A DNA stretch of 64,000 nucleotides from an uncultured Bacilli bacterium (GTDB lineage: Bacteria > Bacillota_I > Bacilli_A > ML615J-28 > CAG-698). Positions 1-64,000 of the stretch are shown in pieces. Both the position numbers and the translations under genes were made by a program. Below the pieces are notes generated by a model. The model ran no database searches, was not told the origin of the DNA, and was given only the letters and a program-made list of their open reading frames with translations. Every line of letters begins with the position of its first letter. The stretch's first letter is position 1. The stretch lies in contig CANQVC010000001.1 of the NCBI GenBank assembly GCA_947627195.1, forward strand, positions 99,671 to 163,670, given 5' to 3'.

Positions 1-3000
1 GTTCATTAACTCTTGCAACTCTTAAAAATTCTGATTATACAACATCTAATTTATCAAAACAATTTAAATTAGGTGATGGTGAAGGTTCGTTTGTAAATTG
101 CTATAGTACAAATGTTGAATGGGATAAATTAGCATGGAATAGTCAAGATTGGGATACTACTAAAGATGTTCCAACATTAAAGACTTATCAATTAGAACAT
201 AATAAAGTAAAATTAACGGTTAAAGATCCTAAAGGTGGAGCTGATAAAGTAACAGAATATGAATATGGCTCACTTATATCTCAACTTCCTCCAGTAGAAG
301 GAGAAGCAGGTTATACATTTGTTGGCTATAAATTCAATGATTCAATATTTGATTTTTCAACACCTTTATATGGTGATATAGTTCTTACTCCATATTATGA
401 TTCATTTGAAAAAATGTTAGGTACATGGTATGAAGGTGAAGATCAATGGATTTCTATCAATGTAACGGAAAATAAAGAATTTGATATTAAAGCTTCTTTA
501 TTTACAGGTGAATATGATACAACAGGAAGCAATTTCCGTGTATTTAATATGCAATATGTAAGTTCTAGTTATGAAACTCTACCATATATGTATTATGATT
601 CATATGGAGATGGTTATTATAGTGGATATTATTATGATGGTATTGTAATTTATTTAAATGCTATATCAGATGTTCAAGGAGCAGAACCAGTTCAATATCG
701 AGTATATGTACAAAGAATTAAACAAGATACATTTGATATTGGTTTCTTAACAATCCAAATATTTGATAACGCTGAATGGGTTACTGACATTGATATGTTG
801 TTACCAAATAAATCGCCATATAGTGGTTATTATGTTAGTGATGATGGTTCAATTTTATATTTAAAATCACCTTATTTCCCTAACTTTAATAATTATAATC
901 AACAACCATTCTATGATGCGGCAACAGATCAAAATATTTTAGAATATAGTCCATTCATTGTATTTGGCTTAGAAGGATATAGTGATGGAACTATTGGCTT
1001 TACACTTGCTAATGATGGAAGTGCAATAGCATCATTTATAGCTGATACAAATGATCATTTACAAATCATTTCCTCAGTTTCCGAATCTGATTTCCCAGTA
1101 GGAAAAGAATATTTTGAATCATATGATTATTTAAATTCTCGTTGGTTTAATGAAGATCAAATGTTAGATGATTCATATGAAGCTGTTGATGATTTGAATT
1201 TAAAACCAAAAGATCCAATTCATGTATTTGAATATGAAAATCATAATCATGTCATTTATATGAATGTAAGTGAATCAAAGATTACTATTGATGGTCATAC
1301 ATATACATATACCGTATCAATAAATTCAGAAGGAGTAGAAGTATTATCATATACTGATAGTAACAACATCTCTCATCGTTTGTGGCCTGATTATCAAAGA
1401 AATGGTTATGAAGGTGTTGCCTTTAATGTAATTCATGAATATGATTATACACCAGATGGAGCAACACAGCCAGTCCCATTAAGAGAAACATGGACTAGAT
1501 TCCATAGCATTATGGTAAGTACATGGGTTGAAGATCAACCAGATTATTCTGAAGATATCGATCCAAGATTAGGAAACATAAATTTAAGACCATATGTAAT
1601 TGAAGTTAATGGTCAAGCATATGATTATGATTATGTTGACATTCTTAATAATGATGGTATCAAAGGAATGGAACAAACAATCTTTGAATATTTAAGATTT
1701 GTTATTGATGGAAAAACATATTATTTAAGAGAATATGATAGTATCGGTTGGACAATGTTCTACTTTGAAGATCCAAATAATCAAGGGCATATCTTAGACC
1801 AAGTGTATGTTAAAGAAAGCAGCTTTGAATATGATTATCGTACATATGAAGGCAATTGGATGACTGATTCTAATGATGGCATTAAAGAACTTCTAGTTAA
1901 GAATGAAGATCATACAATTAATGGTGTACCATTTGAATATGGCTGGCATGATCCAATTGAAGAAGATTATGTTTCTAATCCAAATGCTAATTATTATGAT
2001 TTTATTACTAAATTCGAAATTGACAACATTAAATATCAATTTAGAGCAGCATTTATTCGTCCTGGAATTGGCTATTTATATAAATATGATACTGATAGTG
2101 ATAAATATTTATATGTTGCTACATATTATAATCGTTCTATCTTAGACAATTTAATTGGAACATGGTATTATTATGATTATAATGGAAGAACTACAATTCA
2201 AGTAGGATTCGATGATGGTTATACAGTGCGTTACAATGGAAAAGTACAAAATCCATATTTAACTTATAATGGTTATAATTCATCTCCTGTTATTGCTTTT
2301 GATATCGATGATGGAGAAAAAGTAGAAAAATTACATTTAATTTATTCATACGAATATGGCTATGAATTAATGTATGTTTATGATTATAATAGTTATGATG
2401 CATATTATGATGAAGATGAAGGCGACTATACATATGGATATGGTACTGAGTATCTATATTTCAAATCAACAACAATTGATGCTGTTGTAAATCAAATGAG
2501 TGGAGTATGGACAGATGGTACAGTAACAGCAACAATTACAGGTGATGAAATAATAGTTTCTGAACCTGGATATGAAACAGCTCATTTATCAATAGCTTAT
2601 ATTTATGATTTACCAAGTGCATTTATGGATCAATATGTTATTATTATGGTTGGTATGGATGCATCAGGAAATGCAACACATATGTTATATTATTATAATT
2701 ATTATATGTCAGTAACTCATTTCCTTGATGATGAATCATCAACAGGATATAACCTAATTGATCGTGATGATATTATGGTATTTAGAGGTGAATTCGAAAC
2801 TTCTCATTTAAATGAAAATCATAATATTTCATTTGATGGTACAACATTATATATTGATGGTGAAGTTTGTGGATGCACAATGATGAGAGGATTACCAGAA
2901 CCTGAAGCTGTAGAATATACATATGAATATAGATATGCTACATCATTAGATGGAAAAACAGTTGTTCCTGTATTAACATTCAGTGGAATCATTGAATTAA

Positions 3001-3413
3001 ATATTGATGATTATACTGTTGTAATCCGTGAAGGTACTATATATTATGAAAATGGTACAATATCATTATATATTACTGATACAACATATAAAGTAACATC
3101 TGATCTTTATATTGGTGATGAAATTAGTATTGAAAACTTATTTGATAATGAAATATTCTATAATAGTGATATTATTCGTTATAATGGAATTTATGAATTT
3201 AGAAATACTAATGGTGAAACACAATATTTAGCATTAAATGATGGTGCTGTATTTGTAAATGGTGTATTATTAAATGATGCTGAAGTTACTACATTAGGTA
3301 GTGGTGCTTTACAAGTTGTATATGAATTAGATGGAGTTAAATATTATACAGTTATTAATATTGATCCATATGGTGAATTACTATATAAGACATATCAATT
3401 AATTGAAGCATAA
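1..3413 (+). CDS. Large surface protein, 5' end outside the window. Tyr/Asp-rich beta-type repeats and a Listeria-Bacteroides (Flg_new-like) repeat near the N-terminal part.
   Basis: The frame of the 414..3413 ORF stays open back to base 3 with no stop codons, so the gene starts upstream of the window. It carries the motif GYTFVGYKFNDSIFDF...YGDIVLTPYY (Flg_new-like). A stem-loop plus T-run terminator follows the stop. Confidence 0.6.
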   Translation, partial: SLTLATLKNSDYTTSNLSKQFKLGDGEGSFVNCYSTNVEWDKLAWNSQDWDTTKDVPTLKTYQLEHNKVKLTVKDPKGGADKVTEYEYGSLISQLPPVEGEAGYTFVGYKFNDSIFDFSTPLYGDIVLTPYYDSFEKMLGTWYEGEDQWISINVTENKEFDIKASLFTGEYDTTGSNFRVFNMQYVSSSYETLPYMYYDSYGDGYYSGYYYDGIVIYLNAISDVQGAEPVQYRVYVQRIKQDTFDIGFLTIQIFDNAEWVTDIDMLLPNKSPYSGYYVSDDGSILYLKSPYFPNFNNYNQQPFYDAATDQNILEYSPFIVFGLEGYSDGTIGFTLANDGSAIASFIADTNDHLQIISSVSESDFPVGKEYFESYDYLNSRWFNEDQMLDDSYEAVDDLNLKPKDPIHVFEYENHNHVIYMNVSESKITIDGHTYTYTVSINSEGVEVLSYTDSNNISHRLWPDYQRNGYEGVAFNVIHEYDYTPDGATQPVPLRETWTRFHSIMVSTWVEDQPDYSEDIDPRLGNINLRPYVIEVNGQAYDYDYVDILNNDGIKGMEQTIFEYLRFVIDGKTYYLREYDSIGWTMFYFEDPNNQGHILDQVYVKESSFEYDYRTYEGNWMTDSNDGIKELLVKNEDHTINGVPFEYGWHDPIEEDYVSNPNANYYDFITKFEIDNIKYQFRAAFIRPGIGYLYKYDTDSDKYLYVATYYNRSILDNLIGTWYYYDYNGRTTIQVGFDDGYTVRYNGKVQNPYLTYNGYNSSPVIAFDIDDGEKVEKLHLIYSYEYGYELMYVYDYNSYDAYYDEDEGDYTYGYGTEYLYFKSTTIDAVVNQMSGVWTDGTVTATITGDEIIVSEPGYETAHLSIAYIYDLPSAFMDQYVIIMVGMDASGNATHMLYYYNYYMSVTHFLDDESSTGYNLIDRDDIMVFRGEFETSHLNENHNISFDGTTLYIDGEVCGCTMMRGLPEPEAVEYTYEYRYATSLDGKTVVPVLTFSGIIELNIDDYTVVIREGTIYYENGTISLYITDTTYKVTSDLYIGDEISIENLFDNEIFYNSDIIRYNGIYEFRNTNGETQYLALNDGAVFVNGVLLNDAEVTTLGSGALQVVYELDGVKYYTVINIDPYGELLYKTYQLIEA

Positions 3414-3415
3414 AA

Positions 3416-3451
3416 GGAAGGTCTCTTTAAGAGACCTTTTTTCATGCAAAA
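3416..3451 (+). terminator. Rho-independent terminator
   Basis: aaggtctcttt-aa-gagacctttttt: a perfect 9-bp stem followed by a T-run, directly after the stop at 3413. Confidence 0.7.
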
Positions 3452-3653
3452 TATAATAATAGGAAATAATTGATTGTTAAAAGTAAAAAATCTAATTTTG
3501 TCTAAATCGTTTTCATTTGATTTTTTCCAAAAAAAGGGAGTTAAACGTTTTAATTTCATTGATTTTTAAAAAGAATTATGATAGAATATATTAAAATACC
3601 ATGATGAAAAAAGCACTAATATGGTATTTGTATATGTTCAGAAGGAGGAAAAA

Positions 3654-6600
3654 ATGAAAAAACTACAAAAATTTATTTTAGCTTTTTTACTATTGTGTTC
3701 TCTTGGACTTGTGCTAGCCGCATGTGAAGGAGACACAAAGACTATTTCCATTCAAACTTCGAATGTTGAAGTAGAAGTTAAAGATGCTGATAGTCTTGAT
3801 CTTAAAACGCTTTTTAAGATTACTGATGACGGTAAAGAAGTAGAAGTTACTGATGAAATGATTGACAAAGGTAATTACAAAGCTGAAATCGGTACTTATG
3901 AAGTAAAAGTTACCTACACTACTGAATCTGCTTCAAGTATAGTTAATGTAATTGCAAACAAAGAACCTGTGATTAAAAAACTAGACATTACTAGTAAAAA
4001 TATAGTTATTGAGCTTGCTCAAGCAGCAAATTATGATTTGAAGAGTTTATTTACAATCTCTGATGATGGAAACCAAATAACTGTAGAAGATAGTATGATT
4101 AATAATGGAGGTTATAAAGCTGAAGTTGGTAAATATGAAATAACTTTAACATATAACGAACATACTGCAAAAGCAACAATTGAAGTTGTTGAAAGCTTTG
4201 TAACAAACGTAGATATCGTTGGTAAAAACCAAGTTATTGAACTTAGTGCTGTTAATGACCTTGATTTAAAAACTTTATTTACAATTACTGAAAATGGTGT
4301 AAATGTTCCTGTAACTGATGCAATGATCAATAAAGGATCATTTAAAGCTGAAGTTGGAACTTACGAAATCACTTTAACATATGCTGATCATACAGCAAAA
4401 GCAACAGTAGAAATTGTTGATAAATTTGTTGTTGTACATGTTGTTGAAGTAACAGGTGTCAATCAAATTGTTGAAGTTGGTGCCATGAGCACATTTGATT
4501 ACACTACATTATTTGTTATCAAAGAAGATAACCAAAATGTAACAGTTAGAAATAATTGGATTACAAAAACTAATGTTAATGAAGAACAACCAGGAACTTA
4601 TGAAGTATCTATTAGTTATACATCTAATGATGTAACTTATACTGCAACAAGTAAATTAATAATTGTTGAAAATGATACTGTAGTAATTGCCGAATCTGAT
4701 GCATCAAATGATGTATTAGTTGGTTCTGAATCATTTGATTATAAAACATTATTTAAAATTTATGTTGGTTTAAATGAAGTAACAGTAACAGATGAAATGA
4801 TTGATGCTTCAAAAGTGGACTTAAACCATGTTGGCTTATATGATGTTGTCTTAAATTATGACCGTTTTGGTGAAGAATATACTAAAACAGTTAAATTAAA
4901 TGTATTCCCTGAAGTTGAAATTAAAACTCCATTAGGTGAATCAATTGAAGGAAGACATTATGGAGCTGGTCGTAATGAATTTGATCCAACTAAAATATTT
5001 GAAATTTATGTAGCTGGTGAACAAGTAGATGTTGAAGAAGATATGGTTGAAAGCAATGTTGAATTCTTTAGTGGCTATGCAAAAACTGGTGAATATTCAG
5101 CTACATTAACAATTAATGTTAATGGTGTTATTTATACAAAAACAATTGAATATAAACTTTGGTATTATGAAGTAGCATCTTCATTTAGTAAACCAGAAAC
5201 AGCAACATCAACATATTACTCTTCAGAATTATTAAAAGATGAAATTGACGTTGCTAATATGTATGGTGTTAGAGTAAATGGTAGTGCAGCTGGAAGTGAT
5301 TCATCAAATATCATTTTCTTACCTGAAGGAGCTGAAGCACCTGAAGAAGTACCAGAAGGAAAAACTGTTGTTTACTATAAAGAATCAAATGATATCGCAT
5401 TTGATGGAGAAACTAACAAAGCAGTTCCTGGAAAATATACTGGTTCAATTTCCTTTACTCTTGAAGATACAGATTATTCTCAAGATATAACAATTGTTAT
5501 TACTGATGATGTTAGATTTACTGCTTCCAATAAAGTTGTATTTGTTGGTGCAACAACTGTTGATTATACAAGTATGTTTACAAGTGGTACTGTATATGAT
5601 GAAACATATCAATATCATACTAGAACGGTTTATGCTAATGCAGATATGATTGATTCATCAAAAGTTAACTTAACTCAACCAGGTACATATGAAGTTATTT
5701 GTAATGGTGTATGGGAAAATAGTGATAAAACTGTTAAAAAAACAGGTACTGCTAAAGCAAATCTTATCGTATTAAGCGCTGAACCTGTTGGTGATTATGT
5801 ATGTACAAATTCTTCAACATTTAAAGTTTCAGTAAATGGTACAGCTGAAATGGGATATTCTAAATACACAATTACTGATTATGCTGATGGTGTATATACA
5901 TTAGGTACTAGCTATAAATTTACTATTACAAATGGTGTATTATTATTAGTAAGTCAAAGTGCAACTGTAATGCAAAGTAGCTGCTATACATTCTATAAAG
6001 CTGATGCATTTGATGGATATAATGTTGCAACAGGATATTTAAGTGGATCTGAAAAAATGGATGAAGTTGGTAATAAACAATATGTTATTACTGAACTTTA
6101 TAAAAATGATGAAAATGGTGATAAAGCCTCATCTGTATATTTCGTATTATGCCTTGACGTATATGAAGTAGTTCCAGGATATTATAGTGATACAGCATAT
6201 AAACATGCTAACTACTATGTTATCAGTGATGTAACTGGTGATTTATTTACTGAAAAGAAATATGCAACAATGACAGTAGATGAAGAAGAATTAGTATTCT
6301 ATTTCACTGCTGCTGGTACATTTACAGCTTATCCTAAAGATGAATTTGTTGAACCTGAAGAACCTGAGGCTCCAGTTGATCCAGTAGGTCCAGGCGAAGC
6401 AGAACCTGAAGTAGATAATGGCGTTGCTTATACTGGCTCTAATGGCACTATTACTTTATTCAAAGATGGAACAGCAACTGCTGAAGGTGATATAACTGAG
6501 AAGATTAATAAATATATGGAATCATATGATATTTATTATATCCAAATAGGTGAATATACTGTTCTATATTGGAAAAAAGATTATTCAAATTATAATTATT

Positions 6601-8153
6601 TAGTTGTTCAATTAACAGAAGGCGATTCTAATACATTCGTTGAAGCTGAAAGAGATGATAAAGCTCCTAATATTTATTCTGATTCTGGTGCTTATGTTTA
6701 TATTGATTTCTATGGATATGGAATTGCTATTATGAAACAAATAACTGTTTCTGATATGTCATTTGGTGCATACGAAGTTAATGGTAGTACAATTACAATA
6801 ACATATACACAAAATGATGTTGAATATCAAGCTGAATATGAATTTGCAAATGGTAATAATGAAATTCATTTAGTGGCTTGTGATACTGATCATTTCTATA
6901 CTTCAACAGATACATTAAAGTATAAAGGTGGAAAAGAAGTTGTTAATAATCGTTTAACAAAAGTAAATTCTGATGTTTTAAGATTACCTCAAAATGGTAA
7001 ATTTGACATTAATTCATTCTTTAAATTTGAAACAATGGTTGATGAAGCTGTTACTGCTGTTGAAATTACTGAAGAAATGTATAATATTTCTGGTCTAGAT
7101 ATGTCTACACCTGGATATTATGTATTCCAATTCAACTATACAACTGGTGGATTTGATTATTATTGTGAAAACACGGTATATATTTATGCAGCTCCTTATG
7201 CCAATCATCCATATGTTGGTACTTGGTGGTATGGTACACCTAGCTCATATGGCAGTGATAAATTAGAATTACATGATGATGGAACAATTAAATATGGTTA
7301 TAGTGATACAGGAACATGGACTGTTGATGAAGACGGAAATATTACATTAAATTGTAGCAAAGGTGAATTAGAAGCATTTGTTTATGGTGATGTAATGTTT
7401 ATTGCTGATTATTATTCTTCAACATCTAAGACTACATATAGACTTGCAGTTAATCCAAATAATGAACTTAACGAATATAAACAACTTTCTCTTTCATTTG
7501 CTGGAGAAGATAGAATATTAACAATGGTTACATTAAATGGAATTACAATGTTCTATTATTCTGAAGGAGAAAATTTCTATGGTCAAGTTTCTGTTAAATT
7601 TGATGCATTAGAATTTACAGATGCAAAAGAATTTATTGTTTCATTAGGTGAAGAAGAATTCATGCATGGAACAGCTAAGACATCTAGTAGTTTTGGCTTC
7701 AAGACTTATACAGGTGAAAAAGGAAAAATTACATTTGATGGATCTGGTGATGCAGATGTTGACGGAAAACTAGCTAAATATACAGTATCTAAGAGTGGTA
7801 ACTATAATGTAACTATAGATCAAGAAACATTTGTATTTAAACTGGATGATACTTCATCTACATATCAAGTTTTAACTCCAGATGCAGTTATTGGTAAATA
7901 TAGCAAAGGATCAAGATATTTTGATTTAGATGGCTTTGGTGGTGGTGAATTTTTTGCTGGATATTCTGAGCAAACAATTACATATACAGTTTCTGAAGAT
8001 GGAAAAACTGTAACAATTAATACGTATAGTTCATATACAGGTGATGTTGATGATACATTTGTATTTACAGTTAATTCTGATGGAAACTTAGTATGCTCTT
8101 CATCAACATATTCATATTATGTTACCGTAGGCGATGTATACATTAAGGAATAA
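3654..8153 (+). CDS. Giant surface lipoprotein (about 1499 aa) with at least 6 tandem Ig-like repeats of about 80 aa each
   Basis: The AAGGAGG RBS is 7 nt before the ATG at 3654; the track's ATG at 3621 has no RBS. The signal peptide MKKLQKFILAFLLLCSLGLVLAAC ends in a lipobox. The repeat DLKTLF.I.DDG.EV.VTD.MI..G.YKAEVGTYE..LTY recurs over about 3740-4920. A Pro/Glu-rich linker lies at about 6355-6415. Confidence 0.7.
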   Translation: MKKLQKFILAFLLLCSLGLVLAACEGDTKTISIQTSNVEVEVKDADSLDLKTLFKITDDGKEVEVTDEMIDKGNYKAEIGTYEVKVTYTTESASSIVNVIANKEPVIKKLDITSKNIVIELAQAANYDLKSLFTISDDGNQITVEDSMINNGGYKAEVGKYEITLTYNEHTAKATIEVVESFVTNVDIVGKNQVIELSAVNDLDLKTLFTITENGVNVPVTDAMINKGSFKAEVGTYEITLTYADHTAKATVEIVDKFVVVHVVEVTGVNQIVEVGAMSTFDYTTLFVIKEDNQNVTVRNNWITKTNVNEEQPGTYEVSISYTSNDVTYTATSKLIIVENDTVVIAESDASNDVLVGSESFDYKTLFKIYVGLNEVTVTDEMIDASKVDLNHVGLYDVVLNYDRFGEEYTKTVKLNVFPEVEIKTPLGESIEGRHYGAGRNEFDPTKIFEIYVAGEQVDVEEDMVESNVEFFSGYAKTGEYSATLTINVNGVIYTKTIEYKLWYYEVASSFSKPETATSTYYSSELLKDEIDVANMYGVRVNGSAAGSDSSNIIFLPEGAEAPEEVPEGKTVVYYKESNDIAFDGETNKAVPGKYTGSISFTLEDTDYSQDITIVITDDVRFTASNKVVFVGATTVDYTSMFTSGTVYDETYQYHTRTVYANADMIDSSKVNLTQPGTYEVICNGVWENSDKTVKKTGTAKANLIVLSAEPVGDYVCTNSSTFKVSVNGTAEMGYSKYTITDYADGVYTLGTSYKFTITNGVLLLVSQSATVMQSSCYTFYKADAFDGYNVATGYLSGSEKMDEVGNKQYVITELYKNDENGDKASSVYFVLCLDVYEVVPGYYSDTAYKHANYYVISDVTGDLFTEKKYATMTVDEEELVFYFTAAGTFTAYPKDEFVEPEEPEAPVDPVGPGEAEPEVDNGVAYTGSNGTITLFKDGTATAEGDITEKINKYMESYDIYYIQIGEYTVLYWKKDYSNYNYLVVQLTEGDSNTFVEAERDDKAPNIYSDSGAYVYIDFYGYGIAIMKQITVSDMSFGAYEVNGSTITITYTQNDVEYQAEYEFANGNNEIHLVACDTDHFYTSTDTLKYKGGKEVVNNRLTKVNSDVLRLPQNGKFDINSFFKFETMVDEAVTAVEITEEMYNISGLDMSTPGYYVFQFNYTTGGFDYYCENTVYIYAAPYANHPYVGTWWYGTPSSYGSDKLELHDDGTIKYGYSDTGTWTVDEDGNITLNCSKGELEAFVYGDVMFIADYYSSTSKTTYRLAVNPNNELNEYKQLSLSFAGEDRILTMVTLNGITMFYYSEGENFYGQVSVKFDALEFTDAKEFIVSLGEEEFMHGTAKTSSSFGFKTYTGEKGKITFDGSGDADVDGKLAKYTVSKSGNYNVTIDQETFVFKLDDTSSTYQVLTPDAVIGKYSKGSRYFDLDGFGGGEFFAGYSEQTITYTVSEDGKTVTINTYSSYTGDVDDTFVFTVNSDGNLVCSSSTYSYYVTVGDVYIKE

Positions 8154-8402
8154 TAATTATAAAATAATTATTTGATGTGATTATAATAATATTATTTTTT
8201 AAATATTATTTATTATATGATTTGATGAAAAAATAGACCAAACATTGAGCATTTCTTGTTGAAAAATGGGAAGTGCTCATTGTTGCGGTTTATTGATCTT
8301 GCTTTTTAATCTTTTTAACATAAATTTAAGTAAACTTTAATCATTAAGTATTATAATTTATTTAGATTTGTGCTAAAAAATAGTATATAAAGGAGTATAA
8401 AT

Positions 8403-11400
8403 ATGAAGAAAAAATTTAAACGTATTATGGTGTTATTGTGCGCAATCCTTGTTTTCTTAACAGGTTGTAGTGTATCTGATGAACAAAAAGATGTAGAACA
8501 AAATAATCAACATATTACTCATTTAAATTTACAACAAGCTGATTTAATATCACAAGTAACAGATAATGTGAAATATCTAAATCCTGATTTACTTTATGAT
8601 ATTGAGGGACTAGATGATGATGATGAAATCAGTATTATTGTAACAATGAGTAATGAAGGATTAGCTGATGATTACTTTGAAAATTCATTAGGCTTTGAAT
8701 CGGTATCTGATTATACTAAAAGTAGTGTTGCGAAAATTGATGCAAATCAAATGTTGAAAGAGCAAAAAGAATTAGCAAACAAATTAGTAAACAAAGGTTT
8801 AATTTTTTCTAGTAAACATTCATATGTAACATTATTCAATGGCTTTTCCGCAACTACAACATTTGCTAATTATAAAAAATTAGTAAAAATGGGAATTGCT
8901 GAAAAAGTTTCAATATCTGAAGTATATGCAGCACCACAAGCGACTAGTAGCACTGGATATACAGCTGTTGAAAACTTAGTTGATGTTTATGAAACAGGAA
9001 TTTTTAATTCTTCAAGTGTTGAATATGATGGCGAAAATACAGCAGTAGCTATATTAGATTCAGGATTTGATATCCATCATACAGTATTCCAAAATATGCC
9101 TCAACATCCAATGATTACAAAAGAAGATGTTAGCAAAGTATTAAATACCACAAAAGCAAGTACATTCACATCAGGAATGAAAGTAGAAGATGTTTATGTA
9201 AATGCTAAAATACCTTATGCATATGATTATGCTGATAAAGATCCTGATGTAGCCCCATTTGATTCCGAACATGGAACACATGTTGCTGGTATCATAGGTG
9301 GTAAAGACGATGTCATTACAGGTGTTGCTATTAATACACAATTAGTATTAATGAAAGTATTTGGTGACTTAGTAACAGGAGCTAAAGAAGAAGATATTCT
9401 AGCAGCTCTTGAAGATTCTGTTACATTAGGTGTTGATGCAATTAATATGTCATTAGGATTTTCTTGTGGATTCTCTTATTTAGAAGATAATGATTATTTA
9501 AATTCAGTTTATAACAAAATAGAAGAAGCAGGTATTTCTTTAATTGTTGCCGCAAGTAATGATTATAGTTCTGCTTATGGTGGAGAAGAAAGCAATACTA
9601 GTAAAGTTACAAATCCTGATTCAGCAACAGTTGGTTCACCATCAACATATTATGCAGCATTATCTGTAGCTTCAATTAGTGGTGAAAAGAGTCGTTATAT
9701 TAAAGCAAATGATGGATATGTATTCTATTTCAACGAAGCAAATAATGCATCTGCTTTGCCATATGATTTTGTTGGTATGTTAAACTTACCAGAAAATAAA
9801 GATGTAACATATGATTATGTAACAGTACCAGGATATGGTAAAAAGATAAATTATTCAAATATCGATGTTAATGGAAAAGTTGCTTTAGTTAAACGTGGTG
9901 ATATTAACTTTGAAGAAAAAGCAAGAATTGCTTATGAAGAAGGAGCAGTAGCTTGTATTGTATATAACAATATTGGTGGAGATATTTTAATGTCAGCAGG
10001 AAATGATTTAAAAATACCTCTATGTTCAATATCTAAAGATGATGGTGAATATTTAGCTAGTAAAAATACTGGAACATTAACATTTAATTCAACATTCCTT
10101 GCTGGTCCATTTATGTCAGACTTCTCAAGTTGGGGACCAAATCCTGATTTAACATTAAAACCTGAGATTACAGCTCATGGTGGTAATATTAAATCATCAA
10201 TCCCTGGTGGTGGATATGATAAATTATCTGGTACATCAATGGCATGTCCAAATATGTGTGGAATTATTGTTTTAATTCGTCAATATGTAAAAGAAAAATT
10301 CCCACAATTATCTACACCAGAAATGGCAAGATTAACTAACAATTTATTAATGTCTTCAGCAACTATTGCCCTAGATCAAGCAGGTAATCCATATTCACCT
10401 CGTAAACAAGGTGCTGGACTTGCTAGTTTATTTAATGCAGTTAATACTAATGCATATTTAACAGTTGATGGATCTGATAGAGCTAAAATTGAATTAGGTG
10501 ATGATCCTAATAAATTAGGTGTTTATACATTAAAATTCACAATTAACAATGTTAGTGATAAACCATTATCATATGATCTAACAAATTATACAATGACTGA
10601 AAGTGTATCAACATCTGATCCAAGATATGTTGCGGAAAAGAGTTATATGTTAAACCCTGCTACATCATTTAATGTAACAGGTGATGGAACTAAAAATGGT
10701 AATACAATTACAATTAATGCTAATGGAAAAGTAAACGTTGAATATACATTAACATTAAATGAAAGTGAAAAACGTTACATTCGTACATCTTTCCCTAATG
10801 GAATGTATGTTGAAGGATTTGCTAAATTAATATCTAAAAATGAAGATAAAATTGATTTATCAATTCCATTCTTAGCGTTCTTTGGTGATTGGACTAGTGC
10901 ACCAATGTTTGATAAAACATTTTATGAAGTTGAAGCTGAAGCTCATGATGCTTCAATAAATGATGAAGATAAATTAAAAGCAGATTATTATGCTACAACA
11001 CCTCTTGGTACTTATTATTACAATTATATTATTCCTCTTGGCTCTTATGTTTATGTAATGGATGAAACAATGTATGATCCAATTCCAGCAACAGAAGAAC
11101 ATGCCGCATTAGGTTATAATGATGATTCAATTAATGGAATTACAACAATATATGCTGGTTTATTACGTAATGCCAAGAAAATGACAACAACAATTAAAAA
11201 CACATTAACAGGTGAAGTTGTCTATGAACATGTAAATTATAACCAATTTAAAGCCCATTATAGTGGTGGACAAATTCCAAGTTATGATTTAATCTATTTA
11301 ACAATCCAAGAATTAGGATTAGCTAATAATACTAATTATACATTAACAATGCAAGCTGAATTACCTTATGGTGATGGAGGTCTTGCTAACAATCAAAGAA

Positions 11401-14400
11401 ATACATTCTCATTTACATTCTATGTTGATTTTGAAGCTCCAACATTATATGATACTGAATATAGAGTTGAATACGATCGTACCTTAGAAAAGAATAGATA
11501 TTATTTAGATGTTTATGTTTATGATAATCATTATGCAATGTCTGTTCGTCCATTCACATTAGTTGATGGTGCATTAGTATCATTATGTGAAAATCCAACA
11601 CCAATTTATAGTGAAAAAGGTGCTGTATCAAAAGCAACTTTAGAAATCACAGATTATATGGATTTACTTCATTATGGAAGTGGTGGTGAAGGAGAAGATG
11701 GATTAACAAATGGTTTAGGAATTATGGTTGATGACTATGCCATGAATAGTAATTATTATTATGTATCATTCCCTGGAACTGATTCAGAAAACTTCTATTT
11801 TGAAAAAGATGGTGAAACAGTTACAGAAATTACTACTCATGTAGGTGAAGAAGTAGATTTAGGTTTAATGATGTCTTCAGATGATGAAGAATTAAATGAA
11901 GTATTAAATAACTTAAATGATAGAACTAAACCTTATCAAGATGAAATCAAATCAAAATTCATGTCAACTCTAAATTGGAAATCATCTAATCCAAGTGTTG
12001 TTCAAGTATTTAACGGTAAGATTGAAGGTATTGCTCCAGGAAGAGCAACAATTACAGCAACAAATGTTACTAATAGCGGTTATATATTTACTAAATCATT
12101 ATCAGTAATTGTTGAAGAAGCAACTCCTTCATCAATTAGTAAAGTGTCATATAAAAATAATTCATCAAGAATAATGCCAATGGCATTTAATAATAATGTA
12201 TCTTTAAAAGATATTAAATTTACATATTATGATACTATTGCCGCATTTATTGATGGACCTGAATATTCTGAAATTGGTGATACTGGTGATCGTAATTTCT
12301 TTACCGATTCAAGTACAATTTCATTTTATCCAAGTGAAAAAGTAAAATTAGCTTATGAAATAACTCCATGGAATTTAGATCCAAGTCGTTATCAATTGAC
12401 ATGGAGTTCTAGTAATCCAAGTGTAGCAACAGTTGATAATACAGGACTTGTCACAGCAATTAAAGAAGGAACTTCATATATTACTTTACGTATTGCTGTT
12501 AAAAATCCAACAACAGGTAATTTTGAGACATCACCTTTACTTGCTAGAGCAACTGTTGTTGTTAAAAATGAATTTATTGTTGAAGGAAGAATATTAACTG
12601 CTTATAAAGGAAATGGTGGAGATGTAGTTATTCCTGATGATTTAGGAATCATGTATATTGGTTCTTATGCATTCTCGTTGTATACAACTGATATGTCAAT
12701 AAAAGTTGATGAAAATGACTGGGATGCTAATAAAACAGCAGGAGGAAACACCTCAATTAAAAGTGTTACTATTCCTTATGATGTAACAGAAGTACAAAAA
12801 TATGCTTTTTATAATTGTCCAGAACTTGAAAAAGTTACATTCTTAAAGAGTCCTGATGATAAATCATGTAAGATTATTCGTGAATATGCCTTCATGAATG
12901 ATACTAAATTATCAAACATTAACTTAGAAAAAGTTCAAGTTATTGGTGCTAATGCTTTTAAAAATTGTGTTGGATTAAAAACTGTTGATTTTACTAATAT
13001 TTATGCTTTAGGAGAAGAAGCATTTAGTGGATGCACAGGATTACAAAGTGTTGATATAAGTACTCTAAGAAATGCATGGCCAAATGTATTCAAAGATTGT
13101 ACTAATTTAACATCATTTACATCTAGTGAATTTACTAATTTCTCCGAAGGTATGTTTACTAATACAGGATTACAAGATATCACAATATATTCTGATCGTA
13201 TTCCTGCTAGTACATTTGCTAATTGTCCAAATTTAGAAAATGTTACTATTCAAAATAATATTATTTATATTGGTGATAATGCTTTTGAAGGTGATAGAAA
13301 ATTAAATACAGTTACATTTAATGGAACTTGTGATTATATTTATCAATATGCCTTTAAAGATTGTACAGGTATGACTTCATTAATTTTACCTAATAGCCCA
13401 ATATCGTTTGAAATGTATGCATTATTAGGATGTAGTCAATTATCACAATTAAAATTCCAAGAAAATACTTATATTTTAGAAAATATGGGTGTATTACTTG
13501 AAGCATGTCGTTCATTAACAACATTTGAAGTTGATGCTAAAAATCAACATTACAAAGCAAATAATGAATTATTACTTGATGCAACAGGAAAAATAATAAT
13601 TCTTGCTGCTCCTGGATTTAATTATAATAATTATACAATTCCAAGTGATTATGATACAATTGGTGAAGGAGCATTTAGTGGTATTTCCACATTAAGAACT
13701 TTAAAATTTGCAGGTAATCCTGTAATTAGCCCTTATGCATTTGCGGAATGTACTTCATTAACAACTGTGACTTTACCAACTAATATTACATCAATTGGTG
13801 AAGGAGCATTTGAAGCATGTGTTGCATTACGTAACATCTCTAATTTAAAGAATGTGAAAGAAATTGGTGGACTTGCTTTTGCTAGTACTGCATTAGTTAC
13901 AATTGAAATTGGTGATGATACCAATGTATTAGATGGTGCATTCAGTCAAATTACAACTTTAAGAGCTGCTACATTTGGTAAAAATGTAACATTAGGTGAA
14001 GGTGCATTCTTTGCTGATACTGCTCTTGCAACTGTTAATATTAATGCTGATGGTATGTTACATATTAATGGTTATTGTTTTGCTAATTGTGTACGTCTAG
14101 CAACAATTGATTTGTCCCTTGCTACAGGTGAAATTGGGGATTATGCTTTTTATAATTGTCAATCATTAAGAGTAGCTCATTTAACAAATATTACTAAAAT
14201 TGGTGAATTTGCTTTTTCAGATTGTGTTAGTTTATCAACAGTTACAATTCCAATGGTAGAATCAATTGGTGATGCTGCATTTGGTGCAGGTAGTGCCGAT
14301 TCCACAAGTGGAACAGCAATTGCTAGTATAACATTACCTAATACATTAAAAACTTTAGGTGAAGCTGTATTCTTTGGCTGTCCAAATTTAACATCAGTTA

Positions 14401-16031
14401 CAATTCCATCTTCAATAGAAGATATGAAAGGATTTGTATTTGCTAATTGTTCATCTTTAGAAACAGTTATATTAGAAGATGGTATTACCTATATTCCTGA
14501 ATATACATTCTATATGGATCAAAGTTTAATTACTGTAACAGGCGGAAATATTCTAGAAGTAGCCGATTCAGGATTTTATGGATGTTTATATTTAGAAAGT
14601 ATCGATTTAACACATGCTCAAACTATTGGTATGGATGCATTTTATTCATGTCAAAGCCTTGTTGAAGTAGATCTACAAGAAGCAACATATCTAGCAGATG
14701 GTGCATTCTTTGCAGCAACTGATGTTACAACATTAAACATTCCTAAAGTTGAATATATTGGTCAACAAGCTTTAAGTAATATTGGTGTAAGATCAATAGT
14801 TATTCCAAATACAATTAAATATATTGCACCAACTGCTTTCTATGCTAATGAGAACCAAACATCATTTATCGTAATGATTAATGGTATGGCACTTGAAACA
14901 GGAATTATTAATGATTATGCATCTTTATATAATAGTGGTTTATATATTACAACTGAAAATGGTGGAAAAACATTAATTGCTTATCCTACAGGACGCACTG
15001 ATATTGAATATGTTGTTGAAGAAGGAACTGAAAGAATAGAAATTTATGCTGGTGCAGATAATTTATATTTACAAAAAATAATTCTTCCTGAAACATTACA
15101 ATCAATTGGTAATATGGCATTTTATGGATGTACGCATTTAGAAACAGTTGAATTTAGATCAACAGTTGCCCCAATATTAGAAGGTGTACCATATGGATCA
15201 CAAAGCGATTATACATATCCAGAAGATTCAAAAGTATATGAATTATTAACTAAATATTATGCTTTTAATGGTACATATCCATATTATTATGGACAATTCA
15301 AAGCAGTTGTTGGTACTATTTCTCCATTAAAAATAATTGTTCCATCTAATTTTGATACAAGTGGATTCGAATCAATTGAAGGTAAATATAGTCCTTCATC
15401 AAAAGATATGACAGGATTTAATCAATTGATGTATGCAATGTATTTTGATTTAGAAAATATGGAAGTCTCAACTCGTATAAGTAAAAATGCTACAACAATG
15501 GCATATTTACGTAATGTATCTTTAATTCCAAATATTGAAGATATTCAAATAACTGATGAAAAAATTATTCGTGATGCGGTAACAGCTTATAATGCTTTAA
15601 ATCAAAATTTATTAGATTTTGGTTATACACAACAACAATTAAACGAAATGCATAATAAAATGCTTCGTGCCCAAGATAAAGTAAAAGAATTAAAACTTGC
15701 TCGTGTTAATGAAAAATATGCTGACTTAGTTAAAGAAATCGAAGAATTAGGAACTGTATTTAGTTTAGATAAATATGATTTATACAAAAAAATAGTTGTT
15801 GAACTAGATTATATATCTAAATCTGATCAAGCAGATATGGATTTATCAAATGTTGATGCCTTTAAATTATCTTATCAAGCATATTTTAAGAACTTAAATC
15901 AAGAAGTTTCTAATATGACATTGATTAGTAATCAAACAACATCACAAATTATAGGTGCTGTTGCAACATCAGTAGCTCTAGCAACATCTGTTATTGGTGT
16001 AGCATTTATAATTAAAAAACATTGGTTTTAA
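8403..16031 (+). CDS. Cell-envelope subtilisin-like serine protease (S8 with PA-domain insert) fused to Big_2 domains, a long BspA-type leucine-rich-repeat region and a C-terminal TM anchor. Predicted lipoprotein, 2542 aa.
   Basis: Lipobox LTGCSV. Catalytic triad motifs AILDSGFD, HGTHVAGIIGG and GTSMACPNMCG. PA-domain-like VALVKRGDINFEEKARIAYEEGAVACIVYNN lies between the His and Ser motifs. Big_2-like SSNPSVVQV...GRATITAT and SSSNPSVATVDNTGLVTAIKEGTSYITL. More than 20 repeats of the form IG..AF..C..L..V.IP. C-terminal hydrophobic segment IIGAVATSVALATSVIGVAFII. The RBS AAAGGAG is 8 nt upstream. Confidence 0.8.
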   Translation: MKKKFKRIMVLLCAILVFLTGCSVSDEQKDVEQNNQHITHLNLQQADLISQVTDNVKYLNPDLLYDIEGLDDDDEISIIVTMSNEGLADDYFENSLGFESVSDYTKSSVAKIDANQMLKEQKELANKLVNKGLIFSSKHSYVTLFNGFSATTTFANYKKLVKMGIAEKVSISEVYAAPQATSSTGYTAVENLVDVYETGIFNSSSVEYDGENTAVAILDSGFDIHHTVFQNMPQHPMITKEDVSKVLNTTKASTFTSGMKVEDVYVNAKIPYAYDYADKDPDVAPFDSEHGTHVAGIIGGKDDVITGVAINTQLVLMKVFGDLVTGAKEEDILAALEDSVTLGVDAINMSLGFSCGFSYLEDNDYLNSVYNKIEEAGISLIVAASNDYSSAYGGEESNTSKVTNPDSATVGSPSTYYAALSVASISGEKSRYIKANDGYVFYFNEANNASALPYDFVGMLNLPENKDVTYDYVTVPGYGKKINYSNIDVNGKVALVKRGDINFEEKARIAYEEGAVACIVYNNIGGDILMSAGNDLKIPLCSISKDDGEYLASKNTGTLTFNSTFLAGPFMSDFSSWGPNPDLTLKPEITAHGGNIKSSIPGGGYDKLSGTSMACPNMCGIIVLIRQYVKEKFPQLSTPEMARLTNNLLMSSATIALDQAGNPYSPRKQGAGLASLFNAVNTNAYLTVDGSDRAKIELGDDPNKLGVYTLKFTINNVSDKPLSYDLTNYTMTESVSTSDPRYVAEKSYMLNPATSFNVTGDGTKNGNTITINANGKVNVEYTLTLNESEKRYIRTSFPNGMYVEGFAKLISKNEDKIDLSIPFLAFFGDWTSAPMFDKTFYEVEAEAHDASINDEDKLKADYYATTPLGTYYYNYIIPLGSYVYVMDETMYDPIPATEEHAALGYNDDSINGITTIYAGLLRNAKKMTTTIKNTLTGEVVYEHVNYNQFKAHYSGGQIPSYDLIYLTIQELGLANNTNYTLTMQAELPYGDGGLANNQRNTFSFTFYVDFEAPTLYDTEYRVEYDRTLEKNRYYLDVYVYDNHYAMSVRPFTLVDGALVSLCENPTPIYSEKGAVSKATLEITDYMDLLHYGSGGEGEDGLTNGLGIMVDDYAMNSNYYYVSFPGTDSENFYFEKDGETVTEITTHVGEEVDLGLMMSSDDEELNEVLNNLNDRTKPYQDEIKSKFMSTLNWKSSNPSVVQVFNGKIEGIAPGRATITATNVTNSGYIFTKSLSVIVEEATPSSISKVSYKNNSSRIMPMAFNNNVSLKDIKFTYYDTIAAFIDGPEYSEIGDTGDRNFFTDSSTISFYPSEKVKLAYEITPWNLDPSRYQLTWSSSNPSVATVDNTGLVTAIKEGTSYITLRIAVKNPTTGNFETSPLLARATVVVKNEFIVEGRILTAYKGNGGDVVIPDDLGIMYIGSYAFSLYTTDMSIKVDENDWDANKTAGGNTSIKSVTIPYDVTEVQKYAFYNCPELEKVTFLKSPDDKSCKIIREYAFMNDTKLSNINLEKVQVIGANAFKNCVGLKTVDFTNIYALGEEAFSGCTGLQSVDISTLRNAWPNVFKDCTNLTSFTSSEFTNFSEGMFTNTGLQDITIYSDRIPASTFANCPNLENVTIQNNIIYIGDNAFEGDRKLNTVTFNGTCDYIYQYAFKDCTGMTSLILPNSPISFEMYALLGCSQLSQLKFQENTYILENMGVLLEACRSLTTFEVDAKNQHYKANNELLLDATGKIIILAAPGFNYNNYTIPSDYDTIGEGAFSGISTLRTLKFAGNPVISPYAFAECTSLTTVTLPTNITSIGEGAFEACVALRNISNLKNVKEIGGLAFASTALVTIEIGDDTNVLDGAFSQITTLRAATFGKNVTLGEGAFFADTALATVNINADGMLHINGYCFANCVRLATIDLSLATGEIGDYAFYNCQSLRVAHLTNITKIGEFAFSDCVSLSTVTIPMVESIGDAAFGAGSADSTSGTAIASITLPNTLKTLGEAVFFGCPNLTSVTIPSSIEDMKGFVFANCSSLETVILEDGITYIPEYTFYMDQSLITVTGGNILEVADSGFYGCLYLESIDLTHAQTIGMDAFYSCQSLVEVDLQEATYLADGAFFAATDVTTLNIPKVEYIGQQALSNIGVRSIVIPNTIKYIAPTAFYANENQTSFIVMINGMALETGIINDYASLYNSGLYITTENGGKTLIAYPTGRTDIEYVVEEGTERIEIYAGADNLYLQKIILPETLQSIGNMAFYGCTHLETVEFRSTVAPILEGVPYGSQSDYTYPEDSKVYELLTKYYAFNGTYPYYYGQFKAVVGTISPLKIIVPSNFDTSGFESIEGKYSPSSKDMTGFNQLMYAMYFDLENMEVSTRISKNATTMAYLRNVSLIPNIEDIQITDEKIIRDAVTAYNALNQNLLDFGYTQQQLNEMHNKMLRAQDKVKELKLARVNEKYADLVKEIEELGTVFSLDKYDLYKKIVVELDYISKSDQADMDLSNVDAFKLSYQAYFKNLNQEVSNMTLISNQTTSQIIGAVATSVALATSVIGVAFIIKKHWF

Positions 16032-16043
16032 GGAGGTAAAAGG

Positions 16044-16691
16044 ATGAAAAAATTAGGTGTTTTATTAACATTAATTTTATGTTTCACATTAGTTGGTTGT
16101 AGCAGTAAAAAAGAAACTACAATTAATACTTTTATTGATAACATATATGCTTCAAACGATTCTTTTACATCTTACCAAGAAAGTGATGTTTTACTAGATA
16201 ATGAAGTAGAAGTTTATCATAAAGATATTACTTTTCAAATTGAAAGAGGAGAAGAAATTAAAACAACTTTTAATCAATATGAAAAGAAACTAAGTGATGA
16301 TATTTTATCTGAAACAAATTATGATGAAAAAACAACATCATATTATACAATTGGTAATCATAAATATGATACAACATATGGATTAAATACTGAATCAAGT
16401 TATCCTATTCCATCATATTTCTTTACATTCAATATAAAAGAAGATTATTTAACTGAACATAAACTTACCAAAGATGGTAAAACAATAACATTAAATGCTA
16501 ATGTGAAAAATGAATCAGTTAATGATTTCTTTGTAACATTTGGTATTGAATCAATTACTGATGTTGTTATTGAAGTTAAAGTTGTTGATAAGAAACTTTC
16601 TTCAATGAATGCTCAATATAAAACAACAACAGGATTTGTTGGTAATGTTAATATTACTTATGGATATGATAAAGTAACCATTGAACATTAA
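16044..16691 (+). CDS. Hypothetical lipoprotein
   Basis: Lipobox LTLILCFTLVGCSS. RBS GGAGG. No recognisable domain. Confidence 0.55.
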   Translation: MKKLGVLLTLILCFTLVGCSSKKETTINTFIDNIYASNDSFTSYQESDVLLDNEVEVYHKDITFQIERGEEIKTTFNQYEKKLSDDILSETNYDEKTTSYYTIGNHKYDTTYGLNTESSYPIPSYFFTFNIKEDYLTEHKLTKDGKTITLNANVKNESVNDFFVTFGIESITDVVIEVKVVDKKLSSMNAQYKTTTGFVGNVNITYGYDKVTIEH

Positions 16692-16704
16692 GGAAGTGTT
16701 GTGA

Positions 16705-17865
16705 ATGAAAAATAATATATTTAAAAAATATTTATTTCTATTGTTGACTATTCTTTCAATCTTTCTTCTAGTTGGATGTGTTAATAATGAAATTGATTAT
16801 TCTAAATACACAAAAGTTGTTTTTAAATTAGAAGGTGGAACATATTTAAATCAAAATATTGAAGAATATTCACAGCTTTATGAATTAGAAGATGATGAAA
16901 CAACTTATATTTATGATCCTAATGAAATAACTAAAGAACCAGTAATAACTAAAGATGGATGTGTTTTAGAAGGATGGTATAGAAGTAAAGTTGGTGAAGG
17001 TGATGATGCCGTTTATTCTGATAAATGGGATTTCACCAAATATAAAATGGGTAAAGAAGGTGTAACTTTATATGCTAATTGGGTTGTCCAACATAATTAC
17101 ACTTTTGATATTTATTATACTAATTCTGAAGGTCAAGATGTTCAAATTACTAATGGCTCTTATCAAGTAGAAGAAGGGGCAAAATTTGATGATTATCGAA
17201 AATATGCTGAAAAGTTTGGTACTGAAAAAGACATGACATTTGTTGAATTTTTAGATGCAAATGGCAATAAATGGGATGAAAATTTTGTTCATCCAGGTGG
17301 AGATGAAGATCTTAGTATTAAAGTTTATGCAAGATATATTCAAGGTAAATGGAGTATTGTTAAAACTGCTGAAGATTTAATTCTTGCAACTGACAGTATA
17401 TATTTAATGAATGATATTGATTTCGAAGGTCAAGAACTAAATTTTGCTAACTTTGTTAATAAGACATTTGAAGGTAATAATCATACAATAAGTAATTTTA
17501 CAATAAGTTATCAAGCAGAAAATATTGGACCTGATTTACTTACTGAAGAAGCTAATAGATTAAATATCGGTTTGTTTACTCGTATATATGGTTCAACAAT
17601 CCAAAATGTTAAATTCATTGAAGGAAAATGTGATGTTAACACAAGTTTTTCGAAAATAGCATTTATTCATGTTTCACCATTTGCGGTGGAAATAGAAGAT
17701 TCAACAATCCAAAATGTTGAATTTGAATGTAATGTTACAATAACACGTCTTCCTGAAAAATGTAGTGGATACGAAGTTCAAGAAAATCAAATGTATTACA
17801 AAAAAGATGATAAATCTACGGTTGAAGGAATATACCACGTAACAGTGGTATCTCTTGAAGCCTGA
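16705..17865 (+). CDS. Hypothetical lipoprotein with Flg_new-like repeat
   Basis: Lipobox FLLVGCVNN. Motif VLEGWYRSK...YANWV. Confidence 0.55.
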   Translation: MKNNIFKKYLFLLLTILSIFLLVGCVNNEIDYSKYTKVVFKLEGGTYLNQNIEEYSQLYELEDDETTYIYDPNEITKEPVITKDGCVLEGWYRSKVGEGDDAVYSDKWDFTKYKMGKEGVTLYANWVVQHNYTFDIYYTNSEGQDVQITNGSYQVEEGAKFDDYRKYAEKFGTEKDMTFVEFLDANGNKWDENFVHPGGDEDLSIKVYARYIQGKWSIVKTAEDLILATDSIYLMNDIDFEGQELNFANFVNKTFEGNNHTISNFTISYQAENIGPDLLTEEANRLNIGLFTRIYGSTIQNVKFIEGKCDVNTSFSKIAFIHVSPFAVEIEDSTIQNVEFECNVTITRLPEKCSGYEVQENQMYYKKDDKSTVEGIYHVTVVSLEA

Positions 17866-17876
17866 AAGGGGTAAAT

Positions 17877-20513
17877 ATGAAGAAAAAATTATTAATGTTT
17901 ATATTAATATGTCTTATTGCTTTCGTTGGTGGTTGTGGTTGTAATACTGAAAATACCGATAAACTTAAACCGAGCAAAACATATGACAATGAAGTTGATA
18001 CATTGATTATGTCATCTCAAGAATTAGATGGTGTATTCAATCCATTCTTCTCAACATCAGCTGCTGATGGTAATGTTGTTGGTATGACACAAATAGGTAT
18101 GTTAGGAAATGATGAAAGTGGAAATTATACATATGGTCCTGATGAACCAGTTGTTGTAAATGATTTAGGTATCGTTGAAGAAGGTTCAAAAGCTCAAAAT
18201 AACAAAACAACAACATATTATTTTGTTTTAAAAAGAGATGTTAAATTCTCTAATGGTTCACCATTAACAATGAAAGATGTATTATTTAATTTATATGTAT
18301 ATCTTGATCCTGTATATACAGGTTCATCAACAATCTATTCCACAGATATTGTTGGCTTAAAAGAATATCAAACTCAACAAGATGATCCTGAAGCTCAAAA
18401 AAGATTTAAAGACCAATTTGTTCTTGAAGCTAATCAAAGAATAAATAATATCGTTGCTGCGGCAAATGATATCTTTGATCAACATAAAGAATCAATGGAC
18501 TTAGATCAATTCAAACAATATTTAGCTGATTTTGATACTGATGGTCAAATGACAAAAGATTTAGATGCAGCTGTTGAATTATTCAAAGAAGAATTAAATG
18601 ATGATATGAAAACATCTATTGATACAGCTGATACAATTAAATTTACTAATAAATTTGGTACAGTACATGAAAATTGGTTAATTAGTGATGTGCAAGCATT
18701 CTTATACAATGAAAATTATATTTCCTACAATAAAGAAGAAGACAGATTAGAATCTTCATTAGTAACAAATGTTAGTGAATTATCAGAATGGACACAAGAA
18801 CAAGCAATTAATGCTATTATTTCTGATAAAATTCCTACTGATATTGCGGAAATATTAACATATTGGCAAACAGGTACAAAATTAAGAGAAAATTTAACAA
18901 ACGAAGCATTATCAGCATATAATGATGCTCATCCAGATGTTAAATATCCTAATATTTCTGGTATTCAATTTGCTAATAGAACTCAACCAGTTACATTTAG
19001 AAATGAAGAAGGAGTAGAAAAAACATATGGTGTTCCAACATATGCTGAAGATGGATCTGTTAATAATGATACTTATGAAGTATTAAAGATCGTTATTAAT
19101 GATGTTGATCCAAAAGCAATTTGGAATTTTGGCTTCTCTGTTGCTCCAATGTATTATTATTCAAGTCCTGAATTAATTGAAAAATTCGATTATTTCTCTA
19201 ATTTTGGTGTTAAACGTTCTGATCCTAATTTTATGGAAACTGTTGTTAAAAACAAAGATAAAATTGGTGTACCAGTTGGTGCAGGACCTTACCAAGCTAG
19301 TAAAGCATCTGGTGGAACTGATAATATTAAAGGTTCAGATTTTAAAGATAACAATATCATTTATTTCGAAAGAAATCCATATTATATTGGTGGAGCTCCT
19401 TTAATTAAAAAGATTCGTTTCCAAGTTGTTCCACAAAATCAAATGACAAATGCTTTATATACAAATTCAATTGATTATGTTGAACCAAATGCGAAAACAG
19501 AAATTATTAATGAATTAAATGGTAAAAGAGATCAAGGCTTTGTTAACCAAAGTGTAAGAACAGCTGGATACGGTTATATTGGTATTAATGCCCACTTTGT
19601 TCCTACTCTAGAAGTAAGACAAGTGATTATGCATTTAATCGATACTCAAGAAGTTGTTAACTATTATGGTTCTAAAGCAACAGCAATTTATCGTTCAATG
19701 TCACTTGAAAGTTGGGCATATCCTAAAAATTGTACACCATATTATCCATATTTATATGGTCCTATCCCAGCTGGATATGATAAGATGACATCATCTAAAT
19801 TAAATCCAGCATATAAAGAATTTGCTTTATCTAAAGGTAAAGGAACAGATGGTACTGCTACATTCACAGATGAAGAAGTAAGAGAATTTGTGAAATTACA
19901 AATTGAAACAGTTGCAGGCTATCGTTTAAATGGTAACGGTGTATATCAAAAAGGTAGTGATGTATTAAAATATACATTCACAATAGCAGGTGAAGAAGAA
20001 GACCATCCAGCATGGAATGCATTATATCATGCAGGAACAATATTAAATTCAATGGGATTCCAAATCAATGTAACAACAGATAAATGGGCATTATCTAAAT
20101 TAGCTAGTGGTGACTTAACTGTTTGGGCTGCTGCATGGGGTGGAACAATTGACCCTGATATGTACCAAGTTTACCATATGGAATCTAATGCAACTTCTGT
20201 TAATAACTGGGGTTATAAAGATATTAAAAATAATATTGGTGGTAAATATAATAGAGAATTAAGAATATTAGAAGAATTATCTGAAAAAATTGATGAAGGT
20301 AGAGAAACAACTGTTCAAAAAGAACGTATTGACATTTATAGTGATGCACTTGATTACGTAATGCAATTAGCTGTTGAACTACCTACATATCAAAGAGATG
20401 ACTTATTTGCATATAATGGCAATAAAATTGATGGAAATACTTTAAATCAAAATTGTACAGCTTATAAAGGATTAACAAGCGACTTACATAAAATATCATT
20501 AAAAATTAGCTAA
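17877..20513 (+). CDS. oppA: Oligopeptide ABC transporter substrate-binding lipoprotein (family 5 SBP, long Mollicutes-type OppA)
   Basis: Lipobox FVGGCGC. It sits immediately upstream of the OppB/C/D/F genes. The size (878 aa) is typical of long OppA proteins. RBS GGGG. Confidence 0.65.
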   Translation: MKKKLLMFILICLIAFVGGCGCNTENTDKLKPSKTYDNEVDTLIMSSQELDGVFNPFFSTSAADGNVVGMTQIGMLGNDESGNYTYGPDEPVVVNDLGIVEEGSKAQNNKTTTYYFVLKRDVKFSNGSPLTMKDVLFNLYVYLDPVYTGSSTIYSTDIVGLKEYQTQQDDPEAQKRFKDQFVLEANQRINNIVAAANDIFDQHKESMDLDQFKQYLADFDTDGQMTKDLDAAVELFKEELNDDMKTSIDTADTIKFTNKFGTVHENWLISDVQAFLYNENYISYNKEEDRLESSLVTNVSELSEWTQEQAINAIISDKIPTDIAEILTYWQTGTKLRENLTNEALSAYNDAHPDVKYPNISGIQFANRTQPVTFRNEEGVEKTYGVPTYAEDGSVNNDTYEVLKIVINDVDPKAIWNFGFSVAPMYYYSSPELIEKFDYFSNFGVKRSDPNFMETVVKNKDKIGVPVGAGPYQASKASGGTDNIKGSDFKDNNIIYFERNPYYIGGAPLIKKIRFQVVPQNQMTNALYTNSIDYVEPNAKTEIINELNGKRDQGFVNQSVRTAGYGYIGINAHFVPTLEVRQVIMHLIDTQEVVNYYGSKATAIYRSMSLESWAYPKNCTPYYPYLYGPIPAGYDKMTSSKLNPAYKEFALSKGKGTDGTATFTDEEVREFVKLQIETVAGYRLNGNGVYQKGSDVLKYTFTIAGEEEDHPAWNALYHAGTILNSMGFQINVTTDKWALSKLASGDLTVWAAAWGGTIDPDMYQVYHMESNATSVNNWGYKDIKNNIGGKYNRELRILEELSEKIDEGRETTVQKERIDIYSDALDYVMQLAVELPTYQRDDLFAYNGNKIDGNTLNQNCTAYKGLTSDLHKISLKIS

Positions 20514-20589
20514 AGGAGGGAGTATAAAAAGAAAGTATTATTTCAACAAACAAATATGCTTTTTGTATAGAAAACAAAGTATACGTTGA

Positions 20590-21618
20590 ATGTATTTTCT
20601 GGATATCATTATGTTAAAATATATTATAAAAAGATTATTGATATCAATACTCGTTCTATTTGGTGTTTCAGTTATCATTTATACATTAGTTAGAATGATG
20701 CCTAATGATTATGTTGATAGGAAGTTTGCTTCGCAATTATCTCAAGGAACTATTACTCAAGATGATATTGCAAGATATAAAGAATTATATGGAATTGGTG
20801 ATAAAAGTTTCAAAGGAATAATTGGTGGATATGCTAGATGGGCAGGAAATCTTTGTAAAGGTGAACTAGGAAATTCATTTAAATATGATAAACCTGTTGC
20901 TACTGTTATCGTTGATAATATGGGGATTTCCTTTGCCATTGCCTTAGTTGCCACAATTTTACAATTCCTCATTGCTATCCCTTTAGGAATATCGAGTGCT
21001 ACGCACCAATATTCCGTTCGGGATTATGCCGTAACCGTCTTTACGATGATTGGTTTATCTCTTCCAACATATTTCTTTGCGGCAATATTAATTAAGATAT
21101 TTGCTGTTGATTTAGGATGGTTCCCTTCTGTTGGACTTGTCAGTCCTGGAAAAACATTCCCAGAAACATTTGCAGGTTGGTGGTCTGAATTATTTGATAA
21201 AGTTCACCACTTAATACTTCCAATAACAGTATCTGTTTTACTTTCTATTGGTGGACTAATGCGTTACACTAGAACAAATACACTTGAAGTATTAAATGCA
21301 GATTACATTAGAACTGCACGTGCTAAAGGACTTTCTGAAAGAAAAGTAATTTATGTACATGCATTTAGAAATACAATGATTCCGTTAGCTACTTTATTAG
21401 CAGGAATTCTTCCATCATTATTTGGTGGAATGATGATTACAGAACAAGTATTTGGTATTGATGGAATTGGACGTTTAGCATATAATGCATTAAATGATGG
21501 AGATGTACCATTTGTCATGGGCTATAATATGTTCTTAGCTGTCTTAACAGTTATTGGTACTTTATTCTCTGATATTATGTACTCAATTGTTGACCCAAGG
21601 GTTAAATTAGATAAGTAG
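20590..21618 (+). CDS. oppB: Oligopeptide ABC transporter permease
   Basis: N-terminus MLKYIIKRLL. BPD-transporter permease signature region ...TARAKGLSERKVIYVHAFRN... The start is ambiguous: 20590 or the in-frame ATG at 20611. Confidence 0.85.
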   Translation: MYFLDIIMLKYIIKRLLISILVLFGVSVIIYTLVRMMPNDYVDRKFASQLSQGTITQDDIARYKELYGIGDKSFKGIIGGYARWAGNLCKGELGNSFKYDKPVATVIVDNMGISFAIALVATILQFLIAIPLGISSATHQYSVRDYAVTVFTMIGLSLPTYFFAAILIKIFAVDLGWFPSVGLVSPGKTFPETFAGWWSELFDKVHHLILPITVSVLLSIGGLMRYTRTNTLEVLNADYIRTARAKGLSERKVIYVHAFRNTMIPLATLLAGILPSLFGGMMITEQVFGIDGIGRLAYNALNDGDVPFVMGYNMFLAVLTVIGTLFSDIMYSIVDPRVKLDK

Positions 21619-21625
21619 GTGTCAT

Positions 21626-22672
21626 ATGGAAGATAAAAATACAGAAGTTGAAAAATTAACTGATGTTGATGAAAATTTTTCTGAAGAAAATACTTATCAA
21701 CAAATGAGTCCATTCCGTTTATTATTACGTCGTTTCTTTCGTTCAAAATTATCAATAGTTGGCTTAATAATGGTAATTGGATTATTCTTATTTGCCTTTT
21801 TAGGACCAGTTATATATGATAAATGGGGAGAAACAGAACAAGATTTAACTGGTGTTTTAAAAATAGAAGATTCAGATTATTTTTTATCTGATCCTAAAGG
21901 TGAAGAAGTTCATTTCCTTGTTCACATTGAAAAATATGAAAAATTAAACACCAAAGCCCCACCAAGTAAAGATCATATTTTAGGAACTGATACCCAAGGT
22001 TGTGATGTCTTTGTTCGTTTAATGTATGGTGGTAGAATTTCATTATTTATTGGCTTTATTGTTGTATTCTTAGAAACAATATTAGGAATATTATTTGGTG
22101 GCTTAGCAGGATATTTTGGTGGATGGGTTGATAATGTTATAATGCGTATTGTTGATATATTTAATTGTGTACCAACATTACCAATATTATTAATTGCCTC
22201 AGCCGTATTAAATGCTTTCCCTGATTTGCCTCAAAATACAAAAATATACTTTTTAATGATTATTCTTACAATATTTGGTTGGAGTGGTTGTGCTAGATTA
22301 GTTCGTGGACAAATTTTAAGTTTACGTGAACAAGAATATATTACAGCTACCGAAGTAATGGGCTTATCTACCGCAAGAAAGATATTTAAACATTTAATTC
22401 CTAATGTAATGCCACAACTAATCGTTTCAATGACATTAGGTTTAGGTAGTGTTATTTTATATGAATCTACTTTAAGTTATTTGGGATTAGGTGTTCAATT
22501 ACCATATGCTGCTTGGGGAACAATGATTGCCCAAAGTAATGATCCTGTCATTTTATCAAACTACTTAAATATGTGGTTACCTGCTGGATTTTTAATTGTT
22601 ATTGCTGTTTTAGGATTTAACTTTATTGGTGATGGTCTTCGTGATGCGATGGATCCAAGAGCTAAGAAATAG
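21626..22672 (+). CDS. oppC: Oligopeptide ABC transporter permease
   Basis: OppC/DppC-like membrane domain (GCARLVRGQILSLREQEYI). Position after oppB. Confidence 0.85.
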   Translation: MEDKNTEVEKLTDVDENFSEENTYQQMSPFRLLLRRFFRSKLSIVGLIMVIGLFLFAFLGPVIYDKWGETEQDLTGVLKIEDSDYFLSDPKGEEVHFLVHIEKYEKLNTKAPPSKDHILGTDTQGCDVFVRLMYGGRISLFIGFIVVFLETILGILFGGLAGYFGGWVDNVIMRIVDIFNCVPTLPILLIASAVLNAFPDLPQNTKIYFLMIILTIFGWSGCARLVRGQILSLREQEYITATEVMGLSTARKIFKHLIPNVMPQLIVSMTLGLGSVILYESTLSYLGLGVQLPYAAWGTMIAQSNDPVILSNYLNMWLPAGFLIVIAVLGFNFIGDGLRDAMDPRAKK

Positions 22673-22685
22673 ATAGGTGATTAAT

Positions 22686-23858
22686 ATGAATAAAAAAAAT
22701 AAAAATAAAAATTATCTATCTTTAAAAGAAAGTCGTAAAATATTAAAATATAATATTAAACAAATGAGATATTATGAAAGACTAAAGAAGAAAAAAGTTG
22801 ATCAATCTTATTTTGTTACAACAATGAAAGATCCTAATAATCTTGTGGAAATAGAACAATTAGAAACCCATTTCTTTACTGATAGCGGAACAGTTAAATC
22901 AGTAAATGGTGTATCATTTGATATTCCTAAAGGTCGAGTAGTAGGAGTAGTAGGAGAAAGTGGCTGTGGAAAAAGTGTCACATCATTATCAATAATGCAA
23001 CTAGTTCAAGCCCCACAAGGTCAAATTGTAGGTGGAAGTATTCGCTTCAATACTGATGACCTTGGATTGAATGAAAATGGTGAAAAATTAGCTTATGATA
23101 TTGTGAAAATGCCAATGAAAGAAATGTATAACGTTCGTGGAAAAGATATAACAATGATTTTCCAAGAACCAATGACATCATTAAATCCTGTTTTCACCGT
23201 AGGTTATCAATTAGATGAAGTTGTTTTTATTCATTATCCTGAAAAAACAAAAGAAGAAGCTAAAGAACATAGCATTGAAATGTTGAAACAAGTTGGTATT
23301 TCTATGCCCGAACGTGTCTATAAATCATATCCACATGAATTATCAGGTGGTATGAGACAAAGAGTTATGATTGCTATGGCTCTTTCAGGAAATCCCAAAT
23401 TAATTATTGCTGATGAACCAACAACTGCCTTAGATGTTACAATTCAAGCCCAAATATTAGATTTATTAAGAAAAATCCAAAAACAAACAGGTTGTGCTAT
23501 TATGTTAATTACTCATGATTTAGGAGTAATTGCTGAAACAGCTGATGATGTTGTTGTAATGTATGCAGGTCGTATTATTGAAAGAGGAACTGTTAGAGAA
23601 ATATTTAATAATCCTCTTCATCCTTATACAGTTGGATTACAAAAAAGTAAACCATTAATTAACACTAATACAAAAGAACCTTTATATTCTATTCCAGGTC
23701 AAGTACCTAACCCAATAAATATGCCGAATACATGTTTCTTTAAGAGTAGATGTTCAAAATGTATTGAAAAGTGTAATCATGAGTATCCACATGAAATTAA
23801 AGTGAGTGACACCCATTATGTTACCTGCTATTTATATGAAAAGGAGGATAACAAATAA
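22686..23858 (+). CDS. oppD: Oligopeptide ABC transporter ATP-binding protein
   Basis: Walker A GESGCGKSV, signature LSGGMRQR, Walker B IIADEPT. The track's start at 22677 is a GTG; the ATG at 22686 sits 5 nt after AGGTGA. Confidence 0.85.
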   Translation: MNKKNKNKNYLSLKESRKILKYNIKQMRYYERLKKKKVDQSYFVTTMKDPNNLVEIEQLETHFFTDSGTVKSVNGVSFDIPKGRVVGVVGESGCGKSVTSLSIMQLVQAPQGQIVGGSIRFNTDDLGLNENGEKLAYDIVKMPMKEMYNVRGKDITMIFQEPMTSLNPVFTVGYQLDEVVFIHYPEKTKEEAKEHSIEMLKQVGISMPERVYKSYPHELSGGMRQRVMIAMALSGNPKLIIADEPTTALDVTIQAQILDLLRKIQKQTGCAIMLITHDLGVIAETADDVVVMYAGRIIERGTVREIFNNPLHPYTVGLQKSKPLINTNTKEPLYSIPGQVPNPINMPNTCFFKSRCSKCIEKCNHEYPHEIKVSDTHYVTCYLYEKEDNK

Positions 23859-25768
23859 TGGAAGAACAAATTCATGTATTCACAAATCATGATGAAGTAA
23901 AAGAAATTTTTATCCAACTTGTTGATTCTTTAAGTGTAATTGGTTTATATGATAAAACAATTCAATATAATATCCAAATTAATTTAGATGAATTAAAAAT
24001 AATTGTTACAGAAAAAAAGAAAAAAATAGAGATTCATTCAGAAACAGATTATTTCAATTTAAAAGAATCGATATTATTTAATAAACAATTATCTTATATA
24101 AATTTTTCTAATGTTATCTTATTTAAAGATAAAATAGAAAATGCTTATCAAATATTATCATTAAATAAAGAATCACATTTACTTATTGAAGGAATGGGAA
24201 AACTAACAATTTTTAATGCCAATGATGATAATAATAAAGCTGATAATAAATACATTTTAGAAGTTAGAAATTTAAAGAAATATTTCCCATTACAAAAAAA
24301 TGTATTTGGTAAAGCAAGAGCATATTTAAGAGCTGTTGATAATGTCACATTTGGCGTTGAAAAAGGTAAAACAATTGGTGTAGTTGGAGAAAGTGGTTGT
24401 GGAAAAACAACACTTGGAAGAACTATTTTAAAATTGTATGATATAACAGGTGGCAAAGTATTTTTTGAAGGTAATGATATTACTGATTATAAAAAAAATG
24501 AAATGCGAAAATTACGTACATCAATGCAATTAATATTCCAAGATCCTTATTCAAGTCTTCCCCCAAGAATGACAATTGGTTCAATTATTGAAGAAGCAGT
24601 TAAAGTTCATAAAATTGTTCCTAAAGATCAAATTAAATCTCATGTACAAGCTATTATGAAACAATGTGGATTGCAACCTCAATATTATGATCGTTATCCT
24701 CATGAATTTAGTGGTGGACAAAGACAAAGAATATGTATAGCTAGAGCATTAGCTGTTAATCCTAAACTTGTCATATGTGATGAACCAGTAAGTGCTTTGG
24801 ATGTATCAATTCAAGCGCAAATTATCAATCTTTTAAAAGAATTACAAACAAAACTTGATTTAACATATGTCTTCATTTCTCATGATTTATCAGTTGTTAA
24901 ATACATAACAAATGATATTATCGTTATGTATTTAGGCAATATGATGGAAATGGCTGATACAGAAGAAATATTTAAAAATCCAATGCATCCATATACTCAA
25001 GCATTGTTCTCAGCTGTACCAATTCCTAATCCAGATGCAAAAATGAATCGTATAGTTTTAGAAGGTGATATTCCTTCACCAGTAAATCCACCACGTGGAT
25101 GTAAATTTCATACACGTTGTGCTAAATGTATGGACGTATGTAAAGTTGTTGAACCTGAATTCATGGAAATATCTACAGGTCATCATGTTGCATGTCATTT
25201 ATATAATTCTTCAATTATGAAAAATTTAACCGAATATCAAAATATTTATGAAACTATTCGTTTAGAAGAAGAAAGAAAAAATACGGAAGAAAATATAAAA
25301 GATCCATTAAAGATATTATTCTTAAATGTTTCGCAATTTCTTGTTCAAACTTGTAGCAACAAAGATGAAATTGAATTTATTGTTAAATTAGATGGTAACA
25401 AAATATGTGTTAGTGTAAAAAATGTTGAAGAAGACAAAGATTATGTAATTGAAAATGAAGATGATTTAGATAAAATGGTACATGATTTCTTAGATAAGAA
25501 TTATTTATCAACAAATAAAGTTTCACCAATTCAATCTGAAGAACAAATATATGAAATATATGATCAAGCCAAAAATGATAATGAATATGTTTATCATATA
25601 TATCGTAGTACTGAAGATAATGAGATTGTTGAAATAGCTAATCATGATGATAATATTGATGATTTAGATGATGAATCTATAGATAATACACATGAATCTA
25701 ATAAAAACGGACACGTTAAACGTAAGAAAAATAAAAAAGTTTTAATTCCCGTTAAAAAGAAAAAATAA
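23858..25768 (+). CDS. oppF: Oligopeptide ABC transporter ATP-binding protein with an N-terminal extension of about 130 aa and an acidic/Lys-rich C-terminal extension of about 190 aa
   Basis: Walker A GESGCGKTT, signature FSGGQRQR, Walker B VICDEPVS. The core OppF domain occupies only about residues 135-450 of 636. The RBS AAGGAGG is 10 nt upstream. Confidence 0.85.
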   Translation: MEEQIHVFTNHDEVKEIFIQLVDSLSVIGLYDKTIQYNIQINLDELKIIVTEKKKKIEIHSETDYFNLKESILFNKQLSYINFSNVILFKDKIENAYQILSLNKESHLLIEGMGKLTIFNANDDNNKADNKYILEVRNLKKYFPLQKNVFGKARAYLRAVDNVTFGVEKGKTIGVVGESGCGKTTLGRTILKLYDITGGKVFFEGNDITDYKKNEMRKLRTSMQLIFQDPYSSLPPRMTIGSIIEEAVKVHKIVPKDQIKSHVQAIMKQCGLQPQYYDRYPHEFSGGQRQRICIARALAVNPKLVICDEPVSALDVSIQAQIINLLKELQTKLDLTYVFISHDLSVVKYITNDIIVMYLGNMMEMADTEEIFKNPMHPYTQALFSAVPIPNPDAKMNRIVLEGDIPSPVNPPRGCKFHTRCAKCMDVCKVVEPEFMEISTGHHVACHLYNSSIMKNLTEYQNIYETIRLEEERKNTEENIKDPLKILFLNVSQFLVQTCSNKDEIEFIVKLDGNKICVSVKNVEEDKDYVIENEDDLDKMVHDFLDKNYLSTNKVSPIQSEEQIYEIYDQAKNDNEYVYHIYRSTEDNEIVEIANHDDNIDDLDDESIDNTHESNKNGHVKRKKNKKVLIPVKKKK

Positions 25769-26022
25769 TGAATGAAACAAATAAAGAAGTAAAAAGAAAA
25801 AAGAAGAAAAAGTATGTTGATGATGGTCATACCATATACAACATGGATGTTGAAGGATTTCGTTGGCATGATAAAAAGAAAGCATCAACAAATGATTATA
25901 TCGATAAAAAAGAAAAAAGAGTCATTTATCGTTCAGCATTTAAAGCTTATCTTCCTGCTTTAATTCTTACGTTAATTGGTTTTGGCATTGCTATATTATT
26001 AATTTATTTATGGCTAAAATAG
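25768..26022 (+). CDS. Small Lys-rich protein with a C-terminal TM helix (tail-anchored), hypothetical
   Basis: ATAATG overlap with the oppF stop. C-terminal LPALILTLIGFGIAILLIYLWL. No own SD. A terminator follows. Confidence 0.35.
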   Translation: MNETNKEVKRKKKKKYVDDGHTIYNMDVEGFRWHDKKKASTNDYIDKKEKRVIYRSAFKAYLPALILTLIGFGIAILLIYLWLK

Positions 26023-26023
26023 C

Positions 26024-26062
26024 AAAAGGATGTATTCTTAATTGAATCATCCTTTTTATTAT
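26024..26062 (+). terminator. Rho-independent terminator (end of the opp operon)
   Basis: aaaggatg-(15 nt loop)-catccttttt followed by a T-run. Confidence 0.6.
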
Positions 26063-26165
26063 ATTTTATGATAATATAAACAAATAACAAAAAAATCTTG
26101 TATTTAATAATTATTTATCATATAATATTTATATAAATTATATTTATAATGAAGGGATAAAGATT

Positions 26166-28877
26166 ATGAAAAGAAGAAAATTATACACTATATTATGTAT
26201 TATATTATCTATATTTGCTTTACAAATATTTACTGCATGTGAAACATCTAAGCGAAAAATAAATAATAGTTATGTTAAATTTTTTCATTTTGTAACAGAA
26301 GATAATACATTTTTATTTGATTATCAACTAGATGGATACTTTAGTAGTGATAAATTGCAAAAAAAGATAGACGAATTAAATGATGAAGATCATCAAGTTG
26401 ATGAAATTAAATACCTTGATGGTACTAAATTTTCTGTACTAACAGATGATATTAATGAATATTTTGTTAATCATGAACCTGATACAATAGTAAATGATCG
26501 AGTATTTGTTTCTAAAGAAGATTATCCTGCTTATACAGTTGTTGTGAAAATGAAATTGACAGAATATAAAATCACCTGGAAAGGTGTTGATAATTCCGAG
26601 TTCATTGCGCCAACTTTTTATAATGTTGATATGATTGGTACACCATTACCAATTCCTTCAAAAGATGATATGGTCTTTAAACAATGGTACATTGAAGATG
26701 AAGAAGGAAATCATATTATAAAAACAACTTATGAAAAATTAGGTGATGTTACTTATATTGCTGAATGGGAAGCCAAACAAATTAAAATTATTTATCAAGA
26801 TGATAATAAAGAACATAATAATGAAACTAATATTTTATTACAAAATGGTATATATAATTTAAAACCAATTGTTGATAACCCTGGATACATATTTCATGGT
26901 TGGAAACTTAATAACGAATATGTGACTGAATTAGATCCAATGAAATTATGGATTGAAGGAAAAGGAACAATTCAAGAAATAGTCCTTGTTGCTGATTTAG
27001 AATATATTAAACATACATTTAATTTTTATAATGAAGATCAATCATTATTAAAATCATTTGATTGTACATATGAAGAATGGCAAAACTTTACATATCCAGA
27101 TGTTCCAACTAAAGAACATTATGTTGGTACGTGGGATAAATCATTAGATGAATTTAAAAATTATGATATCTATCCAAAATATGAATTAGAAAAATATCAT
27201 ATAACATTTAATACTAATATTGATGGATATGTAATTGATGATAAAGAATGTTCATATGGGACAACATATAATGACATTATTTCGCAATTATCATTTGGTG
27301 ATAAATATTTAATTGGTGTTTATCTTGATCAAGAAATGACAATAGAAGTAGATAATAATAATATAATTGATAAAGATTGTACGTTATATATTAAATTATC
27401 TAATAAATATATTATTAGTACCAAAGAAGATTGGAAATTAATAACAGAACATCCTGATGGATATTTTGAATTAGCAAATGATATTAATTTTGGTGCTGAA
27501 TCTCTTCCAACAATCACTGAATTTAATGGCATAATTGATGGTAAAGAATTTACTGTTTCTAATTTTGTTAATTCAAATGTAAATTGTACTAAATCATATG
27601 GTATTTTTACGAATAATAGTGGAACAATCAGTAATATTAATTTTTCTAAATTTACATATACAATTTCTAATAAACCAACTGATGGAACAATAAATCTTGG
27701 ATTTCTTACAGGTTATAATTATGGTGATATTAGTAATATTAAAATAATTGAAGCAACTATTACAATTATAACTTACCATAGTAGTAATGGTGGTGAAATT
27801 AATTGTCATATGTATGCAGGTGTACTTGCAGGATCTAATTATGGTAATATTGATAATTGTAATATTAGTGCTACAGTAACAATGACTTCAAAAATTGATT
27901 TAAAAAGTAATAGACAACCAAACATAATTGCTAGATTCATTGCTTCATATGGTGTTGTTGTTGGAGGAAATTTTGGTTTAATTTCTCAATGTAGTGTTTC
28001 AGATATTGATTATAGATTTCATGATACGTTTGAATTAAATGAATCACTAACAGCTGATAATCCATTTTATTATAATGAAGTTCACTATGCGTTACAAACA
28101 GGAGGAATAGCAGGTTATAATTCTTCAGATGGTAACATTACTTATTGTATTTATGTTGCTGGAGAAATTTATTCTGAGTTTAATATTCAAAGAAAGAATT
28201 ATTTTGAAGGAATTGTTGATGGTGGAGGTATTGTTGGAACTAATGCAGGTATAGTTGATCATTGTGTTACTGATACTGATATTACTTCTTGGGCTAATGC
28301 TGAATTTCGTTTAGGAGGGATTGCTGGTACTAATGAAACAAGTGGTTTTATAAGAGCAATACAAGTATATGTTCAACTTGAAGCGTATCGTTATGAAAAT
28401 AGTTATATACCTGATTCATATTTTGGTGGTGTTGTTGGCATAAATAGTGGTATTATGACATATTGCTCAATTTTACCTTGTGATTTATATGCCCCAAGTC
28501 TTACAGGTGATAATAATCATTTTGGTTTATTATTTGGTAAAGCTGATAATGCATCTACGATAACTAATTGTTTTGTTAATACAGATATGGCATTTATACA
28601 CGGAATAAATGGTGAAAATTACAAAATATATATAAGTGGATTAATTGAAGAAGCAGTAATATCTAATTGCTTTATATATATTGCAAATGTGGTTTTAAGT
28701 GAATTTGTTTATAACTTTGAATCAGGAATTTCAATTATGTATTATAAAGAAGAAATACCAATGATATATGATTATTTAGATTTTGATTCTATGGGTTTTT
28801 ATCTTAAGACAACATCATCATTTGATTATTATAGTATATTATTGTTATTTTTTTTTAGAAGAACAATAATATTATGA
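26166..28877 (+). CDS. Surface lipoprotein with Flg_new-like repeats and four GLUG-type motifs
   Basis: Lipobox LQIFTACET. Flg_new-like MVFKQWYIEDEEG...YIAEWEA and YIFHGWKLNNEY. GLUG-like GGIAGYNSSDGNITYC, GGIVGTNAGIVDHC, GGIAGTNETSGFIRA and GGVVGINSGIMTYC. Confidence 0.6.
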   Translation: MKRRKLYTILCIILSIFALQIFTACETSKRKINNSYVKFFHFVTEDNTFLFDYQLDGYFSSDKLQKKIDELNDEDHQVDEIKYLDGTKFSVLTDDINEYFVNHEPDTIVNDRVFVSKEDYPAYTVVVKMKLTEYKITWKGVDNSEFIAPTFYNVDMIGTPLPIPSKDDMVFKQWYIEDEEGNHIIKTTYEKLGDVTYIAEWEAKQIKIIYQDDNKEHNNETNILLQNGIYNLKPIVDNPGYIFHGWKLNNEYVTELDPMKLWIEGKGTIQEIVLVADLEYIKHTFNFYNEDQSLLKSFDCTYEEWQNFTYPDVPTKEHYVGTWDKSLDEFKNYDIYPKYELEKYHITFNTNIDGYVIDDKECSYGTTYNDIISQLSFGDKYLIGVYLDQEMTIEVDNNNIIDKDCTLYIKLSNKYIISTKEDWKLITEHPDGYFELANDINFGAESLPTITEFNGIIDGKEFTVSNFVNSNVNCTKSYGIFTNNSGTISNINFSKFTYTISNKPTDGTINLGFLTGYNYGDISNIKIIEATITIITYHSSNGGEINCHMYAGVLAGSNYGNIDNCNISATVTMTSKIDLKSNRQPNIIARFIASYGVVVGGNFGLISQCSVSDIDYRFHDTFELNESLTADNPFYYNEVHYALQTGGIAGYNSSDGNITYCIYVAGEIYSEFNIQRKNYFEGIVDGGGIVGTNAGIVDHCVTDTDITSWANAEFRLGGIAGTNETSGFIRAIQVYVQLEAYRYENSYIPDSYFGGVVGINSGIMTYCSILPCDLYAPSLTGDNNHFGLLFGKADNASTITNCFVNTDMAFIHGINGENYKIYISGLIEEAVISNCFIYIANVVLSEFVYNFESGISIMYYKEEIPMIYDYLDFDSMGFYLKTTSSFDYYSILLLFFFRRTIIL

Positions 28878-29104
28878 ATTATAGACTAAATCATATGGTA
28901 TTTATCAATATGAATTAGTCTTTTTTGCTATTTCATAAAATTAACCCCTAAATTTAATTTTAAATCCATTTTCAGTTATAATTTTATTAATTAAACACAA
29001 ATAATTAAAATTTAAAATAAAAGAAAATTTAATTTTATTTTTCATTTTATTTGCAGTAGGATTAAAAATGTGATATAATTTTTGCTTGTATAAGGAATGA
29101 TAAA

Positions 29105-30238
29105 ATGGAAAATGAAACATTTATTAGTAATAAACAAAAGATCATAAGATTTATTAAAAAAAATATTGTTATGTTTATTGCTTTATTTGTGGCAATAATA
29201 ACAATGTTTTTTATACCTCCTGATAAAGAATATTTAAATTATTTTGATTTAAAAACATTAACATGTTTATTTTGTACATTAGCTGTTGTATGTGCATTAA
29301 AAAACATTCATTTCTTTTATATGTTAGCGCAAAAGATTGTTTGTTTATTCAAAACAACTAGAAAAGCTATTTTAGGTTTAATATATATAACATTTATTGG
29401 CTCAATGTTAATAGCTAATGATATGGCTTTACTTACATTTTTACCTTTAGGTTATATTGTATTAACAACAACTAAAAAAGAAAAATATATGGCATTTACT
29501 TTTATAATGCAAAATATTGCTGCTAATTTAGGAGGAATGCTTACACCATTTGGTAATCCACAAAATTTATATTTATATACTAAGTTTGCCATTCCAACTT
29601 TAGAATTTATGTCAATAATGGCAATACCATTTATTGTTTCTATTTGTTTAATGACATTGTGTTGTTTTATTTTTGTACGCAATGAATCATTAATATTAGA
29701 AGAAAAAAAGATTGAATTTCAAAGAAATCGAACAATAATATATTTAATATTATTTGCTTTATCAATATTAATTGTCTTTCGTCTTATTCCTTATTGGATT
29801 GGATTAATTATAATATTTATTTCTCTTTTATTTTTAGATCGAAATGCTCTAAAGAAAGTTGATTATCCATTATTACTTACTTTTGTTTTCTTTTTTATTT
29901 TCGCAGGTAATATGGCAAGAATTGATAAAGTACGATCTTTATTTTCTAGTTTATTAGAAAAGAATACATTAGTGTTTAGTGTTTTATCATGTCAAATAAT
30001 TAGTAATGTTCCATCCGCAATCCTTTTATCGCAATTTACTAATAATTATAAAGAATTATTGTTAGGAGTAAATATAGGTGGTGTAGGTACATTAATTGCT
30101 TCATTAGCTAGTTTAATTACATTTCGTGAATATGTTAAACATAATCCAAAAAAAGCAGGACAATATATTGGTTTGTTTTCCTTATTTAACTTTTCATTTT
30201 TAATTATATTAACTGTCTTAATGGCAATAATTATTTAA
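29105..30238 (+). CDS. Polytopic membrane permease, probably ArsB/NhaD (CitMHS) superfamily anion transporter
   Basis: About 10 predicted TM segments. Motif MLTPFGNPQNLYLY. No signal peptide. Confidence 0.45.
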   Translation: MENETFISNKQKIIRFIKKNIVMFIALFVAIITMFFIPPDKEYLNYFDLKTLTCLFCTLAVVCALKNIHFFYMLAQKIVCLFKTTRKAILGLIYITFIGSMLIANDMALLTFLPLGYIVLTTTKKEKYMAFTFIMQNIAANLGGMLTPFGNPQNLYLYTKFAIPTLEFMSIMAIPFIVSICLMTLCCFIFVRNESLILEEKKIEFQRNRTIIYLILFALSILIVFRLIPYWIGLIIIFISLLFLDRNALKKVDYPLLLTFVFFFIFAGNMARIDKVRSLFSSLLEKNTLVFSVLSCQIISNVPSAILLSQFTNNYKELLLGVNIGGVGTLIASLASLITFREYVKHNPKKAGQYIGLFSLFNFSFLIILTVLMAIII

Positions 30239-30250
30239 TTGGAGGTTTAT

Positions 30251-32578
30251 ATGAAACAAGAAAAATTAGAAAAAATTCTTCAAGAAAGTCTTTATGTTCA
30301 TAAAGAAATACCTGAAGAAAATGAAGAAAATGGTGCCTATAATAAATGGTTAAAAAAAGAAGTAAAAAACAAATTAATTCTTTTTAAATGTGATAATAAA
30401 AATATCGAAAAAGTTATTTTAAATGGTAGAGGTAAAGTTACAATTGATAATGAAACTTTTCCTTATCGAACACTTAAAATAGAAACAAATACCGATATAG
30501 AAAATGTTTATCCAAGACCTAATACAGCAATTAAAATATCATTTGATGAAATTGATTTATCGAATTATAATCGTATTAGTGTATTAGTTTATCCAAAAGC
30601 TATCGGATATCATAATTTTTATTTTCATTTTACAACAGGAAATACAGGATATGAACTACTTCATGCTCCAAGTTTAATACCTAATCAATGGAATCATGTA
30701 GTATGGGAAATTAATAATTTAAAAAGAGATAAAGTTAATCATTTATCAATTGCTCCTTTTTTAATGGGATGTCCACCTGAAGCAAAAGAAGATTATGTTA
30801 TATATATCAAAGATATAACTGTTGAAGAAGTAGATAAAACTTATGAAAAAGGATGGGATTTAGAAGATAGAATTGCTTATTCTCATAGTGGTTATCAAAC
30901 AAATTCATTAAAACAAGCAATTATTCAAGGAAATTTTAGTGATAATTTACCTTATTTTTATCTTTGTGATGAAAATAATAATATTGTTTTTAAAGACAAA
31001 ATTAAAAAAGAAATGAGTAATTTAGGTACTTATTACATATTAGATTTTACTGATTTAAAAGTAGAAGGTAATTATTATATTAAAATAAATGATCAAAAAA
31101 CACCTTTATTTCCTATATCAAATGTACCTTTCTTAAGTCCTTTATGGAAAAGCATTAATTTTTTACGTAGTTTAAGATGTGGAGAAAATATCGATGGTGT
31201 TCATAGTTCATGTCATTTAAATTGCCGCAGTGTTCATCCTGATGGAAGAACAGTACCTAATTTTGGGGGCTGGCATGATGCAGGTGATGTATCACAATTT
31301 GAAATATGTACAGCAGAAATGGCTCATGCATTACTTGATACAGCCGAACAAATTAAAAATATTGATAAATTACTTTATGAAAGATTATTAGAAGAAGCTA
31401 AAGTCGGTGTCGAATGGTTATTAAGAACAAGATTTGGTGATGGATATCGAGCATTAGCAGTTAGTTATTCAATATGGCGTAAAAATGTTTTAACTATCGA
31501 TAACCAATCTATATCAATAAGTAAAGCTGAAAATGGACCATTTGAAAACTTTTTAAGTGCCGCTTGTTTAGCTGTTGCAGGAAGATTGTATCAAGAAAGT
31601 GATTCGGTATTTGCTAATTGGTGTGAAAGAATAGCCATTGAAGATTTTAATTTTGCGAAAGATGGTTATGAAAAAGGTCTTTATACTAAGAGATGGGGAC
31701 CAAATATAGATTGTATAGTTGCAGGAATTGGCGCATTAGCTGCTGTTGAATTATATGTTCTAACTAAGGATGAATCGTATTTATCTATTATTGAAAAATA
31801 TGGAAATATAATATTATCATGTCAAGAAAAAGAATTTCCTAATTGGCAAATACCAATTCGTGGCTTTTTTTATGAAGATACCAATCATACCAAAGTTTTA
31901 TCATATGAACATCGTGGACATGAACAAACTCCAATACAAGCATTAGCTAGAATGTGTGAAGTATTACCAAATCATAAAGATTTTAATAAGTGGCAAGAAA
32001 GTTTAAAATTATATCGTGAATATATATTGAAAACTATAAATTATACATCACCATATTATTTATTACCAAGTACTATTTATCAATTAGATAAAATAAACAT
32101 TGATAGATTTACAATTCCCTCAACATGTTCGAAAGATGATGCTTTAAATGTTTTAATCAAACAAGCAAAAAATGGAATAAAATTAAATGATAATGTTTAT
32201 TTAAGAATTTTTCCAATTGCCTATCAAAGAAGAGGTTTTCATGCAACATTATTAAGTAAAACTAAAGCAGTAAGTATGATTGCGAAAGTACTAAAAGATA
32301 ATGATTTAAAAGAAATTGTCTATAAACAAATTGAATGGATATTAGGTAATAATCCATTTTCCTCATCAACAATGTTTGGCGAAGGATATAATTATCATCC
32401 ATTATATGTTGCTTTTTCAAAACAAATTGTTGGGGCATTGCCTGTTGGTATTAAAACATATGAAAATGATGATGAACCATATTGGCCTACAATAAATAAT
32501 GCAGTTTATAAAGAAATATGGGGACATACTACAGGTAAATTTATTTGGGTGTTAGCTGATATTTATAATATGTTATAA
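30251..32578 (+). CDS. Glycoside hydrolase family 9-like enzyme with an N-terminal Ig-like (CelD_N-type) domain and no signal peptide
   Basis: GH9 hallmark FGGWHDAGD. Ig-like YSHSGYQTNSLKQAIIQ precedes the catalytic domain. GGAGG is 7 nt before the ATG at 30251; the track's start at 30239 overlaps the previous stop. A terminator follows. Confidence 0.55.
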   Translation: MKQEKLEKILQESLYVHKEIPEENEENGAYNKWLKKEVKNKLILFKCDNKNIEKVILNGRGKVTIDNETFPYRTLKIETNTDIENVYPRPNTAIKISFDEIDLSNYNRISVLVYPKAIGYHNFYFHFTTGNTGYELLHAPSLIPNQWNHVVWEINNLKRDKVNHLSIAPFLMGCPPEAKEDYVIYIKDITVEEVDKTYEKGWDLEDRIAYSHSGYQTNSLKQAIIQGNFSDNLPYFYLCDENNNIVFKDKIKKEMSNLGTYYILDFTDLKVEGNYYIKINDQKTPLFPISNVPFLSPLWKSINFLRSLRCGENIDGVHSSCHLNCRSVHPDGRTVPNFGGWHDAGDVSQFEICTAEMAHALLDTAEQIKNIDKLLYERLLEEAKVGVEWLLRTRFGDGYRALAVSYSIWRKNVLTIDNQSISISKAENGPFENFLSAACLAVAGRLYQESDSVFANWCERIAIEDFNFAKDGYEKGLYTKRWGPNIDCIVAGIGALAAVELYVLTKDESYLSIIEKYGNIILSCQEKEFPNWQIPIRGFFYEDTNHTKVLSYEHRGHEQTPIQALARMCEVLPNHKDFNKWQESLKLYREYILKTINYTSPYYLLPSTIYQLDKINIDRFTIPSTCSKDDALNVLIKQAKNGIKLNDNVYLRIFPIAYQRRGFHATLLSKTKAVSMIAKVLKDNDLKEIVYKQIEWILGNNPFSSSTMFGEGYNYHPLYVAFSKQIVGALPVGIKTYENDDEPYWPTINNAVYKEIWGHTTGKFIWVLADIYNML

Positions 32579-32587
32579 AATAGTAAG

Positions 32588-32625
32588 AGGTTATAGTCTT
32601 ATAACCTTTTTTCATTTTATACTTT
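32588..32625 (+). terminator. Rho-independent terminator
   Basis: aggttata-gtct-tataacct followed by tttttcatttt. Confidence 0.6.
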
Positions 32626-32725
32626 AACTAATTTGAAAAACAATTGAAAAAAAACTATTTTTGATGTATAATATTTAAGAATATATTTTAGAAAAGTACA
32701 TTTAATGAAAAGAAAGGGCAATATC

Positions 32726-33400
32726 ATGCAATTTAAAAAAGATAAATCAGCTATTAATTATTTCATATTAGCATTAATATGTTTTTTATTTATTATATCT
32801 GCCTTATCAGCATCTTTATTTACCCCATTATTTAAAAAAGTAAATTATGGACAAAGACTTCCCTTATTGAATGCAATCTATATATTTATTTTATGGATTA
32901 TTGAAATTGTTGTAATGATTGTTATTCTTTATAAAAAGAATAAATTTGATATTTTAAATATCAAAAGAGAAAAAGAAGAATTATCAGTTTTAAGAATCTT
33001 AATTTTATTTGGTATAACTTTAGCTCCCATATTTTTAATTAGTGGTTTATTAGGTTGGAAATTAAAGATTGTTGATGACTTAGGAGAAAGAATCACAGGC
33101 GACTTTTTAACATTCCAATTATGTGAATATGGTAAAGCTATTCCCAAATTATTTATTGTTGCTATTATGATTCGTTTATTCCAAGACGGAATGGAAAAAA
33201 TTGTCATTACTAAATATCAAATTCCCTGGGGAGGGATATTTGTCATGTTGACATTTGGCTTATACGAACTTTTAACATATGATCATTCATTTGGCATATT
33301 TTATTTTTTCTTTCCATTAATTTATGGAACAATATATTTAGTATCAAAAAGAAATGTTTTTATAACTTTTCTATTATCATTTTTTATTTATTTATTGTAA
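32726..33400 (+). CDS. Small polytopic membrane protein (about 6 TM), family unknown. Paralogue of 35566..36234.
   Basis: Aligns throughout with the second copy (..YGQ..., ..GERIT..., ..KYQIPWGGIFVMLTFGLYELL versus ..KYKIPWGGIIVMLTYGLIELI). The start was chosen at the ATG with an AAAGGG RBS that aligns with the paralogue's MPTKDK. Confidence 0.55.
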   Translation: MQFKKDKSAINYFILALICFLFIISALSASLFTPLFKKVNYGQRLPLLNAIYIFILWIIEIVVMIVILYKKNKFDILNIKREKEELSVLRILILFGITLAPIFLISGLLGWKLKIVDDLGERITGDFLTFQLCEYGKAIPKLFIVAIMIRLFQDGMEKIVITKYQIPWGGIFVMLTFGLYELLTYDHSFGIFYFFFPLIYGTIYLVSKRNVFITFLLSFFIYLL

Positions 33401-33418
33401 ATTTAAAGGTGAAAAATC

Positions 33419-35473
33419 ATGAATAATAAACAAGAATTTATAAAAAATAAAATAATTCAATTTTTAAAAGATAATTATTTAATTATTGGTTATGTAATTC
33501 TTACCATATTTTATGAATTATTAGGTGTTAGTGTTACTTTTCATAAATTTTGGATAAGAGATCCAAGAATATTATTTTTATATGTTGGCATTGTTACAAC
33601 TGTATTATTTTTAATTAGAAATCAATTAGTTAGATATATTGGTTCATCAATAATGTTATTATTTACTGGTATATTAAATATCTTATTTATTGTCGTTTAC
33701 GAAATGACAGGAACAATATTTGATTATAGCATGTTAAAACTGAGAAATGATGCTATGGGTATAATAGAATCATTACCAATTAATTTTATTTTCTTTTCCA
33801 TTTATAGTATAACATATGCTTTATATTTAGTATTTGGTTTTAAATTTATTAAGAAATTTCCATTAAAGAAAACTGGTAATATAATTGTTGCTCTTAAATC
33901 AGTTGTTTTAATTGTTTTATTTCTTTTGAATTTTTTCATAATCCAATCATTAGATAAAAAAGAAAATGATATAAATGAAGTAGATCGCTTATATGGAACT
34001 AAAGAAGAAGGATATACCCAATTAGGAATATCATCAACAGTATTTAATGCTTTTTATAAAGGTTGGTTTTATAGTGATATAGAATTAGGAGATAGTAAAG
34101 ATGTTGAAGATTTCATTTATAGTTCAATATCTAAAAATACTAAAGAAGCTAATCCTAATAACATAGATCGTTCTAATTATAATGTAATTACAATCTTAGC
34201 TGAAACACTTGAATGGTTTTCTTTTATGCAAGATGAAAATAATTATCCCAATGGATTTCATTTTCAAGATCCTAATATTTTAAGTAAAGAATTATATCCA
34301 AATTTATATCGTTTATATAACGAAAGTATTGTTATGGATAATTTCCATTCACGGGAAAAAACTGATATATCTGAAAACTTAAGTATTATTGGTAGTTATC
34401 CAACTAATGTTTATATTAATTATGATTACCCCAATAATACTAATCCAATGACAGTACCTAATGTTTTAAAAACATTAGATCCTTCAATTTTGTGTAAATC
34501 ATATCATAATGGAGAAAGAAATTATTATAATCGTAATGTATCTCATCTATCTTTAGGATTTGAAGAATTCATTGATGCTGAAACTATGGAAGAAAAATAT
34601 AATATGCCTAATTGGATTCCGAAAAGTGAAAGAAATTTAGATAAAGATATGATTGATAAATGTAAAGAAGATATGTTTCCAACTGATCGAAGGTTTTACA
34701 CATATATTACAACAATTACTATGCATGGACAATTTTTACATCGCGAAGGACTAGAAGAAAGAGGATATTACGATATCATGGATTCTTTTGGTTTTAAAGA
34801 AGTAGAAGAAACAAATGAAGATAATGTTAATCAAAATTTATTTAGAAATTATGCTGTTGCCGCAATGGAATTTGATAGGGCAATTGGTGCAATTTTTGAT
34901 TATTTAGAAGAAACAAATTTATTAGAAAAAACAATAATTGTTGTATTTGGGGATCATAATGCTTATTATCAAGGATTAAGTAGTTATGTTAAACAAATAA
35001 CCAAACCAGATCATGAAAATTATACTAATTTATATCGTGTACCTTTAATGATTTATGTTCCCAATATGGAACATCAAGTAATTCATAAATTTTGTTGCAC
35101 AGCTGATATCGTTCCAACAATTTATGATTTATTAGGTATTAATTATTTTGATAATATGTATTTTGGTCATTCCGTTTTTTCTCAAGAAGAAAGTGTATTA
35201 TATTCTCGTGCTTACGATATTTTTATGACTGATAATGCTTATTTTGCTAATTTAAATAAAATTTATTATTTACGTGATGGATATGGTGATGATTATATGA
35301 AAGATGTGGAAAAAAGGTCAGTTGAATTATTAAATAAATTAGGAATGACAAATCGTATTTTCTTTAATGATTTCTTTGGTATGACCCAATTGGATTCTCA
35401 TCAACAATTAATAAAACCATTTCTTGCAACTTATCAACAAAAATTAAGAGAAATAAATCAAACAAATAATTGA
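33419..35473 (+). CDS. LtaS-family (lipoteichoic acid synthase-like) sulfatase-superfamily enzyme with a 5-TM N-terminal domain
   Basis: Five N-terminal TM helices. Extracellular alkaline-phosphatase/sulfatase-fold motifs NVITILAETLEWFSF, nucleophile motif REKTDISE (compare LtaS GKT.DSE), TMHGQ and FGDHN. The RBS AAAGGTGA is 6 nt upstream. Confidence 0.7.
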   Translation: MNNKQEFIKNKIIQFLKDNYLIIGYVILTIFYELLGVSVTFHKFWIRDPRILFLYVGIVTTVLFLIRNQLVRYIGSSIMLLFTGILNILFIVVYEMTGTIFDYSMLKLRNDAMGIIESLPINFIFFSIYSITYALYLVFGFKFIKKFPLKKTGNIIVALKSVVLIVLFLLNFFIIQSLDKKENDINEVDRLYGTKEEGYTQLGISSTVFNAFYKGWFYSDIELGDSKDVEDFIYSSISKNTKEANPNNIDRSNYNVITILAETLEWFSFMQDENNYPNGFHFQDPNILSKELYPNLYRLYNESIVMDNFHSREKTDISENLSIIGSYPTNVYINYDYPNNTNPMTVPNVLKTLDPSILCKSYHNGERNYYNRNVSHLSLGFEEFIDAETMEEKYNMPNWIPKSERNLDKDMIDKCKEDMFPTDRRFYTYITTITMHGQFLHREGLEERGYYDIMDSFGFKEVEETNEDNVNQNLFRNYAVAAMEFDRAIGAIFDYLEETNLLEKTIIVVFGDHNAYYQGLSSYVKQITKPDHENYTNLYRVPLMIYVPNMEHQVIHKFCCTADIVPTIYDLLGINYFDNMYFGHSVFSQEESVLYSRAYDIFMTDNAYFANLNKIYYLRDGYGDDYMKDVEKRSVELLNKLGMTNRIFFNDFFGMTQLDSHQQLIKPFLATYQQKLREINQTNN

Positions 35474-35565
35474 ATATAATAAAATTATAATTTAGCCAAG
35501 GAGAAATAATATTTATCTAATATAATATGTTATTATTGATTAGATATAATATATGTACTAAAATT

Positions 35566-36234
35566 ATGCCAACAAAAGATAAAACAATTATTCGTTATTT
35601 TATAATATTTTTAATTTGTTTAATTTGTATTTATACAAGATATATTTCTAATTTATTTGTTCCTTTATTTATGAAAGTATATTATGGACAATTAGTTGAA
35701 CTATTTAAATTTGCTTTAAGTGCCATTCTTTGGGCAATAGAATTAATTATTTTATGTTATTTTACGAGAAAAAAGTGGAATATTAATTTATTAATGAAGA
35801 AAAACAAAACTACATATTCAATTAAAAGAATAATAATTTTGTATTTAATTGTTTTAATTCCAATTTTAATTATTAGTGCTTCTTTAGGATTTAAATTAAA
35901 AATTGAATATGATTTTGGTGAAAGAATTACTACTCCATATTTAATTAAACAATTATGTAAATATGGCAGTATGGCAATTCAAATGATATTTATTGTAATT
36001 ATGATTGAAGTTATGCAAGTAGCATTTGATAAAATAATCATTACTAAATATAAAATTCCTTGGGGAGGAATAATAGTAATGTTAACATATGGCTTAATTG
36101 AATTAATTATTGATTTTTCTTTGTTTTCAGGTGTTTATTTATTATTTTGTGGTTTATATGGTTTAATTTATATTGTTAGTAATGAAAGAAATTCAATAAC
36201 ATATATATTAAGTTATATATTATATTTATTATAG
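35566..36234 (+). CDS. Small polytopic membrane protein, paralogue of 32726..33400
   Basis: See 32726..33400. The track's ORF starts at 35527; the start at 35566 was chosen by alignment with the paralogue. Confidence 0.5.
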   Translation: MPTKDKTIIRYFIIFLICLICIYTRYISNLFVPLFMKVYYGQLVELFKFALSAILWAIELIILCYFTRKKWNINLLMKKNKTTYSIKRIIILYLIVLIPILIISASLGFKLKIEYDFGERITTPYLIKQLCKYGSMAIQMIFIVIMIEVMQVAFDKIIITKYKIPWGGIIVMLTYGLIELIIDFSLFSGVYLLFCGLYGLIYIVSNERNSITYILSYILYLL

Positions 36235-36278
36235 ATAATATTTCATAAATAATATTGAAAGGAATAAATGTAATCAAT

Positions 36279-38345
36279 ATGGAAAATAAATGGACAAATA
36301 TATTTAATAAACTAAAAATCATTTTAAAAAGATATGCATTATTAATTTCTTTTGTTTTATTAACAATTTTTTATGAATTATTAGGTGTTGCTGTTACATT
36401 TCATAAGTTCTATATCCGTGATCCTAGAATTTTATTTATTTATCTTAGTTTAGCATCGGTTTTAATTTGTTTATTACCAAAACAAAAAATACGTTACATT
36501 TGTTGTTCGATATTATTAGCGATAACAGGAATTGTCAATTTATTATTTATTGTTGTTTATAAAATGACAGGAACTATTTTTGATTTTGGGATGTTAAACT
36601 TAAGAAAAGATGCCATGGGAATTATTGAATCTTTACCAATCCCTTTTCTATTTACATTTTTATTTGGTTTATCTTTTTCCCTTTATTTAGTATTTGGTAA
36701 AAAATATTTAAATTATTTACCTGAAATTAAAATTACTAAATTAAAAACTGCTATTAATTTATTTTTAATTATAATATTAATAATAACTAATGTTATAGTT
36801 GTTATATCATTAAATAATGTAACAACAAAAGCATCAGAAGTAGAACGATTATATGAAAAAGATGAATTAGGATATACTGAACTTGGAATAACTTCAACTG
36901 TAATAAATGAATTTTATAAAGGCTTATTTTTTAATAATGTTGATATGGGAGATGAACAAGAAATAGCTGATTTCTTATATCAAGATGACCATATTTATTA
37001 TGGATCTAAAGAAGCTAATCCTAATAATATTGATCGTTCTAATTATAATGTCATTACAATATTAGCTGAATCTTTAGAATGGTTTTCTTTTATAGAAGAT
37101 TTAGATAAATATCCTAATGGATATAATTTAGAAGATCCTACTGTTTTAGAAAGTCCAAATTTATATAAAAATTTATATGATTTTTATAATCGTAGTATAG
37201 TAATGAATCAATTTTATGCTCGAGAAAAAACTGACATATCGGAAAACTTAAGTATTATTGGTAATTATCCAACTGATGCTTATATAAATTATGATTTCCC
37301 TTATAATACTAATCCTTTTACTCTACCTAATGTATTAAAATCATTAGATGATGATATTTTATGTAAGTCATATCATAATGGTTTAAGAGGATATTATAAT
37401 CGTAATATTTGTCATTTGTCATTAGGATTTGAAGAATTTGTTGATACGGTGACAATGGAAAGTAAATTTAATATGAAAAATTATATTCCAACTGGGGAAA
37501 GAAATTTAGATAGTGAAATGATTTCATCTTGTAAAGAAGAAATGTTTCCTTTGGATAGAAGATTTTATACATATATTACAAGTATTACGATGCATGGACA
37601 ATATACATTTCGCAATAATTTAGATAATAAAGGTTATTATGATTATTTAGATAGTATTGGGGTAAAGGAACAATTTGGTAAAGGAAAAGATGATGAAAAT
37701 AAAAATATTTTTCGTAATTATTGTGCAGCAGCATTAGAATTTGATCGAGCAATTGGCAAGTTATGGGAAATATTAGAAGAAACAGGATTATCTAAAAATA
37801 CTATTGTTGTTATATTTGGTGATCATAATGCTTATTATCAAGGTTTAAGTAATTATGTCAAACAAATATATGATACAAATGACCATCATTATACTGAATT
37901 ATTTCGCATTCCTTTAATGATTTATGTACCTGATATGCCTCATCAAGTAATTGATAAATTTTGTTATACTGCAGATATTGTACCAACATTATTTGATTTA
38001 TTAGGTATAAATTTTTATGAAAATATGTATTTTGGTCATTCCATTTTTAGTGATGAAGAAAGTATTTTATATTCAAGAGCTTATAATGTCTTTATTACTA
38101 ATCATATCTTTTTTCCAAATCTTAATAAAATCTTATATTTAGAAGATGGATATGATAAAGAATATCTAAATGATATTGAAAATAGAGCTGTTAAGATTAT
38201 GACAAAACTTGGATATATTAATCGTATATTTTATAATGATTATTTTGGTATTAAATCTCTTGATAATAATGATAATCCAATTAAGAAAAATGAAATTATA
38301 TTTTATGAACATTTGAAAGCAATAAATAATGGAGAAGATTTATGA
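36279..38345 (+). CDS. LtaS-family sulfatase-superfamily enzyme, paralogue of 33419..35473
   Basis: Same motifs (NVITILAESLEWFSF, REKTDISE, TMHGQ, FGDHN). Collinear with the paralogue from MENKW (the track's start at 36255 is a TTG). Confidence 0.7.
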   Translation: MENKWTNIFNKLKIILKRYALLISFVLLTIFYELLGVAVTFHKFYIRDPRILFIYLSLASVLICLLPKQKIRYICCSILLAITGIVNLLFIVVYKMTGTIFDFGMLNLRKDAMGIIESLPIPFLFTFLFGLSFSLYLVFGKKYLNYLPEIKITKLKTAINLFLIIILIITNVIVVISLNNVTTKASEVERLYEKDELGYTELGITSTVINEFYKGLFFNNVDMGDEQEIADFLYQDDHIYYGSKEANPNNIDRSNYNVITILAESLEWFSFIEDLDKYPNGYNLEDPTVLESPNLYKNLYDFYNRSIVMNQFYAREKTDISENLSIIGNYPTDAYINYDFPYNTNPFTLPNVLKSLDDDILCKSYHNGLRGYYNRNICHLSLGFEEFVDTVTMESKFNMKNYIPTGERNLDSEMISSCKEEMFPLDRRFYTYITSITMHGQYTFRNNLDNKGYYDYLDSIGVKEQFGKGKDDENKNIFRNYCAAALEFDRAIGKLWEILEETGLSKNTIVVIFGDHNAYYQGLSNYVKQIYDTNDHHYTELFRIPLMIYVPDMPHQVIDKFCYTADIVPTLFDLLGINFYENMYFGHSIFSDEESILYSRAYNVFITNHIFFPNLNKILYLEDGYDKEYLNDIENRAVKIMTKLGYINRIFYNDYFGIKSLDNNDNPIKKNEIIFYEHLKAINNGEDL

Positions 38346-38992
38346 ACAATATTATAAATAATAATAATATTATAAATAATAATAATATTATAAATAATAA
38401 TAATATAAATAATATTAGATGTTTAATTGCTAAATATATTCCTAAATCAATTGAAGAAGAAAAAGATAAAGAATTAATTATGTCTTTAATTGATGTTTAT
38501 CAAGATAAACTACTGTATCGTAGTTTATCTTTTGCTCATTTCACTAGTTCATCAATGCTATTTAATTCTAATTTAACAAAATTATTAATGGTAAATCATA
38601 AAATATATCAAAGTTGGTCATGGACTGGTGGACATGTTGATGGTGATAATGATTTTTTCCATGTTGCCATAAAAGAAGCAAAAGAAGAAACAGGTATAAA
38701 AAATCTTACCCCTATTACAAATGATATAATTTCTTTAGAAGTTTTACCAGTTAATGGTCATTATAAGGGAAATGAATATATAAGTAGTCATTTGCATTTA
38801 AATGTCACATATGGTTTTATTGTTTCTGAAAATGAAAAACTAAAAATTAATAAGCAAGAAAATACTGGGGTTAAATGGTTTAATATTAATAATATTAATG
38901 ATATTAATAATATTAATAATATTGTTACAGAAGAAAAAATGATTCCAATATATCAAAAAATTATCAAAAGAGTAATAAATTATAATAAATAA
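38342..38992 (+). CDS. Nudix hydrolase with poly-Asn/Ile low-complexity termini
   Basis: Nudix-box-like GGHVDGDNDFFHVAIKEAKEETGI (G.5[E/D].7[R/K]E..EE.G). ATGA overlap with the LtaS-like stop. The N-terminal (IINNNN)x3 is encoded by an 18-bp tandem repeat. Confidence 0.55.
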   Translation: MNNIINNNNIINNNNIINNNNINNIRCLIAKYIPKSIEEEKDKELIMSLIDVYQDKLLYRSLSFAHFTSSSMLFNSNLTKLLMVNHKIYQSWSWTGGHVDGDNDFFHVAIKEAKEETGIKNLTPITNDIISLEVLPVNGHYKGNEYISSHLHLNVTYGFIVSENEKLKINKQENTGVKWFNINNINDINNINNIVTEEKMIPIYQKIIKRVINYNK

Positions 38993-39081
38993 TTAAGAAA
39001 TTATAGGAAATATTCACTGAATATTATAAAATAGTTTTAATTAATCATAAAAATTGTAAAACGTTTTATCAAAAAAATAGT

Positions 39082-39109
39082 TTGAGTATCTAGCAAAATA
39101 TGATAAAAT
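39082..39109 (+). promoter_or_regulatory. Putative sigma-A promoter for the riboswitch and pur operon
   Basis: -35 TTGAGT (39082-87), a 16-nt spacer, extended -10 TGaTAAAAT (39101-09). The predicted TSS is a few nt before the riboswitch P1. Confidence 0.45.
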
Positions 39110-39118
39110 AAATATGTA

Positions 39119-39186
39119 TCTTGTATAATGGCTTTAATTGGTAAGCGAGTCTCTACCCTACGACCGTAAATTGTAGGACTACAAGA
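39119..39186 (+). ncRNA. Purine riboswitch aptamer, guanine-type (C in J3-1)
   Basis: P1 tcttgt/acaaga. J1-2 ATAAT. P2 ggctt..aagc. J2-3 GAGTCTCTAC (compare xpt AGTTTCTAC). P3 cctac-GACCGTAAATT-gtagg (compare CACCGTAAAT). J3-1 ACT with C at the specificity position. It lies 5' of purE as in other Firmicutes. Confidence 0.75.
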
Positions 39187-39255
39187 AACATAAATTAGGT
39201 TCATTTTACTGTGCCTATTTTTGTGTTTTTCTTGCTTACTTAGAAAGGAAGCAAA

Positions 39256-39426
39256 ATGAACAATTCAAAATTGAACAATTCAAGAATGAATAACCAAAAA
39301 ATGAATAATTCAAAAATAAACACATTTAATTATATCTATTTATGTAGAAAACAAACAACTCATTTTGTGAGCCTTTTTAATAACGCCAAATATTTAAAAT
39401 TAACAAACATTAGAACATTAGACTAA
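39256..39426 (+). CDS. Possible 56-aa Asn/Lys-rich leader ORF between the riboswitch and purE (uncertain whether translated)
   Basis: RBS GAAAGGAAG is 6 nt before the ATG at 39256. MNNSKLNNSRMNNQKMNNSKIN... is encoded by four degenerate copies of an AATGAAYAAYTCAARA unit of about 15 nt. Its stop codon lies inside the 5' arm of the downstream terminator hairpin. Confidence 0.3.
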   Translation: MNNSKLNNSRMNNQKMNNSKINTFNYIYLCRKQTTHFVSLFNNAKYLKLTNIRTLD

Positions 39427-39447
39427 ATAATGCTAATGTTTTTTTAC
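39414..39447 (+). terminator. Terminator/attenuator hairpin immediately upstream of the purE RBS
   Basis: aacattag (39414-21), an 11-nt loop, ctaatgtt (39433-40), then TTTTTTT. The purE SD GGGAGG is at 39455-60. Confidence 0.5.
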
Positions 39448-39466
39448 TTTTTTATGGGAGGAAAAT

Positions 39467-39943
39467 ATGGCAAAAGTAAAAGTAATCATGGGATCAATTA
39501 GTGACTATGAAGTAATGAAAGAAGCAGAACCAATTTTTAAAGAATTAGGTGTTGAATACGAAATGGAAGTAGTCAGTGCTCATCGTACACCTGATAAAAT
39601 GTATGAATTTGCGAAAAGTGCTAGAAAAAATGGTTATAAAGTTATAATTGCTGGTGCAGGTGGAGCTGCTCATTTACCAGGAATGGTGGCATCAATGACT
39701 ACACTACCTGTAATAGGCGTTCCTGTACAAACTAAAGCATTACATGGATTAGATTCTCTTTTATCAATTGTACAAATGCCTGCAGGTATTCCTGTTGCTA
39801 CAGTTGCCATAAATAATGCCAAAAATGCTGCTTTATTAGCTTGTCAAATATTATCTATTGAAGATAAAAATTTAGAAATAAAATTAGAAGAATATCGTAA
39901 TTCATTAAAAGAAAAGGTGTTATCAAGTGTCATCAATCAATAA
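39467..39943 (+). CDS. purE: N5-carboxyaminoimidazole ribonucleotide mutase (class I PurE)
   Basis: [16 protein letters not shown]..., [14 protein letters not shown] (PurE signature). Followed by purK. Confidence 0.9.
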
Positions 39944-41039
39944 AACTTTGGGAATTATTGGTGCTGGTCAATTAGGAATGATGATTGTTGAAGCGGCAAA
40001 AAAAAGAGGAATGAATACAATTGTTTTAGATCCTAATCCTAATTCACCAGCTTTTCGTATTGCTGATAAATATATAAATAAAAGTTTTTCTGATATTAAT
40101 GCTGTAACTGAATTATGTAAAAATTCAGATATTGTAACATATGAATTCGAAAATGTTGATGATGTTATAATTAATGCGGTATGTGAAAAATATAATATAC
40201 CTCAAGGAGCAATGCCTTTATATTATTCTAAGAATCGTTTACGCGAAAAAAAATTAGCCAATTCATGTAAAATTCCTACTGCTAGTTTTCAAAGTGTTCG
40301 CAAAAAAGAAGATTTAATAAATGGAATTAAAAAATTTGGTTATCCTTGTATTTTAAAAACTACAGAAGATGGTTATGATGGCAAAGGACAATTATTTATT
40401 CATAACGAAGAAGATTTACCTAAAGCATATGAATTTATTCAAATAAATTGTATGTTAATGGAATGTATATTAGAAAAAGTTGTTTCATTTGATTTTGAAG
40501 TATCATCTATATCTTTTCGTAGTTTAGATTCATCATTTACTATGTTACCAATTGTTAGAAATATTCATAAAAATGGTATCCTCAATTTAACAATAGCTCC
40601 TGCTATTTTATCTAAACAATTGGAAAATAAAATAATTGAAGCAAGTAGATCTTTTATGGAAATGAATAATTTCTATGGTATTATGACTATTGAATTCTTT
40701 GTTCAAGGAAATGATATATTTTTTAATGAAATGGCACCTAGACCACATAATTCAGGACATTATTCCATTGAAGCTTGTAATTATTCCCAATATGATTTAT
40801 TAATAATGTCATTATTAGGAGAAAAATTACCTCAAGATATTACCTTAAAACCTTGTGTCATGAAAAATATTTTAGGTTATAATCTAGATTTTGTTGATAA
40901 AATTAAAAAAATGAATTTAAAAGATACATATATTCATATGTATGGTAAAAAAGAAGTAATGCCTAATCGAAAAATGGGACACATTACATTTATTGGTTAT
41001 GATTTAGAAAAATATAAAAATACAATTGAAAATATATAA
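39927..41039 (+). CDS. purK: N5-carboxyaminoimidazole ribonucleotide synthase (ATP-grasp)
   Basis: [13 protein letters not shown]-terminus and ATP-grasp body. GTG start 6 nt after AAAAGGTG. 17-nt overlap with purE. Confidence 0.85.
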
Positions 41040-41057
41040 AAATGAAAGAAGGAAAAC

Positions 41058-44000
41058 ATGAATTGCCGAATATTCGTTGAAAAAAAGCCAGGCTTTCGTA
41101 TTGAAAGTGAAGATTTATTAAAAAGTTTATGTGAAAAATTAAAATTAAATTTAACATCACTTCGTATTATTCAAATATATGATATTTTTCATATTGAAAA
41201 AGAATTATTAGAAAAAGCTAAATATACTGTTTTTGGCGAAATTGTTACCGATATTGTTTATGATAAATTAGATTTAAATGGATTACAATATATTGCTGTT
41301 GAAAGCTTGCCTGGTCAATTTGATCAAAGAGCAAGTAGTGCAATGGAATGTTTATCTCTTCTTGAACCTTCTTCAAAAGCTATTGTTCGTTCAGGTAAAC
41401 TAATTATTTTTAATGATAAATTAACTAATGATAATATTAAAGCAATTAAGAAATTTTATATTAATGAAATTGAATCTCGTGAAAAAGACATGACAATATT
41501 GCAAGAAAATGAATTTGTTAATGTGTCTAATGTTCATGAAATGAATAATTTTATAAATTTAAATAAAGAACAATTAGAGAATATTCGTTTATCTATGGGA
41601 CTAGCTATGTCAATAGAAGATTTAATGTTTATTCAAGATTATTTTAAACAAGAAAATAGAAATCCAATTGAAACTGAAATTAGAGTTCTTGATACTTATT
41701 GGTCGGATCATTGTCGCCATACAACATTTGAAACAGAATTAGTCGATATTAATATTGAAGATGGATATTTTAAAAAACAAATCGAAAATACCATTAATGA
41801 ATATTATCAAATGCGTAATGAAATAAATAATAATAAAAAAGTAACATTAATGGATATGGCAACGATTTGTGGGAAATATTTGCGTAAAAAAGGTTTATTA
41901 AATGATTTAGAAATAAGTGATGAAATAAATGCTTGTAGTGTTTATGTTGATGTATTAGTAAATCAAAAGAAAGAAAAATGGTTAATGATGTTTAAGAATG
42001 AAACACATAATCATCCAACAGAAATTGAACCATTTGGTGGAGCATCAACATGTATTGGTGGGGCTATTAGAGATCCATTAAGTGGTAGAAGTTATGTTTA
42101 TCAAGCAATGAGAATTACAGGGGCAGGTGATATTTTTACCCCATATGATAAAACTTTACCAGGTAAATTACCTCAAGCCCAAATATCGAAAACAGCTGCT
42201 AGTGGTTATTCTTCATATGGCAATCAAATTGGTTTAGCTACAACATTTGTTCATGAATTATACCATCCTGGATATGTTGCCAAACGTTTAGAAATTGGTG
42301 CTGTTGTAGGGGCTGTTAAAGCTAGTGATTTAAAAAGAGAAAAACCTAAAAAAGGTGACTTAATTATTTTATTTGGGGGAGCAACAGGACGTGATGGAAT
42401 TGGTGGAGCAACTGGAAGTAGTAAAGAACATACTGAAAGTTCTTTAGAAGTTTGTGCATCAGAAGTACAAAAAGGTAATGCTCCCGAAGAAAGAAAAATT
42501 CAAAGATTATTCCGTCGTCAAGAAGTAACAAAATTAATTAAAAAATCGAATGACTTTGGTGCTGGTGGTGTTAGTGTCGCTATTGGTGAACTTGCTGATG
42601 GACTTAATATTTATTTAGATCGTGTTCCATTAAAATATTCAGGACTAAATGCAACTGAAATTGCGATTAGTGAATCACAAGAAAGAATGAGTGTTGTTAT
42701 AGATCCTCTAGATAAAGATGAATTCTTTAAATATTGTCATGAAGAAAATTTAACAGCAGTAGTGATTGCGGAAGTAACAGATAATAATCGTTTAGTTATG
42801 TATTATCATGATAAAAAAGTTGTCGATATTTCTCGTGATTTTATTAATACAAATGGTGTTAGACAAAAAAATAATGTCTATATTAAATCACCTATAAATA
42901 AAGATTTTCGTAAAGATAGTGAAAATAATCACAATATAAAAGAACAATGGCTTAATAAATTACAAGATTTAAATGTCATGATGCAAAAAGGACTTGGCGA
43001 AATGTTTGATGCTTCAATTGGGGCATCAACCGTCCTAATGCCATATGGTGGTAAATATCAATTAACAGAAGCTCAAGCATCTGTTGAAACATTCCCTGTA
43101 TTAGATGGACATACAACTACAGCTAGTGTTTTATCATATGGATTTGATCCATATATATCAGAAATAAGTCCTTATCATGGTGCTGTTTATGCTATTTTAT
43201 CTTCAGTATGTAAAGTTGTTGCAACAGGTGCTGATTATAAAAATATAAGATTTACTTTCCAAGAATATTTTGAAAGATTAAATAAAGATGAAAATAAATG
43301 GGGTAAACCAACTGCAGCTTTACTTGGTTCAATATATGCGCAAATGAAATTAGGACTACCTTCAGTTGGTGGTAAAGATTCAATGAGTGGCACATTCAAA
43401 GATTTAAATGTCCCACCTACATTAGTATCTTTTGCCATAACTACTGAAGATACATCAAATATAATTAGTCCTGAATTTAAAGGTGTTGGTAATTATATTT
43501 ATTATTTACCACTAAAAGATGATAAAGATTACTTACCTGATTTTGATATTGAAAAGAAGTATTTCACATTTATTCATGAACATATTGTTAATAAAGAAAT
43601 ATTATCTTGTTATGCTTTAGGTTTTGGTGGCATTTGTGAAGCAATATCAAAAATGAGTTTTGGTAATAAAATTGGTTGTGAATTATATATTGATAATAAT
43701 TTATTTGATAAAGGATATGGTAGTTTTATATTTGAATCTAATTGTGAAATTAAAGATGAAATGGCTATTTTAATTGGTAAAACTATTCCAAGTCAAGTTA
43801 AAATTAAAGATGTCATTTTTGATATAAATGATTTACTTAAAGCAAATATGGAGAAATATGATCATATTTATCCTGCATATGGTAAAAATATGTTTAATTT
43901 TACTCCTATGAAAGTTAATCAAGAAAATGATAAAGCTATTTATAATGTTTATCCATATGAAAAAGTAGATGAAGTTTTAGTTTATATTCCAGTATTTCCA

Positions 44001-44774
44001 GGAACTAATTGTAGTATTGATACAAAGAAAGCATTTATTGACGCTGGGGCAAAAGTTATCGTCGATACATTTTGTAATCAAACTGCAAAAGACATTGATG
44101 AATCAATTGAAAGAATGGCTAAATACATTGAACAATGTCATATATTAGTGTTTGCTGGAGGATTTTCATCAGGAGATGAACCTGATGGAAGTGGTAAATT
44201 TATTGCTAATGTCATTCGTAATGACAAAATTTACCAAAGTATTCGTCATTTAATTCAAAGAAAAGGACTAATCTTAGGTATATGTAATGGTTTCCAAGCT
44301 CTTGTTAAATCAGGATTATTGCCATATGGTAATATTGAATCATTGAATGAAAATAGTCCAACATTATTTAAAAATGATATAAATCGCCATATTTCTAAAA
44401 TTGTATCAACTGTTGTGAAAACAAATAAATCGCCATGGTTATCTTCATTTAAAGTAGGAGAAATACATAATATTCCTATTTCTCATGGTGAAGGTAAATT
44501 TGTTATCAATCAACAGTTAGCTAAAGAATTATTTATTAATAATCAAGTTGCTTTTTTATATAGTGATGAAGATGGCAATGTAACTAATGACAGTCTTATT
44601 AATCCTAATGGATCTCATTATGGAATTGAAGGAATAATTTCTAAAGATGGCTTAATATTAGGTAAAATGGGACATAGTGAAAGAAAAGGGAATAATTTAT
44701 ATAAAAATATTTCGGGAAATAAAGAACAAGATATTTTTAGAAATGCAGTAAAGTATTTTAAAAAAGAGGAGTAA
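41058..44774 (+). CDS. purL: Phosphoribosylformylglycinamidine synthase, large single-chain form (PurS-like, FGAM synthetase and glutaminase domains fused)
   Basis: 1238 aa. The central PurM-like domains and the C-terminal class-I glutamine amidotransferase domain ([13 protein letters not shown]) are in one ORF. No separate purS or purQ in the operon. Confidence 0.85.
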
Positions 44775-44778
44775 AATC

Positions 44779-45489
44779 ATGAAAAAACTAAATTTATTGT
44801 ATGAAGGAAAAGCAAAACAAGTTTATGCTACAGATGAAGAAAATGTCATCATTGTTCATTACAAAGATGATGCTACAGCTTATAATGGAATAAAAAAAGC
44901 TAGTATTGCTAATAAAGGTATTTTAAATAATGAAATTAGCACAATCTTATTTAATAAATTAAAAGAAAAAGGTATTCCAACTCATTTTATTGAAAAAATT
45001 AATGAACGTGACCAAGTATGTAAACTTGTTAAAATATTACCTTTAGAAGTTATTGTTCGTAATTTAATTGCAGGAAGTATGTCTAAAAGATTAGGTATTC
45101 CTGAAGGTACTAAACCTTCTAATGTTATATTAGAAATTTGTTACAAAAATGATGAATTAGGAGATCCATTAATTAATGATCATCATGCTGTTGCATTAGG
45201 ATTATGTACATATGAAGAATTAAATGAAGTTTATTCTTTAACTCGTCAAATCAATGAAATATTAATTGATATATTTAAGAAAATTAATATTATTTTAGTT
45301 GATTTTAAAATTGAATTTGGTAAAACAGCAGATGGTAAAATTGTCCTTGCTGATGAAATTTCTCCTGATACTGCTAGATTATGGGATAAAGATACTTTAA
45401 CTAAATTAGATAAAGATCGTTTCCGTCGTGATTTAGGTAAAGTAGAAGAAGCTTATGTTGAAATATTAAATCGTTTAAAATCATTATAG
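44779..45489 (+). CDS. purC: SAICAR synthetase
   Basis: [29 protein letters not shown], canonical PurC N-terminus. Confidence 0.9.
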
Positions 45490-45502
45490 AAGGAAGTTAA
45501 TA

Positions 45503-46900
45503 ATGCAAGATATTTTTGATCAATTACACGAAGAGTGTGGCGTATTTGGAATATATAATATAAATCATGCAGCAAATCTTACTTACCTTGGTTTGCATTC
45601 ATTGCAACATCGTGGACAAGAAGGATGTGGAATTGTATGTAATGATCATGGCGAAATGTCCAGAATGAAAGGACAAGGACTTGTTACTGAAGTATTTAGT
45701 GCTAGTCAACTAGAAAAAATGAAAGGAAATTGTGCTATTGGTCATGTTCGTTATTCCACAACAGGTGGAAATGTGATTGAAAATGTCCAACCATTTTTAT
45801 TCCATCATCATACTGGAGAATTTGCTTTAGCTCATAATGGTAATTTAGTAAATTCTAATGAATTAAGACTTTATTTAGAAAATAAAGGTAGTATTTTTCA
45901 ATCAACTTCTGATTCAGAAATATTAGCTCATCTAATGAAAAAAAATGCTGATAGTGAAAATAGAATTGTTAATATTATTGATGCTTTAAATATGTTAGAA
46001 GGAGCTTTTGCCTTTGTTATATTAACAAAAGATAAATTATATGCATGTCGTGATAAATATGGCTTTCGTCCTTTAGTAATTGGTAAAAAAGATGATGGAT
46101 ATGTCGTATCAAGTGAAACTTGTGGACTTGATATTGTTGGGGCAACTTATATTCGCGATTTAGAACCTGGGGAAGTTGTTTGTTTTTCCCAAGATGGAAT
46201 GAAAAGTTACCAATATTCACAATTTAAACATTATAAAATGTGTGCAATGGAATATATTTATTTTTCTCGTCCCGATAGTAATTTAGAAGGATTAAATTGT
46301 CATACATTTCGTCGTATTTCGGGAAAAATTTTGGCTCAAGAATCACCAGTTGATGCCGATATTGTCATTGGTGTTCCTGATTCATCTTTATCTGCTGCAA
46401 TGGGATATGCTGATGAAAGTAAAATTCCATATGAAATGGGATTGATTAAAAATAAATATGTTGGTAGAACTTTTATTCAACCATCACAAGAATTACGTGA
46501 ACGTGGTGTATTAATGAAATTAAGTCCTATTCAATCTGTTGTTTCAGGTAAAAGAATTGTTTTAATTGACGATTCATTAGTTAGAGGAACAACATCAAAA
46601 AGGATTGTTCGCATGTTAAAAGAAGCAGGGGCAAAAGAAGTACATCTACGTATTGCTTCTCCACAAATTATTAGTCCATGTTTTTATGGCGTTGATATGT
46701 CAACTTATGATGAATTAATGAGTGCATGCATGTCATTAGATGAAATGCAAAAAGAATTAGATGTTGAATCTTTAAAATTCCTTTCGATTGAAGGATTATA
46801 TAAAGCAGCATCACGTAAAGAACTTTGTACTGCATGCTTTACCAATGTTTATCCAACAAATACTTATAATTCAATGAAAAATACAAATAAGAAATCATAA
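45503..46900 (+). CDS. purF: Amidophosphoribosyltransferase with an 11-residue propeptide and Fe-S cluster cysteines (B. subtilis type)
   Basis: [18 protein letters not shown]: the Ntn-Cys follows an 11-aa propeptide. PRTase motif [13 protein letters not shown]-terminal Cys ligands ...SPCFYGVDM... and ...CTACFT... Confidence 0.9.
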
Positions 46901-46910
46901 AGGAGTAATT

Positions 46911-47933
46911 ATGTCAAAAAAATATCAAGCATCGGGAGTTAATCTAGAAGCTGGTTATGAAGTAGTTAGAAGAATAAAAAAACATGTTCAATCTACTAAT
47001 CGTTTAGGTACACTTGGTACAATTGGTGCTTTTGGTGGTATGTTTGATTTATCAGAACTAAAGATGAAAGAACCAGTTTTAGTTAGTGGCACTGATGGCG
47101 TTGGAACTAAATTAAAATTAGCTTTTGCGATGGATAAACATGATACCATTGGTATTGATGCTGTTGCGATGTGTGTTAATGATGTTTTAGCTCAAGGAGC
47201 AGAACCACTATTCTTTTTAGATTATGTTGCTGTTGGTAAAAATCATCCTGAAAAAATCGAAATGATTGTGAAAGGGGTTTGTGATGGATGTTTACAAGCA
47301 GGTTGTGCATTAATTGGTGGTGAAACCGCCGAAATGCCAGGAATGTATGATGAAGATGAATATGATATAGCTGGTTTTACAGTAGGAGCTGTGGAAAAAA
47401 GTAAATTAATTGATGGAAGCAAAGTAAATGTTGGTGATGTTTTAATTGGTTTAGCTTCAAGTGGTGTTCATTCAAATGGCTTTTCTTTAGTTCGTAAGAT
47501 TATTAAAGATAATAATTTAGATTTACATCAATATTATGAAGAATTAAATGATAAACTTGGTAATGTCTTACTTGCTCCAACAAAAATATATGTTAAACCT
47601 GTCTTAAATTTATTTAAGAAATTTGATATTCATGCTATTGCTCATATAACAGGAGGAGGATTTGATGAAAATATTCCCCGTATATTGCATGATGGTCAAG
47701 GATTTAAAGTTTATACAAACAATTGGCCAATTTTACCAATATTTACCTTTTTAGAAAATAAAGGAAATATTGAACATCGCGAAATGTTTAATGTCTTTAA
47801 CATGGGTATAGGTATGGTATTAGCTACTAATCCAAATGAAAAAGATGATATTATTAAATCACTAAAACAAGATGGAATTGATGCTTATATCATTGGCGAA
47901 GTAACTAATAATAATAAAATTGAAATATTATAA
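46911..47933 (+). CDS. purM: AIR synthetase
   Basis: [15 protein letters not shown]..., GTDGVGTK..., canonical PurM. Confidence 0.9.
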
Positions 47934-47943
47934 GGTGAATAAA

Positions 47944-48516
47944 ATGAAAAAATTAGCTGTTTTTGCTAGTGGTAATGGTGGTAATTTACAATCAATTTTA
48001 GAAGCTGCAAGAGATAAAATAATTGATGCTCAAGTTGTTTTAGTAGTATGTGATAATCCTAATGCATATTGCATCAAAAGAGCAAAAAATTTTAATATTG
48101 AATGTCTTGTCTTTAATCCTCAAGATTTCACATCAAAAAAGTTACTTGAAGATTATATTTTAAATAAAATTGAACCATTAAATCTTGATTATATTTGCCT
48201 TGCAGGATATATGCGTATTTTATCTAAAAGATTTGTTCATAAATATCAAGATAAAATAATAAACATTCACCCTTCTTTATTACCATCATTTAAAGGAGCA
48301 CATGGAATTTATGATGCTTTTCAATATGGGGTTAAAATAATGGGTGTTACAATTCATTATGTTGATGAAGAAATTGATCATGGAAAAATTATTGCCCAAG
48401 AATGTTTTCATGTTCAAGATGATGATACACTTGAAACTGTTGAAGAAAAAATACATGATATTGAACATCCATTGTATGTGAAAGTATTAAAAATGTTATG
48501 TAATAAAGGAGAGTAA
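47944..48516 (+). CDS. purN: GAR formyltransferase
   Basis: MKKLAVFASGNGGNLQ, INIHPSLLPSFKG. The track's start at 47920 is a TTG inside purM; the ATG at 47944 is 5 nt after AAGGTGA. Confidence 0.85.
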   Translation: MKKLAVFASGNGGNLQSILEAARDKIIDAQVVLVVCDNPNAYCIKRAKNFNIECLVFNPQDFTSKKLLEDYILNKIEPLNLDYICLAGYMRILSKRFVHKYQDKIINIHPSLLPSFKGAHGIYDAFQYGVKIMGVTIHYVDEEIDHGKIIAQECFHVQDDDTLETVEEKIHDIEHPLYVKVLKMLCNKGE

Positions 48517-48524
48517 AATAACAT

Positions 48525-50060
48525 ATGAAAAGAGCTTTAATTAGTGTAAGTGATAAAACAGGATTAGTTGCTTTTTGTCAAGAACTTGTGAAATTAGATT
48601 ATCAAATTATTTCCACAGGTGGAACAAAGAAAACTTTAGAAGAAAATGGTATTAAAGTAATTGGTATTAGTGAAGTAACTAATTTCCCTGAAATATTAGA
48701 TGGTAGAGTAAAAACTCTTCATCCTAATGTTCATGGGGCATTATTAGCTAAAAGAAATAATCCTGAACATATGAATACTTTAAAAGAACATCATATAGAT
48801 TTAATTGATATGGTTGTTGTTAATCTATATCCTTTTAAAAAGACTATTGAAAGAGAAGATTGTACTCTTGATTTAGCAATCGAAAATATTGACATTGGTG
48901 GTCCAAGCATGTTAAGAAGTGCTGCCAAAAACTTTGAAAGTGTTACAGTAATATGTGATAGCAATGATTATGATAAAGTAATTCAAGAAATCAAAGAAAA
49001 TGGCGATACAACATATGATACAAGATTTTATTTAGCTGGTAAAGTATTTCGTCATACAGCAAGTTATGATACAATGATTAGTTCATACATCATGAAACAA
49101 ACTAATTTAGAGATTCCTGAAAAATTAAATCTTTCATTTGATTTAAAGCAAACATTACGTTATGGAGAAAATCCTCATCAAAAAGCCGCTTTTTATCAAG
49201 GTGAAAATACATCTTATTCAATGGCTTATGCTAATCAATTATGGGGTAAAGAATTATCTTATAATAATATTCAAGATGCTAATGCGGCATTAAATATTGT
49301 TCATGAATTTGATTCACCATGTGTTGTTGGTTTAAAACATATGAATCCATGTGGTGTTGGTATAGCTAATACAATTGATGAAGCTTATGATAAAGCTTAT
49401 ATGAGTGACCCTGTTTCTATTTTTGGTGGTATAATTGCCATGAATAGAGAAGTAACAGTAACAATGGCTAAGAAAATGAGTGAAATTTTCTTAGAAATTA
49501 TTCTTGCTCCATCATATAATGAAGAAGCATTAAAAATATTAAAGAAAAAGAAAAACATTCGTCTAATGACATATGATATGAATTCATCATTCAATGCTGA
49601 TAAAATGTATACATTTGTTAATGGTGGATTACTAGTCCAAGAAAGAGATACTTTAAATGTTATACGTGACAATATTAAAGTAGTTACAAAACTTTCACCA
49701 ACAAAAGAAGAATTAGAACAAATGATTTTTGGCTTTGCCGTATGTAAATATGTAAAATCAAATGCCATTACGGTTGTGAAAGACTATATGACAGTAGGTG
49801 TTGGGGCTGGACAAATGAATCGTGTTGGAAGTGCGCATATTGCTTTAGAACAAGCTAAAGCAAATGGTCATACAAAAGATTTAATTCTTGCCAGTGATGC
49901 CTTTTTCCCATTTGATGACGTTGTGAAAATGGCAAAAGAATATAATGTAACATGCATTATTCAACCAGGTGGATCCATAAAAGATGAAGATTCCATTCGT
50001 GCTTGCGATGAAGCAGGAATCAAAATGATATTTACAGGCATTCGCCATTTTAGACACTAA
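48525..50060 (+). CDS. purH: Bifunctional AICAR transformylase / IMP cyclohydrolase
   Basis: [15 protein letters not shown] (MGS-like IMPCH domain) plus C-terminal AICARFT domain. 511 aa. Confidence 0.9.
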
Positions 50061-51331
50061 TGAAAGTTTTAGTTGTTGGTAAAGGGGGTCGAGAACATGC
50101 TATTGTTAAAGCGATATCTTTATCAAAGCAAGTTGATAAATTATATTGTGCCCCTGGAAATCCTGGAATGAGTAACATCGCTACACTTGTTCCCATTCAA
50201 GAAACTGATATAACAAATTTAGTTGAATTTGCGAAAAGAGAAAAAATAGATTTAACTGTTGTCGGTCCTGAAGCTTCATTAGCATTAGGAATAGTTGACG
50301 CCTTTAAAAAAGAAAATTTAAATATTTTTGGTCCAACAAAAGAAGCAACACAAATTGAATCAAGCAAAGAATTTGCAAAAAAGATTATGAAAAAATATCA
50401 TATTCCCACTGCTAATTATGAAAGTTTTAATTCATTTGATAATGCTGATCAATATTTAAAAAAGGCAAAATATCCAATAGTTATTAAGTTTGATGGACTT
50501 GCTGCTGGTAAAGGTGTTATTATAGCTAATAATTATGAAGAAGCAAACAAAGCAATAGAAGATATATTTATTAATAAAGTATTTGGAGATGGAAATATTA
50601 TTATTGAAGAATTTTTAGAAGGACCTGAATTTTCTTTAATGGCTTTTGTAGGTAATAATAAAGTATATCCAATGGTTTTAGCCCAAGATCATAAAAGAGC
50701 TTATGACCATGATTTAGGACCAAATACAGGTGGTATGGGGGCTTATTCACCAGTTGATTTCATAACTGATGAAGATATAAATTATGCCATTGAAAAAATT
50801 ATGAAACCAACTATAAATGGTTTATGGCAAGAAGGAATCCATTATGAGGGTGTCTTATATGGTGGATTAATGAAAACTAAAGATGGCATAAAAGTTATTG
50901 AATTTAATGCTAGATTTGGTGATCCTGAAACTGAAGTAGTATTGCCTAGATTAACTTCAGATATTGTTTCTATTTTTATGGGTATTTCCTCAAATAATCA
51001 TAATTTTGATGTTAAATGGGCAAATGAAAAAACAGTAGGTGTTGTATTAGCATCTAAAGGATATCCAGGCAAATATCAATCAGGATTTTTAATTGAAGGA
51101 TTAGATAAAGTTGATGCTTTAGTTTATCATATGGGAACAAAATTAATTAATAATAATTATTATACAAATGGTGGAAGAGTATTATTTGTTGTGGCAAAAG
51201 GAAAAACAATTGATAAAGCTTTAGAAAAAGTTTATCAAGAAATAAATAAAATCCATTGTGATAACTTATATTATCGAACTGATATTGCTTATCAAGCTTT
51301 ATCTACTAAACGAGGAGAAAAAAATGATTGA
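50060..51331 (+). CDS. purD: GAR synthetase
   Basis: [18 protein letters not shown]-grasp. Start overlaps the purH stop (TAATG). Confidence 0.9.
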   Translation: MKVLVVGKGGREHAIVKAISLSKQVDKLYCAPGNPGMSNIATLVPIQETDITNLVEFAKREKIDLTVVGPEASLALGIVDAFKKENLNIFGPTKEATQIESSKEFAKKIMKKYHIPTANYESFNSFDNADQYLKKAKYPIVIKFDGLAAGKGVIIANNYEEANKAIEDIFINKVFGDGNIIIEEFLEGPEFSLMAFVGNNKVYPMVLAQDHKRAYDHDLGPNTGGMGAYSPVDFITDEDINYAIEKIMKPTINGLWQEGIHYEGVLYGGLMKTKDGIKVIEFNARFGDPETEVVLPRLTSDIVSIFMGISSNNHNFDVKWANEKTVGVVLASKGYPGKYQSGFLIEGLDKVDALVYHMGTKLINNNYYTNGGRVLFVVAKGKTIDKALEKVYQEINKIHCDNLYYRTDIAYQALSTKRGEKND

Positions 51332-52619
51332 AAGATATTCAAGACCAGAAATGAGAAAAATTTGGACTGATGAAAATAAATTTCAAACATATTTAAATGT
51401 TGAAATATTAGCATTAGAAGCTTTTAATAAATTAGGAGTTGTTCCAGAAAAAGATTTAGATCTTATTAAATCTAAAGCTAAATTTTCTGTTAATAGAATT
51501 AGTGAAATCGAACAAGAAACTAAACATGATGTCGTAGCATTCACAAGATGTGTCAGTGAATCATTAGGTGATGAAGCTAAATGGGTGCATTATGGTTTGA
51601 CATCAACAGATGTTGTTGATACAGCTAATGGGGCAATGATTAAAGAAGCTAATAACATTCTTGATAAAGATATTTTGTCTTTAATGAATATTTTAAAAGA
51701 AAAAGCATTACAATTTAAAGATACTCCTTGTATTGGTCGCACTCATGGTGTTCATGCTGATATTACAAGTTTTGGCTTAAAATGGGCATTATGGTATGAA
51801 GATATGAAACGTAATTATGAACGCTTTAATATGGCAAGACATGATATTGAAGCTGGAAAAATTAGTGGAGCTGTTGGTAATTTCGCAAATGCTCCAATGT
51901 TTGTTCAAGATTATGTATGTGAAAAGTTAAATATTACATCAAGTAAAATATCAACACAAACTTTACAAAGAGATCGTCATGCTTTTTATATGTCTGTATT
52001 AGCATTAATAGCTGCAACTTTAGAGAAAATTGCTACTGAATTTCGTCATTTACAAAGAACAGAAGTACGTGAAGTAGAAGAAGGATTTTCTAAAGGACAA
52101 AAAGGTTCAAGTGCAATGCCTCACAAAAGAAATCCTATTTCTAGTGAAAATATATGTGGATGTGCTAGAGTAATGAGAGGATATATGCTAACATTTTATG
52201 AAAATGTTGCATTATGGCATGAAAGAGATATTTCCCATTCATCAACTGAAAGAATCATATTGCCTGATGCTACAATGTTATTAGATTATATGATTAATAG
52301 AATGATTAATATTATAAAAAATCTTGGTGTTTTTGTTGATAACATGAAACAAAATATTTACAAAACTCATCATGTCATATTTGCCCAAAGAGTAATGACT
52401 AAATTAATTGATAAAGGCTTTACTAGGGAAAAAGCATATGATTACATTCAAAAATATGCAATGGAAAGTTGGACTAAACAGATTGATTTTAAAGATTTAT
52501 TATGGAATGATCAACTTGTTCAAGAAAAACTAACCAAAGATGAATATGAAAGTTGTTTCACATTAGAATATTATTTAAGAAATGTTGAAGCAATTTATCA
52601 AAGAATTGGAATATTATAA
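51324..52619 (+). CDS. purB: Adenylosuccinate lyase
   Basis: MIERYSRPEM canonical N-terminus. Fumarate-lyase signature GSSAMPHKRNP. The ATG at 51324 follows GAGGAGAAA; the track's start at 51258 has no RBS and overlaps purD by 74 nt. Confidence 0.9.
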   Translation: MIERYSRPEMRKIWTDENKFQTYLNVEILALEAFNKLGVVPEKDLDLIKSKAKFSVNRISEIEQETKHDVVAFTRCVSESLGDEAKWVHYGLTSTDVVDTANGAMIKEANNILDKDILSLMNILKEKALQFKDTPCIGRTHGVHADITSFGLKWALWYEDMKRNYERFNMARHDIEAGKISGAVGNFANAPMFVQDYVCEKLNITSSKISTQTLQRDRHAFYMSVLALIAATLEKIATEFRHLQRTEVREVEEGFSKGQKGSSAMPHKRNPISSENICGCARVMRGYMLTFYENVALWHERDISHSSTERIILPDATMLLDYMINRMINIIKNLGVFVDNMKQNIYKTHHVIFAQRVMTKLIDKGFTREKAYDYIQKYAMESWTKQIDFKDLLWNDQLVQEKLTKDEYESCFTLEYYLRNVEAIYQRIGIL

Positions 52620-52673
52620 ATAAATAATATAAATAAATAATATAAATAAATTTATATTAATAATAATAATAAT

Positions 52674-52716
52674 AAACTATAGATAATCGTTTGATGATAC
52701 TTCTATAGTTTTTTTG
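52674..52716 (+). terminator. Rho-independent terminator ending the pur operon
   Basis: aaactatag (52674-82), a 20-nt loop, ctatagttt, then T7. Confidence 0.55.
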
Positions 52717-52811
52717 TATAAGAGAATAAAATATATTATTTTTTTAAAAAATATTTTATTTTTTTAAACATAAATCTTAAAAGTGTGTTATAATTAAGTA
52801 TAAAAATAATC

Positions 52812-52841
52812 AAATGAATTAAATTAGTAATTAATTCATTT
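52812..52841 (+). promoter_or_regulatory. Palindromic operator-like site between a putative promoter (extended -10 tgTTATAAT at about 52781-90) and the vWA gene RBS
   Basis: AAATGAATTAA-attagtaa-TTAATTCATTT: 11-bp perfect inverted-repeat arms with an 8-bp spacer. Confidence 0.4.
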
Positions 52842-52865
52842 AATAATAGAAAAAGGAGAAACACT

Positions 52866-53513
52866 ATGCCTAATAATAAAATGGTTTATTTTTTAATTGA
52901 TTGTAGCGGATCTATGGCTGGTACACGTGCTGATGCAGTAAACTATGCTATGGAAAAAGTAGTAAGTGAAGCAATACCTGCCATTAAAACTCAAAAAAAT
53001 GCTGATTTACGTCTTTACTTTATGGCAATTGGTTTTTCAGGTGATGGTATATTTACAATAATGGATCGTACAAGCTTAGATGATTTCACTAATTGGGATA
53101 CAATTGAAGATAGTGAATTTAATGGTGGAACTCCAACAGGTAAAGCTATCTTAGAAATAATTAAAGATATTCAAGGAGTAAGAGGAGATCCTCTTCCTGA
53201 TGTATGTGCTTCCGCGATTATTTTAATTTCTGATGGTGAACCTAATGGAATAGAACCAACATATGAAGAAGTATTAGAATATGCAAATCGTAATAGTGAT
53301 AAATTCAATTTAGCATTTGCAAAATCACTTCGTGTTGCTATTGGTATTAATGTTGATAATAATGGTCGTGAAAGTCTAAAGAAATTTGGTAGCGTTACAT
53401 CAACAATGAGAGAACAAGGAATTGAATCTTATTATGATTGTAATGAAGAATATGTTGATAAACTTGTTGAAGTACTTAAATCAGCAACAATTCATGCTTC
53501 AATTGGCGCATAA
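52866..53513 (+). CDS. von Willebrand factor A domain protein (TerY-like) with an intact MIDAS motif
   Basis: MVYFLIDCSGSMAG (D.S.S), GGTPTG (Thr), ILISDGEPN (Asp). The RBS AAAAAGGAG is 8 nt upstream. First gene of a four-gene + strand cassette. Confidence 0.75.
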   Translation: MPNNKMVYFLIDCSGSMAGTRADAVNYAMEKVVSEAIPAIKTQKNADLRLYFMAIGFSGDGIFTIMDRTSLDDFTNWDTIEDSEFNGGTPTGKAILEIIKDIQGVRGDPLPDVCASAIILISDGEPNGIEPTYEEVLEYANRNSDKFNLAFAKSLRVAIGINVDNNGRESLKKFGSVTSTMREQGIESYYDCNEEYVDKLVEVLKSATIHASIGA

Positions 53514-53533
53514 AATATAATAAACATAAATAG

Positions 53534-53556
53534 CCACCAGTTTTTCTGGTGGTTAA
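53534..53556 (+). terminator. Intercistronic hairpin (partial terminator or attenuator) between the vWA gene and the phosphatase gene
   Basis: ccaccag-ttttt-ctggtgg: a perfect 7-bp GC-rich stem followed by ttaatgatt (weak U-tract). Confidence 0.4.
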
Positions 53557-53580
53557 TGATTGTTTATAGGAAGGAAATAT

Positions 53581-55584
53581 ATGGACAAAAAAATTATATA
53601 TTTTTTAATAAAACGATTATCAATGGAAAATGTTTCATCATTTCCTTCATCAACTATAGAAAATTATATATATAATACTATAGAACAATATAAAAATGAA
53701 AATGATGATATAACATTTAAAGTTTTATTATATTCTAACCATTCATTATATTCAGTTTTTGATCAATTAATAACTCCATTTAATCAAATTGATGATTATG
53801 ATTTTGGTTATGATAATGTGAATTTAAATGATTTATTCCCATATGTTAGTGATGATTTAGTTAATTTTTCATTTATTAATCGCAAACAAAACATAAAATG
53901 TATTATTATAAATAATAATAATATTATAAACAATAATAATATTTTTAATGTATTAATTGATGATACATGTCCAACATATAACAATATCACAAATAATATT
54001 GCTTTTAAAATAAATAGTCCATCATTAAATAAATCTTTTAAATTATATAATAAAACATTTAATATAGATGATGCAAAAAATGAATTATTAAATTTTTTAA
54101 TAGAATTAAATAATACATCTAATAATATTGATAATAAAAATTCAAATGTTAATATTTTGTCAATGAATTATCAAGAAAAAATGAATTATATTATTCAATT
54201 TTTAAAAGATAATCAAACTAATATGGCAACAGAAGATGATCATTGGCTTGATGTATTAATTGGTGGTAGATCATCTATTCCTTATCAACATATCAATAAT
54301 ATTATTAACAATATTCCTAAATTAAATAATATTGGAAGAAGAAATATCTATTTTGCCACAATTTTATTTTATATATTTACAAATGGTAAATTTGTTGATG
54401 AAGTATGGAAAAATTCATTAACATATTATTTAACACTAAAAGATAAAGCTAAGGAAGTAAATCAATATTTTAATAAAATTAATCAAGAAAATGATGAAGT
54501 ATCTGTCTTTTTCCAAGAACAATATTCATCTATAAAAAGAAAAGATATTGAAAAAGTTATATCCAAAATATATCAACCAGGTGAAAGAAAACTTTTTGAA
54601 ATGTTATGGGAAGTATTAATTACTAATTATCCATATTATGATATTGAACGCCATTGGTATAAATGGTTTATAACGATATTATTTGAAAATGTTCAACCAC
54701 GTTGTTATAAACAATCTTTCACAGAAAAATATGAAAGATATATAATATCAGTAAAAGGTAAAATGCAAAAAATAGGACATGAAACATGTCAAGATTATAC
54801 TGATATGGATGAAATAGATGATAAAATATGGTATGCTGTATGTTGTGATGGAGTTGGAAGTTGTACCCATTCCGCAGAAGGTTCATTACTTGCTTGTCAA
54901 GCTTTCGCCAAAGTCCTAAAATCCAAAATTCAAACCTATTATCATTTTAATTGTCATAAATCATTTGATAAATATACAAATATTGTTGCAAATATTTATC
55001 AATTCTTTACTAATGAATTTGGCAAGAAATTATTTAATCAATGGAAAAAACTTGTTGAAGAAAGTGCTAGTTATCAAAATGATCCTAATAAATCTTTAAA
55101 TAATTATGCTACAACTTTCCAATTTGTTTTCAATTATAAATCATTAATTGTTTGTGGAGCATTAGGTGATGGAAATTATTATATTCATAAAAAAGAAAAA
55201 TTTGGTGATAGATCTTTTGATGGGGGATTTGTTTTAAATGATGGTATATCAGGTGTATCACAAACTTCAGTATTTACTATCTTACATTTAGAAAAAAGTT
55301 CAACTGTTATGCATTTATCATTCTTTAATGCCAAAGAAGTTTCATCAATAATTATTTCCTCTGATGGAGTAATGTTAAATCAAAATTTTTTATCACTAAT
55401 GAATGTTCAAGGTAATGCTAATAATAAATCATTCATTTTTCAAGCAATGAAGCAATTAGAAAATTTATCAAAAGAAGAAAAGATTAATAAATTATCAAAT
55501 CTTGTTTTATCTTGTTCAGATTATAATGAAACTGGATATGGTACAGGTGATGATTGTTCATTAATATTCATTCATTTTAAATAA
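53581..55584 (+). CDS. Protein with an N-terminal region of about 390 aa of unknown function and a C-terminal PP2C-like (SpoIIE/PPM-type) Ser/Thr phosphatase domain
   Basis: PPM motifs YAVCCDGVGSCTHSAEGS (motif 1/2), ALGDGNYY, SSDGVMLNQ and C-terminal GTGDDCSLIFIHF (compare the DD.T..VV motif). The ATG at 53581 follows AGGAAGGAAA. The N-terminal part is poly-Asn/Ile-rich. Confidence 0.55.
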   Translation: MDKKIIYFLIKRLSMENVSSFPSSTIENYIYNTIEQYKNENDDITFKVLLYSNHSLYSVFDQLITPFNQIDDYDFGYDNVNLNDLFPYVSDDLVNFSFINRKQNIKCIIINNNNIINNNNIFNVLIDDTCPTYNNITNNIAFKINSPSLNKSFKLYNKTFNIDDAKNELLNFLIELNNTSNNIDNKNSNVNILSMNYQEKMNYIIQFLKDNQTNMATEDDHWLDVLIGGRSSIPYQHINNIINNIPKLNNIGRRNIYFATILFYIFTNGKFVDEVWKNSLTYYLTLKDKAKEVNQYFNKINQENDEVSVFFQEQYSSIKRKDIEKVISKIYQPGERKLFEMLWEVLITNYPYYDIERHWYKWFITILFENVQPRCYKQSFTEKYERYIISVKGKMQKIGHETCQDYTDMDEIDDKIWYAVCCDGVGSCTHSAEGSLLACQAFAKVLKSKIQTYYHFNCHKSFDKYTNIVANIYQFFTNEFGKKLFNQWKKLVEESASYQNDPNKSLNNYATTFQFVFNYKSLIVCGALGDGNYYIHKKEKFGDRSFDGGFVLNDGISGVSQTSVFTILHLEKSSTVMHLSFFNAKEVSSIIISSDGVMLNQNFLSLMNVQGNANNKSFIFQAMKQLENLSKEEKINKLSNLVLSCSDYNETGYGTGDDCSLIFIHFK

Positions 55585-55609
55585 ATAAAATTATTTAAGG
55601 AGTATGACA

Positions 55610-56857
55610 ATGGAAATAGGTTCAAAAATAACATGTGTTGATCAAGAAGAATTTACAATTATAAAATCAATGAATGAAGCTGGTGGACAAGGAACTTTAT
55701 GGTTAGTAGAAGATCATAATAAAAATCAATATGCTTTTAAGAAACTAAAAAAAGATAAAAAATTTATTCAGAAAAAAGGTAATATTGATAAAATCATTAA
55801 TGAAAATATACATCAGATTGTTGAAAACAAAGGTAAGAAAGATAATATTAAATTCATGTTACCTTTAAAACGTACAAAAATGTTACAAGATGATACTATA
55901 GGTTATATTATGCATCTAGCCAATGGTAAAAGTATAAATTCAATATTAACTATTCCTGATGTTATTACTAACATTCCTTTAGAAACAAAACTTAAAATTT
56001 TAAGACAAGTTGTTTTATCTGTTGATATTTTACATAGTATTGGTTATTGTTATGCTGATATAAGTTGGGGAAATTTCATGTATGATTTTTCTAAAGAAAC
56101 ATTATATGTCGTCGATTGTGACAATATTGCATCTCAATCAGATATTCGCAATAATAAAGCAAATTTTGTTAGTGGTACAGGATTTTTTGTTGCTCCAGAA
56201 GTTGCCTTTGATGGCAAAACTATTGATTTAAATACTGAACATTATTCTTTAGCTGTTTTTATCTTTCGTTTTTTATTAAATAATTTAATTAGTTCACCTT
56301 ATCATGGTTATATTTTACATCGTGAAATGGAAGGTGTAATGCCTCAAAGTACTTTTGATATTGCTGATATGATTAATGAATTTGGTTTGCCAAGTGATTG
56401 GTGTGTTTTTGTTTTTGATGAAAATAATCCAGTAAATTCAATTCGTCGTTTAATTGATGATTATTATCTAAAACAAGCAAATAAAGGGCAAAGTATTAAA
56501 GATAGAATAAAAGAATTAGAACAATGTATTTCTTTATGGAATATAATACCAATTGAAATTAAAAATTTATTGATTGAAACATTTTCTAATTTACGTAATC
56601 CTCGTCGTCCATCAACAATTCAATGGAATATAGCTATTCAACAAGCTTTATCTAAAGATAATATTAATATCAATATTAAACAAAATAATGATACAATATT
56701 ATCTAAAATAAATAATGAAGTTGTTGATATAAAAGATAATATTGAAATAAAGACCAAACCTGTTCGTAAACCTTTTGTTGGACAAGGAGAAATTTTCCCA
56801 ACAAATCCTCAACCTAAAAAGAAATATAAGAAATTTGAGGGCGGAAAAAACGATTAA
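55610..56857 (+). CDS. Protein-kinase-like (eukaryotic-type Ser/Thr kinase fold) protein with a C-terminal extension of about 130 aa
   Basis: Gly-rich loop AGGQGTLWLV. Lys motif YAFKKL. Catalytic-loop-like YADISWGNFMYD (D..N). DFG-like VVDCDNIA. GTGFFVAPEV (APE). The ATG at 55610 is 7 nt after AAGGAG. Confidence 0.55.
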   Translation: MEIGSKITCVDQEEFTIIKSMNEAGGQGTLWLVEDHNKNQYAFKKLKKDKKFIQKKGNIDKIINENIHQIVENKGKKDNIKFMLPLKRTKMLQDDTIGYIMHLANGKSINSILTIPDVITNIPLETKLKILRQVVLSVDILHSIGYCYADISWGNFMYDFSKETLYVVDCDNIASQSDIRNNKANFVSGTGFFVAPEVAFDGKTIDLNTEHYSLAVFIFRFLLNNLISSPYHGYILHREMEGVMPQSTFDIADMINEFGLPSDWCVFVFDENNPVNSIRRLIDDYYLKQANKGQSIKDRIKELEQCISLWNIIPIEIKNLLIETFSNLRNPRRPSTIQWNIAIQQALSKDNININIKQNNDTILSKINNEVVDIKDNIEIKTKPVRKPFVGQGEIFPTNPQPKKKYKKFEGGKND

Positions 56858-56883
56858 AATAAATAAAAAGGAGGAAAGAAATC

Positions 56884-59800
56884 ATGGAATTAAATGAATT
56901 TAAAGATTATGTTTTTAAAATAACTAAATTATTAAATGAAGTTAATCCTAATCAACCAGTTTCTATTTATGTTTCAGATTATTTAAGAGGCATAAGTACT
57001 AATTATGGAATTGGTAAAGTAATTTATGATTTAGCTGATATATGTGTAAATACTCTTAAAAACATGCCTAATGATGAATGTGATTTTGCTCATTTAAGTG
57101 AAATGGCTTATATAATTCGTAGTAATGATTTTAATTTTGGTAATATTTATAAAACACAAGCATATTTCTTTACTCTTTGTTTATTTGCTGCTAGTCAAAA
57201 TAAGATTAATATTAATGATATTGATTGTGAAGATTTTGATGTTGATGAATTTCAAAAATTTTCTGTTACTGATTTAGATGTTGAAAATGAATTAGATCCA
57301 ATTGAAAAGAAATTAAATTATTACAGGTTACGTTTGTTAGATTTTTCAAGGAGTAATCCTTTAGTTAACTTTAAGAAAAATAGAACTAGTGCTTTGCAAT
57401 TCTTTTCCCCGCAAATTGGCACATTAATGCATGAATTATCTAAAAAGAAGACATTAAAAATTACTAATTGGAGTGATAATCAATTTCAAATAATTTATCG
57501 TTGTAAAATATGTGGTCGATATCATTTTGAATCGTTTAATCCTTTTGATCCATTAAGTAAACCTTCAATAGAATGCCCAGTATGTGATTTAAATAATACT
57601 CATCATCGTAAGAGTATGATTCCATTAGAAGAAGATATGCAATTTGCCATTGATGAATATACATGTAAAAAATGTGGTAAAGTTATAAATATTGATGAAA
57701 TTAAAAATGGTTTATATGAATGTCCTGATTGTCATTCTCCTATTGAATTAAAATCTTTTCCGATTGTATCAACTGATAACATAAATAATATAATTAAGAA
57801 AAATGATAAAAAACCATTTATGATTTGCAGTTTATCTGATAAAAACTTAGCTAAAATAATTGGTACAATTCAAGGTAGAGCCCAAACCATGGAAAAAAAC
57901 TTTGGTTTACATGTGTTATATCTCGCTTGTGGCTTTTTAGAATGGAAAGATATTAATGGTACAAATTATAATTCACCAATATTATTATGTCCTATTCACT
58001 TTAAGAATGAAAACAATTCATTTAGTATTGAAATTGATAGTTCATCAGAACATGTTTTTGAATTTAATAAAACATTATTGCATATGTTGAAAGGATATTC
58101 AAAAGAATATGCAATTTATATTGAACCACCAAAATATAATGAAGAAGATGGAATGTATGGTACATATTTTTCTACTTTGGAATCATATTTAAAAAATGAT
58201 AAAAATGTTATACAATTTACTAAAGATTGGCAAGTTCATAGAACATTAGGAATAAGTTTATTTCATTATCAAAAATTACAATTAGAAAGTGATATGACAA
58301 AATATAAAGATATTTATTTAAATCATCCAATGATTAGAAGAATTTGTGGTGATGAAAATCAAGAAATATTAAGTAGTCAGTCATTTATTCAAAATAGCTT
58401 TCCTTATATTTTATTTGATGCTGATTCGAGTCAAGAAAATGTCATCAATAAAGCTTTAGAAGGTAAATCATATATTTTAGAAGGACCACCTGGTTCAGGA
58501 AAAAGTCAAACAATAAGTAATATAATTGCTATGTCAATTGGTAGTGGTAAATCAGTATTGTTTGTTACCGAAAAAGCAACAGCAAGAACTATTATTTATG
58601 AAAATCTTAAAGAAAAGAAATTAGATTCAACCCATAGTCTTACCGATTATATTCTTGATTTTAATCAATTTCATTTAAGAGGTGGTTCAATTCCTCGTTC
58701 AACATTCATTGAAGAATTAAATAGAGTTGTGAAATTAGATGATATTGCTCAAAGTTCTAATTTCTTTGATGTGGAAAGTAAAGAAATATTAGAACAATAT
58801 ATTAAAAATTATCAAAAAGAATTTAGTACAATGGATGAATCAAGAAATTCATTTATGGGTATTTTAAATAAAATAGTTCAATATGCGAAATATCCAATTC
58901 TTTCATCTTTTAAAAATGTAAATTGTGATTTATATACATTATTTAAAAATATAAAAAAATATTATCAAGATGTTGAAAACAAGATTGTATTATTTGATTA
59001 TCGAAAAGATCCTTTATATTTATGTTTAGGCGATATTGATGGAAAATTTGTTTATAATATTAACCAATATATCAATATATATGATCAAGGTAGTAAATTA
59101 ATTGAAGATATCAATAATCATTTACATTTAAAATTAAATGAAAACAATCGTTTTGAATATCAATATATTATTAATTTATTAAATCAATGTTTCTTACTTA
59201 GTCCTTTAAAAGAGGAAATGTTAAATCAAATAATTATATTAGGAGATTTAGATAAATATAAAACATATTTAGTAAATCGTAAAAATGAAATGAATGAATA
59301 TTTACCATATTATGATTATCAAAAAGAAGTAAATGAATCTTTAATAAATCAAGATATCATTACTGAATTAAATCAAAAAATGGACAAATATTCATCGAAA
59401 ATTAAAAGAATATCAAGAAATTATTATTTATTAAAAAAACAAATTAAATTAATTTTCAAAAATAATATTGTTATAAAAAAATATGAAGATGGTCAAAATT
59501 ATGTTCATAGATTAAATCAATATTTTCATTATTTCCAATTAAAATGTCAATATGAAGAAAAACATCCTGTTGATCATACATATTTAGGATATATTCCCCA
59601 AAATATTACATCTTGGCAAGATGAAATTGATAAAATTGATTTAATTATGAAAATACATCAAGTAATGAATGAATATATTCCTTCATCTATTACATCTACA
59701 ATTGAATTTTTAGAAAATTATCTTTCAAATGTATATCAAAAAAATATGGCAATTTCGAAAAAAATCTTTGAAGAAGCAAATAATATTTTTGATAATGAAG

Positions 59801-61674
59801 CTATTTATTTAAATAAATTACAAAATTATTTTGTATTTGATTTAAATAATAATATGAAAGAAATAGTTGATAAATTAAATATTATTTTAGAAAATCAAAA
59901 TCGATTAGTAATTTGGCAAAATATGCATCAAGAATTAGAATGGTTTAAAGATTATAATGTTTTACCATTATTAAACGAAATTGTTGATAAAAATATTAAT
60001 AATAATATTAATAATAATAATAATTATTATTATTATTGTTATGATATTGTTGAAAAAGCAATTTATCATTCATATTATCAAAAATTATTAGATGAATTTA
60101 TTGTTAAACATTCTTTATCAACAATTAAAAATTTTGATGTTAATGAACATATTGATAATTTAAGGAAATATGCAAAAATAGATGAAAATGATTTGGAACA
60201 TGCTAAATCATATTTATATGATCGATTATATTCCTTAAGGATAGAAGCTAGTAATAAGTTGCAACAAAAGAGTAAATTGTTATCTAATCGAACTGGCTAT
60301 TCCATAAAGAAATTAATTGATGAAAATTGGCAATATATTAAATATATTAAACCATGTTTTATGATGTCACCATTAAATGTTAGTCAATACATTGATATTA
60401 ATAATCAATTTGATTTAGTCATATTTGATGAAGCATCACAAATTTTTACCGAAGATGCTTTAGCTGCCATTGTTAGAGGAAAACAAATAATTATTGTTGG
60501 TGATAGTAAACAATTACCACCATGTGATTTTTTCCGTGCTCAAGATGTTTATCAAAGTGATCAAGAAGATTTATTTGAAGATGATGAAAATCAAGAAAAT
60601 TCCATTTTAAACGATGCTACTAAAGCTTTAGGAGATATTTCTATTCAATTAAATTGGCATTATCGTAGTTATGATGAATCATTAATTGCTTTTTCAAATG
60701 AACACTTTAATTATAATTTAATTACTTTTCCTGCTGCTATTAAAGAAGTCAATGATGGAATTGAATATATATCTGTTCCTTATGATCAAAATCTTTGTTA
60801 TAGTGCTGGAAAAACTGGTACTCATACAAACAAAAAAGAAGCAAGAGTAGTTGTTGAAACATTATGGCGTGAAATTATCCATCCTGAAAGAAATAAATAT
60901 TCATTGGGTGTTGTTGCCTTTAGTAATGCTCAAGCTGAAGCAATAAAAGAAGAATGGTTTGAATTTAGAAAAGATTCTTTAAAAGATGCTGTCATTAAAG
61001 TTTGGGAAGAAAAACATGAAGAAATAATCTTTTGTAACTTAGATACAATGCAAGGTGATGAAAGAGATACAATGCTTATTAGTATTTGTTATAGCCCTGA
61101 TAAAAATGACAAATTTTTATTAACTTATCTAGGTAGAATTCGTTTAGCATCAGGAAAGAAAAGATTAAATGTTGCCATAACTAGAGCAAGACATAGAATG
61201 ATTGTCATATCAATGTTAGAAAATCAAAGATTGAGATCAGCTATTGAAGAAAGTTTAGCATTAGAAGAAAATAAAGAAGGAGCAAAATCTTTATATGATT
61301 TCTTAGAATATGCAAGTTCATTTAAAAATGAAAATAATATTCCTACATCATCTCCATCAAATGATATTGTTAAATCAATATGTGAATGTTTAGATGAAGA
61401 ACATATTTCTTATGATACTGAAATAGGTAGATCAAAATGTAAAATCAATATTGGTATTAAATCATTACCATTTAATGGTAATTATTCATTAGGAATTATT
61501 GTTGATGATCCTACAAGGACTGATTTTGACAGTCCACGTGAATATGCTAGATTAACTGAAAAAATATTAAGAAATAAATATAATTGGGATATTTATCGTA
61601 TTTATCCAATATCTTGGGTAAATAATTATGAGCAAGAAAAAGCTAAATTATTAAAAAAAATTCATTCAATTTAA
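56884..61674 (+). CDS. Giant Upf1/DNA2-like SF1 helicase (1596 aa): N-terminal DUF4011-like domain with two inserted zinc ribbons, helicase core, and C-terminal restriction-endonuclease-like (DUF3320/MTES-type) domain
   Basis: Walker A ILEGPPGSGKSQT (about aa 533). Walker B VIFDEASQI (about aa 1181). Motif III IIIVGDSKQLPP. Motif VI LNVAITRARHRMIVIS. DUF4011-like GLHVLYLACGFLEWKD. Zn ribbons CKICG..(20)..CPVCD and CKKCG..(17)..CPDCH. The RBS AAAAGGAGGAAA is 8 nt upstream. A terminator follows. Confidence 0.7.
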   Translation: MELNEFKDYVFKITKLLNEVNPNQPVSIYVSDYLRGISTNYGIGKVIYDLADICVNTLKNMPNDECDFAHLSEMAYIIRSNDFNFGNIYKTQAYFFTLCLFAASQNKININDIDCEDFDVDEFQKFSVTDLDVENELDPIEKKLNYYRLRLLDFSRSNPLVNFKKNRTSALQFFSPQIGTLMHELSKKKTLKITNWSDNQFQIIYRCKICGRYHFESFNPFDPLSKPSIECPVCDLNNTHHRKSMIPLEEDMQFAIDEYTCKKCGKVINIDEIKNGLYECPDCHSPIELKSFPIVSTDNINNIIKKNDKKPFMICSLSDKNLAKIIGTIQGRAQTMEKNFGLHVLYLACGFLEWKDINGTNYNSPILLCPIHFKNENNSFSIEIDSSSEHVFEFNKTLLHMLKGYSKEYAIYIEPPKYNEEDGMYGTYFSTLESYLKNDKNVIQFTKDWQVHRTLGISLFHYQKLQLESDMTKYKDIYLNHPMIRRICGDENQEILSSQSFIQNSFPYILFDADSSQENVINKALEGKSYILEGPPGSGKSQTISNIIAMSIGSGKSVLFVTEKATARTIIYENLKEKKLDSTHSLTDYILDFNQFHLRGGSIPRSTFIEELNRVVKLDDIAQSSNFFDVESKEILEQYIKNYQKEFSTMDESRNSFMGILNKIVQYAKYPILSSFKNVNCDLYTLFKNIKKYYQDVENKIVLFDYRKDPLYLCLGDIDGKFVYNINQYINIYDQGSKLIEDINNHLHLKLNENNRFEYQYIINLLNQCFLLSPLKEEMLNQIIILGDLDKYKTYLVNRKNEMNEYLPYYDYQKEVNESLINQDIITELNQKMDKYSSKIKRISRNYYLLKKQIKLIFKNNIVIKKYEDGQNYVHRLNQYFHYFQLKCQYEEKHPVDHTYLGYIPQNITSWQDEIDKIDLIMKIHQVMNEYIPSSITSTIEFLENYLSNVYQKNMAISKKIFEEANNIFDNEAIYLNKLQNYFVFDLNNNMKEIVDKLNIILENQNRLVIWQNMHQELEWFKDYNVLPLLNEIVDKNINNNINNNNNYYYYCYDIVEKAIYHSYYQKLLDEFIVKHSLSTIKNFDVNEHIDNLRKYAKIDENDLEHAKSYLYDRLYSLRIEASNKLQQKSKLLSNRTGYSIKKLIDENWQYIKYIKPCFMMSPLNVSQYIDINNQFDLVIFDEASQIFTEDALAAIVRGKQIIIVGDSKQLPPCDFFRAQDVYQSDQEDLFEDDENQENSILNDATKALGDISIQLNWHYRSYDESLIAFSNEHFNYNLITFPAAIKEVNDGIEYISVPYDQNLCYSAGKTGTHTNKKEARVVVETLWREIIHPERNKYSLGVVAFSNAQAEAIKEEWFEFRKDSLKDAVIKVWEEKHEEIIFCNLDTMQGDERDTMLISICYSPDKNDKFLLTYLGRIRLASGKKRLNVAITRARHRMIVISMLENQRLRSAIEESLALEENKEGAKSLYDFLEYASSFKNENNIPTSSPSNDIVKSICECLDEEHISYDTEIGRSKCKINIGIKSLPFNGNYSLGIIVDDPTRTDFDSPREYARLTEKILRNKYNWDIYRIYPISWVNNYEQEKAKLLKKIHSI

Positions 61675-61718
61675 AATTATATAATAAAAAAAGTAAGATA
61701 ATAAATCATTTATAAAAT

Positions 61719-61748
61719 GCAAATGATTTCATCTTGCTTTTTTTTTGA
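61719..61748 (+). terminator. Rho-independent terminator after the helicase gene
   Basis: gcaaatga..tcatcttgc stem (one bulge) followed by T9. Confidence 0.5.
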
Positions 61749-61860
61749 AAAAAATGTATAATAAAGAAAAACTAAGGAAGGAATTTTAATAAAGAGAATT
61801 ATTAAATACCTATCATTATTTTGAACATATAAGTAATAAAAAAGAATAGATATCTTAATA

Positions 61861-61899
61861 AAACTCTTTGTGCGAAAAACTCAATGAGTTTTTTTTTGG
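61861..61899 (+). promoter_or_regulatory. Terminator-like hairpin plus T9 immediately 5' of the pyrB RBS (candidate pyr attenuator)
   Basis: aaaactc-(19 nt)-gagtttt followed by ttttttttt. The pyrB SD GGAGG is at 61903. Confidence 0.4.
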
Positions 61900-61914
61900 A
61901 AAAATGGAGGAAAC

Positions 61915-62781
61915 ATGAAAAGTTTATTAAGTCTTGATTTATTGACAAATGATGAAATCATGGATATTCTAAAAGATGCCCAAGAATTCAAACGTGGAAG
62001 TTCTTTTCAATTAAAAGACAAAATAGTAGCTAATCTATTTTTTGAACCATCAACAAGGACTCATTATTCATTTAATGTTGCTGAAGAAAAACTTGGAATG
62101 AAAGTACTTAATTTTGATCCGGGAAGTTCAAGTCTAATTAAGGGTGAAAGTTTTTATGATACTGTAAAAACATTTGCATCTTTTGGTGTAGATTGTATTG
62201 TGATTCGTCATACGCAAAATCGTTATTATGATGAACTTAAAAACATTGATGTCCCAATTATTAATGCAGGTGATGGTACTAAAGATCATCCTAGTCAAAC
62301 TTTACTTGATTTAATGACTATTTATGAAGAATTTGGTAAATTTAGTGGTTTAAAAATTGCCATAATGGGAGATATTAAACATTCTCGTGTTGCTCATGGC
62401 GATATTAGTATTATGGAAAGATTAAACATGCAATGCTATACAAGTGGTCCAGATGAATATCAAGATGATAAATATTCCTTCATTTCTATGGAAGATGCTT
62501 TAAAAGAAATGGATGTTATTATGATGCTTCGTGTACAAAATGAACGTCATACTGAAAAAATGAAATTAACTAATGAAGAATATTTAAGCCAATATGGTTT
62601 AACATTAGATAAGGTAAATAAAATGAAGAAGAATGCAATTATTATGCATCCTGCTCCTGTAAATAGAGGTGTTGAATTAAGTGATGAAGTTGTGGAATGT
62701 TCTAAATCAAGAATATTCACTCAAATTAATAATGGAGTGTTTGTTCGTCAAAGTATTTTAAAAAGGACTTTTTCCAAATGA
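61915..62781 (+). CDS. pyrB: Aspartate carbamoyltransferase catalytic subunit
   Basis: STRTHYSF (carbamoyl-phosphate-binding S-T-R-T motif). HPSQ (compare HPTQ). Confidence 0.85.
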   Translation: MKSLLSLDLLTNDEIMDILKDAQEFKRGSSFQLKDKIVANLFFEPSTRTHYSFNVAEEKLGMKVLNFDPGSSSLIKGESFYDTVKTFASFGVDCIVIRHTQNRYYDELKNIDVPIINAGDGTKDHPSQTLLDLMTIYEEFGKFSGLKIAIMGDIKHSRVAHGDISIMERLNMQCYTSGPDEYQDDKYSFISMEDALKEMDVIMMLRVQNERHTEKMKLTNEEYLSQYGLTLDKVNKMKKNAIIMHPAPVNRGVELSDEVVECSKSRIFTQINNGVFVRQSILKRTFSK

Positions 62782-64000
62782 ATGAAATGACATATACTTT
62801 AAAAAATGGTTTAGTTTATTATCATAAATCACTTAAACAATTAGATATTGTTATAAAAGGAAATAAAATATATAAAATTGGTAATAATTTACAAATTGGG
62901 AAAATAATTGATTGCACATCTTTAGTTGTTGCTCCTAGTTTTATTGACCCACATGTTCATTTGCGAGAACCAGGTTATAGTTATAAAGAAACAATTCTTT
63001 CAGGAACTAATGCGGCATTAAGAGGTGGTTATACAAAAATATTTTTAATGCCTAATGTTAATCCGCCAATTAATTGTTTAAATAATTTATTAACATTACA
63101 AAATATTATAAAAAAAGATTCTAAAATAGATTGTTATATTTTAGGATCTATTACTAAAGGAAGAAAAGGTGATGGATCATTAAGCAACATGGAAGAAATG
63201 GCACCTTATGTTGTTGGTTATTCTGATGATGGCTGTGGTGTCCAAAAAGCTTCATTAATGTATGAAGCATGTCTAAAAGCCAAAGAACTTAATAAAGCTA
63301 TCTTAGCCCATGTTGAAGAAAATTCTTTATTATATGATGGTTATATTTATCAAGGAGAATATGCCAAGAAACATAATCATAAAGGTATATTACCAATTGT
63401 TGAGACAAGTCAATTAGCTCGTGATTTAACAATCGCAAATTATACCCAAACCCATTATCATATGTGTCATGTTTCATGTAAAGATTCAATAGATTTAATT
63501 CGTTTTTATAAATATTTAGGGTTAAATGTAACTGTTGAAGTAACTCCTCATCATTTATTATTAACTGAAGAAGATTTAAAAGAAGATGGATGTTATAAAA
63601 TGAATCCTCCTTTAGGATCTAAATATGACCAGCAAGCTTTAATTAATGCCTTAGTTGATGGTACAATTGACTGTATCGCAACAGATCATGCTCCTCATAG
63701 TTTTGACGAAAAAAATAAAGGATTAGAAAAATCAAGTTTTGGTATAGTTGGTCTAGAAACTTCATTTCCTTTATTATATACAAACTTTGTTATGAATAAC
63801 ATTATATCTTTAGAAAAATTGCTTGACTTAATGAGTGAAAATGTATCTAATATTTTTATGATTCCTTCCAATAAAATTGAAGAAGGCAATGAATGTAATA
63901 TTGTATTATTAGATTTAAATCATGAATATGAAATTTGCTCGGAAAAATTTGCTTCAAAAGGCAAATCAACTCCATTTGATCATATTAATGTTTATGGTCG
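62778..64000 (+). CDS. pyrC: Dihydroorotase, 3' end outside the window
   Basis: VAPSFIDPHVHLREPG and IATDHAPHS, the canonical DHOase metal-binding motifs. ATGA overlap with pyrB. The frame stays open to the window end (absent from the ORF track because there is no stop). Confidence 0.85.
   Translation, partial: MNEMTYTLKNGLVYYHKSLKQLDIVIKGNKIYKIGNNLQIGKIIDCTSLVVAPSFIDPHVHLREPGYSYKETILSGTNAALRGGYTKIFLMPNVNPPINCLNNLLTLQNIIKKDSKIDCYILGSITKGRKGDGSLSNMEEMAPYVVGYSDDGCGVQKASLMYEACLKAKELNKAILAHVEENSLLYDGYIYQGEYAKKHNHKGILPIVETSQLARDLTIANYTQTHYHMCHVSCKDSIDLIRFYKYLGLNVTVEVTPHHLLLTEEDLKEDGCYKMNPPLGSKYDQQALINALVDGTIDCIATDHAPHSFDEKNKGLEKSSFGIVGLETSFPLLYTNFVMNNIISLEKLLDLMSENVSNIFMIPSNKIEEGNECNIVLLDLNHEYEICSEKFASKGKSTPFDHINVYG

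Follow-up and report, generated by a model that had tools for sequence, protein, structure and literature searches.

A protease–LRR protein and its neighboring Opp importer as a likely protein-harvesting unit of mostly uncultured gut bacteria

Lactic acid bacteria obtain amino acids from external protein by means of cell-envelope proteinases (CEPs), such as PrtP and PrtS, together with Opp. We analyzed a window (the whole stretch of DNA, 64,000 nucleotides, to which all positions refer) from an uncultured Bacilli bacterium, in which one locus encodes what would be the same chain, with external protein cut to oligopeptides that an Opp-type ABC importer then takes in. Its protease, here called MEGA, has in common with the lactic CEPs (lactocepin PrtP, PrtB, PrtH, PrtS) an S8 domain, a PA insert, and the Fn3-like domain that follows, as well as a likely pre-pro region and, beyond the enzyme part, an extended non-catalytic stretch outside the cell with a helical spacer (predicted in MEGA) and an anchor at the C terminus. 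However, the position of the “B-domain” is taken in MEGA by two Big_2 domains and a BspA-type LRR array, and the anchor is a transmembrane helix, with an extra N-terminal lipobox, rather than an LPXTG or S-layer-type anchor. Unlike the lactic systems, the cluster contains no PrtM/PrsA-type maturase (Pfam and NCBIfam models), and no CodY box was found upstream, CodY matches within the window being below chance. Protease and opp genes are contiguous here, an adjacency that is conserved, whereas those of lactic acid bacteria are not known to share a locus. The locus also has extra conserved partners, namely lip215, lip386, s84, and W1510.

The closest solved structures are those of the streptococcal enzymes ScpA/ScpB and SpyCEP (ScpC), with E values of 4e-71 to 7e-63 by phmmer and 2e-88 to 2e-81 by profile. 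The likeness takes in the catalytic, PA, and first Fn3 domains and ends at residue ~860–890 of 2542. Unlike MEGA, these streptococcal proteins are 1100–1650 aa long, carry an LPXTG anchor, have no LRR arrays, cut one immune mediator each, and show no linkage to Opp. The repeats of MEGA are of the type found in BspA-type proteins (Tannerella BspA, Treponema TpLRR/LrrA, streptococcal HupY/LrrG, and the gut-bacterial structures 4fs7, 4gt6, 4h09), with the same N-terminal cap motif in each module. In the PDB the array matches the last three of these and TpLRR 6mlx, and PDB E values for proteins of this type run from 2e-31 to 4e-18. The BspA-type proteins are adhesins that stand by themselves and measure a few hundred residues, whereas MEGA carries three modules behind a protease, and only a portion of the HupY model is matched (110 bits, cut-off 1250 bits). 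The Sus-like “utilisomes” of Bacteroidota likewise unite a surface depolymerase, binding lipoproteins, and a cognate importer in one conserved block. The resemblance is no more than an analogy, since the two systems share neither related proteins nor the same kind of envelope, and the importer of the present locus is an ABC transporter, not a TonB-dependent one. The genes of the locus and its flanking elements are as follows.

3621–8153, + strand: W1510, a 1510-aa lipoprotein (lipobox LAAC) with Ig-like domains (Big_3, the only Pfam match)
8232–8310, + strand: hairpin, then a U-rich tract (fold −31.4 kcal/mol, z = −5.4; none of 200 shuffles reached this stability)
8352–8357 and 8390–8395, + strand: candidate −10 box TATAAT and RBS AAGGAG, before the ATG at 8403 (read from sequence)
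8403–16031, + strand: MEGA, the protease–LRR protein, 2542 aa (ORF, Pfam, NCBIfam, homologues, PDB alignment)
16044–16691, + strand: lip215, a 215-aa lipoprotein, lipobox LVGC (sequence; hhalign to the B186 family)
16705–17865, + strand: lip386, a 386-aa lipoprotein, lipobox LVGC (Pfam Flg_new, AlphaFold, Foldseek)
17877–20513, + strand: OppA, an 878-aa family-5 substrate-binding lipoprotein, lipobox VGGC (SBP_bac_5, E 5.6e-27)
20590–21618, + strand: OppB permease (BPD_transp_1 and BPD_transp_1_N)
21626–22672, + strand: OppC permease (BPD_transp_1 and OppC_N)
22677–23858, + strand: OppD ATPase (ABC_tran and oligo_HPY)
23858–25768, + strand: OppF ATPase, 636 aa (ABC_tran 161–311, oligo_HPY 363–428)
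25768–26022, + strand: s84, a membrane protein of 84 aa conserved after oppF, its one transmembrane helix at the C-terminal end
26024–26065, + strand: hairpin and U-run directly 3' of the s84 stop (−15.2 kcal/mol, z = −4.2, 0 of 200 shuffles)

The 2542-aa reading frame reported by the first-pass annotation is present at 8403–16031. At 7.6 kb in DNA of 27% GC, read with the standard code (TGA is the stop in 6 of 34 ORFs), and with hundreds of homologues, it is far beyond what chance would produce. Its parts are listed below.

8403–8468, + strand: signal peptide with lipobox LTGC, Cys22 (sequence, hydropathy)
8469–9002, + strand: putative propeptide, residues 23–200 (low identity, sub-threshold I9, AlphaFold topology)
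9030–10418, + strand: Peptidase_S8 catalytic domain, residues 210–672 (Pfam E 1.2e-38; alignment to C5a peptidase 7edd)
9057–9059, 9270–9272, 9558–9560, and 10236–10238, + strand: codons of D219, H290, the oxyanion N386, and S612
9846–10055, + strand: PA domain, residues 482–551, inside S8 (Pfam E 4.8e-14)
10524–10874, + strand: Fn3-like domain fn3_5, residues 708–824 (Pfam E 8.4e-11)
10983–11912, + strand: family-specific conserved region, residues 861–1170 (mean pairwise identity 55%, many invariant residues)
11913–12584, + strand: two Big_2 Ig-like domains, residues ~1171–1394 (Pfam, 2 stretches, E 6.7e-15)
12585–15197, + strand: BspA-type LRR_5 array, residues ~1395–2265 (Pfam LRR_5 437 bits, 8 stretches)
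15198–15932, + strand: post-LRR region and putative helical stalk, residues 2266–2510 (identity 31–40%)
15945–16016, + strand: C-terminal transmembrane helix, residues 2515–2538, then KKHWF (hydropathy)

Judged by its alignments, MEGA is a subtilase of the CEP/C5a-peptidase type. The earlier description of a lactocepin- or C5a-peptidase-like S8 domain with a PA insert, joined to Big_2 domains, is borne out by Pfam and by PDB alignments to C5a peptidase, SpyCEP, and cell-envelope proteinase, which span residues ~177–892 (ending at 861–892) and in which the triad motifs are aligned. The correspondence with C5a peptidase is residue for residue at the triad, and D219, H290, N386, and S612 are invariant both among 19 full-length homologues and in a second alignment of 28 loci that includes high-GC genomes. 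In sequence order the PA domain comes after the oxyanion Asn and before the catalytic Ser, aligned with the PA insert of C5a peptidase, and an fn3_5-like domain also follows the catalytic domain in C5a peptidase and cell-envelope proteinases. The top NCBIfam model is that of the SGO_0316/0317 family, at 253 bits against a cut-off of 1400 bits, and residues 861–1170 have no Pfam domain and no PDB sequence match.

Conservation in MEGA peaks in the S8 domain (67–74% mean pairwise identity) and, among the long domains, is lowest in the middle LRR module (36% identity), a pattern that fits a fixed enzyme combined with an adaptable binding module. The array consists of three modules, each opening with a cap motif and built of units of 22–23 residues, so its length implies more than 30 units; the array type had been recognized correctly, but the original count of more than 20 was low. 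Residues 2266–2510 have no domain match and are read from sequence as a predicted helical stalk. Hydropathy gives two hydrophobic segments only, at 4–27 and 2515–2538. Cys22 is invariant in 19 homologues, and almost all complete homologues have the hydrophobic C-terminal segment and a K/R tail, while none has LPXTG. The lipobox and the C-terminal helix are thus both present, as was said when MEGA was described as anchored at both ends, but double anchoring is probably confined to the precursor. The ~180 residues after the lipobox are probably removed as a propeptide: they show a mean pairwise identity of 38%, compared with that of the catalytic domain, and a sub-threshold Inhibitor_I9 match (E 0.13), and AlphaFold models residues 71–172 (pLDDT 61–89) in the order beta-alpha-beta-beta-alpha-beta. 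Mature MEGA is, for this reason, probably tethered via the C-terminal helix alone.

The fusion of protease and LRR array, which had been called unusual, turns out to characterize a large family of conserved length, with full-length orthologues of ~2,460–2,730 aa in more than 120 protein clusters; we found no literature on it. The best 80 matching GTDB species loci, with a locus GC of 27% to 59%, all carry a full-length orthologue, and the record titles of matching loci name Anaeroplasmataceae, Mollicutes, Bacilli, Christensenellaceae, and Oscillospiraceae. Where a genome title gives a habitat, it is always gut or feces (goat, deer, chicken, rabbit, mouse, and human). Among the carriers is a cultured bacterium, Pumilibacter intestinalis CLA-AA-M10 (locus L048). 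For 44 loci, from genomes of 27–59% GC, at least 8.5 kb is available on each flank; in all 44 the Opp system adjoins the protease and is encoded on its strand, linkage being defined as at least four of the five opp genes adjoining the protease. Two gene orders occur, one starting with the protease and one with opp, and each corresponds to one of two deep MEGA clades; the linkage has outlasted rearrangement, because both orders keep the protease beside opp. In a small subclade (L062 and L070), no Opp was found in the 6.8–7 kb of upstream sequence present.

The two lipoproteins and the full oppABCDF set previously reported downstream of MEGA are all in place, and the five Opp components have their diagnostic domains. 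The module as first drawn was nevertheless too small, since s84 and W1510 are conserved as well. There is no Pfam or NCBIfam match for lip215; compared with the B186 family (hhalign 99.1%, E 1.5e-18), it is by profile the orthologue of the ~185-aa protein that comes after the protease in the other gene order. W1510, which has no PDB sequence match, is by the same kind of comparison (hhalign 100% probability, E 9.5e-71) the orthologue of the ~1400-aa “B1436”, which closes the cluster in most related loci. The second lipoprotein, lip386, has two B-repeat (Flg_new) domains of the beta-grasp type, followed at the C terminus by an all-beta domain (AlphaFold pLDDT 94.1), with Foldseek matches to YwfG and the InlB B-repeat. 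It belongs to a small family (126 clusters) and is found in 44 of 44 loci, always immediately upstream of oppA; in many relatives in sister lineages, the lip215 and lip386 homologues are fused into single proteins of ~565 aa (e.g., P0149). The start of s84 overlaps the oppF stop codon, the gene follows oppF in 40 of the 44 loci, and its product has the conserved motifs Y.DDGHTIYNMDV and KKE+RA.I.AAF..YLP.

OppA is very divergent. Its SBP_bac_5 match lies at 457–772, after a ~290-residue insertion between ~168 and 457, and the NCBIfam Opp4A model matches residues 42–168 at 63 bits against a cut-off of 650 bits. Even so, Opp4A and OppA (9p48, E 1e-9) remain its top family and structure hits; weak NCBIfam matches, all far under cut-off, include NikA and CntA. 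Some binding proteins of family 5 have nickel, opines, or oligosaccharides as ligands, and, given the divergence of OppA and this variety of ligands, it is from context that we infer a peptide ligand. The true start of OppB is probably the ATG at 20611 (MLKYIIKRLL), which gives the 335 aa seen in most related loci. OppF has lineage-specific N- and C-terminal extensions; its homologues are mostly ~350–450 aa long, and in tblastn the coverage of the OppF encoded here is ~0.5.

Intergenic gaps are short, as had been claimed: 12 bases between MEGA and lip215, 13 between lip215 and lip386, 11 between lip386 and oppA, 76 between oppA and oppB, 7 between oppB and oppC, and 4 between oppC and oppD, with 1-base overlaps at oppD–oppF and oppF–s84. 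The hairpin at 8232–8310 probably terminates the upstream gene and so sets the 5' limit of the unit, and that at 26024–26065 is probably a terminator marking its 3' end; a scan of 7800–26500 found no plus-strand terminator-like site inside the block. Because of the tight gaps, the lack of an internal terminator, and these flanking structures, 8403–26022 is probably one transcription unit. A promoter scan gave 143 sites against 143.5 expected in this AT-rich DNA and is hence uninformative, including for internal promoters.

We put the probability at about 0.65 that 8403–26022 is one functional unit for harvesting extracellular protein and importing the resulting oligopeptides. The coupling of a CEP-like protease and an adhesin-like LRR array to Opp, as proposed in the first-pass annotation, is supported, to the extent that comparative genomics can do so, by the invariant triad, the unit structure, and the 44/44 linkage. 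MEGA would be exported and lipid-modified at Cys22, and the propeptide would probably be cut off as in other subtilases, leaving the mature protein tethered by its C-terminal helix, with the helical stalk keeping it away from the membrane. The LRR array and the Ig-like domains may bind protein substrates or surfaces, and the catalytic domain would cleave bound substrates to oligopeptides, which would be caught by the unusually large OppA and taken in via OppBCDF. The products of lip215, lip386, and s84 may act as accessories in this machine; gene order puts them between protease and transporter, and their physical position may be similar. Several observations count against harvesting, including the great divergence of OppA, the missing CodY box and maturase, and L062 and L070, which have no Opp in the available flank.

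Also against a nutritional role, the nearest solved relatives, C5a peptidase and SpyCEP, are narrow-specificity immune-evasion enzymes. They point to an alternative that we regard as unlikely, though less so than the others, in which the LRR array docks the cell or enzyme on a specific host or microbial protein (chemokines, complement factors, immunoglobulins, and mucins being examples) and the protease makes a limited cut in the manner of C5a peptidase and SpyCEP, with Opp salvaging the fragments or linked for some other reason. Lactocepin of Lactobacillus paracasei reportedly degrades chemokines. The gut or fecal origin of all habitat-titled genomes, the partial matches of MEGA to adhesins of the BspA type (TpLRR, HupY/LrrG), and the rate of evolution, fastest in the central LRR module, would suit such a factor. 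However, importer linkage in 44 of 44 loci, kept through a change of gene order, is hard to explain for immune evasion, and the catalytic domain is highly conserved across diverse hosts. Host-directed and feeding roles are compatible and not mutually exclusive. Some streptococcal C5a peptidases double as adhesins, and two thirds of MEGA consists of binding-type domains (Fn3, Big_2, LRR_5), so it could be primarily an adhesin whose S8 domain serves only self-processing or ectodomain shedding, or is a catalytically silent scaffold. This seems improbable, as the invariance of the triad, the oxyanion Asn, and nearby motifs in the most conserved domain argues for selection on catalysis, and the Opp linkage would be left unexplained.

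The importer, too, admits other interpretations, both of which we consider very improbable. Opp systems import signaling peptides in Bacillus, Enterococcus, and Streptococcus, and neither s84 nor the accessory lipoproteins have an assigned function; the protease might act on a secreted peptide signal, or on peptides of the cell wall, by maturing or degrading them, with Opp importing the product for intracellular sensing, like pheromones in other Firmicutes. Yet the conserved cluster has no RRNPP-type receptor, pheromone-like small ORF, or regulator, and a 2500-aa enzyme with such an LRR array is disproportionately large for the maturation of a peptide signal. The transporter might instead move some non-peptide ligand known for family 5, for example an oligosaccharide or a chelated metal, and the locus would then be a shared island of surface proteins, not a substrate chain. 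The insertion and sub-cut-off scores of OppA, its weak NikA and CntA matches, and surroundings rich in surface proteins of unknown function would agree with this, but its best matches remain peptide-importer proteins (Opp4A/OppA), OppC_N and oligo_HPY are present, and what all genomes conserve as its partner is a protease gene rather than one for a glycosidase or for metal handling.

On our best reading, harvesting by the protease–LRR protein and Opp is an uncharacterized variant of the PrtP and Opp logic of lactic acid bacteria, in a family on which we found no literature. As far as sequence can indicate, the protease and Opp are probably how these mostly uncultured gut bacteria get their amino acids.

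Domain and neighbourhood analysis bore out the arrangement proposed in the first-pass annotation, in which a protease gene is followed by two small lipoprotein genes and then by a complete oligopeptide importer (Opp, oppABCDF). The S8 protease occupies an ORF of 2542 residues, every domain of the importer was found behind it, and the distances between consecutive genes from the protease through s84, an 84-aa protein after oppF, are short (12, 13, 11, 76, 7, 4, -1, and -1 bases). The window has a GC content of about 27%, is 94% coding, and carries all called genes on the plus strand. Because TGA terminates 6 of its 34 ORFs, the standard genetic code applies, and a Mycoplasma-type code was rejected.

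Genes of the locus and its upstream flank, by window position
414-3413, plus strand: W999, an ORF of 999 aa
3621-8153, plus strand: W1510, a lipoprotein of 1510 aa
8403-16031, plus strand: the protease
3' of the protease, plus strand: lip215, a lipoprotein of 215 aa (lipobox LVGC)
3' of lip215, plus strand: lip386, a lipoprotein of 386 aa (lipobox LVGC)
17877-20513, plus strand: oppA, a family-5 binding lipoprotein of 878 aa (lipobox VGGC)
between oppA and oppF, plus strand: oppB, oppC, and oppD
23858-25768, plus strand: oppF, 636 aa
25768-26022, plus strand: s84, whose start overlaps the oppF stop codon

The two permeases each carry BPD_transp_1, with BPD_transp_1_N added in OppB and OppC_N in OppC, and both ATPases combine ABC_tran with oligo_HPY. 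OppA passes the Pfam cut-off for SBP_bac_5 (E 5.6e-27), falls far under the NCBIfam equivalog cut-offs, and matches OppA in the PDB weakly; an insertion of about 290 residues separates its two conserved lobes. OppF is also enlarged, at 636 aa versus about 350-450 aa in most relatives, being longer by about 150 residues at the N-terminus and by about 190 at the C-terminus, the latter a low-complexity stretch with many Lys, Asp, Glu, and Asn residues. From family resemblance and the conserved protease neighbor, we infer that the transporter would carry oligopeptides.

A Pfam scan recovered the subtilase domain, PA insert, Big_2 domains, and LRR_5 repeats that had been read from the protease sequence.

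Domains of the protease, by residue
210-672: subtilase (S8) domain (Pfam; generic S8 cut-off passed)
482-551: PA domain inside the S8 domain, between N386 and S612 (Pfam; aligns with the PA insert of 7edd)
708-824: fn3_5, an Fn3-like domain directly after the catalytic domain (Pfam, E 8.4e-11)
two stretches: Big_2 Ig-like domains (Pfam)
about 1395-2265: BspA-type LRR array in three modules, each starting with a cap motif typical of LRR_5 domains

The LRR_5 signal reaches 437 bits in eight stretches, against a cut-off of 27.7 bits, and the region matches solved LRR_5 structures. Units are 22-23 residues long, and the span of the array implies more than 30 of them, above the earlier count of more than 20. 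For the N-terminal part, streptococcal C5a peptidases, SpyCEP, and cell-envelope proteinases (CEPs) come closest among solved structures, with E values of 4e-71 to 7e-63 over residues ~177-892; these alignments run to residue 861-892, past fn3_5. A profile of 19 homologues gave E 2e-88 over profile positions 204-860, with no solved relative for positions ~860-1300. The possibility raised at the outset, that the catalytic triad might fail to align, was not borne out. D219, H290, N386, and S612 align, in subtilisin order, with the motifs of C5a peptidase 7edd, and the triad (D219, H290, and S612) together with the oxyanion N386 is invariant both in the 19 full-length homologues and in 28 sequences taken from the loci, some of them from genomes of about 50% GC. 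Mean pairwise identity is highest in the S8 domain (67-74%) and lower in the central LRR module (36%) and the stalk (31%). The cut-off of a named family was not reached, the best NCBIfam model being NF040553 (SGO_0316/0317 family) at 253 versus 1400 bits. Judged by sequence, the protease domain is a member of the CEP/C5a-peptidase branch of S8, with triad, PA insert, and fn3_5 all present.

The fusion of a protease to an LRR array had been singled out as unusual, and this did not hold up. Among 5.8 billion proteins searched, full-length relatives make up more than 120 clusters, 43-65% identical, nearly all of 2470-2530 aa, and with the same domain list; where they bear a name on record, it is "leucine-rich repeat protein" or "S8 family serine peptidase" and nothing more specific. 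Scanning a single genome for each GTDB species gave 530 matching stretches, so the fusion is no one-off. The best 80 were taken as loci (L001-L080), and almost all of these are full length where the contig permits. Their GC content ranges from 27% to 59%, and their record titles include Anaeroplasmataceae, Mollicutes, Bacilli, Christensenellaceae, Oscillospiraceae, and the cultured Pumilibacter intestinalis CLA-AA-M10; with few exceptions, the matching records are gut and fecal genomes assembled from metagenomes or otherwise uncultured. The nearest relatives of the window are L001, from an uncultured Anaeroplasmataceae, and L007, from an uncultured Mollicutes. When the middle region peculiar to the family (residues 860-1400) was searched against 1.84 billion representatives, the best 150 matches held about 40 family representatives at 50% identity, a rough lower bound, the other matches being unrelated Big_2 repeat proteins. 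Each of these representatives is about 2450-2700 aa long and is matched at the same position.

To assess linkage, window proteins were compared with the 80 loci by tblastn, and 44 loci had at least 8.5 kb on both sides of the protease gene. In all 44, the protease has four or all five opp genes beside it in the same orientation; lip386 likewise occurs in 44, and s84 homologues of about 75-95 aa follow oppF in 40. Two gene orders account for these loci. Type A, the order of the window (11 of 44), runs protease, lip215, lip386, oppA-F, s84, while type B (the remaining 33) runs lip386, oppA-F, s84, protease, and then four further proteins, B186, B766, B835, and B1436. In a neighbor-joining tree of 70 full-length proteins, two deep clades correspond to the two gene orders, and each clade mixes low-GC and high-GC genomes. 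Both types can occur in a single genome, each with its own protease. For example, contig JAFQFT010000058 carries both (L009 and L068), with protease genes about 10 kb apart, and L002 and L032 come from the same metagenome-assembled genome. This co-occurrence, together with the GC-mixed clades, suggests old paralogy, horizontal transfer, or both. Consequently, the pairing of protease and Opp appears to have outlived both rearrangement and paralogy or horizontal transfer. L062 and L070 are possible exceptions, with no Opp genes in the 6.8-7 kb of upstream sequence at hand.

The accessory genes are shared between the two orders to a considerable extent. Profile comparison identifies lip215 as the orthologue of B186 (99.1% probability, E 1.5e-18), so a small lipoprotein lies 3' of the protease in both, and W1510 as the orthologue of B1436 (100% probability, E 9.5e-71). 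The lip386 gene always adjoins oppA on its 5' side and belongs to a small, unnamed family of 126 clusters. About half of the members of this family are lip215-lip386 fusions of 561-575 aa (P0149 and about 50 others); in P0149, the match to lip215 covers residues 1-208 (E 1e-34) and that to lip386 residues 215-533 (E 2e-71). A single fused gene replaces the two separate ones in, for example, L003, L004, L008, L013, and L027, and these fusions are evidence that lip215 and lip386 would act together. The AlphaFold model of lip386 (pLDDT 94.1) has two beta-grasp B-repeat domains and a C-terminal all-beta domain, of which Foldseek recognized only the B-repeats, via YwfG and the InlB B-repeat. No PDB sequence relatives were found for W1510, W999, or lip386, and no PrtM/PrsA-type maturase was found among the accessory genes, lip215 and lip386 lacking a rotamase or PrsA domain. 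The s84 protein has a single C-terminal transmembrane helix preceded by the motifs Y.DDGHTIYNMDV and KKE+RA.I.AAF..YLP; apart from a faint DUF3169 match it received no family assignment, and it may be an unrecognized subunit or regulator of the Opp type seen here.

The set of B186, B766, B835, and B1436 is seen in L033 (17471-27195), with equivalents in about 35 loci. Only Ig-like or B-repeat domains were detected in B766, B835, and B1436, even in high-GC representatives, and B766 and B835 are distant paralogues of each other. The lineage of the window retains counterparts of B186 and B1436 only, with the unrelated W999 upstream. Neither W999 nor W903, a 903-aa lipoprotein further downstream, is a counterpart of B766 or B835; both were rejected by profile comparison. 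W999 begins MLGTWYEGED, lacks a signal peptide, and matched nothing in Pfam or the PDB. Homologues are longer, at least 1230 aa in L002 and at least 1614 aa in L007, and the start of W999 may be mis-called, or the copy in the window truncated or frameshifted.

Other features downstream of the locus, by window position
26166-38992, plus strand: more envelope-related genes, comprising a CitMHS transporter, a GH9 glycosidase, two LtaS-like sulfatase-family proteins, a NUDIX protein, and W903 (Flg_new and GLUG domains; weak profile link to the C-terminal domain of lip386)
39101-39201: purine riboswitch (76.6 bits)
39467-52619, plus strand: long ORF run preceded by the riboswitch and taken to be a putative purine-biosynthesis operon
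52866-61674, plus strand: VWA protein, PP2C-domain protein, Ser/Thr kinase, and a 1596-aa protein, together probably a defense island

The 1596-aa protein carries DUF4011, an Upf1-like helicase, and a REase_MTES_1575 domain, and it matches the PADLOC candidate defense model PDC-S37 (E 1.7e-192) and also Hhe.

The protease had been described as anchored at both ends. Hydropathy reveals only two hydrophobic segments, namely a signal peptide with lipobox LTGC (Cys22) and a helix at residues 2515-2538 followed by KKHWF, and for the precursor the description stands. The roughly 180 residues between the lipobox and the catalytic domain are weakly conserved (38% identity), with a sub-threshold match to the Inhibitor I9 propeptide (E 0.13). 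An AlphaFold model of residues 1-905, built from a nine-sequence alignment, was poor overall (pLDDT 51.6) and was not used for fold search; within it, residues 71-172 reach pLDDT 61-89 and follow a beta-alpha-beta-beta-alpha-beta order, which is that of subtilase propeptides. If this putative propeptide is cleaved off, as happens in other subtilases, the lipid anchor would be lost with it. The mature protease would then hang from its C-terminal helix, and double anchoring probably does not apply to the mature enzyme. LPXTG is absent from the protease and from about 70 homologues, nearly all of which terminate in a hydrophobic segment with a K/R tail. In a sister clade (L001, L003, L004, L006-L009, L013, and L027), LPT(T/S)xV directly precedes the C-terminal hydrophobic segment with its basic tail and resembles a decayed sorting signal for sortase. 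The window protease reads NQTTSQ at this position, the motif having been lost.

A scan of 7800-26500 returned no plus-strand terminator-like site. In the 249-bp gap that precedes the protease, a hairpin with a U-rich tail (8232-8295, plus strand; -31.4 kcal/mol, z = -5.4) sits between the upstream gene and a TATAAT/AAGGAG pair before the start codon. It has no Rfam match; we read it as a terminator, and it could also have a regulatory role. Another hairpin with a U-run lies directly 3' of the s84 stop codon (z = -4.2), and the oppA-oppB gap contains no significant structure (z = -1.6). The promoter scan found 143 sites versus 143.5 expected in DNA of 27% GC and was therefore uninformative, also as to an internal opp promoter. 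No match to the CodY box (AATTTTCWGAAAATT) with three or fewer mismatches occurs in 8154-8402, and matches across the window (26 versus 33.6 expected) are below chance. In type-B loci, s84 and the protease are separated by about 15-50 bases, and this short gap makes co-transcription of protease and Opp plausible in both gene orders.

Taken together, we favor a dedicated system, with a probability of about 0.65, in which extracellular protein would be degraded and the products imported. The LRR and Ig domains would bind protein substrates or surfaces, the CEP-type domain would cut the bound proteins, the large OppA would capture the resulting oligopeptides, and OppBCDF would import them, with lip215, lip386, and s84 as accessory parts. 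By analogy with the Sus-like utilisomes of Bacteroidota, these components could conceivably form a physically assembled surface "protein utilisome," a Firmicute counterpart that is aimed at proteins and ABC-based, which we consider rather unlikely. Such an assembly would take in the protease, lip215/B186, lip386, the giant OppA, OppBCDF, and s84, joined in most lineages by W1510/B1436, B766, and B835; the LRR array would capture substrate, and the protease, held against OppA by the accessory lipoproteins, would pass its peptides directly into the importer. If real, gut lineages with the block would have in it their main organ of nitrogen acquisition.

The main rival to the feeding system, which it could also accompany, is a protease directed at the host, with narrow specificity of the kind seen in C5a peptidase and SpyCEP. 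These enzymes are indeed the nearest structural relatives; however, linkage to the importer is universal across carriers from many host species, and we regard this rival as improbable. Only a minor place is left for readings in which the protein is purely an adhesin, the locus serves peptide signaling, or the transporter takes a non-peptide ligand. The mycoplasma MIB-MIP immunoglobulin protease system was rejected as a relative, since MIP is, to our knowledge, not an S8 enzyme.

Degradation followed by import is also the working logic of PrtP and Opp in lactic acid bacteria, to which the locus had been likened, and the triad, PA insert, fn3_5, and all Opp parts support that likeness. The differences lie in anchoring, regulation, and added parts. 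Characterized CEP/C5a-peptidase members have an LPXTG or S-layer-type anchor, whereas the window protease has a transmembrane helix. Unlike the CodY-controlled PrtP-PrtM and Opp of lactococci, the window locus has no adjacent PrtM/PrsA maturase and no upstream CodY box; a PrtM-type maturase is not universal among CEPs. Beyond known CEPs, the locus adds the LRR array, the lipobox, a set of conserved partners, and a constant, apparently operonic linkage to Opp. No account of this protease family turned up in literature searches that covered the protease itself, its fusion to LRRs, RF39, Anaeroplasma, Pumilibacter, and operons joining CEP and Opp; for RF39, a phylogenomic study of Tenericutes refers to oligopeptide uptake in general terms only (PMC7301438). 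The locus is thus no new principle; it is a large, strictly conserved module for which we found no published description.

The CEP family is extended by these loci well past lactic acid bacteria and streptococci, with an apparently new form of anchoring (lipobox plus C-terminal helix) and a new form of predicted targeting (the BspA-type LRR array). The lip215/B186, lip386, s84, B766, B835, and B1436 families are now given a context, and the presence of a cultured carrier, P. intestinalis CLA-AA-M10, among the loci makes experiments possible. We know of little work on the amino-acid supply of the carrier lineages, and a protease of fixed length in a block with its importer provides a concrete hypothesis for a core nutritional trait. 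The large surface enzyme could act on dietary or host proteins, and the module probably underlies nitrogen acquisition in widespread gut lineages.

Follow-up and report, generated by a model that had tools for sequence, protein, structure and literature searches.

The window, as we call the whole 64 kb stretch of DNA that was analysed, comes from a genome of 27% GC with monoderm-like genes. It carries a ten-gene purine biosynthesis operon, all of whose genes gave NCBIfam equivalog matches above cut-off; the operon is closed by a terminator at 52674-52711. Ahead of purE lies a long leader (Table 1), with 279 nt between the end of the aptamer P1 helix (39187) and the purE ATG (39467), in agreement with the distance of about 280 nt given in the first-pass annotation of this DNA. 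A promoter at the head of the leader is predicted purely by its match to consensus (9/12 positions plus the TG); it would start transcription just 5' of P1, and the block is kept in the related lineage L083. The consensus scan found no promoter-like site between the first terminator of the leader (T1) and purE, so purE transcripts must cross the second terminator (T2).

Table 1. Features of the purE leader and operon, in window coordinates
Feature	Positions	Strand	Details
Predicted sigma-70-type promoter	39082-39109	+	-35 TTGAGT, 16-nt spacer, extended -10 TG-n-TAAAAT
Guanine-class purine riboswitch aptamer	39118-39187	+	P1, P2, P3; C74 at 39179
First intrinsic terminator, T1	39188-39230	+	Core stem 39196-39217; tail UUUUUGUGUUUUU 39218-39230
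Putative switching segment X' (UUCUUGCUUAC)	39229-39239	+	Complementary to P1-3' CAAGAA (39182-39187) and to P2-3' GGUAAGCGAG (39140-39149)
Leader Shine-Dalgarno (SD) and 3' arm of its sequestering hairpin	39244-39254	+	SD AAAGGAAG 39244-39251; arm AAGCAA 39249-39254; read from sequence
Tandem repeat, in frame	39253-39322	+	15-nt unit AAAATGAACAATTCA; TRF, 4.7 copies, 76% matches
Leader ORF, 56 codons	39256-39426	+	MNNSKLNNSRMNNQKMNNSKINTFNYIYLCRKQTTHFVSLFNNAKYLKLTNIRTLD; stop TAA in the T2 loop
Conserved block within the ORF	39355-39371	+	ACAACTCATTTTGTGAG; identical in L083, related ACTTTTGTG in L033/L158
Second intrinsic terminator, T2	39405-39445	+	Two-tier hairpin 39405-39441; T7 run 39439-39445
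purE SD and operon purE-K-L-C-F-M-N-H-D-B	39456-52619	+	SD GGGAGG 39456-39461; purE ATG 39467

A guanine riboswitch with its own terminator

The guanine-type aptamer first placed at 39119-39186 is borne out by the RF00167 covariance model, which matches 39101-39201 over its full length (model positions 1-102) and scores 76.6 bits, the gathering score being 37 (E 7e-12). P1 is formed by 39118-39125 and 39180-39187, and the P1/P2/P3 three-way junction is present with its core (UAUAAU..., GUCUCUACC, CCGUAAA), just three non-canonical pairs being flagged against the consensus. The specificity position, within GGACUAC, is C rather than the U of the adenine class, and the aptamer is therefore of the guanine class; the C74 numbering we take to be that of the B. 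subtilis xpt aptamer. By class the element is thus a guanine riboswitch aptamer, with ligand binding and switching predicted. The aptamers of the relatives described below score 75-85 bits with RF00167. An Rfam search in E-value mode over 39190-39470 found no second aptamer, whether PRPP/ZTP or other, the best matches having E of at least 1 and lying far under their gathering scores.

Directly 3' of the aptamer stands T1 (dG -10.5 to -11.4), with a U5-GUG-U5 tail; it had been overlooked in the first reading, which left the aptamer without a terminator. L083 retains T1, one of whose pairs is compensatory there (G-C to A-U); L033 and L158 have T1 too, and in L033 the T1 3' arm pairs with P1-3'. 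Thermodynamic searches, which were likewise uninformative on bona fide Bacillales switches, found no strong antiterminator for T1 in the window or in L083; this touches the direct gating of T1 that forms one part of the relay considered below.

A leader ORF that runs into a second terminator

The second terminator lies 20 nt 5' of the purE start. Its stem pairs AACATTAG (39414-39421) with CTAATGTT (39433-39440), so that the perfect 8-bp stem and T7 run reported at 39414-39447 are present, but they belong to a bigger hairpin: a tandem duplication of AACATTAG (39406-39421) builds a two-tier structure at 39405-39441 (dG -8.8, U7).

Both leader terminators were compared with those at gene ends. 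A relaxed hairpin-plus-U5 finder gave nine matches on the + strand of the window; seven fell in its 4 kb of intergenic DNA (five directly after gene ends, plus T1 and T2) and only two in 60 kb of coding DNA. The five gene-end terminators have dG values from -7.9 to -12.5, a range that takes in T1 (-10.5) and T2 (-8.8). A stricter scan, in which at least three G-C pairs were required, called no terminator in the leader. T1 and T2 are terminator-grade signals, predicted to be as strong as the gene-end terminators of this genome.

Between T1 and T2 lies the 56-codon leader ORF, present with its SD as had been claimed, and its end does overlap the 5' arm of T2 (stem from 39414, stop at 39424-39426). 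The frame is open over the 48 codons before T2; judged by dinucleotide shuffles, the frame would stay open between the ATG and T2 with a probability of 0.012 in the window, 0.27 in L083 and 0.28 in L033. Indels of 60 nt and 30 nt separate the window leader from that of L083, and both preserve the frame. We discount the stop codon inside T2 as evidence in itself, because most frames end there regardless (3/3 in the window and 2/3 in L083 once an ORF reaches T2).

The ORF had been described as built from four copies of a repeat. A period-15 repeat is indeed there, but it spans just the first 22 or so codons. It is identical in three further assemblies of the window species and absent from L083/L089, L033, L158 and L159. 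Tandem repeats inside the other ORFs of the window have periods that are nearly all multiples of three (3, 9, 12, 15, 18, 21), with one exception, a weak array at 37515-37562 (period 22, 2.1 copies); between genes, the window has two repeats, with periods of 13 and 20. This pattern of periods speaks for the two-checkpoint reading set out below. The 15-nt repeat is a species-specific in-frame expansion without conserved role, and its reading as a PurR operator is not supported. The Asn/Lys-rich repeats, put forward at first as a feature of the device, are absent from every relative.

Farther into the ORF is the conserved block ACAACTCATTTTGTGAG, around which only one of seven codons changed relative to L083 is synonymous, unlike what protein constraint would leave. 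A metagenome scan with this 17-mer gave 64 matches, all by chance; blastn of the leader against them returned nothing beyond 21-35 nt.

The arrangement in relatives

The order aptamer, T1, SD, short ORF, T2, purE was found in the window and in four further lineages (L083/L089, L033, L158 and L159-162). These amount to approximately three independent clades, since the window is closely related to L083, and L033 to L158. Conservation of the leader ORF in relatives, which the first-pass annotation had made a check on its proposal, takes the form of counterparts of 26, 28, 28 and 14 aa, each with an SD. In L083/L089 (PurK 81% identical to that of the window) the T2 5' arm closes with the TAG stop of the 26-aa ORF. 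In L033 (PurE 63% identical to that of the window) and L158, the T2 3' arm opens with the TAA stop of a 28-aa ORF, and the T2 sequence differs from that of the window. The 14-aa ORF of L159-162 stops 12 nt short of T2, about as far as a ribosome footprint reaches. The SD is kept in all the ORF-bearing relatives with differing sequences (AAGGAG, GAGGTGG, AAGAGG), and an ATG stands at the correct spacing after the purine tract in all five ORF-bearing lineages.

T2 was found in 5/5 of the ORF-bearing lineages and also in a sister lineage, L087/L088/L154, that has no leader ORF. In the three ORF-less leaders, J2/3 of the aptamer is a pairing partner for the T2 5' arm (dG -10.0, -9.9 and -6.5, respectively), a candidate RNA antiterminator. 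The ORF-bearing lineages yielded no conserved RNA partner for T2: their best alternatives reach -2.9 to -6.1, compared with -6.9 to -14.4 for the T2 duplexes. The layout common to these relatives suggests a translating ribosome as a second checkpoint.

A PurE search of the genome contigs returned no close relative, the best identity being 72% and the matches being spread over phyla; L033 was obtained in this way. The P0348 loci L163-166 have purE without any leader and are uninformative here.

A segment that may couple the aptamer to leader translation

Just after T1 the leader contains a conserved segment, CUUGCUUAC (39231-39239), complementary to the 3' strand of aptamer P2. It is part of X', whose UUCUUG (39229-39234) also complements P1-3' CAAGAA but lies downstream of the T1 U-tract. 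X' has an alternative partner in the AAGCAA adjoining the leader SD: the hairpin that had been suggested to sequester a strong ribosome-binding site is found around AAAGGAAG, with TTGCTT (39232-39237) pairing with AAGCAA (39249-39254).

CTTGCTTAC occurs once in the window, where 0.27 occurrences are expected; it is identical in L083 and has equivalents in L033, L158 and L159. The complementarity of X' to P2-3' is kept in 5/5 lineages (93% of cells paired, one compensatory pair), and covariation in the helix over the five sequences was indistinguishable from that of shuffles (207/500). Minimum free energy (MFE) folds in three species showed the P2-3':X' helix when the aptamer was not enforced, and the hairpin between X' and the SD when it was. 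The accompanying shifts in predicted SD accessibility are modest: from 0.27 with the aptamer enforced to 0.42 with the X' helix enforced in the window, and from 0.18 to 0.47 and 0.29 to 0.33 in the other two cases. When the aptamer is unfolded in the model, its 5' strands are released and may themselves pair with the SD region. The full-length MFE fold also paired the SD with CCUUUUUAA (39378-39386), a pairing that we rejected because L083 carries GGG at that position. In L159 the segment equivalent to X' and a copy of P2-3' form a terminator, and the helix therefore serves as a switch in that clade.

A proposed two-checkpoint attenuator

We propose that the leader is a two-checkpoint attenuator in which a ribosome on the leader ORF would melt T2, possibly under aptamer control; reading from sequence and its conservation, we put the probability at roughly one half. 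The first checkpoint would be a guanine riboswitch of the usual kind, its aptamer followed at once by T1. The second would be T2, an equally good terminator without an RNA antiterminator of its own. Polymerases that pass T1 would transcribe a short ORF with a good SD, ending at the apex of T2. A ribosome on the last codons would cover the 5' arm of T2, so that the hairpin could not form and transcription would continue into purE; with no ribosome following closely, T2 would terminate. A two-layer attenuator had been proposed from the start. The recurring order of SD, ATG, ORF and T2 and the lack of an RNA antiterminator for T2 speak for it, but T1 had been missed, and the repeats that were built into that proposal are not conserved.

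The aptamer, on the modelled folds, probably governs the second checkpoint as well. At low guanine, the unfolded aptamer would leave its P1 and P2 3' strands to pair with X', freeing the leader SD; at high guanine, with the aptamer folded, X' could pair beside or over the SD. We infer three things: translation of the leader ORF, suppression of T2 by the ribosome, and control of the leader SD by the aptamer. The complete relay, in which a single guanine aptamer gates two serial terminators, T1 directly and T2 by exposing or hiding the SD, with the ribosome as the T2 antiterminator, is put forward tentatively, as the less probable form of the proposal.

Ribosome-mediated antitermination needs a ribosome near RNA polymerase, a point that counts against the two-checkpoint reading. 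A ribosome close behind the polymerase is reportedly not the rule in Bacillus subtilis (Johnson et al. 2020).

Alternative readings

A first objection is that the ORF is incidental. T2 would then be a partial constitutive terminator that lowers basal expression, or would be opened by a trans factor (an RNA-binding protein or sRNA), and the SD-like tract would mimic the P2 3' strand in an RNA-only switch. The SD regions GGAAGCAA and GGUGGUAA do resemble P2-3' (GGUAAGCAA), and the equivalent strand in L159 is a terminator arm rather than an SD; yet the ATG is correctly spaced after the purine tract in 5/5 lineages. The short ORFs of L083 and L033 each had a chance of about 0.27 of being open, and changes within the conserved block show no preference for third codon positions, but the 48 open codons of the window (p = 0.012) and the survival of the frame through indels tell against an incidental ORF. 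The sister lineage manages without an ORF; it is there that T2 has an RNA partner, whereas none was found in the ORF-bearing lineages. A constitutive T2 meets the further difficulty that a terminator of gene-end quality ahead of an essential biosynthetic operon needs a relief mechanism. We consider an incidental ORF unlikely.

Second, the downstream layer might sense a guanine-independent signal through the speed of leader translation or transcription, with the aptamer exerting no control over the leader SD. The signal could be the charging of Asn/Gln (or other) tRNAs at N/Q codons, or nucleotide-sensitive polymerase pausing as at E. coli pyrBI and pyrE. The geometry of ORF and T2 fits this equally well, but the conserved complementarity between X' and the aptamer is left unexplained, and we rate the idea as distinctly improbable. 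Purine synthesis consumes glutamine, which favours Asn/Gln sensing, as does composition: N plus Q make up 15/56 residues of the window leader against a background of 10% (binomial 4e-4), and 5/26, 6/28 and 7/28 in L083, L033 and L158. Against this, the fraction in L159 is 1/14, no run of regulatory codons is shared among the leader ORFs, and we keep Asn/Gln sensing only as a minor rival, since it is the window's species-specific repeat that produces the enrichment. The leader is also A-rich in the window (50%) and L083 (46%), consistent with a guanine-independent signal. ATP sensing by way of an A-rich leader was rejected as a general feature, the L033 leader being 37% A and 39% T.

Third, the ORF could encode a small functional peptide whose synthesis is guanine-regulated, T2 being merely its terminator. 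The ORF has an SD, an ATG, a terminator beyond its stop codon and a T-x-F-V motif weakly shared with its counterparts, as would suit such a gene; we think this reading very improbable, given peptide lengths from 14 to 56 aa with unrelated N-terminal halves, mostly non-synonymous substitutions, and no promoter from T2 to purE, so that purE depends on read-through of T2 anyway.

Last, the suggestion in the first-pass annotation that the 15-nt repeats are PurR-box-like operators (a roadblock or repressor-binding array) gets next to no credence from us, because the repeats are missing from the closest relative and all others; the units match the B. subtilis PurBox consensus AWWWCCGAACWWT by eye at 10-11/13 positions, mostly A/T, but leave its CCG core unmatched, sit within a transcribed ORF some 150 nt past the promoter, and have AAT-rich counterparts that arise elsewhere in the genome.

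Relation to known systems

Riboswitches are usually described as one aptamer with one expression platform acting on the main gene, and leader-peptide attenuators as a separate class. The leader resembles the Bacillus pur/xpt guanine riboswitches in aptamer class, C74, position 5' of purE and a terminator right behind the aptamer. The Bacillales leaders that we compared have the classical layout: a single strong terminator (-17 to -28 kcal/mol), complementary to P1-3' in its 5' arm, without any SD-led ORF that would end in another terminator; the present leader, in contrast, has two terminators, a leader ORF and a P1/P2-complementary segment after T1.

At E. coli pyrBI (with pyrL) and pyrE, a short leader ORF or the end of an upstream ORF is translated into or up to a terminator, and a close ribosome allows read-through; the signal is UTP-sensitive polymerase pausing, with no aptamer. 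The likeness is that of a leader ORF running to a terminator hairpin ahead of a nucleotide-biosynthesis gene. Here, however, the ORF comes after a riboswitch, which may gate the leader SD, and the host is a low-GC monoderm type rather than a proteobacterium. The run of regulatory codons typical of classical amino-acid attenuators is missing from this leader, a trait that does not apply to the pyrBI type.

The proposed two-checkpoint attenuator, if real, would join a riboswitch to a leader-peptide attenuator, with a metabolite-sensing RNA handing the decision to a ribosome that controls a second terminator. With its two stages, this natural design would either repress a costly pathway of ten genes more tightly or place it under two inputs. 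Transcription and translation would then be closely coupled in an uncultured low-GC lineage, and synthetic circuits could gain a compact part. The relay, if it holds, would give the aptamer a second, later look at its ligand, and repression would be multiplied. Otherwise, the locus would be an ordinary guanine riboswitch with an extra leaky terminator.

Tandem guanine-PRPP riboswitches ahead of purine biosynthesis genes (Sherlock et al. 2018, PMC5912903; review PMC9481103) likewise place two serial modules before such genes, guanine aptamer first, but their second module is a PRPP aptamer where the present leader has an ORF; the review of tandem architectures (PMC9481103) makes no mention of leader peptides or uORFs. 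The Salmonella mgtA leader (Mg2+, with mgtL) and the mgtCBR tandem attenuators (PMC3641672) are similar: their long leaders contain both an RNA that responds to a ligand and short ORFs, and translation of these ORFs determines whether transcription goes on downstream. They differ in aptamer class, in using Rho or other structures, in sensing through Pro, Trp or A-rich stretches and in being proteobacterial, and are non-homologous. Leader-peptide translation controls an intrinsic terminator in a low-GC Gram-positive at B. subtilis bmrCD (PMC4191407) and at tlrB/yxjB, the latter with NusG-dependent pausing (PMC6851288); there, antibiotic-stalled ribosomes favour an antiterminator, whereas here the ribosome would cover the terminator, and the operon is biosynthetic. 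Translation and termination are also interlinked in Sinorhizobium meliloti metA, where a SAM-II riboswitch sequesters an SD 5' of an intrinsic terminator that is followed by the real start (PMC9373788), but the aptamer is another one and the SD serves the main ORF at a distance, not a leader ORF ending in the terminator.

The ORF-less sister lineage looks like a candidate for the same one-aptamer, two-terminator logic carried out by RNA alone, through the pairing of J2/3 with T2. Together with the L159 variant it would make a small evolutionary series, in which the switching strand appears as terminator arm, anti-SD or antiterminator.

Organization of the purE leader

We propose that the purE leader is a two-checkpoint attenuator, in which a guanine aptamer with its own intrinsic terminator (T1) is followed by a leader ORF whose ribosome would melt a second terminator (T2); on sequence comparison across five lineages we give this reading roughly even odds (about 0.5). 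The guanine-type aptamer claimed by the first-pass annotation was borne out by the Rfam scan: it is a regular RF00167 member, the sole Rfam family matched across the entire window (27% G+C), and is of the guanine class because its specificity nucleotide is C (39179). All the other elements listed there were also present, but T1, directly behind P1, had been overlooked.

Features of the purE leader and operon, and of three ORF-less relatives
Feature	Position	Strand	Details
Sigma-70-like promoter	39082-39109	+	TTGAGT, 16 nt, TG-n-TAAAAT; upstream of leader
Purine riboswitch RF00167	39101-39201	+	Rfam 76.6 bits; gathering score 37
Aptamer P1	39118-39125 with 39180-39187	+	
T1	stem 39188-39226, core 39196-39217	+	tail U5-GUG-U5 to 39230; immediately 3' of P1
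X' segment	39229-39239	+	UUCUUGCUUAC; adjoins 3' end of T1 U-tract
Leader ORF	39256-39426	+	56 codons
Conserved block	39355-39371	+	ACAACTCATTTTGTGAG; identical in L083, related to ACTTTTGTG in L033/L158
T2, two-tier hairpin	39405-39441	+	dG -8.8; TAA of ORF within loop
purE-K-L-C-F-M-N-H-D-B	39467-52619	+	complete IMP-pathway operon; 10/10 genes above NCBIfam cut-offs
Operon-end terminator	52674-52711	+	relaxed hairpin-plus-U5 finder
J2/3-complementary second-terminator region	L087 1948-1972; L088 1948-1972; L154 1048-1066		

The AACATTAG/CTAATGTT stem with its T7 tract is present as described, but T2 is bigger than that. Its 8-nt arm AACATTAG is tandemly duplicated (39406-39421) and the 3' side reads TAATG-CTAATG (39428-39440); through these matching duplications on both arms, the terminator has grown into a two-tier hairpin in the window species. 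Terminators were calibrated on the same genome with a relaxed hairpin-plus-U5 finder, which gave nine matches on the + strand of the 64 kb, seven in 4 kb of intergenic DNA and two in 60 kb of coding DNA. Five of the seven lie directly 3' of gene ends (dG -7.9 to -12.5), and the remaining two are T1 (dG -10.5) and T2. Since their dG values are similar to the gene-end set and coding matches are rare, T1 and T2 are of gene-end terminator quality. A scan for promoter-like sites between T1/T2 and purE found none present, and purE transcription must therefore traverse both terminators. The search for a T1 antiterminator in the window and L083 yielded no convincing one; the T1 5' arm UAGGUUCA resembles a degenerate copy of the aptamer 3' end UAGGACUACA, a likeness that may provide for one. 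Part of the T1 3' half recurs within the leader ORF, as a 23-nt direct repeat of 74% identity (39202-39224 and 39323-39345).

Upstream of the promoter, a perfect 12-bp palindrome TAAAACGTTTTA (39057-39068) lies 14 nt 5' of the -35 hexamer; a 17-nt block at this site, ATTGTAAAACGTTTTAT, is identical in L083, and AAATCGTTTTC stands 5' of the L033/L158 promoters. As a candidate transcription-factor operator, the palindrome would bring in a third control layer. The purK start is GTG and overlaps the purE end by 17 nt (39927-39943), with the same overlap in L083, which suggests translational coupling.

Relatives

The window species is represented by four ENA assemblies; the leader is included and identical in three (L001, L002, L086), and the fourth, L085, ends short of it. 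The sister species L083/L089 (PurK 81% and PurE 88% identical to the window) shares the promoter block and the aptamer (77.8 bits), with one compensatory change in the T1 stem (G-C to A-U). Its CUUGCUUAC is identical to the window's, its SD is AAGGAG, and its ORF of 26 codons, MKQQHFMKKNRRNTTHFVRVFNDAKH, lacks the 15-nt repeats of the window and ends in a TAG that closes the 5' arm of T2 as its final triplet; downstream come T2 with its U7 and then purE. L033, found by a PurE scan of species genomes (PurE 63% identical to the window's), and L158, from a JGI metagenome, have the same element order with a differing T2 sequence (ACAGGGCTTA/TAAGCTCTGT) and ORFs of 28 codons whose TAA is the opening triplet of the T2 3' arm. 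L033 is titled Anaerotignum sp.; the protein database gives its nearest named PurE relatives, at 77-78% identity, the label Acholeplasmatales bacterium, and its taxonomic label or pur-operon history may be worth checking.

In the L159-162 variant T1 is weak, and an additional terminator (1242-1277 in L159, the same in L160-L162) pairs GCUUACCA with UGGUAAGC ahead of a U7 tract. Its 3' arm, UGGUAAGC, copies the aptamer L2/P2-3' strand, so that aptamer strand and terminator arm would compete for one partner. Beyond it come a second copy of UGCUUACCA, an SD and, ending 12 nt short of T2, an ORF of 14 codons. The ORF is absent from the sister lineage L087/L088/L154, where the aptamer precedes T1 and T2 in tandem with ~10 nt between the terminators. 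Bacillales loci from the PurE scan have the textbook layout with a single strong terminator.

Proposed relief of the second terminator

For the ORF-less loci, relief of T2 by RNA pairing is plausible: GGAGACU, the 5' arm of T2, complements aptamer J2/3 (AAGUCUCUA), and the duplexes (dG -10.0, -9.9 and -6.5 kcal/mol) are near T2's own. This pairing would act as an RNA antiterminator sensing the ligand pocket directly, and it suggests that one aptamer governs two terminators through RNA pairing alone in these three loci. Even the best upstream partners of either T2 arm in four ORF-bearing lineages were weak (-2.9 to -6.1, versus -6.9 to -14.4 for the T2 duplexes) and were scattered at unrelated positions. 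No second aptamer was detectable in the leader, which is thus not a tandem riboswitch; nor, lacking a run of regulatory codons, is it a classical amino-acid attenuator. Given no strong RNA partner for T2 and no second aptamer, the ribosome offers the simplest relief: terminating at the stop codon, at the T2 apex, it would cover the entire T2 5' arm. The E. coli pyrBI/pyrE attenuators, where a closely following ribosome keeps the terminator hairpin from forming, use the same logic and are the closest working likeness; the leader would be such an attenuator set behind a riboswitch. In B. subtilis, bmrCD (PMC4191407) and tlrB (PMC6851288) are documented cases of ribosome-mediated attenuation.

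Further analogies to the leader are mgtA/mgtCBR (PMC3641672), the guanine-PRPP tandem (PMC5912903) and the SAM-II metA leader (PMC9373788). Leader peptides and uORFs go unmentioned in a review of tandem riboswitch architecture (PMC9481103). We found no description in the literature of a riboswitch-leader ORF-terminator arrangement for purine riboswitches, although coverage was incomplete and this is absence of evidence only. The proposed design is coherent, conserved across the five lineages and testable in uncultured low-GC bacteria.

Conservation of the leader ORF

The 56-codon ORF was found as claimed, and so was the putative RBS-sequestering hairpin, whose TTGCTT/AAGCAA stem encloses the SD AAAGGAAG. 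In dinucleotide shuffles the chance of an open frame from ATG to T2 was 0.012 for the window, 0.27 for L083 and 0.28 for L033. The ATG is properly spaced from a purine-rich SD in all five lineages despite divergent SD sequences, and across two indel regions (60 and 30 nt) between window and L083 the shared block stays in frame. We give the stop within T2 no weight alone, because a frame reaching T2 is expected to stop there by chance. Conservation in relatives holds for an SD-led ORF in five lineages but not for the peptide itself: N-terminal halves are unrelated among relatives, and only one of seven changed codons in the block shared with L083 is synonymous. Translatability up to T2 appears to be kept and the product not, the pattern expected of a regulatory leader ORF. 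The block at 39355-39371 is conserved in its nucleotides and not as a peptide, and could be a pause site or pairing partner.

The 15-nt tandem repeat was confirmed (4.7 copies, 39253-39322). Nearly all other in-ORF tandem repeats in the window have periods that are multiples of three (3, 9, 12, 15, 18, 21), with only a weak period-22 array at 37515-37562 (2.1 copies) departing from this; intergenic DNA holds two arrays, of periods 13 and 20. Like the SD-ATG spacing and the in-frame indels, the period of 15 speaks for a leader ORF that is not there by chance. Similar AAT-rich in-frame repeats occur in ordinary genes of this genome, which seems prone to such expansion. We read the array as an in-frame expansion, tolerated since the leader product does not matter. 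The proposed two-layer attenuator draws support from the SD-led ORF running to T2 in relatives, but the alternative of PurR-box-like operators in the repeats is not supported, the Asn-rich array being confined to the window species, with about two degenerate units at the L083 counterpart site.

Possible aptamer control of leader translation

The X' segment, a pyrimidine-rich putative switching strand, is complementary to P1-3' (CAAGAA) and P2-3' (GGUAAGCGAG). The window contains a single CTTGCTTAC, where 0.27 would be expected in 128 kb; L083 carries the identical sequence, and counterparts exist in L159 and in L033/L158 (UUGCUUAUCAC, containing a literal anti-SD, AUCACC). In the 12-bp X' helix, 93% of cells are paired across these lineages, with one compensatory pair, not significant against shuffles. 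The alternative partner is the SD region, as UUGCUU with AAGCAA in the window, UUAUCACC with GGUGGUAA in L033 and a 12-bp U-tract/SD helix in L083; because it is a terminator arm in L159, the strand would serve as a switch in the clade. Minimum free energy folds for three species give an aptamer-disrupting helix when unconstrained and the SD hairpin when the aptamer is enforced. Predicted SD accessibility increases from 0.27 to 0.42 in the window and from 0.18 to 0.47 in L083; the rise in L033/L158 is small, from 0.29 to 0.33. Aptamer control over leader translation is plausible from these models; the relay that follows from it, in which the aptamer would additionally gate the leader SD, and hence leader translation and T2, is rather less likely than not.

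Other features of the window

A 216-aa ORF at 38342-38992, with no NCBIfam match, carries Asn/Ile-rich tandem repeats (period 18, 3.3 perfect copies, 38348-38406; period 9, 4.8 copies, 38881-38923); AAT-rich in-frame repeats also occur at 53901-53943 and 59987-60024. Five very large ORFs (674-1510 aa; 414-3413, 3621-8153, 26166-28877, 30239-32578 and 53560-55584) matched no NCBIfam family at E <= 1e-10; a further ORF, of 2542 aa, spans 8403-16031. A long N-terminal extension marks their neighbour, an OppF-like ATPase (23858-25768), which also matches the Mycoplasma-type model MMSYN1_0168. The window encodes two LtaS-like proteins, which point to a monoderm host resembling Mollicutes or Bacillota.

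Follow-up and report, generated by a model that had tools for sequence, protein, structure and literature searches.

The region between purB and pyrB in this uncultured Bacilli bacterium carries a single four-gene operon that probably encodes a conflict system, most likely an anti-phage or anti-plasmid one, in which a large helicase would be gated by phosphorylation. The four genes, designated g1 to g4, occupy positions 52866 to 61674 of the window (the whole stretch of 64,000 nucleotides that was analyzed) and were identified by ORF calling as tightly packed and co-directional; the parts of this locus that are given with coordinates below are likewise on the plus strand. They encode a vWA protein, a PP2C phosphatase, a protein kinase, and a DUF4011 helicase, with purN-purH-purD-purB upstream and pyrB downstream. 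The intergenic gaps measure 67, 19, and 26 bp, and the ribosome-binding sites include AAGGAG and AGGAGG.

The left edge of the transcription unit is formed by the purB terminator, a hairpin followed by a U7 run (positions 52674 to 52718, hairpin at 52674 to 52711; RNA fold of -11.9 kcal/mol, z of -2.0). A promoter-like site with TAAACA, an 18-nt spacer, and an extended -10 element, TG-TATAAT, lies 70 nt 5' of g1 (52765 to 52794) and was assigned by consensus scan only, with 10 of 12 matches and the TG. A GC-rich 10-bp hairpin without a proper U tract separates g1 from g2 (53531 to 53555; -20.6 kcal/mol, z of -4.85) and is possibly a partial terminator or an RNA-stabilizing element. The sister locus L094 does not contain this hairpin, and g1 and g2 abut there. 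The operon ends with an intrinsic terminator consisting of a 14- plus 9-bp stem and a U9 run (61686 to 61745; RNA fold of -18 kcal/mol, z of -4.9). The ORFs and the hairpins after purB and after the helicase gene bear out the initial annotation, which had placed four co-directional genes between two terminators.

The product of g1 (52866 to 53513) is a 215-aa stand-alone vWA protein (Pfam VWA, 2.6e-6). Its MIDAS motif, DxSxS...T...D, is intact, comprising D12-x-S14-x-S16, T90, and D123, and alignment shows these elements to be kept in 8 of 9 homologues. The start of g2 can be placed at a TTG at position 53560 (674 aa) or at an ATG at 53581 following a GGAAGG ribosome-binding site, the latter giving a 667-aa protein (53581 to 55584) with PP2C at its C-terminal end. 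The Pfam PP2C_2 match (1e-16) is confined to aa 406 to 635, and the final ∼295 residues (aa 373 to 667) constitute a PP2C phosphatase with every metal-binding Asp present; D405, D423, D530, D595, D657, and D658 are invariant in an alignment of 44 relatives. Foldseek matches to PP2C structures with a probability of 1.00 confirm the fold. The preceding region (aa 190 to 370) is an all-helical conserved domain without an assigned function, and the AF2 model reaches a pLDDT of >90 over aa 190 to 667. The first 190 residues are N-rich, of low complexity, and lineage specific, with low model confidence. Among 1.84 billion proteins, the g2 family has 58 cluster representatives.

An ePK-type Ser/Thr kinase of 417 aa is encoded by g3 (55604 to 56857), with the kinase domain at about aa 20 to 345 (Pfam Pkinase, 6e-13). 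The alignment shows the G-loop, K45, D152, N157, D171, and APE to be retained, and a PDB profile search matches PKC theta at 3e-23. The tail (aa 345 to 417) is Cys-free and of low complexity, containing neither a zinc ribbon nor an OB fold; kinase relatives at L009 and L039 have CxxC...CxxC tails. The vWA protein with an intact MIDAS motif and the eukaryotic-type kinase are thus confirmed as initially annotated, and the HMM check that the annotation had proposed (Pfam, PADLOC) leaves both the kinase and the PP2C assignments standing and shows the helicase to be homologous to defense helicases. The description of gene 2 as PP2C-like is supported by Pfam, the Asp residues, and the fold but applies only to the C-terminal part of a protein with additional helical and low-complexity regions. 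Alignments show catalytic residues to be retained in the kinase, the PP2C, and the helicase alike, which supports a role in defense.

The largest gene, g4 (56884 to 61674), encodes a DUF4011/SF1B (Upf1/DNA2-like) helicase of 1596 aa, as recognized by Pfam (DUF4011, 2e-25, plus AAA_11, AAA_12, AAA_19, and AAA_30), PADLOC, NCBIfam, and PDB profile searches. The closest solved structures are those of IGHMBP2 (1.3e-13), Sen1, DNA2, and Upf1, and the IGHMBP2 family TIGR00376 is matched at 3.9e-24. Walker A/B and motifs III to VI are present as invariant columns of the alignment. The protein starts with an N-terminal helical bundle (aa 1 to 149; 56884 to 57330) without a significant structural neighbor, and a search for an effector fold in the N-terminal region found none. 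A double zinc ribbon is located inside DUF4011 (aa 207 to 283; 57502 to 57732), as indicated by the alignment and weak Pfam zinc-ribbon matches. Its two Cys sets (C207, C210, C231, and C234; C261, C264, C280, and C283) are invariant in 50 of 50 clade members and missing from relatives of the Hhe/PDC-S37 type; this invariant 8-Cys double zinc ribbon in DUF4011 defines the g4 helicase clade, which consists of about 50 clusters. The N-terminal part of helicase domain 1A (aa 510 to 600; 58411 to 58683), identified by Pfam, the alignment, and the IGHMBP2 match, contains the Walker A motif GPPGSGKS. It is followed by an insertion of roughly 530 aa (aa 601 to 1130; 58684 to 60273) with no Pfam match and the lowest G+C content of the locus, 18 to 20%. 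Motifs II to VI (DEASQ, GDSKQLPP, QGDERD, and VAITRAR) are found at aa 1157 to 1445 (60352 to 61218), with Pfam AAA_11/AAA_12, the invariant columns, and the Sen1, DNA2, and Upf1 matches in agreement.

The C-terminal domain of g4 (aa 1497 to 1593; 61372 to 61662) shows a Vsr/MTES_1575-like PD-(D/E)xK fold with a degenerate active site, according to Pfam (MTES_1575, 1.7e-9, 38.0 bits versus a cut-off of 38.2) and an alignment with canonical relatives. KINIGI is found where canonical domains have RIDFVI, and GIIVDD is found in place of IECDG. At the position of the canonical first catalytic Asp, the window has Asn, and the clade as a whole has N, S, H, Q, or D. D1541, the second Asp, is retained. 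Because the canonical catalytic Asp is missing, nuclease activity of g4 is doubtful; judged by its residues, the domain is probably inactive, and the output of the system is therefore probably not simple DNA cutting by this domain. The Upf1/DNA2-type helicase of the initial annotation is upheld by its motifs and the PDB matches, but the restriction endonuclease-like C terminus is catalytically degenerate, and the proposed helicase-nuclease effector is weakened for the same reason.

Outside this locus, the order g1-g2-g3-g4 occurs again, at 30 to 65% protein identity, in six or more unrelated genomic contexts. The full-order loci are L001 (GCA_947626065.1), L002 to L004, L094 plus L005 (GCA_947627395.1), L102, L103, and L104, with helicase identities of 30 to 65% and unrelated surrounding genes. 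In a metagenome scan, the complete cassette was present at 3 of 3 loci with the kinase-clade motif GTGFFxAPEVAF. The recurring gene order and this result indicate that the coupling of triad and helicase, already suggested in the initial annotation, is real. The link also survives rearrangement: at L009 the helicase is accompanied by a convergent kinase-vWA-PP2C operon, at L039 kinase and vWA genes lie 5' of the helicase, and at L006 only the vWA and the helicase are present. The operon is rare yet recurrent. A defense function is supported by the conserved order, including the three kinase-motif loci, by the persistence of the link after rearrangement, and by the matching rarity of the helicase clade and the g2 family. 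A TIR-domain protein is encoded close to L001, which points the same way.

Two independent defense systems lying side by side, a TerY-P-like triad and an Hhe-like helicase without cross-talk, are an unlikely explanation of this pattern. Solo helicases do occur in the same clade (L007/L008 and L105), clustering of defense genes is common, TerY-P functions alone as far as Gao 2020 is represented in PMC11090510, and Hhe is a single-gene system (PMC11232893, PMC12278908). Contrary to this, the fixed order with 19- to 26-bp gaps, one promoter, and one terminator is kept at 30 to 65% identity in unrelated contexts, the reverse test places the helicase at 3 of 3 kinase-clade loci, and the rarity of the helicase clade equals that of the g2 subfamily with its 58 representatives. 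Other DUF4011 helicases are essentially without the triad; its near absence beside members of this broad family in the genomes of 80 species, which argues against mere juxtaposition, also weakens the defense interpretation.

The TerY-P triad was reportedly described by Anantharaman, Iyer, and Aravind in 2012. The window cassette resembles it in having a vWA protein with MIDAS, a PP2C, and an ePK-type kinase in one operon, all of them intact, and in its mobile-module behavior; the vWA of g1 was assessed as a generic vWA rather than for TerY-specific likeness. Neither g1 nor g2 has a PADLOC or NCBIfam match except a weak generic PP2C, and no PADLOC model named TerY-P matches g1 to g3 or their homologues (E ≤0.1 or 0.01) in a PADLOC copy in which the presence of TerY-P models is unconfirmed; these results weaken the defense interpretation. 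The TerY-P label of the initial annotation hence applies as a resemblance rather than as a demonstrated membership in the Gao family. TerY-P kinases have a C-terminal OB fold (Gao systems) or zinc ribbon (CoCoNuT triads) (PMC11090510), whereas the window kinase has neither, and zinc ribbons are found here in the helicase instead of the kinase. Further differences are the extra helical domain and lineage-specific N-terminal region of the PP2C protein and the joining of the triad in one operon to a 1596-aa helicase.

According to the account of Gao 2020 in PMC11090510, TerY-P protects against phage on its own. TerY-P triads also accompany the Upf1-like CnuH helicases of type II/III-A CoCoNuTs (PMC11090510), and a kinase-PP2C-vWA module joins GTPase-centered conflict systems (PMC7159879). 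This use of TerY-P triads and related modules supports the defense interpretation; TerY-P defense and the pairing with Upf1-like helicases are already known (PMC11090510), so the logic is not new, as had initially been supposed. The exact combination had been called uncharacterized, and a search of a literature library found no paper on these four genes together. The cassette shares with CoCoNuT types II/III-A the TerY-P-like triad and an Upf1-like SF1 helicase in which a large insertion follows Walker A, at a site similar to that of the helical insertion in CnuH (PMC11090510). In place of the N-terminal domains of CnuH, g4 has the DUF4011 module. CoCoNuT systems of type III-B carry a CnuH with a fused Vsr-like PD-(D/E)xK domain but no TerY-P (PMC11090510), in contrast to the coexistence of both in the window. 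CoCoNuTs of types II/III-A are composed of TerY-P, CnuH, the HEPN protein CnuE, and the McrBC-like CnuBC (PMC11090510). Pfam searches of the cassette and flanks found no McrB-like GTPase, McrC homologue, HEPN, or SmpB-like/RelE-like N-terminal domain, and assignment to CoCoNuT type II/III was rejected, as CnuB-, CnuC-, and CnuE-type domains are lacking there.

The closest named relatives of g4 are defense helicase-nucleases that work as single-gene systems: the PADLOC models matched are those of the candidate PDC-S37 (1.7e-192) and of Hhe, also called HheA (1e-90), and the NCBIfam models matched are those of ProA (NF058533; 624 bits, 4.8e-187, cut-off of 1500) and Hhe (423 bits, equivalog cut-off of 2000, aligned over aa 790 to 1595 only). 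Positions 5 to 1339 of the 1550 of PDC-S37 are covered with 640 bits, compared to 1197 bits over the full length for the true member P0053. All share DUF4011, an SF1B helicase with a large post-Walker A insertion, and the Vsr/MTES_1575-like domain. DUF3320 (PF11784), C-terminal in Hhe and PDC-S37, is absent from g4, which ends at the Vsr-like domain according to Pfam; g4 has in addition the N-terminal helical domain and the 8-Cys double zinc ribbon, has lost the first nuclease Asp, and usually has the triad alongside. These comparisons place the g4 clade next to Hhe, PDC-S37, and ProA as a sister group that belongs to none of them; membership in Hhe or ProA was rejected on scores far under the curated cut-offs. 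The homology to these families supports the defense interpretation, as do the weak PADLOC matches of g3 to mad6 (4e-10) and PD-T4-6 (4e-9), which are generic kinase-domain similarity; the low scores for Hhe and ProA weaken it.

The kinases of Stk2, PD-T4-6, and MADS Mad6 have a similar ePK-type domain but no vWA, PP2C, or DUF4011 helicase partners. An abortive-infection design with the kinase as effector and the helicase as sensor is improbable here. In such a design, the zinc ribbons and nuclease-dead Vsr-like domain of g4 would detect invader nucleic acid, leading g4 to activate g3, g3 would phosphorylate host or phage proteins and cause growth arrest as in Stk2 and PD-T4-6, and g2 would silence g3 in uninfected cells. 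The PD-T4-6 and mad6 matches, the match of kinase relatives to the Stk2 PADLOC model, the degenerate nuclease site, the lack of an effector fold in the N-terminal region of g4, and the intact catalytic sites of kinase and PP2C are all in line with it. The solo helicases of the clade would, however, be left without an output, Hhe and ProA are named complete anti-phage proteins, and L006 retains only the vWA and the helicase.

The initial annotation had described the locus as an inserted island. The sister species GCA_947627395.1, the sole close relative found, has the cassette at the identical purB|pyrB site, the GC3 of the cassette equals that of the flanks, and neither flanking repeats nor an integrase was found around it; there is thus no sign of a recent insertion. 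In the suggested comparison of pur-pyr junctions, the cassette is present in the sister; more distant relatives (PurB 72% identical) lack this arrangement and are not syntenic. No defense island was found around the cassette, which is surrounded by genes for transporters and surface proteins in addition to the pur and pyr genes. This location, the vertical conservation with flank-like GC3, and the solo clade helicases adjoining recA-recX or an arg operon weaken the defense interpretation. Compared with the sister species, PurB and PyrB are 87% and 82% identical, and g2, g3, and g4 are 46%, 50 to 67%, and 61 to 65% identical; g2 to g4 evolve much faster than the neighboring housekeeping genes, which supports a defense function. 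A housekeeping or stress module, with a Ser/Thr-phosphorylation-regulated helicase serving host repair, replication restart, or RNA surveillance, would suit the inherited site between core biosynthetic operons, the GC3, the recA-recX neighbors of solo paralogues, and the housekeeping roles of eukaryotic Upf1/DNA2/IGHMBP2-type helicases but is very unlikely in view of the rare and very patchy distribution, the neighborhoods changing from lineage to lineage, the fast divergence, the missing arrangement in the more distant relatives, and the anti-phage nature of the nearest named families.

In eukaryotes, UPF1 passes through a phospho-cycle in which the SMG1 kinase and the PP2A phosphatase act on it. 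The favored phosphorylation-gated conflict system recalls this cycle by analogy only, in that an Upf1-family SF1B helicase shares its operon with a protein kinase and a phosphatase; the regulators are not homologous (PIKK versus ePK and PP2A versus PP2C). In the proposed mechanism, g4 would be the nucleic-acid-engaging part, probably able to act alone, by analogy with the single-gene systems Hhe, PDC-S37, and ProA and with clade members that occur solo, and g1, g2, and g3 would make up an accessory module resembling TerY-P. How far a target is phosphorylated would be decided by the active kinase and the active phosphatase. The most plausible targets are the helicase and the vWA protein, and the MIDAS-bearing vWA would be an adaptor holding the complex or a reader of a phospho- or acidic ligand. 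An infection cue would shift the kinase/phosphatase balance and thereby license or release the helicase. The likelier outputs would be either translocation or unwinding powered by ATP, which would block the invader's replication or transcription, or a kinase-driven growth arrest.

The four genes of the cassette lie on the forward strand between purB (51324-52619) and pyrB (61915-62781), in a window with a G+C content of 27%. They encode a vWA protein (g1, 52866-53513, 215 aa), a PP2C-type phosphatase (g2, 53581-55584, 667 aa), a protein kinase (g3, 55604-56857, 417 aa), and a DUF4011/SF1B helicase (g4, 56884-61674, 1596 aa), with intergenic spacings of 67, 19, and 26 bp. For g2, the length given takes as start codon the ATG preceded by a GGAAGG ribosome-binding site; an automated ORF call begins upstream, at TTG 53560. 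Ribosome-binding sites also precede g3 (AAGGAG) and g4 (AGGAGG). A hairpin with a U7 tract comes after purB, a promoter-like sequence featuring an extended -10 element lies at 52765-52794, and a strong terminator (61686-61745, z of -4.9) is located 3' of g4. The genes g1 to g4 form one transcription unit. ORFs, hairpins, and flanks agree with the initial annotation, which described four co-directional genes between two terminators with pur genes upstream and pyrBC downstream, and its four domain assignments (vWA, PP2C, kinase, and helicase) all stand on the basis of Pfam matches and motifs. Between g1 and g2, a GC-rich 10-bp hairpin (53531-53555, forward strand, -20.6 kcal/mol, z of -4.85) without a proper U tract might serve to raise the ratio of the vWA protein to its partners or to stabilize the transcript; it has no counterpart in locus L094 of the sister species (GCA_947627395.1). 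The pur operon ending at purB is preceded by a purine riboswitch aptamer at 39101-39201 (forward strand; Rfam RF00167, 76.6 bits).

The vWA protein matches the Pfam family at 2.6e-6 and has a complete MIDAS motif. In g2, the PP2C_2 match (1e-16) is confined to the final ∼295 residues, where the metal-binding residues D405, D423, D530, D595, D657, and D658 are invariant across 44 relatives. The AlphaFold2 model of this protein is confident from residue 190 to the end and is matched by Foldseek to PP2C structures at a probability of 1.00; residues 190 to 370 form a conserved all-helical domain with no Pfam match. The Asn-rich residues 1 to 190 (53581-54150) are modeled with low confidence and are present only in the window and the sister species. 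The first 55 residues (KKIIYFLIKRLS...FKVLLYS) align nonsignificantly with β1-α1-β2 of the adjacent vWA protein, and a decayed vWA domain at this N terminus is unsupported (hhalign E value of 0.058, probability of <1%). The kinase g3 conserves the G-loop, K45, D152, N157, D171, and the APE motif, and its profile search matches PKC theta at 3e-23; these features mark it as a bona fide ePK-type kinase.

Behind an N-terminal helical bundle, the helicase g4 has DUF4011 (2e-25), which two zinc ribbons split, and then the SF1B domain 1A, which carries Walker A; an insertion of ∼530 aa separates this domain from helicase motifs II to VI, and a Vsr/MTES_1575-like domain scoring 38.0 bits against a Pfam cutoff of 38.2 ends the protein. 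The closest solved structures are those of IGHMBP2, Sen1, DNA2, and Upf1. The insertion (aa 601 to 1130, 58684-60273, after Walker A) has no family match, is the most AT-rich part of the locus at 18 to 20% G+C, and sits where the CnuH helicases of CoCoNuT systems have their described coiled-coil insertion. Inside DUF4011, all 50 clade members share an insertion with eight cysteines that never vary, arranged as two CxxC...CxxC ribbons (aa 207 to 283), in contrast to Hhe/PDC-S37-type relatives, which lack this double ribbon. Against the PADLOC model PDC-S37, g4 scores 640 bits over model positions 5 to 1339 of 1550, compared to a full-length match of 1197 bits for the true member P0053 (1931 aa, with DUF3320). 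Its scores against the NCBIfam models ProA (624 bits) and Hhe (423 bits) compare to cutoffs of 1500 and 2000, respectively. By these profile scores, the g4 clade is a sister of the named defense helicases and lies outside all of them. A literature search found no paper on PDC-S37 or ProA.

Canonical Vsr/MTES_1575 members among the matches carry the motifs R-I-D-(F/L) and (E/L)-x-D-G-x-x-(Y)H. The first aspartate is replaced by Asn in the window and by Ser, His, or Gln elsewhere in the clade, with Asp kept in a minority only. At the "E" position, clade members invariably have a hydrophobic residue or Thr, and Hhe/PDC-S37-type relatives also have residues other than Glu there; the second aspartate, D1541, is the sole invariant catalytic-motif residue. 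This weakens the earlier proposal of a helicase-nuclease effector. The domain is well conserved overall and thus under selection; judged from its residues, a nucleic acid-binding or oligomerization module is more likely than an active endonuclease, and the extra aspartate in GIIVDD may indicate a rewired active site.

Full-length relatives of g4 show 30 to 65% identity and form ∼50 clusters, mostly from Clostridia or Bacilli metagenome-assembled genomes, and the genomic surroundings of about 12 of them were examined. The order vWA-PP2C-kinase-helicase recurs in L001 (GCA_947626065.1), in L002 to L004, and in the sister species (L094 and L005) amid unrelated neighbors. In the reverse direction, a scan of JGI metagenomes for the kinase-clade motif GTGFFxAPEVAF led to three loci (L102 to L104), all three with the complete cassette. 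This recurrence, together with the reverse test, bears out the operon coupling of triad and helicase proposed at the outset. At L009, the helicase faces a kinase-vWA-PP2C operon; at L039, kinase and vWA genes are located upstream of the helicase; and L006 retains the vWA gene and the helicase alone. These rearranged loci preserve the link between triad and helicase. The L009 operon (6994-12842, reverse strand) encodes a kinase with a zinc-ribbon tail, a vWA protein, a PP2C protein, and a transglutaminase and converges on the helicase gene; its PP2C protein is built differently, beginning with the PP2C domain and ending in a coiled-coil tail.

As a control, distant DUF4011 helicases of species genomes (at least 80) were inspected, and among the matches listed, a triad lay nearby at L039 only. 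The g2 subfamily, with 58 representatives among 1.84 billion proteins in an exhaustive HMMER search, equals the helicase clade in rarity, and the coupling exceeds chance. Solo helicases occur in two lineages, after recA-recX (L007 and L008) and after an arg operon (L105). Those of the 8-Cys clade without a triad span 7884-14773 in L007, directly behind recA-recX, and 6207-12791 in L105, behind the arginine biosynthesis operon. The picture is that of a helicase able to stand alone, usually accompanied by a dedicated accessory triad. Two independent systems that merely neighbor each other, with which the solo copies could be reconciled, are an unlikely account of loci coupled beyond chance. A kinase acting as the abortive-infection effector with the helicase as its sensor would draw on the intact catalytic residues of g3; it is an improbable arrangement beside L006 and the solo helicases.

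Among viral contigs, seven distant matches were found, none of them from the 8-Cys clade. In L001, the cassette is preceded (2644-6702) by a tandem pair of additional vWA paralogues, of which one has a degraded MIDAS motif, and by a kinase paralogue without the catalytic lysine; a TIR-domain protein and an ADP-ribosylglycohydrolase follow it (15389-21271). This TIR protein is the only sign of a defense island found near the homologues.

In the sister species, the only close relative recovered, the cassette occupies the identical purB/pyrB site, on contigs overlapping at 99.95%, and is therefore old at this site. Identities between window and sister amount to 87% for PurB, 83% for g1, and 82% for PyrB, compared to 46% for g2, 50 to 67% for g3, and 61 to 65% for g4; g2 to g4 evolve far faster than their housekeeping neighbors, in an arms-race-like manner. 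A housekeeping repair or RNA helicase under phosphoregulation, congenial as it may be to a long-held site, is very unlikely beside this divergence. The next-closest relatives (PurB identity of 72%) are nonsyntenic at the pur-pyr junction. Judged by its PurB neighbors, the host is approximately a low-GC member of the Bacilli resembling Erysipelotrichaceae or Acholeplasma. GC3 is 0.09 to 0.105 in the cassette and 0.10 to 0.14 in the flanks, taken as equal, and the lower total G+C content of the cassette is due to amino acid composition. Neither flanking repeats nor an integrase or a tRNA was found that would point to a mobile element, and candidate direct or inverted repeats were rejected as AT-rich chance matches. 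The shared site, the flank-like GC3, and these negative findings speak against an inserted island, as the locus had first been described. The rest of the window contains surface proteins, an Opp transporter, sulfatase-family (LTA synthase-like) proteins, and the pur operon; no other defense genes were found there. Very large predicted surface proteins stand in series at 414-20513 (forward strand), among them a 2542-aa protein (8403-16031) combining a subtilase S8 domain, PA, Fn3, and BspA-type LRR repeats and proteins of 999 and 1510 aa with almost no Pfam matches.

The definition of the TerY-P triad (vWA, PP2C, and kinase) goes back to Anantharaman et al. in 2012, and its antiphage activity was shown by Gao et al. 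in 2020 (PMC11090510). It accompanies the Upf1-like CnuH in CoCoNuTs of types II and III-A, where it is viewed as an accessory module, and type III-B carries CnuH fused to a Vsr-like nuclease without TerY-P (PMC11090510). GTPase-centered conflict systems also contain a kinase, PP2C, and vWA module (PMC7159879), and Hhe (HheA) is a single-gene DUF4011 defense system (PMC11232893, PMC12278908). The window cassette differs from CoCoNuTs in lacking McrBC or HEPN partners and from TerY-P in its kinase, whose C-terminal tail is neither the usual zinc ribbon nor an OB fold. The functional resemblance of g1 to g3 to the TerY-P triad is strong; strict membership is unproven, since no PADLOC model named TerY-P matches them. 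The cassette thus joins two known kinds of module, a TerY-P-like triad and a DUF4011 helicase that bears zinc ribbons and whose Vsr-like domain is degenerate; the literature search found no description of this arrangement. It defines a distinct zinc-ribbon DUF4011 subfamily, to which current defense annotators would assign at best a weak PDC-S37 or Hhe match.

What is observed is gene content, intact motifs, synteny, homology, and relative divergence; beyond that, we infer that the cassette is rather probably a defense system with the triad as its regulator. Of the original interpretation, the observation, domain content, and coupling are kept, and the nuclease effector and the inserted island are weakened. 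The helicase would engage the nucleic acid of an invader, the helicase or the vWA adaptor would carry a phosphorylation switch set by the opposing kinase/PP2C pair, and infection would tip this switch; the output is probably other than cleavage by the C-terminal domain. A more specific and distinctly tentative reading is that the triad directly gates, by phosphorylation, a nuclease-dead, Upf1-like helicase. Here, g3 would phosphorylate g4 or g4-bound g1, g2 would reverse this, and the vWA MIDAS would read a phosphorylated or acidic site; once licensed, the helicase would halt the invader with no DNA cleavage, through activities such as the stripping of proteins or the unwinding of intermediates in replication or transcription, and it may work on RNA. 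Eukaryotic UPF1 undergoes a kinase/phosphatase cycle, of which the cassette, if this gating holds, would be a compact bacterial counterpart. It would also give a first mechanistic handle on TerY-P control of partner NTPases in CoCoNuTs and GTPase-centered systems.

TerY-P triads are validated antiphage modules attached to several large NTPase-centered conflict systems; the literature found contains no demonstration of what they sense or phosphorylate or of how their partners are controlled. With four genes spanning 8.8 kb between a single promoter and a single terminator, the cassette hard-wires a triad to a single partner in about the smallest natural setting, and the natural variants (solo helicase, vWA with helicase, and rearranged triad) could act as built-in controls. 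This compactness and these variants make the regulatory question experimentally approachable and offer a tractable route to what TerY-P modules do to their partner NTPases.

Follow-up and report, generated by a model that had tools for sequence, protein, structure and literature searches.

A DUF4011 helicase with putative twin zinc ribbons is encoded last in a vWA-PP2C-kinase-helicase operon of an uncultured Bacilli bacterium

Described relatives of the helicase

Hhe is a DUF4011 helicase with a Vsr-like endonuclease (Gao et al. 2020; NCBIfam NF042953, PADLOC Hhe), and its E1731A mutation abolishes Hhe defence. Two relatives are represented by profiles: ProA (NCBIfam NF058533), for which no describing paper was found in the literature searched, and the candidate PDC-S37 (PADLOC), which no paper of the same literature mentions and for which no experimental validation was located there. 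A vWA protein, a PP2C phosphatase and a Ser/Thr kinase make up the TerY-P triad (Anantharaman et al. 2012; Gao et al. 2020). Such triads reportedly occur together with the Upf1-like helicase CnuH and with modules for DNA processing or restriction (PMC11090510, PMC4978471). The pairing with CnuH occurs in type II and III-A CoCoNuTs, where TerY-P is facultative (PMC11090510). Gao et al. 2020, cited in PMC11090510, report that TerY-P by itself works as a three-gene defence system.

The DNA analysed here, a stretch of 64,000 nucleotides (the window), encodes a helicase that was compared with each of these systems. Among PADLOC profiles, PDC-S37 gave the strongest match (E = 1.7e-192) and Hhe gave 1e-90; among NCBIfam profiles, ProA was best (624 bits), and Hhe scored 423 bits. 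Assignment to either ProA or Hhe was rejected, as both scores lie far under the equivalog cut-offs of 1500 and 2000, respectively. Judged by these profiles, the helicase falls in a small clade without a name of its own that is sister to the anti-phage DUF4011 helicases Hhe, ProA and PDC-S37.

With Hhe, the helicase shares a DUF4011 N-domain, an Upf1-like SF1 core, a very long spacing between motifs I and II, and an MTES_1575 (Vsr-like) domain after the helicase. However, just residues 790-1595 align to the NCBIfam Hhe profile, and Hhe (1911 aa) has no CxxC motif, retains the defence-essential Glu of its IECDG motif and continues past its nuclease domain. The Hhe of E. coli and Klebsiella is a single gene, with no triad. 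The ProA match spans aa 300-1595, and the distance between Walker A and Walker B is nearly equal (622-639 aa in true ProA members). Those members score 1968-2096 bits on the ProA profile, have about 430 different N-terminal profile positions without zinc ribbons, keep the strand-2 Asp and carry a DUF3320 tail; at the one locus examined (P0060), ProA is a solo gene. The strand-3 Glu is missing from true ProA members too, yet NCBIfam names them anti-phage. The PDC-S37 match covers aa 139-1594 and profile positions 5-1339 of 1550; because it ends at position 1339, the helicase lacks the C-terminal tail of about 210 positions. Mokosh MkoA/MkoC shares the SF1 core and part of the helical insert, with PADLOC MkoC aligning to aa 851-1446, but this match is weak (E = 3e-22) and partial, ending at profile position 945 of 1136. 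Outside the helicase region, PADLOC matched no domain specific to Mokosh, and Pfam gave no other nuclease domain.

Domains of the helicase

The open reading frame proposed in the preliminary description is genuine. Its product runs from an N-terminal helical domain, through DUF4011 with a twin zinc-ribbon insert and an Upf1-like SF1B helicase with a large helical insert, to a degenerate Vsr-like (MTES_1575) domain. The features, all on the plus strand, are as follows.

56884..61674 (+): helicase, 1596 aa (open reading frame, profile searches, AF2 model)
56884..57303 (+): N-terminal helical domain, aa 1-140 (AF2 pLDDT ~90; clade-specific)
57331..58089 (+): DUF4011, aa 150-402, including LYLACGFLEW at aa 344-354 (Pfam 89.8 bits, cut-off 22.2, profile positions 1-158 of 158)
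57496..57591 (+): putative zinc ribbon 1, C207, C210, C231, C234 (conserved CxxC pairs; flanking beta strands modelled at high pLDDT)
57658..57738 (+): putative zinc ribbon 2, C261, C264, C280, C283 (conserved CxxC pairs; weak profile and local Foldseek matches)
58483..58506 (+): Walker A (motif I), GPPGSGKS (columns G534-S541 invariant)
58681..60333 (+): all-helical region between motifs Ia and II, about aa 600-1150 (AF2 secondary structure, pLDDT ~85-95)
60001..60036 (+): Asn/Tyr low-complexity run of 12 aa, about aa 1040-1051 (gene-specific insertion)
60427..60441 (+): Walker B (motif II), DEASQ (D1182, E1183, S1185 and Q1186 invariant, A1184 nearly so)
61336..61671 (+): Vsr-like MTES_1575 domain, aa 1485-1596, with a degenerate active site at N1522, I1539, D1541 and A1555 (Pfam, hhalign, AF2)

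The ATPase/helicase core, of the Upf1-like SF1B type, is intact, with motifs I, II, III, V and VI all invariant. Its best Foldseek matches are Aquarius, SETX, Dna2, IGHMBP2 and Upf1, in agreement with the helicase originally proposed. The LYLACGFLEW motif was likewise rightly read as typical of DUF4011, with G350, F351, L352 and W354 invariant. The N-terminal helical domain had no match in Pfam and none by Foldseek against PDB and BFVD at E <= 1e-3.

The Walker A-Walker B region had been described as unusual and partly low in complexity; its length is typical of the family, and low complexity does not extend over most of it. Walker A lies at residue 534 and Walker B at 1180, a spacing of 646 aa; the clade ranges from 629 to 673 aa and the wider family from 456 to 1452 aa, so that the length is a family-wide trait, partly common to Mokosh MkoC. 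The region is mostly the confidently modelled all-helical insert, which is found family-wide and, with 19% identity within the clade, is conserved less than any other part of the protein. Just the 12 Asn/Tyr residues are an insertion peculiar to this gene. They form a loop with AF2 pLDDT < 50 and are missing from all aligned homologues shown, including P0001 (65% identity).

Twin zinc ribbons in the DUF4011 N-domain had been proposed, with conservation of the Cys pairs among homologues as the test that could refute them. The eight Cys, arranged in four CxxC motifs (C207/C210, C231/C234, C261/C264 and C280/C283), are invariant across all 51 homologues, at 30-65% identity, and are missing from all relatives outside the clade that were examined, including P0051-P0063. 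This pattern marks a pair of putative C4 zinc ribbons as the clade-defining feature. Since the DUF4011 match spans residues 150-402 whereas the profile has only 158 positions, the ribbons are an insert within DUF4011, of about 85 aa. Ribbon 2 weakly matches Zn_ribbon_8 / FmdB CxxC_CxxC_SSSS in profile searches, and its region has local Foldseek matches to zinc ribbons. The median pI of the insert is 8.7, versus 5.8 for the whole protein, and nucleic-acid binding by the putative ribbons is plausible. A docking role with the kinase or vWA protein, also suggested earlier, is disfavoured because solo clade helicases, with no triad in the 2-8 kb flank on each side, retain eight of eight ribbon Cys; in addition, triad-linked helicases from outside the clade have no zinc ribbons.

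The C-terminus does carry a nuclease-like fold, as had been suggested from resemblance to MTES and DUF3320 domains; the MTES part of that assignment stands and the DUF3320 part does not. Pfam MTES_1575 matched with E = 1.7e-9 and 38.0 bits (gathering score 38.2), hhalign against canonical MTES_1575 domains gave 99.6%, and the AF2 model has an alpha-beta-beta-beta-alpha-beta layout. Canonical MTES_1575 domains themselves match the DUF559 structure 3HRL. The protein has no DUF3320 and ends about 200 positions short of the PDC-S37 and ProA profiles. Nor does the segment IIVDD..(17)..EKILR, previously read as a PD-(D/E)xK motif, coincide with the family D / ExD / D positions; this protein has lost three of them.

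The losses are largely common to the clade. The domain has given up the family Asp of strand 2, Glu of strand 3 and Asp/Glu of the helix; in this protein Asn, Ile and Ala stand in their places. Asp at position 1522 occurs in 108/110 outgroup domains versus 9/51 clade domains, Glu at 1539 in 68/110 versus 0/51, and Asp/Glu at 1555 in 97/110 versus 0/51. The full canonical acidic set is retained by none of the 51 clade domains. The domain is nevertheless 50% identical within the clade, versus 19% for the helical insert, and is therefore under selection.

Loss of the canonical residues does not prove catalytic death, as the clade has conserved acidic residues of its own. It is possible, though doubtful, that the domain is a still active nuclease with a rewired site, formed by D1541/D1542 (strand 3), E1553 (helix) and D1504/D1511 (specific to the clade), which would carry out Hhe-like, helicase-driven degradation of invading DNA. 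D1541 is invariant in all 161 domains examined, D1504 and D1511 are invariant in the clade, and E1553 is kept in 48/51 clade domains. Position 1542 is Asp in 39/51 clade domains and Gly in 104/110 outgroup domains, which could be compensation. The strong conservation of the domain and the missing strand-3 Glu of true ProA members also favour retained activity. However, of the four acidic positions in the family consensus, three are non-acidic here, and one of these, position 1539, corresponds to E1731 of Hhe, the Glu of IECDG whose mutation abolishes defence. D1542 is itself variable (Asn, Glu and Ile also occur), and the incomplete canonical set in every clade member weighs further against an active site.

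The four-gene operon and its recurrence

The helicase is the last gene of a co-directional four-gene operon, vWA-PP2C-kinase-helicase, which lies between purB and pyrB and resembles a TerY-P triad joined to a helicase. Its other features are listed below.

52866..53513 (+): vWA protein, 215 aa, TerY-like, first gene of the cassette (Pfam VWA 28.2 bits, cut-off 23.8)
53531..53555 (+): terminator-like hairpin in the vWA-PP2C gap, 10-bp stem
53560..55584 (+): PP2C protein, 674 aa, with a C-terminal phosphatase at aa 406-635 (Pfam PP2C_2 61.6 bits, cut-off 24)
55604..56857 (+): Ser/Thr protein kinase, 417 aa (Pfam Pkinase 49.1 bits, cut-off 31.7)
61686..61746 (+): intrinsic terminator 3' of the helicase gene, with a long, AT-rich hairpin ahead of a U run (fold energy -18 kcal/mol, z = -4.77)

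The intergenic gaps are 46, 19 and 26 nt, and one promoter-like region upstream of the cassette and one terminator bracket all four genes. The hairpin after the vWA gene may act as a partial terminator or attenuator. The island has a G+C content of 0.21-0.26, versus about 0.29 in the flanks. The vWA protein contains a DxSxS MIDAS motif (D12, S14, S16), whose residues are kept in the orthologues of loci L001, L081, L082 and L085. The conserved N-terminal region of the PP2C protein has no family match; its orthologues occupy the equivalent position at L001, L081 and L082. The kinase alignment shows conservation of the Lys, the D..N loop and the DCD(N) motif. The L001 and L082 kinases have an additional C-terminal domain of about 90 aa that is missing here.

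As in the TerY-P triads paired with CnuH in CoCoNuTs, the three domain types occur in one operon adjoining an Upf1-like helicase, and the triad is facultative. In contrast to those systems, domain search and alignment revealed neither a C-terminal zinc ribbon nor an OB fold in the kinase; the ribbons sit in the helicase instead. PADLOC models did not match the vWA and PP2C proteins, and the kinase matched mad6, PD-T4-6 and MkoA only, not TerY-P. With purB and pyrB as flanks, the locus has no McrBC or HEPN (CnuB, CnuC, CnuE) genes, which also separates it from CoCoNuTs.

The same gene order is repeated at L001, L081 and L082 and partially at L086; at L084 the triad is rearranged, and L085 has the vWA gene only. 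Across clade loci, vWA was found at six, the kinase at five and PP2C at four. Solo clade helicases lie among housekeeping genes at L083 (recA-recX), L087 (arginine operon) and L088 (a tRNA-modification gene), so that the triad either can be dispensed with or lies at another place in those genomes.

Defence genes commonly cluster. A stand-alone TerY-P-like triad and a stand-alone Hhe/ProA-like helicase could accordingly share one small defence islet with no functional coupling, and the self-sufficiency reported for TerY-P and the solo occurrence of ProA and of three clade helicases are consistent with this. We regard such independence as unlikely. Gene order and short gaps are conserved (L001, L081, L082 and L086) despite 38-65% helicase identity, the four genes here lie between a single promoter-like region and terminator, and at L085 the vWA gene still adjoins the helicase though kinase and PP2C are missing. 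Triad linkage is also strongly enriched, at 7/10 clade loci versus 2/79 outgroup loci (Fisher p = 6e-7).

Proposed role of the cassette

The solo copies beside housekeeping genes, the presence of Dna2, SETX and IGHMBP2 among Upf1-like helicases and the degenerate nuclease site would fit a housekeeping helicase of DNA or RNA metabolism (e.g. repair or R-loop removal) with the triad as a stress-signalling regulator, but this is very improbable given the sparse, patchy spread of the clade (about 27 clusters at 50% identity, found with the aa 1-339 module among 1.84 billion representatives searched; one full-length member, L001, among the best 80 of 589 matching loci, one genome per species), the low G+C of the island, the uniformly anti-phage identity of the closest named relatives and the position of L081 in a TIR-containing island.

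The low G+C, the small number of clusters and the TIR and ADP-ribosylglycohydrolase genes adjoining L081 instead suggest an accessory character for the cassette. Because the helicase lies so far below the ProA and Hhe equivalog cut-offs, we infer a defence function by homology and context only. Taken together, the evidence makes it reasonably probable that this member of a sister clade to Hhe, ProA and PDC-S37 uses its ribbons and weakened Vsr-like domain for nucleic-acid binding or sensing, within a triad-coupled accessory module of defence type. The helicase would translocate on nucleic acid, presumably an invader's. Its basic ribbons and catalytically weakened Vsr-like domain would serve as binding or sensing modules and not as a classical nuclease, and the vWA/PP2C/kinase triad may be a switch based on phosphorylation, either gating the helicase or being set off by it.

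Twin zinc ribbons within the DUF4011 domain

The helicase is encoded by the last gene of a cassette which lies between purB and pyrB and contains only four genes.

Genes of the cassette, in order
First gene, + strand: vWA protein, 215 aa; Pfam VWA above cut-off, DxSxS MIDAS conserved
Second gene, + strand: PP2C protein, 674 aa; C-terminal PP2C phosphatase, Pfam PP2C_2 above cut-off
Third gene, + strand: Ser/Thr kinase, 417 aa; Pfam Pkinase above cut-off, catalytic residues conserved
Fourth and last gene, 56884..61674, + strand: helicase, 1596 aa, uninterrupted reading frame

Conservation of the cysteine pairs was assessed in a MAFFT alignment of the helicase with its 63 best database homologues. 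Four CxxC motifs start at C207, C231, C261 and C280, and the eight cysteines are invariant in 51 of 51 full-length-aligning proteins at 30–65% identity (P0001–P0050 and P0055), referred to here as the clade. Homologues without the insert exist beyond the clade: in the same alignment the next relatives, P0051–P0063, lack the entire segment, and their region matching aa 140–410 measures 107–187 residues as compared to 262–276 in the clade. The Pfam DUF4011 profile (PF13195) matches the helicase at 89.8 bits, against a gathering threshold of 22.2. Because all 158 of its 158 positions are matched but are spread over aa 150–402, the ribbons constitute an insertion of approximately 85–95 aa inside DUF4011. 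The insertion sits upstream of the ‘LYLACGFLEW’ motif, in which G350, F351, L352 and W354 are invariant. The preliminary description had placed twin zinc ribbons in a DUF4011-like N-terminal domain, and this observation is confirmed, far beyond chance, by the sequence alignments.

The ribbon insert is basic (median pI 8.7, net charge +5), in contrast to the protein as a whole, which is acidic (pI 5.8). At least two CxxC motifs before Walker A were found in none of the outgroup helicases (family relatives beyond the clade) among 162 family proteins screened, nor in 12 proteins from IMG/VR contigs. Hhe, unlike the helicase studied here, has no CxxC anywhere.

An AF2 model of the N-terminal 520 residues (48 sequences; pLDDT 86.8, pTM 0.81) comprises a helical domain (aa 1 to ~150), a DUF4011 domain that mixes alpha and beta elements and has long beta hairpins, and the two ribbons, which take the form of short beta hairpins (pLDDT ~88–95 except in the loop at aa 221–230). 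Neither the sequence searches nor the fold searches made matched a solved structure to DUF4011. A full-library HMMER search with the aa 1–339 module returned 31 matches at E <= 0.001, approximately 27 of which are 50%-identity cluster representatives bearing the module, out of 1.84 billion. The complete proteins bearing it are all 1578–1629 aa long. This scarcity and uniform length indicate that the module is rare and confined to one architecture.

The helicase core and its relatives

Walker A (GPPGSGKS) is located at aa 534 and the Walker B motif (DEASQ) begins at aa 1180, a spacing of 646 aa. The spacing was compared across the family.

Walker A to Walker B spacing
All clade members: 629–673 aa
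True ProA proteins: 622–639 aa
Wider DUF4011/MTES_1575 helicase family: 456–1452 aa

The region of about 650 aa that had been described as unusual is therefore real, but it is a trait of the family, and the architecture is not unusual. Part of the insert is common to other defence helicases, since the PADLOC Mokosh MkoC profile aligns over aa 851–1446. The description of the insert as partly low-complexity held only for a short stretch. In an AF2 model of aa 501–1596 (57-sequence alignment, mean pLDDT 89.4), the region between the two motifs forms continuous long helices with pLDDT of ~85–95, and its abundance of Lys, Asn and Ile agrees with the composition of the protein as a whole and with the 21–26% G+C of the gene. 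The sole genuinely low-complexity piece is a run of 12 Asn/Tyr residues, NNNINNNNNYYYY, at aa ~1040–1051 (window 60001–60036). This run is a gene-specific, low-confidence loop; none of the homologues displayed in the alignment has it, P0001 at 65% identity included. Runs of this type are typical of low-complexity expansion in AT-rich genomes.

Helicase motifs I, II, III, V and VI (GPPGSGKS, DEASQ, GD.KQLPP, QGDERD and R..NVA.TRAR) are invariant or nearly so in the clade. Pfam AAA_11 and AAA_12 score 53.5 and 56.4 bits (cut-off 27 for both). The best PDB matches by sequence are IGHMBP2, Sen1, Dna2 and Upf1, and Foldseek matches the model best to Aquarius, SETX, Dna2, IGHMBP2, Upf1, Sen1 and nsp13 (top 50 at E of 6e-11 to 4e-7). 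On these motifs and the predicted fold, the core appears to be a catalytically competent, Upf1-like SF1B helicase.

Among named defence profiles, the best match is PADLOC PDC-S37, a profile without a curated cut-off (E = 1.7e-192, profile positions 5–1339 of 1550); PADLOC Hhe matches the C-terminal part only (E = 1e-90). The NCBIfam equivalog ProA (NF058533) scores 624 bits against a cut-off of 1500, over profile positions 434–1705 of 1903, and the equivalog Hhe (NF042953) scores 423 bits against a cut-off of 2000, with its best stretch at aa 790–1595. With the ProA model, the true ProA proteins P0053 and P0060 score 1968 and 2096 bits, as compared to 662 for clade member P0005. PDC-S37 as best profile, together with ProA and Hhe scores below their cut-offs, places the clade on an unnamed branch of its own in the Hhe/ProA superfamily. 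In their sources, clade members bear no annotation beyond ‘DUF4011 domain-containing protein’. The DUF4011 helicases of the Hhe type occur widely and are single-gene anti-phage proteins. Literature searches returned nothing relevant for PDC-S37 and ProA, and no mechanistic or structural study of Hhe-type DUF4011 helicases was found in the searches made.

The C-terminal Vsr-like domain

The end of the protein had been predicted to resemble a nuclease-like domain of the DUF3320/MTES type. The nuclease-like fold is borne out. Pfam MTES_1575 (PF18741), which Anantharaman et al. 2013 (PMC3710099) introduced as a ‘novel Vsr-REase’, matches aa 1497–1593 at E = 1.7e-9 and 38.0 bits, just below the gathering score of 38.2. 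All clade homologues have a precomputed PF18741 match apart from four, of which P0042 and P0055 are truncated and P0049 and P0050 divergent. With hhalign, a profile of the clade domain matches the canonical MTES_1575 profile at 99.6% probability (E = 1.3e-24). The modelled order, alpha-beta-beta-beta-alpha-beta at pLDDT of ~90 or above, is that expected for a restriction-endonuclease core. Taken together with the definition of MTES_1575, these matches and the modelled layout support assignment to the restriction-endonuclease fold. The clade-domain profile itself found no PDB chain by sequence (best E = 0.31); the canonical profile matches RAP domains and 3HRL, the structure of a DUF559 ‘endonuclease-like protein’, and the link of the clade domain to 3HRL is thus only indirect.

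DUF3320 does not apply. No Pfam match to PF11784 was found in the subject, nor is one listed for any clade homologue. In MTES_1575, Hhe and ProA proteins, DUF3320 consists of two wHTH domains following the nuclease (PMC3710099). Here the protein terminates 3 aa past the MTES_1575 match, whereas the PDC-S37 and ProA profiles run ~200 positions further.

Active-site residues were tallied in 161 domains aligned on one HMM (51 clade and 110 outgroup, from proteins and genome loci).

Residues at the family acidic positions
1522, strand 2: outgroup Asp 108/110; clade Asn 24, Ser 15, Asp 9, Gln 2 (of 51); subject Asn
1539, strand 3, the E of ‘IECDG’: outgroup Glu 68, Leu 31 (ProA type) of 110; clade Ile 44, Leu 4, Val 3; subject Ile
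1541, strand 3: outgroup Asp 110/110; clade Asp 51/51; subject Asp
1555, following helix: outgroup Asp or Glu 97/110; clade Ala 25, Ser 13, Thr 13; subject Ala

The family acidic set therefore consists of a strand-2 Asp, a strand-3 Glu-x-Asp and a helix Asp/Glu, from which the subject keeps D1541 only (N1522, I1539 and A1555 occupy the other positions). The motif ‘LGIIVDD..(17)..EKILR’, proposed from the sequence as nuclease-like, lies off these positions; its E-K falls in a helix aligned to ‘RLRQDVLE’ and is not invariant.

In E. coli Hhe, the E1731A substitution in the Vsr domain is reported to abolish anti-phage activity (preprint 10.1101/2022.06.16.496414). Annotated Hhe, which is 99.7–100% identical between Klebsiella plasmids and E. 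coli, has 1911 aa, and its IECDG Glu is residue 1727. In the hhe gene at L089 (5826–5840, Klebsiella/E. coli), an in-frame ATG lies four codons before the annotated start, right after a stop codon. From the numbering, which becomes 1731 when counted from this upstream ATG, we infer that E1731 is the IECDG Glu; the RefSeq hhe start may be four codons too short. The equivalent of E1731 in the subject is I1539, and this residue is Ile, Leu or Val in 51 of 51 clade members.

The C-terminal domain is 50% identical within the clade, as compared to 19% for the helical insert, which indicates that it is under selection for some function. That function is most likely exerted by a non-catalytic or much weakened nuclease-fold module for binding. 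The domain may still be catalytic despite the lost canonical acidic residues: the clade has conserved acidic residues of its own (D1542, E1553, D1504 and D1511), and true ProA members, which are anti-phage according to their NCBIfam label, likewise lack the strand-3 Glu.

The kinase–phosphatase cassette and its possible role

The intergenic gaps in the cassette are 46, 19 and 26 nt. The cassette is preceded by an AT-rich region of its own containing a promoter-like site; a strong terminator hairpin (-18 kcal/mol, z = -4.8) lies 3’ of the helicase, and the G+C content of the cassette is below that of its flanks. A hairpin with a 10-bp stem (5 G-C pairs) is located in the 46-nt vWA–PP2C gap (window 53531–53555), and could attenuate read-through, leaving the vWA protein in excess over the downstream products. 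The first ~400 residues of the PP2C protein (window 53560–54770) have no Pfam match and form an uncharacterised domain, with blocks such as ‘NN.F.A.LLFYI..G.YP...WK’ and ‘KI(F/Y)EMLWEVF’ conserved in the L001, L081 and L082 orthologues.

The remaining genes of the window are ordinary chromosomal ones (Opp transporter, pur operon, surface proteins), and the gene content points to the chromosome of a Firmicute-like bacterium with low G+C. A purine riboswitch (Rfam RF00167, 76.6 bits; window 39101–39201) precedes the pur operon, which ends with purB just 5’ of the cassette. Three very large ORFs are located at window 414–3413, 3621–8153 and 8403–16031. Their 999-aa and 1510-aa proteins have no Pfam match; the 2542-aa protein carries S8 subtilase, PA, Fn3 and Big_2 domains and numerous leucine-rich repeats of the BspA type, a combination suggestive of a protease or adhesin at the cell surface. 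Window 26001–42000, with a G+C of 0.23–0.27 that is below its surroundings, encodes a Listeria-Bacteroides repeat protein, a GH9 glycosidase, two sulfatase-family (LtaS-like) proteins and a NUDIX protein.

Gene content was compared among clade loci for the vWA, PP2C and kinase genes (the triad).

Clade loci compared with the window
L001 (goat-rumen Clostridia MAG): vWA-PP2C-kinase-helicase, same order
L081: same order; three tandem vWA paralogues (2346–4699); TIR and ADP-ribosylglycohydrolase genes downstream (16162–19271)
L082: vWA-PP2C-kinase-helicase, same order
L086 (65% homologue): contig truncated; kinase 5’ and pyrB-like gene 3’ of the helicase, in synteny with the window
L084: order rearranged to kinase-vWA-PP2C-transglutaminase, with the helicase facing this set
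L085: vWA only beside the helicase
L083, L087 and L088: solo helicase, no triad gene in the flanks examined

At least one triad gene accompanies the helicase at 7 of 10 clade loci, the window included, as compared to 2 of 79 outgroup loci (Fisher p = 6e-7). The surroundings of L081 are a defence-island setting. Two outgroup loci, L026 (2993–13238) and L080 (4698–13100), carry kinase-vWA-PP2C-helicase operons whose helicases (2303 and 1852 aa) have no ribbons; the triad–helicase pairing is therefore broader than the clade and occurs in a different gene order. A scan of genome contigs with generic helicase motifs, covering one genome per species, placed a single full-length clade member, L001, within the best 80 of at least 589 matching loci. 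A phage- or plasmid-borne cassette was rejected for the collections searched, whose plasmids, phages and IMG/VR contigs yielded no clade member.

The ribbons had been suggested to mediate docking with the kinase or vWA protein. Solo helicases retain the ribbons and the triad-linked helicases of L026 and L080 have none, which argues against docking and makes such a role unlikely.

Among the kinases, those of L082 (6448–7974) and L001 (6399–7976) have an extra conserved C-terminal domain of ~90 aa that is absent in the window’s kinase, and the L084 kinase has Cys pairs like the zinc ribbon of canonical TerY-P kinases. A transglutaminase-core protein lies beside the rearranged triad of L084 (7862–8866). 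This association may be meaningful, since the founding MTES_1575 protein is a transglutaminase-HEPN-helicase-Vsr fusion (PMC3710099).

The cassette has the same three-gene composition as the TerY-P triad, in which vWA, PP2C and Ser/Thr kinase genes are adjacent. The TerY-P triad is reported (PMC11090510, PMC4978471) alongside DNA-processing and restriction modules, defends against phage alone when its kinase carries an OB fold, and accompanies the Upf1-like CnuH in type II and III-A CoCoNuTs, where the kinase has a zinc ribbon. The window’s kinase carries neither an OB fold nor a zinc ribbon, its C-terminal tail being free of Cys pairs and of any extra domain. PADLOC models gave no match to the vWA or PP2C protein, and the kinase matches were generic, TerY-P not being among them. 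Membership of type II or III-A CoCoNuTs was rejected, as no McrB-like GTPase, McrC-like protein or HEPN partner (CnuE) lies beside the helicase. The missing TerY-P match, the kinase without ribbon or OB fold and the lack of McrBC or HEPN partners make ‘TerY-P-like’ the fitting term. As judged from sequence, the subject belongs to a branch of the Hhe/ProA helicases that bears zinc ribbons, has degenerate nuclease residues and is often linked with a TerY-P-like triad.

The intact SF1B motor probably translocates 5’–3’ on single-stranded nucleic acid, which would belong either to an invader or to an intermediate of replication or transcription that has stalled. Substrate recognition may come from the conserved Vsr-like domain together with DUF4011 and its basic ribbons. 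The vWA, PP2C and kinase proteins could form a reversible phosphorylation switch that licenses the helicase, or that turns its engagement into a downstream response. A speculative extension, which we regard as rather improbable, is that the cassette is a distinct, unnamed four-gene defence system in which nuclease chemistry was given up, the Vsr-like domain was kept as a DNA-binding or sensor module, the ribbons serve as a new nucleic-acid reader, and helicase output passes through the phosphorylation switch, with the kinase and phosphatase acting on the vWA protein or the helicase. If true, this would represent signalling rather than cutting immunity within the Hhe superfamily.

For annotation, the ‘nuclease’ label on MTES_1575 domains is not transferable without a check of the catalytic residues. 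The clade provides natural variants that separate the modules of the family: the helicase is intact, the nuclease residues are lost while the domain is conserved, the ribbons are added and the triad is facultative. Comparison of the clade with Hhe could reveal the roles of the Vsr-like domain and DUF4011, and the clade could show how phosphorylation switches of the TerY-P type connect to helicase effectors, a link also present in CoCoNuTs.
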